Of a stretch of 32,678 nucleotides of DNA, positions 1 to 32,678 are shown in pieces. Positions within the stretch are counted from its first letter, which is position 1; each line of letters opens with the position of its first letter. Position numbers and translations under genes: made by a program. The DNA comes from Methanobacteriota archaeon (GTDB lineage: Archaea; Thermoplasmatota; Poseidoniia; Poseidoniales; Poseidoniaceae). The notes below the pieces were generated by a model. It was not told where the DNA came from, made no database searches, and was given only the letters and a program-made list of their open reading frames with translations. The stretch spans positions 1 through 32,678 of the forward strand of contig JABIGM010000006.1 of assembly GCA_018650165.1 (NCBI GenBank). Reading direction: 5' to 3'.

Positions 1-849
1 ATATGGATTATCTGGCCAAGTTTCAAATCCAGGTGGAGGTAAAACCCAATCGGAATTATCTATCTGGCGTACAGGGCCCTCCGCTGATTCTAACTCACCG
101 GGTTTGCCATGTACAAATGGTAGATTACCCCACCTGTTACGTAATTTTTTAATGTCATCAGATAGAGAAGTTGGAGTTGTAATCATCATTATTACTGATG
201 CGACAATAATAATCAGTAAAGCCACTCGTTGTGAATCTTCACGTTCGGTTCGCTCAGGTGCATCCAAGCCTTCAGCACCGACTGAAAGCATCGTGAGGGC
301 ATCATCATGTTCCATCATAAAAATTTCAATCGTATCACCTTCGTTAACAAACCAATCCTCATATCCGGTATCACAATTTCGACTTATGGTATCCACTTCT
401 GCACCTATTTCATCATTCCAATTAATGGAAAAACTTTCTTGCCCACTCCCGGATTTTGGATAAACCGTCAAAGTTTCTTTGATAATATCAACATAATCTG
501 AACAATTTTCGCCATCGGAATCATATTCCCAATATCCATGGACGAGAGTACCACTTTCAATTACCACATCCATTATGACAAAATTTGCCGAATCACCTTG
601 GTTTTCCCATCCAGCACTCAGTGATACTTGGTCATCTTCTTGTATTTCATCCAATGAATCTATTCTTACACCTTCAGAAATTGGAGGAACATCTGGAATA
701 TCAAAACTGTAAATGATAAGAAATCCAGCCACTGAATATAGCAGTATTGCGATTATCCATGGAATAATTGACTTCCATGTATGAGGGAAGGTAAATTGAA
801 AAAATCCATGATCTAGTGAGGAATGGTCTATTTTAGCCTCATTCGCCAT
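1..849 (-). CDS. Hypothetical membrane protein, 3' end outside the window (>283 aa), two TM helices flanking an acidic extracytoplasmic domain
   Basis: Manual translation from ATG 849 is open to base 1: MANEAKIDHSSLDHGFFQFTFPHTWKSIIPWIIAILLYSVAGFLIIYSF...VALLIIIVASVIMMITTP...WPDNPY. Not in the ORF track because there is no stop inside the window. Confidence 0.85.
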   Translation of the reverse strand, partial: MANEAKIDHSSLDHGFFQFTFPHTWKSIIPWIIAILLYSVAGFLIIYSFDIPDVPPISEGVRIDSLDEIQEDDQVSLSAGWENQGDSANFVIMDVVIESGTLVHGYWEYDSDGENCSDYVDIIKETLTVYPKSGSGQESFSINWNDEIGAEVDTISRNCDTGYEDWFVNEGDTIEIFMMEHDDALTMLSVGAEGLDAPERTEREDSQRVALLIIIVASVIMMITTPTSLSDDIKKLRNRWGNLPFVHGKPGELESAEGPVRQIDNSDWVLPPPGFETWPDNPY

Positions 850-978
850 GGCCGTTCCTGCAAGGAATAGTTATTCACTAAATCCCCTATTTCACATTAT
901 TATTGATACTTTGAAATATCCTTTTGTGCATTCTGGCTCTTATAATTATTATTTATTTAACACATTGAAAGGACAAGG

Positions 979-983
979 TTGAA
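979..983 (+). promoter_or_regulatory. Putative TATA-position element TTGAA
   Basis: Begins 30 nt before ATG 1009; no SD present. Confidence 0.55.
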
Positions 984-1008
984 TATACGCCTGCGATGCC
1001 TTTTGTTC

Positions 1009-2481
1009 ATGGCGGATGTACTTGCATTACTAAACCAGATGCGTGCCTCCAGTGGAGAGGCTGAAACAGTAGGTCTGCCAGATAGCGTAATTCTAGATTT
1101 TGCGAGTCGAGATTCGACAATTGTTAGAGCGATTGAAGAGGCTTCCTCGAAGCAAAATCAACTTTCATCAGATGAATTGATGATGGATGAAGGGGAATTA
1201 GTCAAGCACCTACAAGCCGATTTTGTAAATTTCTATGCTCCAGCAACTGTAAACCCTTACGTTGCGTTAGCAGGTCGCGGTCCTTGGATTGTAACTGCCC
1301 ATGGTTCAGTATTGCACGATAATGGTGGATATGGTATGCTAGGCATTGGCCATGGGCCAGACGAAATAATTTCAAAGATGAGTGAAAATCATGTAATGGC
1401 AAACGTCATGACTCCATCATTTAGTCAAGCGCGTTTAGCCGCAGCACTTCGAAATGAATTGGGCCATACTAGAGGAAGTTGCCCATTTTCAAAATTTATA
1501 TGTATGAATTCTGGTTCTGAATCGGTAACAGTCGCTTTAAGAATTTCAGATGTTAATTCCAAAAGAATGACGGGGCCAGGTGGTCGTCATGAAGGTAAGC
1601 CAGTCAAACTACTTGCAATAGAGCGTGCGTTCCATGGTAGAACAGATAGGCCTGCACAAATATCTCATTCTTGTATGGGTTCGTATGATAATAACTTGAA
1701 GACATTTTCAGAAAGAGATAATCTGGTTTTAGTTCCATCAAATGATATTGCTGCTTTGCGTGCTGCTTTCAAAGATGCAGATACAAATGGTTACTTCATC
1801 GAATCGATGGCGATTGAACCGGTGCAGGGGGAAGGAAATCCCGGGCAATGTATCGATAGAGAATTCTATGATGTTGCTAGAAGTTTAACCAACGAACATG
1901 GCTCAATGCTAATTATCGATTCAATTCAAGCAGGAATTCGTGGGCAAGGAACCCTTTCAGTTGTTGATTATGCTGGATTCCAAGACGCAGAAGCTCCTGA
2001 TCTTGAAACATGGTCCAAGGCATTGAATGCTGGACAATATCCGCTTTCTGTACTTGGAATGAATGAGAGAGCAGCAGAGTTGTATGTTGTAGGAATTTAT
2101 GGGAATACAATGACTACCAATCCAAGAGCATTAGAAACAGCAGTTGCAGTTCTTGAGAGAATTACACCAGAAATGCGACAGAATATTCGCGATAGAGGTA
2201 AAGAATTTGTTGAGAAACTAAACGCACTATCAGAAGAAATACCAGGGACTATTATCAAAGTCCAAGGTACGGGACTATTGCTCTCCGCAGAGTTAGAGCC
2301 AAGCAAACTAACAGTTGTTGGTTTCGATGAAGTGGAAGTCTGGTGTCGAAAGCACGGACTTGGAGTAATACACGGAGGAGTAAACGCGTTGCGCTACACA
2401 CCACATTTCCATATTACAAGCGAAGAAATCGATTTGGTAATGGATATTACCCGTCAAGCGATTCTACACTTCACACAGTAA
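1009..2481 (+). CDS. lat: Class III PLP aminotransferase, probable L-lysine 6-aminotransferase (Flavobacterium lutescens/Xanthomonadales type)
   Basis: FHGRT, DSIQAG and PLP-lysine SKALNAG motifs. VNFYA...PYVALAGRGPW, GGYGMLG and GHTRGSCPFSKFICMNSGSE blocks match my recollection of that LAT. Start placed at ATG 1009 rather than TTG 979. Confidence 0.75.
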   Translation: MADVLALLNQMRASSGEAETVGLPDSVILDFASRDSTIVRAIEEASSKQNQLSSDELMMDEGELVKHLQADFVNFYAPATVNPYVALAGRGPWIVTAHGSVLHDNGGYGMLGIGHGPDEIISKMSENHVMANVMTPSFSQARLAAALRNELGHTRGSCPFSKFICMNSGSESVTVALRISDVNSKRMTGPGGRHEGKPVKLLAIERAFHGRTDRPAQISHSCMGSYDNNLKTFSERDNLVLVPSNDIAALRAAFKDADTNGYFIESMAIEPVQGEGNPGQCIDREFYDVARSLTNEHGSMLIIDSIQAGIRGQGTLSVVDYAGFQDAEAPDLETWSKALNAGQYPLSVLGMNERAAELYVVGIYGNTMTTNPRALETAVAVLERITPEMRQNIRDRGKEFVEKLNALSEEIPGTIIKVQGTGLLLSAELEPSKLTVVGFDEVEVWCRKHGLGVIHGGVNALRYTPHFHITSEEIDLVMDITRQAILHFTQ

Positions 2482-2482
2482 C

Positions 2483-3973
2483 TTACTGTCCAGTAATCAA
2501 GTGGTGAAGAGTCCTAACGTGGATTCCTGTTGCTCCGTTCTTGACCAACTTGTTAGTCTTAGCACCCCATGCGGTACCTGCAATATCGAGGTGAGCCCAA
2601 GGGATTTGTTCGTCGGTTCCTTCCATGTTTGGAACGAATTGCTTTAGGAATGCAGCAGCGGTATTTGAGCCACCCCAGCGTCCTGCACCGAGATTTCTAA
2701 CATCAGCTATCTTAGAATCGGTCATTTCCTTCTCGAATGCTTTGAACAAAGGCATTGGCCAAGCGATTTCACCACAATGTTCTCCAGCGGTTTTGATATT
2801 GTTTAGAAGTTCATCATTGTTGGACCATAGTCCACTAGCCTCATGACCAAGTGCGACTACACAAGCGCCTGTGAGTGTTGCCAAGTCGATCATGTAAGAC
2901 GGGTTTAGTTCAGTTCCTGCATACCAAAGGCCATCAGACAAGACTAGGCGTCCTTCTGCATCTGTGTTTAGAACTTCAACAGTTTTACCAGAATAGGTGG
3001 TAATGACATCTCCCGGGCGTTGAGCGTTAGATGATGGCATATTTTCGGCCATACATGTTAGACCGATGACACGGTCCTTATGCCCACTAGCGACTAGAGC
3101 CTGCATGACACCGAATGTTGTAGCAGAACCGTGCATATCATACTTCATTTCGTCCATTGAAGGAGATGGTTTGATTGAGATACCACCTGTATCGAATGTA
3201 ATTCCCTTCCCTACAATACAAGGACTTGGGCCAGGCTTGTCTGGGTTGATTTCGAAGATTACGATACATGGCTTTCGGTATGATCCCATTCCTACACCGA
3301 CTAATCCGCCCATTCCTAAAGTACGTGCTTCATCGTAAGCGATGATCCTGACATTGACATTGTCGTGCATTATGCCAAATTCTCTTGCTTGTTCTGCGAA
3401 TGCCATTGGGTACATGTCATTAGGAGGTGCGTTTCCTAAGTCTCTTGCTAGGTAGACCCCGGTTGCAACTGCGGATGAAAGTTCAGCCGACTTGGCCAAA
3501 ACCTCGGTTTTTTCATCTTCGCATGTGACATTAACAGTAATCTCGGTATCATCTGAATCTTCGTCTTTCGACTTGTAATGATCATATGAATAATCTCTGA
3601 GAATCATTCCTTCAACAAATGCTCCCATGTGAGCATCTTCCATTCCGTGGAACTTGACGGTCAATGTTTTGCCATGAATTTTAGCAAGGCTTGCAGTAAC
3701 CTTTGCTCCAGACTCCCTCATTGATTGAAGGGTTGCTTCATCTTCCTTACCTAGCCCGACAAGTAGTGCCTTACCACCTTCTGTACCAGCAAGAGTCATT
3801 GCAGAGCCAGATTTAGCTTTGAAATCTCCATCTTCTAGAATTGTTTCTATCTGAGTTTTGAGTCCTCTATGTAATCCAGACTCACTTCCAGCAACCATAT
3901 TTCTGCTATCTTGCCACAATGGAAGTACTAGAGTTCCGTTGATGTTTTCATTGGTGTTTACGTTTACCTTCAT
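2483..3973 (-). CDS. pepA: Leucyl aminopeptidase, peptidase M17
   Basis: VGKGITFDTGG, MKYDMHGS and NTDAEGRL metal-binding motifs. ATG 3973 is preceded by SD AGGTGA; the ORF-track extension to 4153 overlaps the next gene. Confidence 0.95.
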   Translation of the reverse strand: MKVNVNTNENINGTLVLPLWQDSRNMVAGSESGLHRGLKTQIETILEDGDFKAKSGSAMTLAGTEGGKALLVGLGKEDEATLQSMRESGAKVTASLAKIHGKTLTVKFHGMEDAHMGAFVEGMILRDYSYDHYKSKDEDSDDTEITVNVTCEDEKTEVLAKSAELSSAVATGVYLARDLGNAPPNDMYPMAFAEQAREFGIMHDNVNVRIIAYDEARTLGMGGLVGVGMGSYRKPCIVIFEINPDKPGPSPCIVGKGITFDTGGISIKPSPSMDEMKYDMHGSATTFGVMQALVASGHKDRVIGLTCMAENMPSSNAQRPGDVITTYSGKTVEVLNTDAEGRLVLSDGLWYAGTELNPSYMIDLATLTGACVVALGHEASGLWSNNDELLNNIKTAGEHCGEIAWPMPLFKAFEKEMTDSKIADVRNLGAGRWGGSNTAAAFLKQFVPNMEGTDEQIPWAHLDIAGTAWGAKTNKLVKNGATGIHVRTLHHLITGQ

Positions 3974-4029
3974 TGGCTCACCTATTCGGGGGAATGGTAC
4001 CTTGCTCTTGAAGATGCGCCCAACTAGGC

Positions 4030-5400
4030 TCACCCAATCAATTCTGCTTCTAATGGTATTTCGTCGACAAGATAGAATGGTTTTTCTTCTCTTGACCACC
4101 AAAATGCAAAGCCAATAACAAACAATGGGATCGCTCCCACTTGCATAGCCCAAACTAATGATGCCATAGATTGAGCGAAGAAGCCGGTTTCGTAATCTCC
4201 TACATCCACACTTTCATTTACCCACACAGCTGAATTGATCAATCGTTTCTGATAGGAAAATCTCCATTCTCCACCTTCATTGTCAAACCCAGATGTAGAT
4301 ACACTCTTCGAACTTGTTGCATTAATCGTGAAATTATTTGATTCCCAAACGACTTCTTCCCCAACAAGATATTGTAAAGTTGCATTTCTTGTGCTTGCTC
4401 GGCCTAGATTAGTAACTTCAAAATTAACTACATCTCCATCCAAGTTGAATGAATCTAGAATCAGACGTGCTCTCCAATACCACACATTGTCAATCAAATA
4501 ACGCATCACATCAAGCTCTTCTGCCATTCGTGAGTCTAGAGATTCAATCGAGCCAAGAGCCCATTGTTCATCATCGGTTTCAAAGGTGAATGTAGGGAAT
4601 CCCATAATCCCGTAGCCATAATCTCTACTAGTCCCGCGGTTAGGATACAGTCCTTGATTTGCATTACGAATTGGAATCTCAGACAGTGAATCATGAACAT
4701 CGTCTCTAATGAAATGAAACAGTTCCCAGTCTACTGGTTGGTCAGGCATGTACCCCCAGGGATACAACATAATCCAAACGCCAGTATGCATTGTGATGTA
4801 GAGATCTGCATCTTTCATGTAGGTATTCATATATTCGGAATTGGCTAATGTTTCAGATTCACTAAAGGGTCCGCCACGACCTGATTGGGTTTCATTTTCA
4901 TCCCATCTGTGTGCATAATTACGATTTAAATCGATTTGATTAACATTCCATCGGGTATCTAAGTCATTTCCATCAGCATTGAGCATGATGAGAACATGAA
5001 TTTCCGTATTAGATAAAACTCGAATTGCTTCTTCTTCACCATCTGCCCACCCTTCGATGTAGTACTGAGCAACAAGGAATGCTAGTTCGGTTCCTAGATG
5101 TTCATTTCCATGGTGGCCACCATCAATGTATACCATATCTTTTGGAGTCCCATCTTCTTTGGTCTCTACAGCCCAATCCGAGAGCCTCACTACCCACAAC
5201 TCCCTCCCCAATTCGGTTTGTCCAGCACTGGTAAGGTCGACAATTTCAGGATAATCACTTGCCCAAGCTTGTACATCAACTGTTAGAGTTGTATGATTGT
5301 GATACCAATGGTCGTTTACAATCGGAGGTATTTGTGCACTCACGGTACCAGAGAATCCTGCGAAAAGCAGAACCCCGAGCATGATTATAGCACGACGCAT
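4030..5400 (-). CDS. Secreted, C-terminally membrane-anchored M14 zinc carboxypeptidase
   Basis: Signal peptide MRRAIIMLGVLLFAGFSGTVSA; HGNE (HxxE), DLNRNY, MHTG, YPW and FTFE motifs; C-terminal TM LVWAMQVGAIPLFVIGFAFWW. Confidence 0.9.
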   Translation of the reverse strand: MRRAIIMLGVLLFAGFSGTVSAQIPPIVNDHWYHNHTTLTVDVQAWASDYPEIVDLTSAGQTELGRELWVVRLSDWAVETKEDGTPKDMVYIDGGHHGNEHLGTELAFLVAQYYIEGWADGEEEAIRVLSNTEIHVLIMLNADGNDLDTRWNVNQIDLNRNYAHRWDENETQSGRGGPFSESETLANSEYMNTYMKDADLYITMHTGVWIMLYPWGYMPDQPVDWELFHFIRDDVHDSLSEIPIRNANQGLYPNRGTSRDYGYGIMGFPTFTFETDDEQWALGSIESLDSRMAEELDVMRYLIDNVWYWRARLILDSFNLDGDVVNFEVTNLGRASTRNATLQYLVGEEVVWESNNFTINATSSKSVSTSGFDNEGGEWRFSYQKRLINSAVWVNESVDVGDYETGFFAQSMASLVWAMQVGAIPLFVIGFAFWWSREEKPFYLVDEIPLEAELIG

Positions 5401-5424
5401 ATGAGGGCCAAGAGTCAGCCAGTC

Positions 5425-5429
5425 ATCAA
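5425..5429 (-). promoter_or_regulatory. Putative TATA-position element TTGAT
   Basis: Begins 29 nt before ATG 5400. Confidence 0.55.
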
Positions 5430-5493
5430 CCTGCTGTAATATTTGGTTATTGACGGGACAGGTGTTATATCATGGATGGTGTTACTTAGATTG

Positions 5494-6171
5494 ATGGCAG
5501 TAATTGAGTGTCCATATTGCGATGAAGATATTGAATTGGACGATGATGCATCTGGGCTTTTCGATTGCCCGCATTGTGACGGGGAGTTCGAATGGGGAAC
5601 AGAGGAAGAGGAAGAGGAAGACTATACTCCGGCCATGAATAGAATCTCAAATACTCCAAATACAATCTTAGTTGAGTATTCAGATAATCCCACACTTAGA
5701 ATAACAGCAGGAGTAATATTTTCAATTGTAATGGGGATTTATGCAGTATTATCACTGTTCATGATATTTGGTGGGTTATTTTTGTCCTCGGTTGAAAGCG
5801 ATATTAGCGATGCTACCGGTGGTGCTGTTGAAAGTGGGATTGGAATCTTTGTTATATTGATAGGATTTGTAATGTTAGCAATATATTCCACAGGCATATA
5901 CTTTGGAGTGCAGATGTCTAAAGGTAGATTCTTTGCATTAATTGTTTGTTCTGTGGTATCTGTACTTTCTTTGATAATGACGTTTATAGCGTGGGCTAGT
6001 GAAGATGGAGATGAATGTAACAAATGGGAGACTGACTCCTTCGGGTGGGAGCAATGTGTTGAATGGGGGAGCGCACCCTTCCCAGTATTCGATGTCATTC
6101 TTTGGACAGGGATGACCGCTATGTTAGCGGCATTGATTTTCGTCCCTAAATTCAGAAGTCAATTTTACTGA
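5494..6171 (+). CDS. Membrane protein with N-terminal zinc ribbon
   Basis: CPYC-x15-CPHC, an acidic linker, about 4 TM helices and a two-Cys extracellular loop. ATG 5494 lies 29 nt after TTATAT. Confidence 0.8.
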   Translation: MAVIECPYCDEDIELDDDASGLFDCPHCDGEFEWGTEEEEEEDYTPAMNRISNTPNTILVEYSDNPTLRITAGVIFSIVMGIYAVLSLFMIFGGLFLSSVESDISDATGGAVESGIGIFVILIGFVMLAIYSTGIYFGVQMSKGRFFALIVCSVVSVLSLIMTFIAWASEDGDECNKWETDSFGWEQCVEWGSAPFPVFDVILWTGMTAMLAALIFVPKFRSQFY

Positions 6172-6186
6172 TTCAAGAAATGAATC

Positions 6187-7482
6187 CTAATTGAGGATAT
6201 ATGAGAATAAAATCGGGGCCACAATTGTTGCATCTGACTCAATCATATGCATAGGCGTACCTGGTGCCAATTTACCCCATGTGATCTTCTCACTAGGTGG
6301 AGCGCCAGAATAGCCTCCATAAGAGGTCGTGGATTCTGAGATTTGGGCAAACCAACCCCATAGTGGTGCTTTTTCTTGCATGTCTTGTCTTAGCATTGGA
6401 ACTACGCAGATTGGGAAATCTCCAGCGATTCCTCCTCCGATTTGTAAGAAGCCGATTGGGTGTTCAGCATTCATGTACCAATCAGCTAAGTGCATCATGT
6501 AGTCGATACCGCCTTTGACTGCACTTTGTTCAACATCACCTTTGATACAATGTGCTGCGAAGATATTGCCAAGGGTTGAATCTTCCCAACCTGGGACATA
6601 GACCGGTATTCCTGCATCTCTAGCCGCTATCAGCCAGGAATCAGTTCTTGGAATATCCGCCTCAAGGTCGTCGAGGATAGCCATCAAATGTTCATGCGGG
6701 AATGCAGGACCACTTTGCCATTGTTTCAGAATTTTATCCTCGATATGGCGGATTGCTTCTTCTTCGGGAATACAAGTATCTGTGACACGATTGAATCCTT
6801 TCGAATGTAAATCTGCTTCATCCTGTTCTGATATATTTCTCCAGTTTGGAATTCTTTCGTAGTGTGAGTTTGCAACTAAATTGAATACGTCTTCCTCAAG
6901 GTTCGCCCCTGTACAAGTTATTGCGTGAATTTTCCCTGCTCTAATCATCGGTGCAAGAGAACAACCGATTTCTGCAGTACTCATAGCTCCAGCAAGTGTA
7001 ACCATTAGGCGGCCACCGTCTCTAAGGAATTCGTCTAATGAACGTGCGCAATCTCGAAGAGCACCTGCGTTGAAATGATTGAAATGCCGATCAACGAAAC
7101 CTCGTACACCACCATTTACAGGTTCAGTAAGGAATCTTTCTACTCGCTTTCTACGATTGATATTCATGTTAGGATAATTATCTTGCAACTCCTTTTCTAT
7201 CATCTCAATGATTCTTGCAGGGTCGGTTCCACCACAAGTAAACGCATCAATAGCAAGCCAACCACTTTCTGAATAGCAATGTGCGCTGACATGACTTTCA
7301 TCAAGCAATACAACCGCTGCAAACCCTAATGGAGATACGCTTCCGTCAAAGTGTTCAACATGTGAATGAACGCGACGGGCCCCTGATGCATCAACTGCAT
7401 TTTCCATTAAAGATAGCATCCATGGCCCATCTATTCCGACTGCACCTGTGCAATCGAGCATGATGTGTGCGCCATGTGCCAT
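6187..7482 (-). CDS. Fusion of a SpeD/AdoMetDC-fold pyruvoyl decarboxylase (aa 1-118) and a deoxyhypusine-synthase-like domain
   Basis: N-terminal GAHIMLD, LLDESHVSAHCY and IDAFTCG; C-terminal FNHFNAG, LAGAMSTAE, TGANLEED, GGGIAGDF and SGAPPSEKITWGK. One uninterrupted frame. Confidence 0.9.
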   Translation of the reverse strand: MAHGAHIMLDCTGAVGIDGPWMLSLMENAVDASGARRVHSHVEHFDGSVSPLGFAAVVLLDESHVSAHCYSESGWLAIDAFTCGGTDPARIIEMIEKELQDNYPNMNINRRKRVERFLTEPVNGGVRGFVDRHFNHFNAGALRDCARSLDEFLRDGGRLMVTLAGAMSTAEIGCSLAPMIRAGKIHAITCTGANLEEDVFNLVANSHYERIPNWRNISEQDEADLHSKGFNRVTDTCIPEEEAIRHIEDKILKQWQSGPAFPHEHLMAILDDLEADIPRTDSWLIAARDAGIPVYVPGWEDSTLGNIFAAHCIKGDVEQSAVKGGIDYMMHLADWYMNAEHPIGFLQIGGGIAGDFPICVVPMLRQDMQEKAPLWGWFAQISESTTSYGGYSGAPPSEKITWGKLAPGTPMHMIESDATIVAPILFSYILN

Positions 7483-7486
7483 CTAA

Positions 7487-8377
7487 TCAGCCCCTTTTTG
7501 CAATCGCAGCAGCAGTAATTTTGGTCGCAATCATTGCTGCGGTAAACTGAGTGAGAGGTGTATCTTCTTGTTTTACAATCTCATTAACATCAGCACTGAT
7601 TACATTACATGAACTAAAGAGAGTTTCAATGGTTTGAACTACATGCCAGAATGAAAGACCTCCCGGGACAGGTGTTCCTGTAGCGGGAACTAATGAACCA
7701 TCTAGCCCATCGATATCAATTGTGAGATGTACACAACCTTCAATTTTTGAAATTGATTCAAGCCAACCATCCCAAGCCTTTGCACCTGTGCAAGGACTCA
7801 TCACATCTTTAGCAAACCAAGTATTGATGCGCTCGTCACTCTCTATGTAATCGGACTCTTGTTTCGAATACGCTCTTATTCCTACTTGATGGACAGATAA
7901 TACGCCTTCGTCTAGGGACCTGGAAATAGCGCATGCGTGGGAATAAGGCTCGCCGTCAAGTTCATCGCGCAAATCTGCATGTGCATCGATTTGAACGAGA
8001 GTTACTTTTTCAGGACAGCCTCTGAGAATACCGGGTAGTATTCCATGTTCCCCTCCAAGAAATATTGGAAAAGCATCACGTGCATATTGTTGGGAAGCGT
8101 ATCTGCCAATTCCATCGAGTTGTTCTTGGAGCGTATCTCCTTCGCCATTCCATGGTTCGATGGTATGAATTATTGCGCCAGCAGGAAGCTCTTTGCCTAG
8201 CAAATCATCGTACAATTCTACTTGACCTGAAGCTTCAATACAAGCGGCAGGTCCATCGGCAGTACCCTGTCCATATGAGGTTGTAAGTTCATATGGGATG
8301 GATGCTATGATGATATCGGGATTACCCTTCACATTGGGTAATCCGAGGAAATTACCCTCGCAAAACACCTCATCCAT
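7487..8377 (-). CDS. speB: Agmatinase (ureohydrolase family)
   Basis: GGEH, DAHADLRD and DIDGLD metal-binding motifs; PGG motif; 4-nt gap to the next gene. Confidence 0.85.
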   Translation of the reverse strand: MDEVFCEGNFLGLPNVKGNPDIIIASIPYELTTSYGQGTADGPAACIEASGQVELYDDLLGKELPAGAIIHTIEPWNGEGDTLQEQLDGIGRYASQQYARDAFPIFLGGEHGILPGILRGCPEKVTLVQIDAHADLRDELDGEPYSHACAISRSLDEGVLSVHQVGIRAYSKQESDYIESDERINTWFAKDVMSPCTGAKAWDGWLESISKIEGCVHLTIDIDGLDGSLVPATGTPVPGGLSFWHVVQTIETLFSSCNVISADVNEIVKQEDTPLTQFTAAMIATKITAAAIAKRG

Positions 8378-8402
8378 GTGTCTCCGGGGGAGGATTTACC
8401 CT

Positions 8403-8407
8403 TTGAA
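8403..8407 (-). promoter_or_regulatory. Putative TATA-position element TTCAA
   Basis: Begins 30 nt before ATG 8377. Confidence 0.55.
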
Positions 8408-8520
8408 GTCCTCTATTACCCCAAAATGAGCGATGTGTTAATTAGGGACCTCGACCTATACATATTAGTACGCAGCGGAGTAAAATGTCCCGGCATATAC
8501 TCCAGCGCGGCGGTGATTAG

Positions 8521-8943
8521 ATGGGAATGACAATGGCAGAACTAACACAGGCTATTCGCCAACATATCGATATGGAGATGGACCCAGAGGTCGCTTGTGG
8601 CATGGCTGAACACGCACTTGGGTTCTTTGGATTCTATGACCGAATCATCGATAATGCTCTCGAACCGACTGACCGCAACTTGTTTTACATGTTCCAAGAT
8701 TACGATTTACTGACTACTGAGTCTGAGGAAACCACCCTATGGGATGGCCGTGAATGGAGGATTCACTACTGGCGCTTCAAACCAGAACTACGTGAGCGTG
8801 TTGAAGCATACATGTCTCGTAAAACCCAACCAGTGGAAGTTGATCCATTCGGCGATGTATATGGTGACGGCGGTGGAATTTGGATGCGCGATGGCGATAA
8901 ACCAACCAACCCTAATGCATTCACTTCAGACCATTGGGGATGA
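8521..8943 (+). CDS. Conserved Thermoplasmatota hypothetical protein (DUF6015-like, from memory)
   Basis: FFGFYDRIIDN...LLTTESEETTLWDGREWRIHYW block; SD GGTGA upstream. Confidence 0.7.
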   Translation: MGMTMAELTQAIRQHIDMEMDPEVACGMAEHALGFFGFYDRIIDNALEPTDRNLFYMFQDYDLLTTESEETTLWDGREWRIHYWRFKPELRERVEAYMSRKTQPVEVDPFGDVYGDGGGIWMRDGDKPTNPNAFTSDHWG

Positions 8944-8960
8944 ACAGACCCCCACAAGTC

Positions 8961-8965
8961 TTGAA
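8961..8965 (+). promoter_or_regulatory. Putative TATA-position element TTGAA
   Basis: Begins 29 nt before ATG 8990. Confidence 0.55.
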
Positions 8966-8989
8966 GAGTAGCAGGTATACCACAGTAAC

Positions 8990-11938
8990 ATGAAGGCAAG
9001 GGCCGGTCTGCTAGTAGTGCTTTTTTTGGCTTCAACACTACCTATTGTAAATGCAGATGAAGTTTCACCAGTCACCATTAATGTGGACTGGACTGGAGAC
9101 CATGCGTATATTGTCACTGGAGAAGTAAATCTCGCAGAGGTTAGTGTTAATCATTTACACGATGGAATTGAATTAGATGTTGGATTGATTTATGATACGA
9201 CAGGGGACGACCTTCGAATTGTTTTGAATACTTCACTTTCTCACGGAGATACAATTACAGTAAATGCGGGAAATGTATCACGTATTGTCACAGTTGGTCT
9301 TTGGGGCCAACCTTTAGCAGACCACGAAGTAACTCTTGATTCACATTGGGAAATGGACCAGCAGTGGGAAAATGAAAATGGCTCGCAGAAGTATATCCTA
9401 GAGTTTGATGGTCAAGGATGGCAGCAACGAATTGGAAATACTCTGGAATCTTGGGAAATGGGTGATGGAACTTTACTTATTCTTTCCAACACAGCAGATG
9501 GCGGAATTTCAATGCTGCTTGAACTAGATTCTGTTTGGAAAAATGAAACCACTGTAGACGGAATCATGGTAGCACAAGTCTTCGATGCACGTGGTAGCGG
9601 GACAATAGGCGTAGCAAATGATGGCGACGAAGGCAATGTCGACATCGAAGGAACTGTAAGTGATGCTTGGATTAATCGTTCAATGGTTGACGGCATCGTC
9701 GATGAAAGATTTAGATTAGAAGCGAACGGGACTATTTCAGTTCTTTCAGAAGATGAAGATGAATCGATGAATCTCTCTGGAGAACTAGCAGTATTACTCA
9801 TTGAAACATGGGATTCAAATGGAACTCGTAGATTATCGAATACACAATTTGAAGCTACTGCGGACTTAATTCTTGATACCAATGATAGTAGAATGGATAT
9901 TTCACTAGATACATTCCAATCGGTTGACCGATGGGAAGATGGGGTGAGAGTAGGCCATCTCAACAGAATGATTGGTCACGGAACCTTCGGGTTTTCGGGT
10001 GAAGATGAAAATGCGAGCGTGCAAATTAATGGTACGATTTATGATTTTCATCAAGAGCAGGAAGATGGCCTAGTTACGGTTGATGACTTACATGTTGACG
10101 GAATCATCACCGGTGATGCCCAAGGAACGTTTGGAGTTGTCAGAACTATCGAAAATAATGATCACAGTGAAGCTAATTCCACCGGCGTAATGTATGATGT
10201 AATCATTGTTCACCAGGAAGATTGGTTCAATTTAACTGGAATTACCGCATTGCCAAATTCCGATTTAGGAGTCGGAGCCCACCACAACGAATCATGGTCA
10301 TATGATGCGATTCAATCCGATTGGGACAACAGAACTATCAGAACAGTTTGGAGTCAAACTGGGCCAGACCCAAGCAGCGGAGATGAAGTCCATGCTAATT
10401 CGCCAATTCAAATAAACCCTGAAGCCCCATCTGTTGAAGAAGGAATTGGCGATGCTACAGTTAGCCGGGAATCGGGATTCTCTCCAATCGATGCAGCAAC
10501 AGGTGATACCTTTACTCTCGACCACCAAGGAGGAATGCAACTTACAGTTACAGCAGGTGAATTACAAACCATACCAATGGATGGACATATGGTTGATACG
10601 GTTGCTTGGACAGGTGTATATTCGATTGATGTAACCGGTACAGCAAATGGTAACCTGATTGTTGATGGACCATTGTCCGGTCTAAATGTTGCAATAAATA
10701 GAGCATTCCAAGTTGAATTTGGTGAAGATGAACAACTGGTTAATCTAACGGAGAGCCAATCTGTAAATCGCGTACTATCGCCTTCGATTATTTCAGTTCA
10801 TGATAATCATGAACCTAGCATTGAAGATATCGTATTAGCAAATGGAGTTGTCACTGGTGAGAATGGAGCACCTAGTTATCTTGAAGTCACAGTATCTGAT
10901 ATTGATTTCAATATCGCCAGCGTAGTTGCCGATACAGAGTCAATCGGTGGTACAGATTGGATAAATCTCAACGATAAGGGCCTGGATGGAGATCGAATCA
11001 TCGGCGATGACATATGGACTGTGAATCTATCCGTGCCAGGATTAGAATTTGGTGAACTTCCAATTAATGTCAGAGTTACAGATGTATTTGATGCAAGTGA
11101 TAATGACTCAGCTAACATTACAGTTCTGAATCAACCACCACGACTAACTTCAATTCAAATGGTGCCAACTATCATTTCTCGTGGTGAAATGATGATTGTA
11201 AATGCTGAAGTTATTGATGGACATGGTGTATCATCAGTTTCTGTCGATATGCGAGAATATGGCAGTGGGCTGTTAGAATTAGAGCGAGTAGGCGACATAT
11301 GGGCTGGACAGATAATAATTCCAACCGGAATGAGCCCCGGGGAGCACATCTTGAAGATTCGAATGGTCGATGAATTTGAATCAGCAATTACCGTTGAAAG
11401 AACCCTCGTCTCAGGCCAGCATCACATCCCATCCGAATATGATGAAGATATTTCGATTAATGTGATGAATGAACCCCCTCAAATTGATGTAGGCGAATTG
11501 AGAACAATCGAGATGGGCGGAGAGGATGTTGAATATAATTTGACAATTTCGGTAATGGATTATGATGGACTGAATTGGGTAAAGGTCAAACTGGGAATTC
11601 TTGCCCCCCCGGGCCAATCCAACACCTGGTTTGTCATGACCTCAAATGGCGATGGGACGTACACGAAACAGGTCTTAATCAAGAAGCATATTGCATTAGG
11701 AACACATGAACTTTTAGTGAAGGCTATGGATTCATATGGTTCCCAATCTTCTATGGAATCAGTTCCAATCATGTTGGAAGAGGACGAAAATCCAGCCTCA
11801 ACATCCGGCCCTTCAAGCAGCACAATGACTTATGTTGCTCTTGGAGGACTCGGTATTCTAGTGATTATTGGTGTTGTAATTTACATCATGCGGGGTTCTG
11901 ACGAAGAAGGCGGCCTTGGTGGCTTTGGCGACGTTTGA
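8990..11938 (+). CDS. Large acidic beta-rich cell-surface glycoprotein with choice-of-anchor-X-like motif and C-terminal TM anchor
   Basis: Signal peptide MKARAGLLVVLFLASTLPIVNA; LNDKGLDGDRIIGDDIWT motif; about 19 N-x-S/T sequons counted; TM YVALGGLGILVIIGVVIYIM. Confidence 0.85.
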   Translation: MKARAGLLVVLFLASTLPIVNADEVSPVTINVDWTGDHAYIVTGEVNLAEVSVNHLHDGIELDVGLIYDTTGDDLRIVLNTSLSHGDTITVNAGNVSRIVTVGLWGQPLADHEVTLDSHWEMDQQWENENGSQKYILEFDGQGWQQRIGNTLESWEMGDGTLLILSNTADGGISMLLELDSVWKNETTVDGIMVAQVFDARGSGTIGVANDGDEGNVDIEGTVSDAWINRSMVDGIVDERFRLEANGTISVLSEDEDESMNLSGELAVLLIETWDSNGTRRLSNTQFEATADLILDTNDSRMDISLDTFQSVDRWEDGVRVGHLNRMIGHGTFGFSGEDENASVQINGTIYDFHQEQEDGLVTVDDLHVDGIITGDAQGTFGVVRTIENNDHSEANSTGVMYDVIIVHQEDWFNLTGITALPNSDLGVGAHHNESWSYDAIQSDWDNRTIRTVWSQTGPDPSSGDEVHANSPIQINPEAPSVEEGIGDATVSRESGFSPIDAATGDTFTLDHQGGMQLTVTAGELQTIPMDGHMVDTVAWTGVYSIDVTGTANGNLIVDGPLSGLNVAINRAFQVEFGEDEQLVNLTESQSVNRVLSPSIISVHDNHEPSIEDIVLANGVVTGENGAPSYLEVTVSDIDFNIASVVADTESIGGTDWINLNDKGLDGDRIIGDDIWTVNLSVPGLEFGELPINVRVTDVFDASDNDSANITVLNQPPRLTSIQMVPTIISRGEMMIVNAEVIDGHGVSSVSVDMREYGSGLLELERVGDIWAGQIIIPTGMSPGEHILKIRMVDEFESAITVERTLVSGQHHIPSEYDEDISINVMNEPPQIDVGELRTIEMGGEDVEYNLTISVMDYDGLNWVKVKLGILAPPGQSNTWFVMTSNGDGTYTKQVLIKKHIALGTHELLVKAMDSYGSQSSMESVPIMLEEDENPASTSGPSSSTMTYVALGGLGILVIIGVVIYIMRGSDEEGGLGGFGDV

Positions 11939-11966
11939 AACAAGCAGTTTGTTGAATCGACAACGG

Positions 11967-11972
11967 TTTATA
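11967..11972 (+). promoter_or_regulatory. Canonical TATA box of the tRNA gene
   Basis: TTTATA begins 33 nt before the mature tRNA 5' end. Confidence 0.65.
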
Positions 11973-11999
11973 CCCCCGTCCAATCCGAAGGTTACACTT

Positions 12000-12071
12000 G
12001 CGAGAGTAGTGTAGTGGTTATCACCGAGCGTTGCCAACGCTTGAACCCGGGTTCGAGTCCCGGCTCTCGCA
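12000..12071 (+). tRNA. tRNA-Gly(GCC), no intron, CCA not encoded
   Basis: Acceptor stem GCGAGAG/CTCTCGC, anticodon arm GAGCG-TTGCCAA-CGCTT, T-loop GTTCGAGTC. Confidence 0.97.
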
Positions 12072-12287
12072 CTCTAACTATATTCAGTGGCCCATTTACG
12101 AATCAATTTTCTACCTACTGCTGAATTTGACTAATCTTTTTATGAATATATTTTAGCATAATTCTAAGAGTATTGAATCAATATTTGCCCTTGATTTCTT
12201 TACACAATAGTTGCGGGAGGATACATATGGCAGTAACATCTCCGCGATAGTTTAAATTGCATCCGATTTACTAAGGGTATTGGGACA

Positions 12288-12860
12288 ATGATGCATCGCA
12301 GAACAAAGTCCGAAGATGCCGAGGTCGGCACAAGTGCAATGATCATCTTCATTACAATCGTTTTGGCAAGTTCAATAATTTCTTCAATAATAATTGGAGT
12401 CAGTGGAAATGTATTCTCAAAATCCAAAGCCGATGCCCAGCAAAACTATCCAAGCCTTAACGGAATAGTGAATGTAGTTATTTTGGAAATACATAGTTTG
12501 GGAGCTGACGATGAACTTCACCTCGTGTTTGAACTTCCATATGTAGAAAACCCTGTTCCGGACGAGGATGTATCATGGATTTTGCTATGTGTGCCTCCTA
12601 ATCAAGGAGTAAAATCAACTGTTCAGTTCGACGAAGGTGATTTTTCCACAGCCACAACTTTGGATGGCGATGGGCTGACTGCTTTACCTTTAGTTGATTT
12701 TGAACCAGGGGTAAATTACCGAATGATTATCCAATTAGAAACTTGCAACATAGAGGAAATTGACGAAGCAAAATTAGTCGTTATTGTTGACCGAGGACGA
12801 ACTTTAGAGAAACGACTGGATATAGGTACTTCTCCTTACGAAGGTAAGGACTTAAATTGA
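12288..12860 (+). CDS. Archaellin/type IV pilin-like protein 1
   Basis: Class III signal peptide MMHRRTKSEDA|EVGTSAMIIFITIVLASSII resembles the archaellin N-terminal helix; C-terminal domain divergent. Confidence 0.75.
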   Translation: MMHRRTKSEDAEVGTSAMIIFITIVLASSIISSIIIGVSGNVFSKSKADAQQNYPSLNGIVNVVILEIHSLGADDELHLVFELPYVENPVPDEDVSWILLCVPPNQGVKSTVQFDEGDFSTATTLDGDGLTALPLVDFEPGVNYRMIIQLETCNIEEIDEAKLVVIVDRGRTLEKRLDIGTSPYEGKDLN

Positions 12861-12870
12861 GGGGATTAAC

Positions 12871-13503
12871 ATACGTAGATACAAACTAAAATCTGATGAT
12901 GAGTGTTCGGTTGGAACCGGCGCATTAATCGTTTTTATCGCGATGATTTTACTCGCCACAATCATATCATTTACACTGATTAGCATAACCGAAAAAATCT
13001 CTCAACACACCGAAAATACCGCAGAAGATGTGCGTAGGGATTATGCTAATTCTGTAATTATTACTGGGGCCTGGGTTTATGATAACCAAGATGATATGTT
13101 ATTCATGATGGAGTTTGGCGCTGCTGGAGAACCAGTGGCTCGATTAGATGTAAAATATGTCTTAACCTGCACCGAACCAGATGGCACATTCCATTATCGT
13201 TCGGCGGCTTTAGGTGACTCCCAAGGTGGCTCACCAATCTATGTATGGGAACTTGGAACAGATGGACCCGATACCCCTGGATTTACCAGTGTGGATAATT
13301 TCCAACCGGGTGGAAGATATTTCTTCACTCTTGATGGAGGAACACAAACGAGCCCCGGTGGAGCTGCAGGTGAATGTGGCCCGCCGCACCTTGATACCCA
13401 TGGAATTGATGCGAATCTCTACATCCATATTCCCAATGGGATGTCAACCCATCAAATTTTGTCTTTGTCAAATGGACGTGAAATTGGTTCTCAAATAATC
13501 TGA
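12871..13503 (+). CDS. Archaellin/type IV pilin-like protein 2, probable ATA start
   Basis: Frame is open from 12856. SD GAGGGG (12859-12864) lies 6 nt before ATA 12871, giving (M)RRYKLKSDDECSVGTGALIVFIAMILLATII. The ORF-track ATG 12943 falls in the middle of the helix. Confidence 0.7.
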   Translation: MRRYKLKSDDECSVGTGALIVFIAMILLATIISFTLISITEKISQHTENTAEDVRRDYANSVIITGAWVYDNQDDMLFMMEFGAAGEPVARLDVKYVLTCTEPDGTFHYRSAALGDSQGGSPIYVWELGTDGPDTPGFTSVDNFQPGGRYFFTLDGGTQTSPGGAAGECGPPHLDTHGIDANLYIHIPNGMSTHQILSLSNGREIGSQII

Positions 13504-13627
13504 GAAACATATCGGAATAAATCGTTTTATTTTAATTTGTAATCAACATAATCCAAATCTGGACAGGTATGAAGTTTCTCCCGGTGGGGATACTAGCGGG
13601 GTTGGATATGTGGGGGGAAGTTCTAAA

Positions 13628-13984
13628 CTAGAGATTTCTAATGTTTTCTTCAATAGTTGTAGCACAAGTCTCGAACATTTCTAGTGTACCACCTACTGGA
13701 TCATCAAGACCCCAGTCTTGGTCGATTCGAATCAAAGGACATTGTACGCCACAACCCATTGAAATTACCATATCAAAAGATTGCCAATCCATATCATCAA
13801 CTAATTTTGGATGAAGTCCATCTGTACTAATTCCCTTGGCCTCTAGGATCTTCAATGCATTGATACTAACATTATTGCCAGGGTGTGTACCGGCACTAGC
13901 AGTTTCATGACCAAGGCTTCTTGCAATACCCTCGGCCATTTGTGATCGGCAGGTGTTTCCAACACATATGAAGAGTAGACGCAT
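13628..13984 (-). CDS. arsC: LMW-PTP-fold arsenate reductase / low molecular weight phosphatase
   Basis: CVGNTCRSQMAEG P-loop, MGCGVQCP cysteine pair, DDPVG; start at ATG 13984. Confidence 0.75.
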   Translation of the reverse strand: MRLLFICVGNTCRSQMAEGIARSLGHETASAGTHPGNNVSINALKILEAKGISTDGLHPKLVDDMDWQSFDMVISMGCGVQCPLIRIDQDWGLDDPVGGTLEMFETCATTIEENIRNL

Positions 13985-14009
13985 GGCATTCCGTGGATAG
14001 AAGAGACAT

Positions 14010-14014
14010 ATGAA
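14010..14014 (-). promoter_or_regulatory. Putative TATA-position element TTCAT
   Basis: Begins 30 nt before ATG 13984, within a 53-nt divergent gap. Confidence 0.55.
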
Positions 14015-14037
14015 CCAATGGCATGTAGCATCAATAG

Positions 14038-14376
14038 ATGTGGAAACCAATTCTCGTTTATACTGTGATATATGTTGCATTATTTTCCGCACATATCGTG
14101 GCTGCTGCAAATGATTGGGAAATTATGTTTCGAATAATTGCAACAATAATCACATTACAAACAATGCTTGCTGGTTTATGTATACATTTTTTGAAAGGAG
14201 ATGTGAAGCATGCAAGACTTCCAGTAGTCGCTTTGAGTGCAGGTTTAGGTTGGGCTTATGCAGGCATGAATGAGAATTGGGAAATTGCAATATGGGTCAC
14301 CGGTGCAATTTTGTTGCAATTACTAACTGAAAAAGGGTTGAAGTATAGGGCGCTCGCCGAGTCAATCAATGGCTGA
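14038..14376 (+). CDS. Small 4-TM hypothetical membrane protein
   Basis: 112 aa, four hydrophobic segments; overlaps mrp by 8 nt. Confidence 0.75.
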   Translation: MWKPILVYTVIYVALFSAHIVAAANDWEIMFRIIATIITLQTMLAGLCIHFLKGDVKHARLPVVALSAGLGWAYAGMNENWEIAIWVTGAILLQLLTEKGLKYRALAESING

Positions 14377-15373
14377 ATCACCCGTTAAGGTCAACCTCCC
14401 CGGAGACGCTCCGGCTTCACCATCACCTGAGGACCAAAAGAAGATGGAAGCCGCTTACAATCAAATGAAACGCAAGATGGCGATTTCAGAGATGGGTAAG
14501 GCGATTAAACACAAGATTATGGTACTCTCTGGCAAGGGTGGCGTAGGTAAATCTACAGTTGCTACAGGCCTTGCACTTTCACTGGCCCAACAGGGCCTCA
14601 AAGTTGGTTTACTAGATATTGACATTACAGGCCCGAACGTTCCAAAGATGATGGGACTAGATGGACGTCGCCTAAATGTTGAAGCTGGAAGAATACATCC
14701 AGCAGAAGGGCACCTCGGAGTAAAAGTAATCTCCATGGCCTTCTTACTAGAAGATGAAGATACACCAGTAGTATGGCGTGGCCCTATCAAGTTAGGTGCA
14801 ATTCAGCAATTCATTGGCGATGTAGAATGGGGTAATTTGGATTATCTGATTATCGATTTCCCACCAGGTACATCAGATGAGCCATTGACTGTGGCCCAAA
14901 ATTTACCTGATATCGATGGAATGGTTATCGTTACAACTCCGCAAGATGTAGCTTTGATGGATTCTCGGAAATCCATAACATTTGCAAACTCATTGAAAGT
15001 AGATGTAATCGGAGTTATTGAGAATATGAGCGGCTATACAATTCGTGGCAAAGCGCCTGCTGGTGTAGAACTTGAACTAGCCGCACCAGGTGGTAAGACC
15101 ATTGCAATAACTGCAGATGGCGATGGAAATTGGTCCGGCACATTGGATATTTTCAAAGCCGGCGGTGGGGAAAAGACAGCAATCGAATTCGGAGTTCCAT
15201 TCTTAGGAAAGATCCCATTCGACCCAGGATTTGTAAGAGGCGGAGATGATGGAGTTCATCGTATTGTTTCTGAACCTGAAGGTTCTTCTTCAATTGCCTT
15301 TGGCGAAGTAGTTACCCAAATTCAAACTATAGTAGAAACCGATTCAGCAGGAAGCAGTTTAGAAATTATTTGA
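14369..15373 (+). CDS. mrp: Mrp/ApbC/NBP35-family P-loop ATPase lacking all cysteines
   Basis: GKGGVGKST, DIDITGPN, WRGP, DFPPGTSD, TTPQ and ENMS motifs; no CPxC. Confidence 0.9.
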   Translation: MAESPVKVNLPGDAPASPSPEDQKKMEAAYNQMKRKMAISEMGKAIKHKIMVLSGKGGVGKSTVATGLALSLAQQGLKVGLLDIDITGPNVPKMMGLDGRRLNVEAGRIHPAEGHLGVKVISMAFLLEDEDTPVVWRGPIKLGAIQQFIGDVEWGNLDYLIIDFPPGTSDEPLTVAQNLPDIDGMVIVTTPQDVALMDSRKSITFANSLKVDVIGVIENMSGYTIRGKAPAGVELELAAPGGKTIAITADGDGNWSGTLDIFKAGGGEKTAIEFGVPFLGKIPFDPGFVRGGDDGVHRIVSEPEGSSSIAFGEVVTQIQTIVETDSAGSSLEII

Positions 15374-15383
15374 GGGATTGCTG

Positions 15384-15731
15384 ATGGCGGTTCCAGAATT
15401 AAAACGCTTAGAAAGAAGAGATACGGATATGCATCTCACCTGGGCTGATGGCACTGAGCATGAGGTAACTTACGATGATTTACGTCATGCCTGCCCATGT
15501 GCAAATTGTGGACCACAACGTAATGACGACGAAACATCTCTGATCTTACGCCGTAGTGTAGAGGGATTGCCACGTGAGAAACCGACAGTCCGTCCGGTGG
15601 GAAACTACGCACTTGCATTTGAATGGTCAACCGGGTGCTCATCTGGAATTCATAGGTTTGAACGAATCTGGCGTATTGGCGAGAGAAAAGACCCAGATAA
15701 TGGCAAATCCTATGTCCACGGAGCATGGTGA
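15384..15731 (+). CDS. DUF971 / GBBH-like N-terminal domain protein
   Basis: WADG, LRHACPCANC, VGNYAL and SSGIH motifs; SD GAGGGA before ATG 15384. Confidence 0.85.
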   Translation: MAVPELKRLERRDTDMHLTWADGTEHEVTYDDLRHACPCANCGPQRNDDETSLILRRSVEGLPREKPTVRPVGNYALAFEWSTGCSSGIHRFERIWRIGERKDPDNGKSYVHGAW

Positions 15732-15809
15732 AACACCCTGTAAGGGTGTATTTATCTCAGTAATACACTTGTATGCAGTATTGTCACGAGATTAATTGGA
15801 GGTCTTACC

Positions 15810-17894
15810 ATGGAGGGAATATATGTCACTTGGTTGATTTCCGCTTTGACCATCGGAGTACTGCTTATGCCGGTGGTAAAGCCACCTTGGGCTAAGGTTA
15901 CTTTACATGGTTTCATTGACTTTTTACGACGATATTGGTTACATCTTGCAATCGTATTGCTAATCTACAATGCGAAAGATTTCCTCGATGAAATCGACCG
16001 TATACTGATGGCTAACACTGGAGGAATGCTCAATATGACTCCGTGGATTTATGCTATTGAAGGAGACATGGTTTTGTGGGTACAACAGACATTCATGGCA
16101 GATTGGTTGACTTCCTTCATGACCCACTACTACATTGTAGGTTTCATGGTTATCTGTTATGTTTCAATCTTCTACTTTGCATATTTCGATGACCGTTATA
16201 TTGCAGATAGAATCAGTTTGACAATCTTCTGGGTATATCTCTTAGCGATTCCATTTTATCTGTTTTTCAATGTACATGTGACAGGAAATTATATTCCCGG
16301 AATGGAAACACTTGCATACAATCATACTCCTGAGATTAATGATTGGTTCCATCGAATCGACCCTCTTACAAATGGAATGCCTAGTTTGCATATTGGGTTC
16401 CCATTTGCAGTTTGGCTATGCCTACTTCGTTTCGATACAGATGGACGATGGAAAATTTACCGTCGAATTGTATTTGGTTACGTATTATTAACAGCATTCT
16501 GTATTGTATATCTAGGAATACACTGGTTCATGGATATTATTGGTGGCATGGTTGTAGCAGCAATTGCAGTATCTCTCGCTAACAAAATGGCAGACCCTAT
16601 GTGGAAGATTTTTGACGAGAGAACTATCAATGCCCGCTTGGTTACAGTATTAACAAATCCTAGTCGTGCATTTGGAGTAATAAAGAAAAATATATCTGAA
16701 ATATATTCCAGATATTCTCGACCTACAAGTAAAGAAACCGGGGTTATGTTGACAATCGTGATGGTCCTTTTGGCAGGTGTAATTACTTGGGATCTAACTC
16801 ACCAGTCATTTCCAGCAGGAGGAGTCGATGCTCCAGTAGGAGTTGCTGCTGCGGACGGTTGGCTTGTTACCTTGGATGATAAAGGTGAAGATGCAATTGT
16901 TGTAGTCCATGATTTATCAAACCTTGAATCTGAAATTACCGTGGTCCAACCACATCTAGATCGCAATTCAACATATGATATCCGAGGGGACTTACTTTTA
17001 ATGGCCAATACGACACAGTTAGTTTTGGTTGATTTGAATAATCCAGAATCAATTGTGACAACAAAGGAAGTTGATTCTCCAACTAAACTTAGCTTCATTT
17101 CTGATGAAAAATTCGCAGTCATACAGGATGGTCAGATCACTTATTGGGAATTAGATGGTGACGAAGTGAGCGGGCCATCAGTTCCCGAAAACGATTCAAT
17201 CTTATTGTTTGAATCAAATGGTGACCAAATAGTAATGGTATTTGCCAGCGATACTGACAAAGTTCACTTTGGCTTTGTCGAAAACGATGTTTTGGCTGCT
17301 ATTGAAATAAATGCTACATCGAGTGTTACGGAAGATGAACTTCTTATAGCGGCAGGTTTGAATGTTGATATTGAAAACGCCACGATTGTGGACGTGGCTA
17401 TTTCTGATAATAAATTAGCAGTAAGTATTGACATCAATGCCACTACTAGATTGGTATTACTCGATACCACCACTGGTGACTCTTTCATTGTTTCAGATCC
17501 TAAAAACCAAGTCTTTGACCCTCACATGGGTTATGGAATCTTGATGTTTACAGCATATCAAAATCTCGATCCACTAAATTCCACAGGCAAAGATGCAGAC
17601 CGTGAAATATACATTCACACACTTGAATCCAATTTAACTACACAGCTCACTGCAGATGATTTAGACCAATGGGCACCAATGGTATTGGAAAGCCATTATG
17701 TGTATCAACAGATAGACGGAGATGGTCTAATTAGTGTTGAAGTACAAGAAAAGGACCCCAAATTACAGCCGTATGCCTCGAATATACTTCAATTCGGAGT
17801 GATACTAATAATCGCATTAGTTTTCATTAACCTAGTTCAAAGGCAATTTGAGGCGAATTCAGTCAGCCCCCATGATAGCGAACACGCTTCATGA
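15810..17894 (+). CDS. PAP2/AUR1-like membrane phosphatase or phosphotransferase fused to an extracytoplasmic beta-rich domain
   Basis: MPSLH and YLGIHWFMDIIGG motifs, multiple TM helices, a ~330-aa acidic beta-rich region and a C-terminal TM; SD GGAGGT. Confidence 0.8.
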   Translation: MEGIYVTWLISALTIGVLLMPVVKPPWAKVTLHGFIDFLRRYWLHLAIVLLIYNAKDFLDEIDRILMANTGGMLNMTPWIYAIEGDMVLWVQQTFMADWLTSFMTHYYIVGFMVICYVSIFYFAYFDDRYIADRISLTIFWVYLLAIPFYLFFNVHVTGNYIPGMETLAYNHTPEINDWFHRIDPLTNGMPSLHIGFPFAVWLCLLRFDTDGRWKIYRRIVFGYVLLTAFCIVYLGIHWFMDIIGGMVVAAIAVSLANKMADPMWKIFDERTINARLVTVLTNPSRAFGVIKKNISEIYSRYSRPTSKETGVMLTIVMVLLAGVITWDLTHQSFPAGGVDAPVGVAAADGWLVTLDDKGEDAIVVVHDLSNLESEITVVQPHLDRNSTYDIRGDLLLMANTTQLVLVDLNNPESIVTTKEVDSPTKLSFISDEKFAVIQDGQITYWELDGDEVSGPSVPENDSILLFESNGDQIVMVFASDTDKVHFGFVENDVLAAIEINATSSVTEDELLIAAGLNVDIENATIVDVAISDNKLAVSIDINATTRLVLLDTTTGDSFIVSDPKNQVFDPHMGYGILMFTAYQNLDPLNSTGKDADREIYIHTLESNLTTQLTADDLDQWAPMVLESHYVYQQIDGDGLISVEVQEKDPKLQPYASNILQFGVILIIALVFINLVQRQFEANSVSPHDSEHAS

Positions 17895-18540
17895 TTTGCT
17901 CTAATCTCTTGACAACATCAATTGCACTTGGAGGTAAACCCCCTGGTGCCGCAACGGGCTCTCCAAGTTCAATATCAAGTTCCGAGTAACCTTCGAGAAC
18001 CAGATCCATCGCATCCCCAATACTCGGATGGCTTGCCCTTAAAATCTCATGAAGTACATGTAAGTCGATTCCTAATCCTTCTAATTCATATTCTCTCGAT
18101 GATAGTCCCAAATCAATTAGAACGGCATCTCCATTTTCTGTAATCAGTATATTATTTGTTGAAAGATCACCATGGTTTACTGCATTTCGATGTAAAATAC
18201 GGATTGATTTACCGACGTTTTTTAGCAGTTCATCAGTATGCTTTCCAGCATGCAAAATGTCGATAAGAGTTTGACCTTCGATTTTTTCCATTATAATCGT
18301 TGATTCTTGCATATCAACATCCCAAATCGCAGGAACAGGCGCCCCTATACCAGATAACCAAATAGTAAGTTTAACTTCATTATTCATTCTTGTTTTTGTT
18401 AGACTGCGGTCCAAATCAGGGTGTCTCCATCCTCTTGGTTGGCGTATTTTCATGACTGCAGGTCGGCCAAACCATGAGCCAGAATTCACCTCGGCTTCAG
18501 CACCGAGATGGAGTCGTTCGCCGTGTATCCACGCTTGCAT
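17863..18540 (-). CDS. bud32: Kae1-associated kinase Bud32 (KEOPS)
   Basis: GAEA, RHPDLD, HGDLSTNN, IDLGL and DLHVL motifs; start at ATG 18540. Confidence 0.9.
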   Translation of the reverse strand: MQAWIHGERLHLGAEAEVNSGSWFGRPAVMKIRQPRGWRHPDLDRSLTKTRMNNEVKLTIWLSGIGAPVPAIWDVDMQESTIIMEKIEGQTLIDILHAGKHTDELLKNVGKSIRILHRNAVNHGDLSTNNILITENGDAVLIDLGLSSREYELEGLGIDLHVLHEILRASHPSIGDAMDLVLEGYSELDIELGEPVAAPGGLPPSAIDVVKRLEQIMKRVRYHGG

Positions 18541-18564
18541 TGTATAACCTGGGGTAGTGTATGG

Positions 18565-18569
18565 TTGAA
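18565..18569. promoter_or_regulatory. Putative bidirectional TATA-position element TTGAA/TTCAA shared by bud32 and nadA
   Basis: Minus strand: 29 nt before ATG 18540. Plus strand: 29 nt before the GAGG SD of nadA. Confidence 0.5.
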
Positions 18570-18604
18570 AAAGGAGTGCCTGCACCGACTGATGAGGCAC
18601 ACCC

Positions 18605-19735
18605 ATGACCATGTCATTGCCTATGTGCGCCATCGACTTCACCAACGATGAGATGGGTCCTGAAGAATCTGCGATAGCAGAACGGATTTCCGAACTGAAA
18701 AAACAAATGGGTGAGGATTTATTGATCCTTGGACACCATTACCAAAGAGATCAGATTGTAATGCATGCAGACCTTTTGGGTGACTCGTTTTTACTTTCGG
18801 AATTAGCAGCTAAATCCAAAGCCAAGAATATTGTATTTTGTGGAGTTCATTTTATGGCGGAATCTGCCGATATTCTGACTTCTGATGAACAGCGAGTAAT
18901 TCTTCCAAACATGCGAGCCGGATGTTCAATGGCAGATATGGCTGCCCTAAACGATGTTGAGATTGCTTGGGAGCAGATTCTAGAGAGTTCTGGGTTAAGT
19001 GACCCAGCCACTGCAAAAGAAGGCGAATCCTGTTTAATTCCAGTAACCTACATGAATAGTGCAGCGGAATTAAAGGATTTTTGTGGAAGCCATGGCGGAA
19101 TTGTTTGTACTTCTTCAAATGCAGTAGGGGTTTTGGAATGGGCGTATGAACGCGCTGGACCAAAAGGAGCAGTTCTCTTTTTCCCCGACCAACACCTTGG
19201 ACGAAATACTGGGCTTTCGATGGGGATTAGTTTGGACAGGATGGCAGTATGGACGCCAGACCAAGAAAACGAACTACCTGAGGATGTAAAAGTAATATTG
19301 TGGCATGGATTTTGCTCAGTCCACAAACGATTCACAGTCGAGCAAATAGATTCCTTTAGAGATAAACATCCAGATGGCTTAGTCGTAGTACACCCAGAAT
19401 GTCCAATGGAGGTAGTCCAGGCTGCAGATGCAAATGGTAGCACTGAATTTATTCGTAGATTTGTTGCTGAACAAAAACCTGGAACGAATATTGCAGTTGG
19501 TACTGAAATAAACATGGTTGCTAGACTTGATTCACAGCACTCCGAACTTGAGATTGAGTGTTTGGAGCCAACAATTTGCCCTTGCTCGACGATGTATATG
19601 ATTCATCCAGTTTACTTGATGGATGTACTTGAACGGCTTGCTGAAGGTGAAATACCTAACCAGGTAATTGTAGAAAAATCGATTCAGAAAGGTTCGAAAA
19701 TTGCTCTTGAACGAATGCTATCAATCAAACAATAA
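18605..19735 (+). CDS. nadA: Quinolinate synthase A
   Basis: GHHYQ, FCGVHFMAE, AGCSMA, YMNS, CTSSNA, PDQHLG, GFCSVH, HPEC and CPCSTM motifs. Confidence 0.95.
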   Translation: MTMSLPMCAIDFTNDEMGPEESAIAERISELKKQMGEDLLILGHHYQRDQIVMHADLLGDSFLLSELAAKSKAKNIVFCGVHFMAESADILTSDEQRVILPNMRAGCSMADMAALNDVEIAWEQILESSGLSDPATAKEGESCLIPVTYMNSAAELKDFCGSHGGIVCTSSNAVGVLEWAYERAGPKGAVLFFPDQHLGRNTGLSMGISLDRMAVWTPDQENELPEDVKVILWHGFCSVHKRFTVEQIDSFRDKHPDGLVVVHPECPMEVVQAADANGSTEFIRRFVAEQKPGTNIAVGTEINMVARLDSQHSELEIECLEPTICPCSTMYMIHPVYLMDVLERLAEGEIPNQVIVEKSIQKGSKIALERMLSIKQ

Positions 19736-20077
19736 CTCTACAGATTTCCATCCAGCATATGCCAGTAATGGACAAAAGATCATTGTAATCAAAACATAGC
19801 CAATAGCTTTAGTTTGCTCTTCATTCCACAATTCGATAGTTTCTACCGAGAAGGCAGACATTGTTGTGAATGCTCCGAGTATTCCAGTCCCTAGAAGTAG
19901 TGTCATTTCTTTAGAAATCATCTCATTTGCCAGAGCAGCCATACATACCCCTAGTAGTAAGGACCCCAAGGCATTGACAAGAAGAGTTCCCTGAGGAGTC
20001 CCAATCCATTCGGATACTGCAAAGCGTAGCGTTGCCCCGATTGCACCGCCTATTGCCACGGCAAGATATGAATTCAC
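19721..20077 (-). CDS. crcB: Fluc/CrcB fluoride channel
   Basis: GGAIGATLR, TLLVNALGS and GILGAFTTMSAF motifs; 4 TM; GTG start. Confidence 0.92.
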   Translation of the reverse strand: MNSYLAVAIGGAIGATLRFAVSEWIGTPQGTLLVNALGSLLLGVCMAALANEMISKEMTLLLGTGILGAFTTMSAFSVETIELWNEEQTKAIGYVLITMIFCPLLAYAGWKSVELLFD

Positions 20078-20102
20078 GAAACCCTCTCACAAGGCATGCT
20101 CT

Positions 20103-20107
20103 ATCAA
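20103..20107 (-). promoter_or_regulatory. Putative TATA-position element TTGAT
   Basis: Begins 30 nt before GTG 20077. Confidence 0.55.
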
Positions 20108-20142
20108 TCATACTCAAGAGCCTGATACCACAGGGCCCAATC

Positions 20143-20787
20143 ATGACCTTATGGTTCATGACCAGCAATGCAGGTAAAGTTGCGGAAGCGAAGGAGTATT
20201 TTTCTCACCTTGGAATCACAGTTGAGCAATTTGAGTTTGAAGCAATTGAACCACAGGCTGACGATATTGAAATCGTCGCACTTTCTAAAATAGAACAAGC
20301 AATACCACATTTACCAAATCCATCTGACCAATTATTAGTTGAAGATGCAGGATTATTTGTTGGTGCATTAGAAGGTTTTCCCGGGGTATATTCATCCTAT
20401 TCTCTTGAAACAATAGGGCTTCATGGGATTCTCAAATTAATGGAGCATTTACAAAGTGAAGACCCGGTAATGGATGGTAAATTAAGAAACGCAGAGTTCA
20501 GAGCAGTTGCGGCTCTCTACCAAAACGGACAAACGATTGTCGCAGAGGGAGTATGTCCTGGCCGAATTGCACACCAATTAGATGGAGAAGAGGGTTTTGG
20601 CTTTGACCCGATATTTATTCCCGCAGATTTGGATGAAAATGGCAACGCTTTACAAGCCGGCGAAATAGGTGTAACCAGTACACATGGCGCCACTTTCGGA
20701 GGTATCTCTTTAGAAGAAAAGCAGGCCTATTCACACCGTCGAAGAGCACTCACTAGTTTGGTTTCAAAACTTGACAGACTGGGGTGA
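20143..20787 (+). CDS. rdgB: Non-canonical purine NTP pyrophosphatase (RdgB/HAM1)
   Basis: TSNAGK, VEDAGL, GFPGVYS, GFGFDPIF and SHR motifs; start at ATG 20143. Confidence 0.93.
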   Translation: MTLWFMTSNAGKVAEAKEYFSHLGITVEQFEFEAIEPQADDIEIVALSKIEQAIPHLPNPSDQLLVEDAGLFVGALEGFPGVYSSYSLETIGLHGILKLMEHLQSEDPVMDGKLRNAEFRAVAALYQNGQTIVAEGVCPGRIAHQLDGEEGFGFDPIFIPADLDENGNALQAGEIGVTSTHGATFGGISLEEKQAYSHRRRALTSLVSKLDRLG

Positions 20788-20826
20788 GATTCTTGAGTGT
20801 GAGCGGTTTGGCTTGAGGTGAGCAGC

Positions 20827-21720
20827 ATGAAATTGTCCAGACTTATCGTGTTACTTCTGCTCTTCGGAGACCTTATTGTCTTCTTTACTATGCAGAGGGA
20901 TTTTGATGAGAATGGTCGCTGGGCATTAGTTGGAGGCGCTCTTATTTTAGCGATTATTTGGGTTTACCTCGGAGACTCGCCAGCCAATAAGCGACCAGTC
21001 GCACAAAGAACACAACAGGCGACTCGGATACCAATTAATCAGGCCACGCCTGATGTAGATATTCCTGAAGTCGTAACAACAGATGAGATGGATGGAGCCT
21101 CCCTTCGTGAAAGAAAAATGGCCAAAGTAAAGGCATCTAATGAAGAAGAAGCAGAGGATATGATTACAGTTGAGCCGGAAGATGGCTTAGAAGAAATCAC
21201 ACTTTCCGTTGAAGAAGTTCATGTTGCTGATGAATATGTTGTAGAAGTTTCACCACAATCGATAGAGGATGCAAATATTGCAGCTCATATTAACGACAAG
21301 CGAGAACGCCACGAAGTTATTCGTGCACGAATCGAAGAACGCCGAAGAGGCCAGATGGTAGAAATTAGAGCTTCCACAGCAAAAATGTGGGAAGAGCATA
21401 GTTCTGGGGAAGACCTAGTTGGGCTAATTCAAAGCGAAAACCACGGGCATAATATTCTCATTGAACCGGATACAGCAGAAGCGGGGCACGTTTACGGGGC
21501 TACACTAGTTCGTCTCGATCCTTCAACAATACTCAAACTAAGAGTCCCTCTTGATTCGGGATATGTTGTTATTGAAACCGATAGAGTAGCAGGCGCTGAA
21601 AAGATGTCATTACCAGAAGGTGTACCTTCGCCTGAGGAATTAGGTCTACCTCCTCTGCCGGCGCCACCGGGTGCATCTGGTGCATTAGCAGCCCTTCGAG
21701 ATGAGATATCAAACGACTAA
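20827..21720 (+). CDS. Hypothetical protein: two N-terminal TM helices, acidic/coiled-coil body, Pro-rich tail
   Basis: Long ORF; SD GAGGTG lies 6 nt before ATG 20827; no family motif recognised. Confidence 0.75.
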   Translation: MKLSRLIVLLLLFGDLIVFFTMQRDFDENGRWALVGGALILAIIWVYLGDSPANKRPVAQRTQQATRIPINQATPDVDIPEVVTTDEMDGASLRERKMAKVKASNEEEAEDMITVEPEDGLEEITLSVEEVHVADEYVVEVSPQSIEDANIAAHINDKRERHEVIRARIEERRRGQMVEIRASTAKMWEEHSSGEDLVGLIQSENHGHNILIEPDTAEAGHVYGATLVRLDPSTILKLRVPLDSGYVVIETDRVAGAEKMSLPEGVPSPEELGLPPLPAPPGASGALAALRDEISND

Positions 21721-22545
21721 TCAGCGATGTTTCCATTGAGGTGTGTCACGGTTAATAAAAGCCTGAACGCCGATTTCTTTATCCTCGCTATCGAAAAGAT
21801 TTGCAAACGCTTCAGCCTCAATTGCAACACCATCTGTGATGCTATTATCTAGGGCAGCACGAATCGTCTTCTTCGCTACTCTAAGCGTATGCATCGATTT
21901 AGATGCAATAGTTTGAGCAATCTTCAAAGTCGCATTTTCTAATTCATCAGGCGATACTAATTGGTTCACAATTCCGATTCGGTATGCTTCATCTGCATCG
22001 ACATTATTTCCTGTCATGACCATTTCCATTGCTTTACCATAACCCACTAAATGGGCTAGCCTTTGAGTTCCACCATATCCTGGAATTAGACCTAATTTGA
22101 TTTCGGGAGTGCCAAATGTAGCTCTGCTACTTGCGATTCTAATATCACATGAGCAAGCGACTTCACATCCGCCACCTAAAGCGAAACCATCGACCATGGC
22201 AATGGTCGGTTTGGATAAATTCCAAATTGCTTCAATAGCATTATCTGTAAATATATCACGAATTTCTTTCGAACCCTTTCCAATAAATTCGGTAATATCT
22301 GCGCCTGCAACAAATGCATTTGGTTTTGTCCTCTTTCCTTCAGGTGGAAGATTGGGGCCAGCACCACAAATCACCACACATCTTACAGAATCATTAGATT
22401 CTGCCCAAGAACACATTTTCTTTAGAGCAGCAACTACTTCTTGATTCAAAGAATTGAGTTTGTCGGGGCGGTTGATTGTAACTTTAGCGATAACTCCATC
22501 ACCGTTTTCACATGGGATTTCTTCGATGTTCACGACTTCGCTCAT
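21721..22545 (-). CDS. Enoyl-CoA hydratase (crotonase family)
   Basis: AFVAGADI, ALGGGCE and PEIKLGLIPGYGGTQRL motifs, with both catalytic Glu present; start at ATG 22545. Confidence 0.92.
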   Translation of the reverse strand: MSEVVNIEEIPCENGDGVIAKVTINRPDKLNSLNQEVVAALKKMCSWAESNDSVRCVVICGAGPNLPPEGKRTKPNAFVAGADITEFIGKGSKEIRDIFTDNAIEAIWNLSKPTIAMVDGFALGGGCEVACSCDIRIASSRATFGTPEIKLGLIPGYGGTQRLAHLVGYGKAMEMVMTGNNVDADEAYRIGIVNQLVSPDELENATLKIAQTIASKSMHTLRVAKKTIRAALDNSITDGVAIEAEAFANLFDSEDKEIGVQAFINRDTPQWKHR

Positions 22546-22570
22546 GTACCACCCGAGGAAGTCATGACAA

Positions 22571-22575
22571 ATCAA
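22571..22575 (-). promoter_or_regulatory. Putative TATA-position element TTGAT
   Basis: Begins 30 nt before ATG 22545. Confidence 0.55.
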
Positions 22576-22590
22576 CCTTGCAAGCACACA

Positions 22591-22595
22591 TTGAA
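22591..22595 (+). promoter_or_regulatory. Putative TATA-position element TTGAA
   Basis: Begins 29 nt before ATG 22620. Confidence 0.55.
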
Positions 22596-22619
22596 AGTTG
22601 AGAGGCCCACCGTTGTATT

Positions 22620-23399
22620 ATGCCCGCCCGTGAAGAGTCATTGGTAGTAGCAAAAGATTTAGGCAAGAGGTATGGTGATTTCATTGCTTTACATCCTTTG
22701 AATGTAGATGTTAGTTCAGGAGAGTTTTTCGGAGTTTTTGGGCCAAATGGCGCTGGCAAATCAACGTTCATTAAATTACTAACCGGGCAACTCCGACCAA
22801 GTATCGGCGGAGTAGAGGTATTGGGAATAAATGCTGCTAAAGACCCACAAAAACTCAAAGCCAATATCGGTATTGTTCCAGAATCAGAATCTCCTCCATC
22901 CTACCTTACTCCAAGTGAGTTTTTGCAATTCGTAGGTAAACTTCGTGGGATAGAAGACTTAGACAATAAAGTAGAATATTGGATGGATTGGTTTGGCCTT
23001 AATGAGAAAAGAGACACTATGTGTAAAGATCTCTCAAAGGGTCAACGACAAAAGGTAATGTTAGCTTCAGCCTTCATTCATGAACCGCGACTATTATTTC
23101 TTGATGAACCATTTGCAAACCTTGACCCAATCTATCAGAGGAAATGTCGGCAATGGTTGCTGGACTTAGTTGCGAGTGGAGGCACTATTTTCCTGTGCTC
23201 CCACGTTCTTGAAATGGCAGAAAGAATGTGCAACAGAATGGCTATTATCAATAATGGTAAGGTGTTAGCAGCAGGAACCGTAAAAGAACTTAAAAATTCA
23301 GAAAACGAAACCCTCGAAGATGTATTTATCCGATTGGTAGGGCATTCGATTGAAGAGGCCGAAAGATTGGAAGATGAAGAGGCTAGTGAGGAGGAATAA
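22620..23399 (+). CDS. ABC transporter ATP-binding protein (exporter type)
   Basis: GPNGAGKST, LSKGQRQK, FLDEP and CSH motifs. Confidence 0.95.
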   Translation: MPAREESLVVAKDLGKRYGDFIALHPLNVDVSSGEFFGVFGPNGAGKSTFIKLLTGQLRPSIGGVEVLGINAAKDPQKLKANIGIVPESESPPSYLTPSEFLQFVGKLRGIEDLDNKVEYWMDWFGLNEKRDTMCKDLSKGQRQKVMLASAFIHEPRLLFLDEPFANLDPIYQRKCRQWLLDLVASGGTIFLCSHVLEMAERMCNRMAIINNGKVLAAGTVKELKNSENETLEDVFIRLVGHSIEEAERLEDEEASEEE

Positions 23400-23437
23400 T
23401 TCTGCCAGCACTAATCACAAGTCGAGATTGGTCTGAA

Positions 23438-25099
23438 GTGGCGGACTCTCCCACTCCAGAATCTCTCGGCTCTGAAAGTGGCGGTAAGCACCTTAACACG
23501 CCCCTTGTAGGTTGGGCCGCATTCTCTGCAACATACAAAGTGATGTTCATTGAAGAGTTTAGAGAAAATTTAGATTTTGCAAAGAAAAGAAGAATCATGT
23601 TATTCCCTCTGCTTGTGGCTTTAGTCACAATGGTTGCAACCATCGGATTACAATTTCTTGTAGGCGAAGGTGCAGCACAAGGAAGTGATTCACTATCTGA
23701 TTCAAGTTCATTTTCCTGGCAAGAAATGCGATTTGCTTTGCACCTACCTTTACTAATGTTCAGTTTGGGAATGGGATCATTTGCATTTCTTGGACGCGAG
23801 AAAGTTTTGGCTAGAACTGGGACAAAAAATTACCTTTTAGCATCACCAGCCCTACAGCCTTTGACAAATTCTACAGCACATTTTGCATATTTCATGAAAG
23901 ATTTATCCTATTACGTGATGCTAATCCTTACGCCTGTGATATCGGGAATGGCTATCGGTATAGCGTTGGAGAGTTTTACTAATGTAAACACTCCGTTGGA
24001 GTTTAGCAGTCTTCCTCGCACTTGGATTGCGATGGTTGTAACTCTTGCACAAGGACTTGCGTTCTCATTCGTAGCCTCTTCTCTTTGGTTATTGGGGGGA
24101 TGGATTGGGAGATTTACACCAATAGCAGTAATTGCTTTGGGTACAGCAATCGGGCTAGGTATTCTTCCACGCCAGTACTTTTTGTGGGGTCTTTCAACAC
24201 AGCAACCCGATGGCCTAATTGTTGCAATACCTGCTCTCGGGGCTTCGATATTTCTTGCTTGGGTCGCATCAAGATTAGTCCGTGATGATTTCGAAGTTAA
24301 GGTAGTTTCAAAGAAAGAAATATTCCTACCCGCGTGGAATCGTCTTGGTTTCCTCGGTAATGGGACGCTACGCCTCTTAGTGGCAAAAGAAGCCGTGGAT
24401 CTGATTCGCTCAGGTTCACTCAAGAAAATGATTGTTTCGTATTCAGTGCCGCTAATTGTTCTTCTGTTGATGGCATGGCTTGTTGATTTTGCTGAGGCGC
24501 CAATACCCATCAATTTACTTTCATATGCGCCATTTCTCGGATTTTTTGGTTTCAATTTTTATTCATGGTTAACGGCTCTAGACTCTCCCGAACATATGAA
24601 CGGATTACCACTGGGGGTCCCTCAATTAATTCGTGCAAAAGTCACAGTGTACTTCCTTGCAACAACTTGGATTTCAGTAATTTTCCTTTGTTTGATGGCC
24701 TGGAAATTGGATGAATGGGCAGCGCTACCAGTCGGTTTAGTGGTGATGATTGCAAACAGCATCTACATCGTTTGCTTGACCGCATTTTTGATGGGTTTAG
24801 CGCCCAACAAGGCAATTTTTGATGCCAAGGTCATGTCTTGGTTTTGGCTTGGAACAGTCATTCCCTTGCTTTCATTATTCCTTCTTTCATTCACGCAAGG
24901 TGATGTTTCATTTTATGAGAATTGGGCCCACCAAGTTGGAGATAAGGGCTTAGATGCCGAAGCGGTTAAATTTGACAATGACAGAATGGCAGCAGGATTC
25001 AAAGGAATTCTGTGGGTAAGTGCAGGCTTAGTGGGGGCCGCTCTACTATTGATGAAACTGCTTGACCGTAAATGGGGAAGGGCAGAGTTCAACAATTGA
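23438..25099 (+). CDS. Polytopic membrane protein, probable ABC exporter permease
   Basis: About 12-14 hydrophobic segments; directly downstream of the ABC ATPase; start uncertain. Confidence 0.8.
   Translation: MADSPTPESLGSESGGKHLNTPLVGWAAFSATYKVMFIEEFRENLDFAKKRRIMLFPLLVALVTMVATIGLQFLVGEGAAQGSDSLSDSSSFSWQEMRFALHLPLLMFSLGMGSFAFLGREKVLARTGTKNYLLASPALQPLTNSTAHFAYFMKDLSYYVMLILTPVISGMAIGIALESFTNVNTPLEFSSLPRTWIAMVVTLAQGLAFSFVASSLWLLGGWIGRFTPIAVIALGTAIGLGILPRQYFLWGLSTQQPDGLIVAIPALGASIFLAWVASRLVRDDFEVKVVSKKEIFLPAWNRLGFLGNGTLRLLVAKEAVDLIRSGSLKKMIVSYSVPLIVLLLMAWLVDFAEAPIPINLLSYAPFLGFFGFNFYSWLTALDSPEHMNGLPLGVPQLIRAKVTVYFLATTWISVIFLCLMAWKLDEWAALPVGLVVMIANSIYIVCLTAFLMGLAPNKAIFDAKVMSWFWLGTVIPLLSLFLLSFTQGDVSFYENWAHQVGDKGLDAEAVKFDNDRMAAGFKGILWVSAGLVGAALLLMKLLDRKWGRAEFNN
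25088..25092 (+). promoter_or_regulatory. Putative TATA-position element TTCAA inside the permease 3' end
   Basis: Begins 30 nt before ATG 25118. Confidence 0.45.
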
Positions 25100-25117
25100 A
25101 ACCACCCCGAGCCAACC

Positions 25118-25663
25118 ATGGGGCTAGTAATTGCAGTCAGTGGAATGCCGGCCGCAGGCAAAGGCGAATTCGCAGCAATTTTGGCCGCACAAGGTATTCC
25201 AGTTCGCTCTATGGGTGATATGGTGAGAGCCGAAGTGAAAGCCCGTGGTATCACAGAGAAGCCGCACATTTTTGGAGAAGTCGCAACACAAATGCGTGCA
25301 GAGCATGGGGATGATGTGCTGGCACAACGCCTAACTTCGGCAGTTGATGAATTACTTCTTGAAAATTCAATTGTTTTAATCGAAGGGTTGCGAGGTACTG
25401 CTGAGAGAGAAGTTTTTGCAAACCACTGGGAGGATAATTTTCTCGTAGTAGCAGTTACAGCTTCGAAAGAATTACGATTTCAAAGAGTAGTTTCCCGTGC
25501 ACGTTCAGAAGATGGTACTCTTTCAGACCTTGAACAACGCGATGCTAGAGAGGCGGGTTGGGGATTAAAAACAATCATCTCAGAAGCAAATTATACATTT
25601 TCCAACGAATCTAACCTCGAAGAATTGATTCTAGTAGTCACCGCTTGGCTAAAGGGTCTCTGA
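25118..25663 (+). CDS. Archaeal UPF0200 / dephospho-CoA-kinase-like P-loop kinase
   Basis: GMPAAGKG, SMGDMVR, IEGLRG and RDARE motifs. Confidence 0.8.
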   Translation: MGLVIAVSGMPAAGKGEFAAILAAQGIPVRSMGDMVRAEVKARGITEKPHIFGEVATQMRAEHGDDVLAQRLTSAVDELLLENSIVLIEGLRGTAEREVFANHWEDNFLVVAVTASKELRFQRVVSRARSEDGTLSDLEQRDAREAGWGLKTIISEANYTFSNESNLEELILVVTAWLKGL

Positions 25664-25682
25664 GAGGGCCCATAGGGCCCTT
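25664..25682 (+). terminator. GC-rich hairpin, possible terminator or processing site
   Basis: GAGGGCCC-ATA-GGGCCCTT immediately after the kinase stop. Confidence 0.35.
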
Positions 25683-25744
25683 CATGATGGCGAAAGGTCA
25701 TAACCGAGCGGAACCGTGTCTTGGGTGTCAGGGGGGTTGTACAT

Positions 25745-27268
25745 ATGGCAAGAAAAGGTGGTGGTGGCCAAAAGAAGAAAGGTGCCCAACAACGAGCAAT
25801 GTACGATGAACTTGACAAGTATCCGGTAATGCCACCGCATGCTTTCGCTCGAATTGTTCGTGATAAAAGGACACTGAACATCATTTACCAAATCATTGAG
25901 CCGCCATTGAATAAGAAAGAACAAGAATGGCGAGATGAGTTATTGGATATTTTCATCCGCTCATTAACAGTAAATGTCGATGAAATTGATGCGGATCCGA
26001 TATCATATCTCCGCACCGCGATGGATAAAGTAATCAAAGCGTACGGAATGAAGGTAAATAAGAAATCAAAATCCAAGTTATTTTACTATCTCCGAAGGGA
26101 TTTAGTTGGATATGGAAAGATGGATGTTCTGATGAACGATGCTAACGTGGAAGATGTATCTCTTGACGGAACTGGAGTTCCAATTTTCGCTTATCACAGA
26201 AAATTCGAATCTGTAGAGACGACCTGTGTCTGGGAAACTGACCATGAATTGGAATCTTATGTTATCAAATTGGCACAGCGTTGTGGTAAGCACATATCCG
26301 TTGCAGACCCGTTACTGGATGCTACGTTAATGGATGGTTCGAGAATTGTTATGAAATTGGGGCGTGAAGTTTCGACCCGTGGTTCAGCATTCTGTATTCG
26401 AAGATTCAAGGACGACCCGTTCTCACCTTGTGACATCATTGCATTCAGAACGCTTTCTTCATTGATGGGGGCATACCTTTGGGTTGCATTCCAGAATGAA
26501 GTTCCAATGCTATTCGTAGGAGGTACTGCATCTGGAAAGACTACAACTCTCAATGCAATGTGTATCTTTATTCCATGGCAGATGAAGATTGTCAGTATTG
26601 AATCCACCCGTGAAGTAAACATTCCACAGCCTAACTGGGTCCCTGGTTTAACCCGCCAAGGATTCGGTGGAGAATCCAATGAAGGAGAAATTGGAGAATT
26701 CGAACTGCTAAAGGCTGCCCTGCGTGAGCGACCAGAATACATCATCGTGGGTGAAATTCGTGGTGCTGAAGCATATGTTCTGTTCCAGGCAATGGCTACG
26801 GGACACTGCGCATATTCTACAGTGCACGCAGATTCGGTTCCTTCGCTAGTACACCGTCTTGAGAACAAACCGATTGATATTCCTCGTGTTCTGTTACCTG
26901 CACTTGAAGCATGTGTTATTCAAATCCAGACACGTATCAACGGACGACGTGTTAGAAGAAGTAAGCAAATTGTAGAAATTGTTGGAATTGATCCAAACTC
27001 GATGGAGATAATTACCAATGAAGTATTCCGATGGAATGTTGCCAATGATGATTTTATATTCTCAGGAAAATCATATGTCTTAGAGAAGATTATGGTCAAG
27101 ATCAATTACAGTCAAGATGAGATGAGAAGAGAACTTCGTACTAGGAAACGTATTCTCGAATGGATGGTACTAAATGACATACGTAAGGCAGACCAAGTCA
27201 GTCAAATAATCACCGAATATTATGTCCGGCCACACGAAATCTTAGCACGTGTAGACGGACTTCGATGA
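25745..27268 (+). CDS. Type IV pilus / Tad assembly ATPase (VirB11/TadA/ArlI superfamily)
   Basis: GGTASGKTT, IIVGEIRG and GHCAYSTVHA motifs; N-terminal YQIIEPPL domain. Confidence 0.93.
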   Translation: MARKGGGGQKKKGAQQRAMYDELDKYPVMPPHAFARIVRDKRTLNIIYQIIEPPLNKKEQEWRDELLDIFIRSLTVNVDEIDADPISYLRTAMDKVIKAYGMKVNKKSKSKLFYYLRRDLVGYGKMDVLMNDANVEDVSLDGTGVPIFAYHRKFESVETTCVWETDHELESYVIKLAQRCGKHISVADPLLDATLMDGSRIVMKLGREVSTRGSAFCIRRFKDDPFSPCDIIAFRTLSSLMGAYLWVAFQNEVPMLFVGGTASGKTTTLNAMCIFIPWQMKIVSIESTREVNIPQPNWVPGLTRQGFGGESNEGEIGEFELLKAALRERPEYIIVGEIRGAEAYVLFQAMATGHCAYSTVHADSVPSLVHRLENKPIDIPRVLLPALEACVIQIQTRINGRRVRRSKQIVEIVGIDPNSMEIITNEVFRWNVANDDFIFSGKSYVLEKIMVKINYSQDEMRRELRTRKRILEWMVLNDIRKADQVSQIITEYYVRPHEILARVDGLR

Positions 27269-27299
27269 TTAATTAATTTGGATTTAGGAGGGGTGATGA

Positions 27300-28319
27300 A
27301 TGGAATTAACTGCTTGGCAGAAAATTTGTCACCGCATTCTTGGTAAAGCATTCAAGAAAAAAGCCCGTTCCGACCAAGTGCTTTCTGATAACTTAGTAAA
27401 AGGAAACATTGGGGTAATGCCAGAAGTTTATCTCGCCCAAGTGTTCGTTACAACCGTTGCAGTCACTGTAATTTGTGGAGTTTTGCTAACAGCCATCTTT
27501 TTGCCAGAAATCGGCTTAATTGATTGGTATGAGTCACGGCCAGATACTTCTACAGCATTAGCTTGCTACGAGTGGGAATATTGGAATGCAGACCTTGTTG
27601 ATGAGACATTAGAAAGTCGCGGTTGCCCATATTTCAAATATATGGAATTCCCTGTATTTGGAGCCATTGGACTTCCTGTTTTACTCGGATTTATAGTTCC
27701 ATTTGGGACATACAAATATCTCAAAGGTGCAGCCGGAAGAGCAGCAAAACTTCGTGGTGTAACGCTAGAGAAGTTTTTGCCATATGCGGCATCTTATACT
27801 GCTGCAATGGCTGCAGCAAATGCCACACCACACAAGATTTTCCGTTCTTTAGCATTGAATGAAGATATCTATGGCGAGATAGCTTATGATTCAGCAATGA
27901 TTTATCGAGATGTAACTTTACTCGGTTTTGATTTGCTGACTGCGATGAAAATGGCTGTTGACCGAGCAGCATCCCCCTGGATGACTGAGTTCTTCCAAGG
28001 AATGGTTGGAACATTAACTGCTGGAGGCTCACTCAAACTGTACTTTTTGAATCGTGCTGAACACTACATGCGTGAAAATCGTACAAGACTTCATGACTTC
28101 CTAGAATCACTTGCAATGCTAGCGGAATCATATATTGTGGTTGCAGTTGCTATGCCACTGTTCCTGATTGTAATGCTCGTCATTATGTTCTGGGTTAGCG
28201 GTGCAGGTGCCCAAATGGAAGAGAGCACTTTGTATCTTGTTGTTCTAGTGGTTCTACCAATGATTCATGGACTATTTGCGTTCATTGTATGGTCCTCAAG
28301 TGAAGAACAAAAAATGTGA
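27300..28319 (+). CDS. TadC/ArlJ-like (T2SSF) membrane platform protein 1
   Basis: FLPYAASY...YGEIA T2SSF-type region and TM helices; SD GGAGG. Confidence 0.85.
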   Translation: MELTAWQKICHRILGKAFKKKARSDQVLSDNLVKGNIGVMPEVYLAQVFVTTVAVTVICGVLLTAIFLPEIGLIDWYESRPDTSTALACYEWEYWNADLVDETLESRGCPYFKYMEFPVFGAIGLPVLLGFIVPFGTYKYLKGAAGRAAKLRGVTLEKFLPYAASYTAAMAAANATPHKIFRSLALNEDIYGEIAYDSAMIYRDVTLLGFDLLTAMKMAVDRAASPWMTEFFQGMVGTLTAGGSLKLYFLNRAEHYMRENRTRLHDFLESLAMLAESYIVVAVAMPLFLIVMLVIMFWVSGAGAQMEESTLYLVVLVVLPMIHGLFAFIVWSSSEEQKM

Positions 28320-28334
28320 TTAGGAGGTGAAATA

Positions 28335-29846
28335 ATGGCGCGTAAAAAAGAGAAAATAACAGTAAAACTCGATTTACCAAAAGACGATTCGACTCTCACT
28401 AAATTATATGCGATTCTTGCAGTCAGTATTTTCTTCGGATTAGCATGTTTCACCTTTTGGATTACAAATTCGCATTTCACAACTGCAGCGAATGGACAAC
28501 CACTCTTCGTCAACACGTTTTGCAAGTACGATTCAACTTATATTCCCACATTTGCTGATAACGAATCATGTTCAATATTGAAGGATGAACCTGATGTATT
28601 GATTATGGAACCTGAAAAAAATTGGGTGGAATTCCTAGCCCTCGGTCAGATGTTTGATGTTCCTGGAATGGATGAGAACGTTTCTGATGTTAGGCCTGCC
28701 CAACCACTGGTCGGTACCTGTTCAGTAACAACTGCTGTTCCTTCTGATTATAATTTTATTATCAATGACCCAGAAGGTAAGGAGTTGCAAAGATATAGCG
28801 GCAATACCCATGCTAAAGGGGACAAATGTGAACTTCGCATTGAAAACATGGAGCGGGGAAACTTGTACCAGGTAGTGATTTTTTCTGAAGAGGAAGTACA
28901 AGATGCATCTTACACCCTTGAAATGGATTACTATGATGGAATTCCAGAAAATATGAACAACAAATCACAATGGATTGGTCCGGAAGTTGAGTTAGGTGGA
29001 TTTTCTCTGCGTCCAACTATTTTCCTGAACTTCTTCGGCCTTGGATTCTTCATCACATTTTGGCCAGCCTCCTTTTATTGGGATAAAGTCACGGAGAAGA
29101 CTAACCGTATGGAAGCGAAATTCCCCGATTTCCTTAGAGATCTTGCAGAGTATTGGAAGGGAGGTCTGTCCATGACAGTGGCAGTTCAAACGCTGGCGAC
29201 GAGTGAATACGGTGCTCTGAACCACGAAGTCAAAAAAATGAGTGACCAATTATCATGGGGTGTTGCATTTGGTGACGTTATCGAAATGTTCGCAGTAAGA
29301 GTCGGAACACCTCTCGTTATGCGTGCGATTTCACTAATTTCTGAAGCGAATAGAGCCGGTGGAAAGATTTCTGATATTCTTGTTACTGCTGCTAACGATA
29401 GTCGTGAAATTAAGTTCCTTGAAGGGGAACGTAAACGTACAATTTCCTCATATATCTCAGTTATTTGGACTTCATACGGTGTTTTCCTAGGTGTTATTGT
29501 AGTTCTTGCTAAGGTTTTCATTCCAGCGATTGCAGGTTCCAATTCCGAACCGAGTGACGATGATGCTGCAGGTGGAGGACAACAGTTGGGTAACATGGTT
29601 ATCCGTAATATCGAACCACTGTTTTTCTTGACAATTTTCTATTATGGTGTTACTATGCAAGCATTGGGTAATGGCTTAATGGCTGGTTTGATGGCTACTG
29701 GCAGATTTACCACAGGAATGAAAATCTCTGGAATGATGATTCTATTAGCAATGGTCTGTTTTAATTTCATTGTATTTACTCCTGATCTGATTGGTATCAC
29801 TACTTTGCCTGCACTAAAACCAGCAGCAGGTACATTCTCACCATGA
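28335..29846 (+). CDS. TadC/ArlJ-like (T2SSF) platform protein 2 with a large N-terminal extracytoplasmic insertion
   Basis: FPDFLRDLAE...YGALNHEV...GGKISDIL motifs; SD GGAGGTGA. Confidence 0.87.
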   Translation: MARKKEKITVKLDLPKDDSTLTKLYAILAVSIFFGLACFTFWITNSHFTTAANGQPLFVNTFCKYDSTYIPTFADNESCSILKDEPDVLIMEPEKNWVEFLALGQMFDVPGMDENVSDVRPAQPLVGTCSVTTAVPSDYNFIINDPEGKELQRYSGNTHAKGDKCELRIENMERGNLYQVVIFSEEEVQDASYTLEMDYYDGIPENMNNKSQWIGPEVELGGFSLRPTIFLNFFGLGFFITFWPASFYWDKVTEKTNRMEAKFPDFLRDLAEYWKGGLSMTVAVQTLATSEYGALNHEVKKMSDQLSWGVAFGDVIEMFAVRVGTPLVMRAISLISEANRAGGKISDILVTAANDSREIKFLEGERKRTISSYISVIWTSYGVFLGVIVVLAKVFIPAIAGSNSEPSDDDAAGGGQQLGNMVIRNIEPLFFLTIFYYGVTMQALGNGLMAGLMATGRFTTGMKISGMMILLAMVCFNFIVFTPDLIGITTLPALKPAAGTFSP

Positions 29847-29855
29847 GGTGCTAGT

Positions 29856-30293
29856 GTGCATAATGATGATAGCGCCCAAGTTCACATCCTAGAGATGCTG
29901 ACTTTATTTTGGTTGTTTTTCATGACTGCTGCATTTTTGATTACTATCAATGTGCCAGATGAACCAAGTATTTCACTAGACGCAGAAATGCACTTTGCTG
30001 GTGAAGATGCGATTAATTTGGGCTTGGCAACAGCTTCAGAAGATGGAACTTATGATTCAAAATTAGCAGAATTATTGGCCGCTGGAAATGAGGATGATGC
30101 ATGTGAAATGGTTCAAAATTATCTTGCAAGTGGGCTTGAAACAAATTGTTGGTTAGCAAAAGATTCAGGAACATCTCAGCCTTATGGTGAAGTTGCAAAC
30201 CCTGGTTCTCGAACAGTCACTGCTCACGGGTTGGTTGCAGTTGATGACCATCTTTGGACAATTAGTCTCGACATATGGGAGCGTGGCTCCTGA
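29856..30293 (+). CDS. Pilin-like protein with class III signal peptide
   Basis: MHNDDSA|QVHILEMLTLFWLFFM; SD GAGGTG; GTG start. Confidence 0.7.
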   Translation: MHNDDSAQVHILEMLTLFWLFFMTAAFLITINVPDEPSISLDAEMHFAGEDAINLGLATASEDGTYDSKLAELLAAGNEDDACEMVQNYLASGLETNCWLAKDSGTSQPYGEVANPGSRTVTAHGLVAVDDHLWTISLDIWERGS

Positions 30294-30727
30294 TGAGAAA
30301 TAGTAGCAAAGACGAACGCGGGCAGATGCTATTAGCGACAGGAGTTGTATTGATGATGTCACTATTATCAATGGCAATATTTGGTGTGAAAATGGCAGGG
30401 ATTTCAATGCCATATGATACTGCAGGAGATGATTCAATACAAGCATCTGGAGATATTGCTGAAACTTTACCATCACTAACTGAGGCTAGAGCACAGGTGT
30501 GGTATGATGCTGGCCTTTCAGAGTTTGAAAGCGTTGACAAGTCAATTAATTCCCTACACGATGATGTTTTGCACCATGGTGAACTCAGAGGAGTCGAATT
30601 AAAATTGCTTAATATTACAGTAGTTGAATTGGATGGTGTAGTTTCAGTCAGTGCCGAATTAGGCGCAGCAGACAGAAACTCTATGCTGACTCGAATAATC
30701 TCGTTTGAAATAGATCTCGATGACTAA
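30293..30727 (+). CDS. Pilin-like protein with class III signal peptide
   Basis: MRNSSKDERG|QMLLATGVVLMMSLL; TGATG stop/start coupling at 30291-30295. Confidence 0.75.
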   Translation: MRNSSKDERGQMLLATGVVLMMSLLSMAIFGVKMAGISMPYDTAGDDSIQASGDIAETLPSLTEARAQVWYDAGLSEFESVDKSINSLHDDVLHHGELRGVELKLLNITVVELDGVVSVSAELGAADRNSMLTRIISFEIDLDD

Positions 30728-31390
30728 TCAGCGAGTTTTACGCCATTCATTCCAAGCCAAGTCGAACCAGTGGTTGACACGTTCCATCGTATCTTTTGTA
30801 CGAGTCGGATCTAAGGTATTCCAGTCAGCAAGTCTTGCTTTTTCTTTCAAAGAATCTTGAATTGAACGGATTCTTGGTAGTGCTGAGATATAACGGTCTG
30901 CATTTCTGAATGAATGGCTTTCCCGTTGTTTCAGAAAGCTGGTGTGCTGTGCTTCATCTTCTACATGCATGACAATCCCGATTGCAATGCCGCCTGCATC
31001 TTGCCAAGAGCGTAAGATTCGTACACTCGGCTCTATGTGGACTCCCTCTAAAATTAAATCAATACCTTCTCTTCTCGCTCTTTCAATTGTGGCAAACACA
31101 CCCGCTTCAACGGATTTACATGTGTCTTGCCAATCTAATACAGCATCTCCGGATTCACCACGTGAAAATGATGAGCGGTGTAAAGGTGAATTTTCAGTTG
31201 TATCAACAACACGCATAATTTCGCGAATCGCATCTGTAGATAATAGCCGTGCAAATGAATGTTCATTAGCGATTTTCAAGGCAGTAGTCGACTTACCAAC
31301 TCCGGTAGCACCTGCAATTAATACGAGAATCGGAGGCCGTCCCGTGACTTTCGTCGTCGTCGTACCAGCGATACCTATCCTCTTCGCCAT
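30728..31390 (-). CDS. 2-phosphoglycerate-kinase-family P-loop kinase without an ATP cone
   Basis: GATGVGKST, STDAIRE and LEGVH motifs. Confidence 0.75.
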   Translation of the reverse strand: MAKRIGIAGTTTTKVTGRPPILVLIAGATGVGKSTTALKIANEHSFARLLSTDAIREIMRVVDTTENSPLHRSSFSRGESGDAVLDWQDTCKSVEAGVFATIERARREGIDLILEGVHIEPSVRILRSWQDAGGIAIGIVMHVEDEAQHTSFLKQRESHSFRNADRYISALPRIRSIQDSLKEKARLADWNTLDPTRTKDTMERVNHWFDLAWNEWRKTR

Positions 31391-31415
31391 CAGTCGTTGC
31401 TATGCCTGCTGGCTA

Positions 31416-31420
31416 ATCAA
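31416..31420 (-). promoter_or_regulatory. Putative TATA-position element TTGAT
   Basis: Begins 30 nt before ATG 31390. Confidence 0.55.
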
Positions 31421-31470
31421 GACGACCCTAGATGGGAGAGGCTTTGAGGCGGTTCCTCCTCGCCTCAACC

Positions 31471-32678
31471 ATGACGAGCGAACAGATGTTGATTGCTGGG
31501 GAATGGTGTGATGCTGAAGATGGTGCAACTGCGGATGTACTCAACCCTGCGAGTGGAGAGATTATTGCCACTACGCCAAAGGCCACAATTGGTGATGTTG
31601 AAAGGTGTGTTACAGCTTCAAGAACAGCACTCGAATCCAAGGATTGGGCGGCTATGGATCCTGCACAACGTGGTAGAATCTTACAAAAGATGGCAGCAGC
31701 AACATATGCTAACGCTAAGAGTTTAGCCGCATTGGAATCTTCCAATAATGGCAAAACATTCCGTGAAGCACTAAGTGAAATCCGTTATGGTGCTTGGACT
31801 TTAGAGTACTTTGCAGGATTATCAGATAAGATAGAAGGAAGCACAATTCCAGTTCCGGGCAATCGCCTAAATTACACTTTGAGGCAACCTCTTGGAGTTA
31901 CAGCACATATCGTGCCATGGAATTTCCCACTACAACTTGCAATACGTTCTATTGCACCTGCTCTTGCAGCAGGTTGTACTGTAATCGCTAAGCCAGCATC
32001 ATGGACGCCTCTTTCTCTTCTCGCTTGGGCTAAAGCCATGCAAGATGCAGAAGTCGGTTTACCTGCTGATGTATTGCAGGTGATCACAGGCTCAGGTGGC
32101 TTAATTGGTGATGCTCTTGCAGGACACGCAGGAGTAGATGGAGTAGTTTTGACTGGCGGAGTTCCAACCGGTCAGGCAGTTATGGCCAAGGCTAGTGAGA
32201 ATCTAACCCCGGTAACTCTTGAGTTAGGTGGAAAGGGCGCAAATATTGTATTCTCAGATGCCAATTTACGTCACAGTGCAAAGGCAATCTGCTTTGGTAT
32301 ATTCATGAATGCAGGACAGATGTGTTGGGCTGGGTCCCGTCTCATTGTTCACGAAGATGTTCATGATGAATTGGTAGATGCAGTAGTTGCAGAAATCTCC
32401 AAGTGGCCAGTTGGACCTGGGATGGAAGAAGGAGTTCGTATGGGAAGTATGGTTCATACAACTCATCGTGATGACGTACTAAACATGCTTGCTAAGGGAT
32501 TAGAGCAAGGTGGAGAAGTAGTATGTGGTGGAAATGCAATAGACCGTGAGGGAGCATTCATGGAAGCGACAGTTGTTACTGGAGTCTCCAGTGATAATCT
32601 ACTATTCCAAGAGGAATTATTCGGACCAGTTCTTGCAGTAACCAAGTTTAGTGAGGATTCAGAAGCTCTTGCACTGGC
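31471..32678 (+). CDS. NAD(P)-dependent aldehyde dehydrogenase, 3' end outside the window
   Basis: Manual translation MTSEQMLIAGEW...NPASGE...PWNFPL...KPA...LELGGK...NAGQMC...EELFGPV. Not in the ORF track. Confidence 0.93.
   Translation, partial: MTSEQMLIAGEWCDAEDGATADVLNPASGEIIATTPKATIGDVERCVTASRTALESKDWAAMDPAQRGRILQKMAAATYANAKSLAALESSNNGKTFREALSEIRYGAWTLEYFAGLSDKIEGSTIPVPGNRLNYTLRQPLGVTAHIVPWNFPLQLAIRSIAPALAAGCTVIAKPASWTPLSLLAWAKAMQDAEVGLPADVLQVITGSGGLIGDALAGHAGVDGVVLTGGVPTGQAVMAKASENLTPVTLELGGKGANIVFSDANLRHSAKAICFGIFMNAGQMCWAGSRLIVHEDVHDELVDAVVAEISKWPVGPGMEEGVRMGSMVHTTHRDDVLNMLAKGLEQGGEVVCGGNAIDREGAFMEATVVTGVSSDNLLFQEELFGPVLAVTKFSEDSEALAL

Follow-up and report, generated by a model that had tools for sequence, protein, structure and literature searches.

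Pentamer boxes upstream of genes in the window

The window, the whole stretch of 32,678 nt that we analyzed from contig JABIGM010000006.1 (GCA_018650165.1) of a Poseidoniales (Marine Group II, MGII) archaeon, carries the pentamer TT(G/C)A(A/T), or TTSAW, at a nearly fixed distance before genes of diverse function. The initial annotation had listed eleven exact copies among 16 starts lacking a Shine-Dalgarno (SD) sequence, and all eleven are found where it placed them, each followed 29-30 nt downstream by a start codon (ATG in ten cases and GTG in one, at 20077). On the plus strand, TTGAA at 979..983 lies 30 nt before ATG 1009 of a class-III aminotransferase, TTGAA at 8961..8965 lies 29 nt before ATG 8990 of a 982-aa protein with no Pfam match, and TTCAA at 25088..25092 lies 30 nt before ATG 25118 of a small P-loop kinase-like protein. 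Minus-strand copies precede an M14 carboxypeptidase (TTGAT at 5425..5429, 29 nt before ATG 5400), a protein of the arginase/agmatinase family (TTCAA at 8403..8407, 30 nt before ATG 8377), a low-molecular-weight phosphatase (TTCAT at 14010..14014, 30 nt before ATG 13984), a CrcB fluoride channel (TTGAT at 20103..20107, 30 nt before GTG 20077) and an AAA_33/zeta-toxin-like P-loop kinase (TTGAT at 31416..31420, 30 nt before ATG 31390). Two further boxes, TTGAT at 22571..22575 on the minus strand (30 nt before ATG 22545, enoyl-CoA hydratase) and TTGAA at 22591..22595 on the plus strand (29 nt before ATG 22620, ABC-transporter ATPase), are the two halves of a back-to-back promoter pair. The palindromic box at 18565..18569 can be read on both strands: the minus-strand reading, TTCAA, precedes ATG 18540 of a RIO-type kinase by 29 nt, and the plus-strand reading, TTGAA, precedes ATG 18605 of nadA by 40 nt and the nadA SD by 29 nt. 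A similar arrangement is seen at pepA (M17 aminopeptidase), where TTCAA at 4008..4012 on the minus strand lies 39 nt before ATG 3973 and 29 nt before the SD AGGTGA, making it a candidate short-leader promoter. The five remaining starts of the initial annotation carry the variants it described (GTGAA at -29, TTATA at -29, ATGAA at -28, CTCAA at -30 and TTGAG at -27), and the 16 boxes, exact and variant, all lie 27-30 nt upstream of the start codon.

TTSAW occurs 694 times in the window on both strands, or 1.06% per position and strand. Because two positions are allowed, this frequency gives a chance of ~2% per start, rather than the ~1% first estimated, which remains far under the 11 of 16 seen. 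Start choice explains little of the pattern because for 8 of the 11 boxed starts no choice was involved beyond taking the first ATG of the open frame; moreover, the chosen window starts give Pfam domain coverage beginning at residues 1-20. The phosphatase ATG 13984 is not the first start candidate of its frame, and Pfam LMWPc spans residues 4-118 when counted from it. An additional TTGAA, absent from the initial list, lies within the upstream gene at 14338..14342 on the plus strand, 31 nt before ATG 14369 of an Mrp/NUBPL-type ParA ATPase.

Position, shape and gene context across the genome

We extended the count to the whole 1.75-Mb genome, using 1300 starts from our own crude gene caller, which takes the first ATG only. 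A peak is present at -31..-28: TTSAW begins at -31, -30, -29 and -28 in 42, 64, 76 and 29 cases, with ~13 per position elsewhere, and 243 sites fall at -32..-27 of first ATGs where 77 are expected (P=3e-51). In a de novo k-mer count at -32..-28 of first ATGs, TTGAA, TTGAT, TTCAA and TTCAT rank as the top four 5-mers by enrichment, and unsupervised EM returned the motif T-T-S-A-[A/T], with C at 0.46, G at 0.51 and A+T at 0.03 in position 3. The box thus departs from an A/T-only archaeal TATA in that its third position is nearly always G or C; its looser form is N-T-S-A-W, a near-palindrome centered on a G:C pair. We give negligible probability to the peak being an artefact of start choice or of codon bias in upstream genes: some window starts were picked by eye and 3 of the 11 do not coincide with the first ATG of the frame, yet the peak holds with first-ATG starts, with de novo k-mer counts and EM, at tRNA genes and in three further genomes, and no TTSAW peak appears at control ATGs lying >300 nt inside genes.

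The surroundings of the box also resemble a core promoter. Among 350 aligned MGII sites, a purine-rich, BRE-like element, C/G-G-A-A-R, occupies -7..-3 of the box, directly upstream of it, as in archaeal core promoters; in relatives of the order, the TTWAW box is preceded by AAA at -5..-3. At the box position, enrichment of TTTAW and TTAAW is only ~2-fold in this genome and absent in genomes G070 and G005, and no AT-rich element remains elsewhere in these promoters for TBP to use.

Stable-RNA genes carry the box as well, another property of archaeal core promoters: TTSAW begins at -35..-29 of the mature 5' end in 13 of the 31 tRNA genes, with ~2.3 expected. The canonical TTWAW takes the box position in 8 of the 31 (~16-fold over chance, compared with ~2-fold at protein genes), so the old A/T specificity persists. 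In the region before the 16S gene, the sole TTSAW, TTGATATA at -328, is an ambiguous candidate, and there is a TTTAT at -134; sequence alone does not allow either to be assigned as the rRNA promoter.

Genes with a divergent upstream neighbor carry the box in 22% of cases, compared with 8% for genes inside operons and 5% for control positions, and most of the start codons that it precedes lack an SD. SD-like words show the opposite distribution, occurring at 26% of divergent-neighbor genes (74% without) versus 61% of operon-internal genes (39% without). In this crude analysis of first-ATG starts, an exact or near-exact box is seen at only roughly one quarter to one third of clear transcription-unit starts. 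The proposal that SD-led genes carry the box 29 nt before the SD holds for pepA and nadA and fails as a general rule, since 258 SD-led genes give no clear TTSAW peak anchored on the SD GGAGGTGA; a weak secondary peak is present genome-wide at -41/-40 from the ATG. We also considered a single palindromic box common to divergent leaderless genes and rejected it, as it fits just 2 of 222 divergent pairs. The usual layout is two separate back-to-back boxes, with an ATG-to-ATG gap that peaks at 70-79 nt.

Lineage distribution and conservation of the G:C pair

All 4 Poseidoniales genomes, which cover four genera, both MGIIa and MGIIb, and 40-52% GC, show the same TTSAW peak. None of the 6 other Thermoplasmatota (36-64% GC), including three from the same class, has it, and these show a TTWAW peak at the corresponding position; the start coordinate of the box, -31..-28, is identical in the two groups. 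Base composition does not account for the peak, because genomes of 40-52% GC have it whereas relatives of 36-64% GC do not. The motif is specific to Poseidoniales, with TTWAW in sister lineages and other Thermoplasmatota and A/T-only consensus sequences in the published record (PMC4983044, PMC2699501). Our literature search returned no relevant paper linking Poseidoniales or Marine Group II to TATA, promoter or leaderless.

Three gene-centered footprints inform on conservation. Upstream of the aminotransferase gene (ATG 1009), the box is kept ~30 nt before the ATG in 23 of 23 MGII orthologues, with scrambled flanks, and its third position is G in 10, C in 13 and A/T in none. Switching between G and C, and never to A/T, points to positive constraint for a G:C pair and not to decay. 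Fifteen MGIIa orthologues of the ABC-ATPase gene (ATG 22620) keep S-A-W at -27..-25 with the same toggling between G and C, and MGIIa orthologues of the arginase/agmatinase gene (ATG 8377) have CTCAA, ATGAT or ATCAT in place of the box. Orthologue pairs from sampled regions yielded 13 sites, too few to be more than suggestive.

These data bear on the idea that TBP specificity is unchanged and that TTSAW is a tolerated, weakened TATA box, arising through drift, mutation bias or selection for weak promoters, while strong promoters keep TTWAW. The relative abundance of TTWAW at tRNA genes compared with protein genes fits this account, as do the canonical contact residues of TBP described below. 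Against it, A/T is nearly absent from position 3 of the motif (3%), ~90% of the excess box sites in the four genomes carry S there, and orthologous boxes exchange G for C with no A/T case in 23. Moreover, the box occurs at 40-52% GC, yet a sister lineage of 64% GC keeps A/T boxes, and weak promoters of other archaea are degenerate A/T boxes, not G/C ones (PMC2699501). We consider a weakened TATA improbable, more so than the other-protein account discussed below.

TBP, proposed mechanism and comparison with known promoters

The genome has a single gene for TBP and two for TFB. Its TBP has counterparts at least 78% identical in all 105 Poseidoniales genomes searched, with the next relatives at ~47%, and the TBP from the third family of the order (f43, G252) is of the MGII type. 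An order-specific insertion follows strand S1' in the second repeat and is modelled as folded (pLDDT ~90), and further differences are peripheral (R17, R61, G67 and Y108). Substitutions at base contacts were rejected as the cause: in a comparison of 41 MGII with 86 other TBPs, all base-contacting residues are canonical (N11, V13, F40, F57, V63, T65, N103, V105, F161, I165, V174, L176, F178, V184 and T186), and they offer nothing obvious to explain how the 2-amino group of guanine is accepted. The initial suggestion of an altered TBP or TFB thus finds partial support in the sequence comparison: the TBP differs in peripheral residues and in the insertion, which would be candidate causes of the box change, and not at the base contacts.

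Unchanged contact residues could also mean that the pentamer is read by something else: a different DNA-binding protein of high abundance, for instance a global regulator or an initiation factor peculiar to the lineage, sitting at the place of TBP, or with TBP binding elsewhere in a sequence-nonspecific manner. The palindromic TTSAA consensus, of the kind dimeric regulators like, and the presence of the box at only ~20-35% of clear transcription-unit starts agree with this. However, 243 fixed-position sites in a 1.75-Mb genome are too many for a regulon, and they include tRNA genes and unrelated housekeeping genes. Their position is that of the TTWAW box in relatives, with the BRE-like element in register, the promoters offer TBP no other AT-rich element, and interchangeability of G and C is unusual for major-groove readers. 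We therefore judge such a protein unlikely.

Position, BRE-like element, use at tRNA genes and restriction to one lineage all support the reading of the box as a TATA variant with G/C at position 3, and TT(G/C)A(A/T) is probably the TATA-box equivalent of the Poseidoniales basal promoter. TBP would bind the box ~27 nt upstream of the transcription start, while TFB would read the adjoining purine-rich C/G-G-A-A-R at -7..-3. RNA polymerase would then start on or beside the A of the start codon, so that in most transcription units the mRNA would be leaderless for its first gene, and operon-internal genes would use the SD GGAGGTGA. We infer leaderless mRNAs and the start position from spacing, which is fixed at 29-30 nt from box to ATG and runs from -35 to -29 between box start and mature tRNA 5' end. 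The change from an A/T-only to an obligatory G/C third position would have taken place on the stem of the order, accompanying a strongly diverged TBP with a folded insertion in its second repeat.

Since G and C, as well as A and T, are interchangeable in the box, a minor-groove reader such as TBP is expected, a principle stated in PMC10005294, which also cites the concept of altered-specificity TBPs. The TATA-binding machinery, supposedly restricted to A/T, seems to have shifted its preference in Poseidoniales. More tentatively, and with rather less confidence than we place in the box itself, we propose that Poseidoniales TBP, together with TFB, may have acquired the ability to recognize positively a G:C pair within the TATA box. 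The folded insertion after strand S1' and/or R17, R61, G67 and Y108 could provide the means; alternatively, the register could be shifted by half a step, bringing the G:C pair to the pseudo-dyad, beneath the conserved Asn/Thr residues. We know of no other natural TBP that prefers the guanine 2-amino group in the minor groove. If the proposal is true, that of Poseidoniales would be the first, preferring this group rather than excluding it.

Restriction to A/T-rich DNA is a textbook property of TBP in archaea and eukaryotes. Poseidoniales, which rank with the most abundant archaea in surface seawater, appear as a whole order to require a G:C pair in the core promoter. They offer a naturally occurring case for studying changes in the way TBP reads the minor groove, with a candidate structural cause (the unique TBP insertion) that is accessible with recombinant proteins and without culturing. 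A box followed after 29-30 nt by a start codon has high predictive value. It would supply an annotation rule for transcription units, their promoters and the start codons truly used in the thousands of genomes from uncultured MGII, where promoter models trained on cultured archaea will miss the promoters of this order.

The MGII promoter shares much with the canonical archaeal BRE/TATA arrangement: a box starting ~30 nt and centered ~27 nt before the inferred start, a purine-rich BRE directly upstream, use at both protein and tRNA genes, and the T-T-x-A-W frame. It differs in having G/C instead of A/T at position 3 in ~97% of motif instances and a core of 5 bp instead of 6-8, positions 6-8 being almost uninformative (position 6 is mostly R); box A of Methanocaldococcus jannaschii has the consensus TWTATATA (PMC2699501), and that of Thermococcus is similar (PMC4247193). 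Haloferax volcanii has a 'TTWT' TATA, a 'CGAAA' BRE and 72% leaderless transcripts (PMC4983044). The MGII promoter resembles haloarchaeal ones in its short, weak-looking box, its CGAAA-like BRE, the leaderless first genes that its spacing suggests, and an SD mostly confined to internal genes. Unlike it, the haloarchaeal box is A/T-only even at ~65% GC, and haloarchaea have many TBP/TFB paralogues, compared with one TBP and two TFB genes here. The yeast mutant TBPm3 (I194F, V203T, L205V), attributed to Strubin and Struhl in 1992, is said to accept TGTAAA, and it is likewise a TBP functional on a TATA box with a G:C pair in the upstream half. TBPm3 is a laboratory mutant with three base-contacting changes, whereas MGII TBP is wild-type at those sites (I165, V174, L176); the MGII G:C pair sits one position more inward, and the change arose in nature and is shared by the whole order.

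The G/C-containing box in the window and across the genome

All eleven exact TTSAW boxes (TT[G/C]A[A/T]) that the initial annotation had assigned to leaderless genes of the window, contig C10 of a genome of 66 contigs (1.75 Mb, 44% GC), were recovered, with the first T 29 or 30 nt before an ATG in ten cases and a GTG (20077) in one; its five variants (GTGAA, TTATA, ATGAA, CTCAA and TTGAG) are as described. A further such site, absent from its list, is a TTGAA at 14338, 31 nt upstream of the ATG at 14369. Eight of the eleven starts are the first ATG of their own open frame, and Pfam domains start within residues 1-20 when the listed starts are used. TTSAW occurs 694 times in the window on both strands, or 1.06% per position, and because two positions are allowed chance amounts to about 2% per start, against the earlier figure of about 1%. 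One of the eleven boxes, a perfect TTGAA, lies upstream of a 982-residue protein (8990-11935, plus strand), for which a Pfam search at E≤1e-5 gave no match.

Genome-wide, 1342 genes were called with a simple and crude codon-usage caller, and the first ATG of each was taken without start selection. The predicted positional peak is present at -31 to -28: among 1300 starts, TTSAW begins at -31, -30, -29 and -28 in 42, 64, 76 and 29 cases, with about 13 per position elsewhere, and no peak was seen at ATGs more than 300 nt within genes. When all 5-mers were ranked against a -80 to -51 background, the best four at -32 to -28 were TTGAA, TTGAT, TTCAA and TTCAT. An EM search covering -50 to -10 of the 816 starts without Shine-Dalgarno (SD)-like words returned T(0.65) T(0.81) [C 0.46/G 0.51] A(0.88) [A 0.55/T 0.40], with sites sharply concentrated at -31 to -28. 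Within a TTNAW frame, C and G are enriched 3.7-fold and 4.2-fold, and A and T about 2-fold, on small numbers. A C/G-G-A-A-R signal at -7 to -3 relative to the box has the position and flavour of an archaeal BRE.

Gene classes, stable RNAs and orthologous promoters

SD-like words (consensus GGAGGTGA) precede about 37% of first ATGs. Genes with a divergent upstream neighbour (n = 444) carry an exact box in 22% and an SD-like word in 26% of cases; for operon-internal genes (gap <20 nt) the values are 8% and 61%, and control positions 200 nt within genes have a box in 5% (SD-like words not counted). These boxed fractions are lower bounds, since the true start often differs from the first ATG. The same split between gene classes is found in Haloferax, among archaea rich in leaderless mRNA, where 72% of transcripts are leaderless (PMC4983044); by this analogy, box-led genes would fit a leaderless-mRNA organisation. 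Strong GGAGGTGA SDs join the genes of the operon at 25745-29843 (plus strand), which encodes two T2SSF-like membrane proteins together with an ATPase of the T2SSE type, a set for archaeal type IV pilus or archaellum-like assembly.

The consensus TTSAA reads alike on both strands, and the palindromic box at 18565-18569 (TTGAA plus, TTCAA minus) may serve two divergent genes, lying 29 nt upstream of both the ATG of a RIO-type kinase (minus) and the SD of nadA (plus). Such sharing between two leaderless genes is seen in no more than 2 of the genome's 222 divergent pairs. The favoured ATG-to-ATG gap is 70-79 nt (27/222 pairs), consistent with a pair of boxes placed back to back some 16 nt from each other, an arrangement exemplified by the enoyl-CoA hydratase/ABC-ATPase pair at 22545-22620; among the 28 pairs with gaps of 68-80 nt, an exact box precedes one gene or both in 16, and both genes in 4.

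ARAGORN identified 32 tRNA genes, 31 of them with enough upstream sequence. TTSAW lies at -35 to -29 of the mature 5' end in 13 of the 31 (mode -32; about 2.3 expected), and therefore the G/C box also serves stable-RNA genes. Eight others carry the canonical A/T-only TTWAW at -35 to -31 (about 0.5 expected), a box relatively commoner here than before protein genes; the older A/T box thus appears still to work in this genome. One of the eight is tRNA-Gly (12000-12072), with TTTAT at -33 and no G/C box. In the 400 nt before the 16S rRNA gene (G000:C44, another contig of this genome) the only TTSAW is TTGATATA at -328, which fuses a G/C box with a canonical 3' half and is a candidate rRNA promoter.

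Orthologous promoters were compared for three genes. For the aminotransferase gene (ATG 1009), TT[G/C]A[A/T] lies about 30 nt upstream of the ATG in 23/23 orthologues from MGIIa and MGIIb of Marine Group II (MGII, order Poseidoniales), amid diverged flanking bases, and its third position is G in 10, C in 13 and A/T in none. The ABC-ATPase gene (ATG 22620) keeps S-A-W at -27 to -25 in 15 MGIIa orthologues; G/C switches between close relatives, and the two leading T's are not constant (ATGAA, ATCAT, TACAA, CTCAA). Upstream of the arginase-family gene (ATG 8377), TTCAA, CTCAA, ATGAT and ATCAT occupy one position. From these three footprints we conclude that the G:C pair is under positive constraint, and N-T-S-A-W best describes the core. 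Directly 3' of this arginase/agmatinase-family gene lies the gene of one 431-aa protein fusing S-adenosylmethionine decarboxylase (PF02675) and deoxyhypusine synthase (PF01916); the stretch 6190-8377 (minus strand) looks like a compact polyamine/hypusine module.

Lineage distribution and the TATA-binding protein

The same pipeline was run on 130-400 kb samples, not the full sequences, of nine comparator genomes; kin among the genomes are not independent. Observed/expected counts at -32 to -27 in this MGIIa genome (44% GC) are 243/77 for TTSAW and 49/26 for TTWAW. The TTSAW peak recurs in the three other Poseidoniales sampled, from another MGIIa genus (G034, 51% GC; 60/14 and 8/3), MGIIb (G070, 40%; 43/16.5 and 9/9) and family f2, genus g5 (G005, 52%; 28/5.8 and 1/1.5). 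Other orders of the class gave 3/2.9 and 25/4.1 (G026, 64%), 3/5.1 and 23/9.6 (G124, 36%), and 5/3.1 and 18/3.3 (G135, 62%); other Thermoplasmatota gave 11/7.7 and 55/16 (G050, 39%), 6/8.1 and 61/26 (G080, 36%), and 4/3.6 and 9/3.9 (G056, 56%). These counts place the box switch in the order Poseidoniales, irrespective of GC content. Two outcomes that the initial annotation had named as refuting the box were thus not observed: the peak is present genome-wide, and Euryarchaeota at large do not share the consensus.

The genome encodes two TFBs and one TBP (C47, 209 aa; a second PF00352 match is weak and below threshold). In public data the closest relatives of this TBP come from MAGs labelled Poseidoniaceae, Thermoplasmatota or Euryarchaeota. 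TBPs at least 78% identical to it occur in 105/105 Poseidoniales genomes searched; those of the related lineage MGIII and all other Thermoplasmatota are about 47% identical. Comparing 41 MGII TBPs (this one and 40 more) with 86 others did not bear out an altered contact surface: the base-facing residues (two Asn, four Phe and the Val/Thr/Leu/Ile positions) are all canonical, including those at the three positions altered in the yeast TBPm3 mutant. What did emerge are MGII-specific changes, all peripheral, at R17, R61 (Lys in 85% of the 86), G67 and Y108. In addition, one residue is missing ahead of S2, and strand S1' is followed by an insertion that is conserved but varies in length (YALHYPEDY...GEPLAxxPRKLNLNNLTFHLP); AlphaFold2 models it with a pLDDT of about 90 (mean 93 for the protein). 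One MGIIb TBP frame (G016:C35, L096/L099) is 588 aa long: besides the usual insertion, some 380 additional residues separate the two repeats. Box and TBP changes have identical lineage distributions; because this is one evolutionary event, a correlation of one, a causal role of TBP is a hypothesis.

Interchangeability of G/C and of A/T is, in principle, the degeneracy of minor-groove readout, the mode of TBP (PMC10005294). The box appears to allow G-C and A-T swaps and not S-W swaps, as expected of a minor-groove reader.

Relation to known archaeal promoters

Enrichment, tRNA genes, lineage counts and footprints agree with the initial proposal of a TATA variant with G/C at position 3 in this lineage, as far as sequence can tell. 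Our search of the literature found no description of a G/C-containing box in Poseidoniales. Published consensus boxes of other archaea are A/T-only, as in haloarchaea (TTWT; PMC4983044) and M. jannaschii (TWTATATA; PMC2699501). Judged from sequence, the TTSAW element resembles the archaeal BRE/TATA promoter in place, context and use, and is probably a new variant of it, departing from it in the defining sequence feature, an A/T-only composition.

Follow-up and report, generated by a model that had tools for sequence, protein, structure and literature searches.

The question raised by this locus is which product is made by two adjacent genes, one encoding a putative ureohydrolase (speB) and the other joining a SpeD-fold pyruvoyl decarboxylase to a deoxyhypusine synthase (DHS)-like domain, and whether this joining is real. 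The genes lie in a window (the whole stretch of DNA analysed, 32,678 nucleotides of contig JABIGM010000006.1) from a Marine Group II archaeon (Poseidoniales, Poseidoniaceae) whose genome is 80% complete. The ORF list, Pfam and a codon check (Table 1) bore out an earlier note, made from the letters of the window, on the two genes, on the SpeD-fold::DHS-fold fusion and on the predicted self-cleavage site between E62 and S63. E62, S63, H68, C83, E398 and K404 were confirmed codon by codon; K404, inside EKITWGK, is the lysine of the WGK motif that the DHS-fold domain had been said to keep. Judging by the 4-nt gap, speB and the fusion gene form one operon.

Table 1. Features of the two-gene locus (positions in the window; readings of function are predictions)
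Feature	Position	Strand	Basis or remark
speB-like ureohydrolase, 296 aa, arginase fold	7487..8377	-	ORF list; Pfam Arginase 1e-47
Spacer, 4 nt, TTAG on the coding strand	7483..7486	-	Between speB stop TGA (7487-7489) and fusion ATG (7480-7482)
speDA::speY fusion, single ORF, 431 aa + stop TAG	6187..7482	-	ORF list and Pfam
SpeD-fold pyruvoyl decarboxylase domain, aa 1-116, read as SpeDA	7135..7482	-	PF02675 5e-17
Codons of E62 and S63, predicted self-cleavage site	7294..7299	-	Codon translation; T. maritima numbering
Linker, aa 117-130, FLTEPVNGGVRGFV	7093..7134	-	Stands where the ancestral stop and SpeY start would have been; junction comparison
DHS-fold domain, aa 131-431, read as SpeY-type G44G synthase	6190..7092	-	PF01916 2e-39; Foldseek
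Codon of K404	6271..6273	-	Equivalent to catalytic Lys329 (human DHS) and Lys299 (Thermus CdmS)

We consider it likely that the two genes encode a complete putrescine-free route from arginine to homospermidine, composed of SpeDA, a SpeY-type coupling enzyme and a G44G ureohydrolase. The 431-aa proenzyme would cleave itself between E62 and S63 to give a beta chain of 62 aa and an alpha chain (residues 63-431) which, as anticipated in the earlier note, would bear the entire DHS-like domain; S63 would become the N-terminal pyruvoyl group of the alpha chain, decarboxylating L-arginine to agmatine. The DHS-like domain, with bound NAD+ and K404, would oxidise one agmatine, keep the 4-guanidinobutyl group bound to K404 as an imine and transfer it to a second agmatine at the primary amine, yielding N1,N9-bis(guanidino)homospermidine (G44G, “diagmatine” or caldomycin), from which the upstream ureohydrolase would strip both guanidino groups as urea to leave sym-homospermidine. 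The fusion would keep both activities in equal amounts and place the agmatine source beside its consumer. The substrates and products proposed for all three activities are taken from the published enzymology of relatives: every SpeY-type enzyme tested (seven, all bacterial) makes G44G from two agmatines, and this G44G is then the substrate of the partner ureohydrolase, two such partners being without agmatine activity (PMC10981699, PMC13625781). The order arginine, agmatine, putrescine, homospermidine, offered in the earlier note, does not agree with these enzymes, which make G44G from agmatine.

For the last step, the speB product matched Pfam Arginase (PF00491, 163 bits, 1e-47), had all the Mn-ligand motifs (GGEH at 108, DAHAD at 131 and DIDG at 221) and scored below the cut-off of the agmatinase equivalog TIGR01230 (161.1 vs. 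174.3). No other arginase-fold gene was found in the host genome, and speB was directly upstream of speDA in all sampled loci of the same family. All SpeB tested hydrolyse G44G and two SpeY-associated ones are inactive on agmatine (PMC13625781); by analogy, the speB product would probably be a ureohydrolase of G44G (diagmatine) rather than a true agmatinase. A different reading, in which speB encodes a true agmatinase giving putrescine, and homospermidine is formed by the DHS-like domain from putrescine (or from putrescine with agmatine), is favoured by the nearness of the agmatinase score to its cut-off, by the intact Mn motifs, and by the identity of only 29% with flavobacterial SpeB, so that G44G specificity is not implied. 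This reading is unlikely, since no tested SpeY gave homospermidine without the ureohydrolase, all of them accumulating G44G, and a canonical agmatinase would deprive SpeY of agmatine (PMC13625781); the welding of an agmatine producer to the DHS-like domain would also be sensible if agmatine, and not putrescine, were the substrate.

For the coupling step, the C-terminal domain matched DS (PF01916) over aa 137-428 (135.9 bits vs. a cut-off of 27, 2e-39), and Foldseek matched DHS structures (8put, 1dhs, 6xxj) with a probability of 1.0 and target TM values of 0.66-0.78, around 0.75 for the DHS-fold domain. K404, present in all 92 sequences of an alignment, corresponded to human K329, and E398 with human DHS E323. 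The domain scored below the cut-offs of the canonical DHS models (NF002294, TIGR00321, NF002630 and others; 78-98 bits vs. 304-434) and of the SpeY-type models (NF001980, 118.2 vs. 450; NF002699, 80.5 vs. 500); its top NCBIfam model was “homospermidine biosynthesis protein”. Because the NF002699 and NF001980 cut-offs are missed by the whole clade, including flavobacterial SpeYs from ADC-SpeB-SpeY clusters, these two models do not cover the SpeY clade of this domain. The domain was 58% identical to the SpeY of Salinimicrobium (Flavobacteriaceae), encoded in a decarboxylase-speB-speY cluster laid out like the one in Winogradskyella algicola, a species with a G44G-forming SpeY (PMC13625781). Its identity was only 23% with a Trichormus protein passing NF002699 and only 21% with the canonical DHS of the host genome. 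The clade is widespread in bacteria. EKITWGK, given in the earlier note as a signature of cyanobacterial SpeY, proved to be the mark of another SpeY clade, one to which Flavobacteriaceae proteins also belong; the Trichormus protein assigned to the G44G synthase model has KEAHSWGK. The genomic partnership was likewise of the SpeY type (fused to SpeDA, 4 nt downstream of speB, with a canonical DHS elsewhere).

At the position of human K287-H288 the domain has G354-D355, invariant in a 40-sequence alignment, where the canonical DHS of the genome has K-H and the Trichormus SpeY K-N; with G354-D355 in place of K-H, the chemistry at this base position may differ. Asp243 and Asp316 of DHS are replaced by Phe and Leu in CdmS (Kobayashi 2024, PMC10981699). 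Use of these two residues to separate agmatine- from spermidine-type enzymes was rejected, since the genome's own canonical DHS and the archaeal 8put also lack both Asp, and the positions do not therefore discriminate in prokaryotes. A tblastn search against plasmids gave only distant matches, to haloarchaeal DHS and Nostocales SpeY-type proteins (about 25% identity), of use just as an anchor passing NF002699. The proposed links between the fusion and proteins with assay data are based on synteny, on single-copy orthology and on similarity at the level of the family.

The earlier note had advised a check for a second, canonical DHS, and a separate one was found on contig C5 (367 vs. a cut-off of 350, NF002294). 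It bears directly on the other function suggested there, an agmatine-based modification of aIF5A, in which aIF5A would receive a guanidinobutyl or aminobutyl group from the DHS-like domain, with deoxyhypusine then completed by the ureohydrolase, as proposed for Haloferax. A tie of agmatine and agmatinase to aIF5A modification has been proposed for haloarchaea (PMC5178350), and no spermidine route was seen in the 38 genus genomes, which bears on the donor for hypusination. This role is nevertheless very unlikely for the fusion, because the canonical DHS, passing its equivalog cut-off, is the obvious aIF5A enzyme; moreover, the clade of the fused domain is common in bacteria, which are without aIF5A, and the domain has the 58% identity with a flavobacterial SpeY given above. 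aIF5A was not found in the host genome with PF01287 or TIGR00037, an absence that we put down to the incompleteness of this genome since 33 of 37 genus relatives have aIF5A.

The supply of agmatine in the preferred route from arginine depends on the N-terminal domain, which matched AdoMet_dc (PF02675) over aa 21-111 (62.6 bits vs. a cut-off of 25, 5e-17) and scored below the cut-off of the AdoMetDC equivalog TIGR03330 (66.4 vs. 75.65). D61-E62-S63-H64, H68 and C83 were kept in 91 of 91 fused cluster representatives, and S63, H68 and C83 have the same numbering as in T. maritima (PMC10407285). The fused gene was the only SpeD-fold gene found in the host genome by profile search, exactly one SpeD homologue was present in 116 of the 118 Poseidoniales genomes with a match, and this homologue adjoined speY in every locus examined, so that the domain is very likely an orthologue of the Marine Group II SpeDA proteins with assay data. 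One ENA contig carried an additional SpeD gene. The domain was 55-64% identical to unfused Marine Group II homologues; AIF02979 and DAC51064, also from Marine Group II, decarboxylate arginine only and did not restore spermidine (PMC10407285). In cluster look-ups, DAC45585.1, from the same data set, was among the members listed, and AIF02979 and DAC51064 were not among them. The domain is thus probably an arginine decarboxylase (SpeDA), as the earlier note had proposed, rather than an AdoMetDC.

The absence of spermidine synthase (SpeE) from the window, reported in the earlier note, was upheld and extended: SpeE was not found in the host genome, and the 38 genus genomes gave no convincing match (two weak ones, 19 and 23 bits). 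The check for another ArgDC advised in the same note was run, and profile searches of the genome found no PvlArgDC or AR-fold decarboxylase, nor any other ADC or ODC; gene absences in the host are provisional, the genome being 80% complete. These results bear on a reading in which the N-terminal domain is a true AdoMet decarboxylase feeding an unrecognised aminopropyl transferase, the DHS-like domain acting on the resulting polyamine. The Pfam and NCBIfam label of the domain is AdoMetDC, and S63, H68 and C83 are common to every activity of the SpeD fold; the sub-threshold equivalog score, the searches for SpeE and the arginine specificity of the Marine Group II orthologues (PMC10407285) make this reading extremely improbable.

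The fused frame was stop-free in 28 of the 301 Poseidoniales genomes searched. A search for the SpeD+DHS architecture, proposed in the earlier note, found it intact in all 17 genus genomes searched, which are among these 28, in four further genera of Poseidoniales and in about 91 independent 90%-identity metagenomic clusters with a fused-length representative (JGI, ENA, Tara, Logan and NCBI; 54-98% identity). Within the genus, dN was 0.05-0.19 for both domains and the linker and dS was saturated, so that the statement on dN/dS is limited to small dN with saturated dS; the fusion is under purifying selection, and an open frame in 28 of 301 genomes despite saturated synonymous sites is far beyond chance. 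The AF2 model of the fusion had a pLDDT of 89 (72-81 in the linker). There is practically no chance that the fusion is an artefact (a frameshift, a misassembly, the case named in the earlier note as fatal to its reading, or a decaying pseudogene): some public annotations do give just a 326-327-aa “deoxyhypusine synthase” at the locus, but such records hold the intact 431-aa frame (shown for one of them), marking the short annotation as a mis-set start, and the 28 genomes and 91 clusters come from independent assemblies with invariant catalytic residues and dN far below dS.

In unfused relatives, SpeDA ended in ...RFLHxxx and a stop, followed by SpeY beginning MS(I/V)R(A/E)FV, with adjacent or overlapping codons, and the fused ORF had a 14-residue linker and no internal start. 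Since speDA and speY abut in these relatives, the junction comparison indicates that the fusion arose through the loss of one stop/start junction between the two translationally coupled genes. Fused loci fell in two clades of the tree, from which archaea would have joined speDA and speY one or two times. Programmed read-through of the one-stop, in-frame arrangement was also considered and found no support: about 83 genomes were in frame vs. about 178 out of frame, near the one-third expected by chance, and all three stop codons occurred. Further joinings are a speDA::speY from a MAG of Pseudomonadota, a putative speB::speDA, and a triple fusion of SpeD, a methyltransferase and SpeY. Such recurrent joining may reflect selection for holding the three genes together.

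A more elaborate form of the arginine to homospermidine route, tentative and in our opinion rather doubtful, would make the fusion a channelling machine with a DHS-type tetramer core and N-terminal SpeDA dimers, in which agmatine from the pyruvoyl site would be passed on undiverted to the coupling site without ever pooling, and homospermidine would be the sole triamine of these archaea, which lack spermidine in this view, and the aminobutyl donor with which the canonical DHS hypusinates aIF5A.

The speB-speDA-speY cluster of Marine Group II/III has already been published (fosmid KM3_15_H06 and Ca. Poseidoniales isolate 70165; Li, Liang, Phillips & Michael, JBC 2023, PMC10407285), and the present locus shares with it the archaeal order, the three genes, the gene order and a single SpeD homologue per genome. 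SpeDA of those clusters was assayed and is an arginine-specific pyruvoyl decarboxylase, the archaeal part of those assays being of SpeDA (PMC10407285); the paper presents speDA as a gene in a cluster with speB and speY, with no fusion reported, whereas here there is one ORF. The earlier note knew of no characterised fusion of this kind, and our literature search found no paper describing a SpeD::DHS-like fusion. With the agmatine homocoupling enzyme SpeY/CdmS, whose partner is the G44G ureohydrolase DUH (Kobayashi 2024, PMC10981699; Li JBC 2026, PMC13625781), the C-terminal domain has in common the DHS fold, the catalytic lysine, the NAD-type glycine motifs and the two partners, an arginine decarboxylase and a hydrolase of the arginase fold; it differs in falling below the NF002699 and NF001980 cut-offs, in having GGGIAGDF where the Trichormus protein passing NF002699 has GGGVPKNF, and in being archaeal and fused to its own agmatine supplier. 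With canonical archaeal and eukaryotic DHS (8put, 1dhs, 6xxj) it shares the fold, the W-G-K lysine and the glutamate equivalent to human E323, but it is only 16-22% identical to them, has G354-D355 for K287-H288, belongs to a clade found in bacteria, without aIF5A, and occurs in a genome encoding a true DHS elsewhere. The known SpeD-SpeDC double-pyruvoyl fusions (Desulfotignum, Omnitrophica; Li et al. 2023) similarly join a self-cleaving SpeD-fold domain to the next polyamine enzyme, the processed chain bearing the second catalytic domain; in those proteins the partner is another decarboxylase of the SpeD fold, whereas here it is an NAD-dependent DHS-fold transferase, with one pyruvoyl group and two unrelated chemistries.

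The fusion is real and conserved; what is new is how known parts are arranged, and the system itself is of a kind already known. Li et al. (2026) asked whether archaea encode both agmatine- and spermidine-dependent DHS-family proteins (PMC13625781); both DHS-family paralogues are present in the host genome, making this question testable, and the welding of one of them to an arginine decarboxylase is “Rosetta stone” evidence for agmatine as its substrate. Fused proteins are named “deoxyhypusine synthase” in public databases, sometimes trimmed to the C-terminal domain, and pathway reconstructions for Poseidoniales will mis-assign them owing to these labels. The fusion is also a natural one-polypeptide construct, handy for trying the archaeal pathway in E. 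coli. Poseidoniales are uncultured and among the most abundant planktonic archaea; if the proposed route is true, their triamine would be homospermidine made from arginine using only NAD+ and a protein-derived pyruvoyl cofactor, a route needing neither PLP nor AdoMet.

The operon comprised two minus-strand genes: a ureohydrolase gene (speB) and one ORF joining a SpeD-fold N-domain (read as SpeDA) to a C-domain with the deoxyhypusine synthase (DHS) fold and probably of SpeY type (speDA::speY). The coordinates and anatomy described in the earlier note held: both ORFs, their three Pfam domains, the speB stop (TGA), 4-nt spacer and fusion ATG, the EKITWGK lysine (K404) and the cleavage-site residues (E62|S63, H68 and C83, numbered identically in Thermotoga maritima AdoMetDC) were all seen. 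Most likely, the operon encodes a route from arginine through agmatine and N1,N9-bis(guanidino)homospermidine (G44G) to homospermidine, with the first two steps predicted on a single self-cleaving polypeptide. Both the individual genes and the pathway have been published; no description of the fusion was found in the literature searched.

Polyamine operon, neighbouring genes and the second DHS-family gene of the genome
Feature	Location	Strand	Description
speB-like ORF	window 7487-8377	-	296 aa; Pfam Arginase above gathering score
Fusion ORF	window 6187-7482	-	431 aa; Pfam AdoMet_dc aa 21-111 and DS aa 137-428, both above gathering scores
DUF6015 protein	window 8521-8943	+	140 aa; Pfam 1e-94; divergent from speB
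M14 zinc carboxypeptidase	window 4030-5400	-	signal peptide, C-terminal membrane anchor
Acidic surface protein	window 8990-11938	+	982 aa, no Pfam match
Canonical DHS (L001)	G000 (same genome) contig C5:53165-54073	+	DHS equivalog match

The fusion is real, as four lines of evidence agreed: protein clusters, genomes of the order, residue conservation and dN versus dS. Among 5.8 billion proteins searched, about 100 clusters (90% identity level) had both Pfam domains, with lengths of 431-487 aa and 54-98% identity to the query; the assemblies behind them came from JGI, ENA, Tara, Logan and NCBI. Among 301 genomes of the order, the full-length frame was free of stops in 17 of 17 genomes of the window's genus (g1) and also in genera g7, g9, g10 and g6 (28 genomes in total), ruling out an assembly artefact absent from relatives. 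D61-E62-S63-H64, H68, C83, E398-K399-I400, W402 and K404 were conserved in 91 fused-length representatives, and within the genus dN was 0.05-0.19 for both domains and the linker, with synonymous sites saturated.

Public annotation gave several of these proteins as “deoxyhypusine synthase”: at GCA_002689565.1 (NZGQ01000028.1, 2686-3981) the 431-aa frame was intact, yet only 326 aa were annotated; HIF46435.1 and RZD40773.1 likewise covered the C-terminal 326-327 aa alone, and full-length entries (e.g. HIL65960.1, MBT3772016.1) bore the same name. A 453-aa protein of a Pseudomonadota MAG (MEC8460675.1, C-domain 48% identical) had the same AdoMet_dc plus DS architecture, which therefore also exists outside archaea, by either independent fusion or transfer. 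Other arrangements were a 756-aa triple fusion on a 2.5-kb JGI metagenome contig (AdoMet_dc, NNMT/PNMT/TEMT-type methyltransferase and DS, the latter 52% identical to the window's C-domain), which hints at a methylated product; a 537-aa Arginase plus AdoMet_dc ORF (speB::speDA) followed by an overlapping speY in genus g20 (G015:C1, 995-2608, plus strand), which may be another type of fusion or result from a frameshift error, since G141, the other genome of g20, has the two in separate frames; and an ENA contig of a close relative (ERZ24794640) with speB, a separate 109-aa AdoMet_dc gene and the 431-aa fusion, where the additional SpeD gene is either a true second copy or a duplication made in assembly.

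The lineage falls within Candidatus Poseidoniaceae (Marine Group II), judging by the names given to close unfused homologues. In unfused relatives, SpeDA ended in “...RFLHxxx*” and SpeY (“MS(I/V)R(A/E)FV(D/E)EHYRHFNAG”) began either with the following codon or in an overlapping ATGA/GTGA; the junction in the window's genus read “RFLTEPVNGGVRGFVDRHFNHFNAG”. The fusion thus arose where a single stop/start junction separating translationally coupled genes was lost, and as it has no internal Met, SpeY cannot be produced on its own. Fused forms fell in two clades in a tree of 32 loci (g1+g7+g9 and g10+g6) with different linkers; the tree needs two changes, and a single origin is still conceivable. 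The genes shared a frame with a stop between them in about 83 genomes and lay in different frames in about 178, close to the one third in frame expected by chance, with all three stop codons used; no sign of recoding was seen in this comparison.

The N-domain is read as a putative arginine decarboxylase. The window's genome (80% complete) contained one SpeD-fold gene, and neither SpeE nor a Methanococcus-type pyruvoyl arginine decarboxylase nor an alanine-racemase-fold (AR-fold) decarboxylase was found there; 38 genomes of the genus gave no convincing SpeE match. The domain scored below the NCBI AdoMetDC equivalog cut-off. SpeD homologues were matched in 118 of 121 Poseidoniales genomes (exactly one in 116 of the 118), adjoining speY in every examined locus. 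Two archaeal homologues “clustered with speB and speY”, from a Marine Group II/III fosmid and a Ca. Poseidoniales MAG, did not restore spermidine synthesis when expressed, and decarboxylated L-arginine, not ornithine or lysine (Li et al. 2023, PMC10407285). Single copy and shared synteny make the N-domain very likely their orthologue.

For the C-domain, the AlphaFold model was confident (pLDDT 89.3), the DHS-like part matched solved DHS structures, and K404, E398 and W402 corresponded to human K329, E323 and W327. The agmatine-based aIF5A modification suggested earlier is less likely: the genome held two DHS-family paralogues, and the canonical one on contig C5 passed the DHS equivalog cut-off (367 vs. 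350 bits). As 33 of 37 relatives in the genus had aIF5A (not found in the 80%-complete genome of the window), this paralogue is the likely hypusination enzyme. The C-domain passed no equivalog cut-off (best model, “homospermidine biosynthesis protein”), and human K287-H288 was replaced by G354-D355, invariant in a 40-sequence alignment; the canonical DHS has K-H there, and a Trichormus protein of a curated SpeY type has K-N and so shares the histidine loss. Overall identity of the C-domain to the Trichormus protein was only 23%.

Across species-representative genomes, the clade of the C-domain, marked by the motifs TGANLEED and GGGIAGDF, was widespread in bacteria (Flavobacteriaceae, Acidobacteriota, Verrucomicrobiota, Bdellovibrionota, Planctomycetota). 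Salinimicrobium xinjiangense SpeY was 58% identical to the C-domain, its gene clustering with AR-fold decarboxylase and SpeB genes. Winogradskyella algicola belongs to the same family and has this gene arrangement; its SpeY yielded G44G when expressed in E. coli, and its SpeB hydrolysed G44G, not agmatine (Li et al. 2026, PMC13625781). The route through putrescine proposed earlier, with SpeB as agmatinase, is less likely, given that all SpeYs tested in that work, and the Thermus enzyme CdmS (PMC10981699), couple two agmatines to G44G. The speB product, from the sole arginase-fold gene found in the window's genome, kept the Mn motifs and scored just below the agmatinase equivalog cut-off; because it was only 29% identical to flavobacterial SpeB, its specificity was inferred from pathway logic, not close homology.

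The DUF6015/speB pairing was kept in nearly every sampled speB-bearing locus (65-92% identity), and the DUF6015 protein surpassed the polyamine genes in conservation; it may act as a regulator or be just a conserved neighbour. The carboxypeptidase and the acidic surface protein flanking the operon were also conserved neighbours in relatives.

The canonical DHS lacked the two spermidine-binding Asp of human DHS (A at human 243, L at 316), as did the archaeal 8put. In a genus without a spermidine route, the aminobutyl donor of that enzyme may be homospermidine or agmatine. The fusion bears directly on a question posed in 2026, namely whether agmatine-dependent and spermidine-dependent DHS paralogues both occur in archaea.
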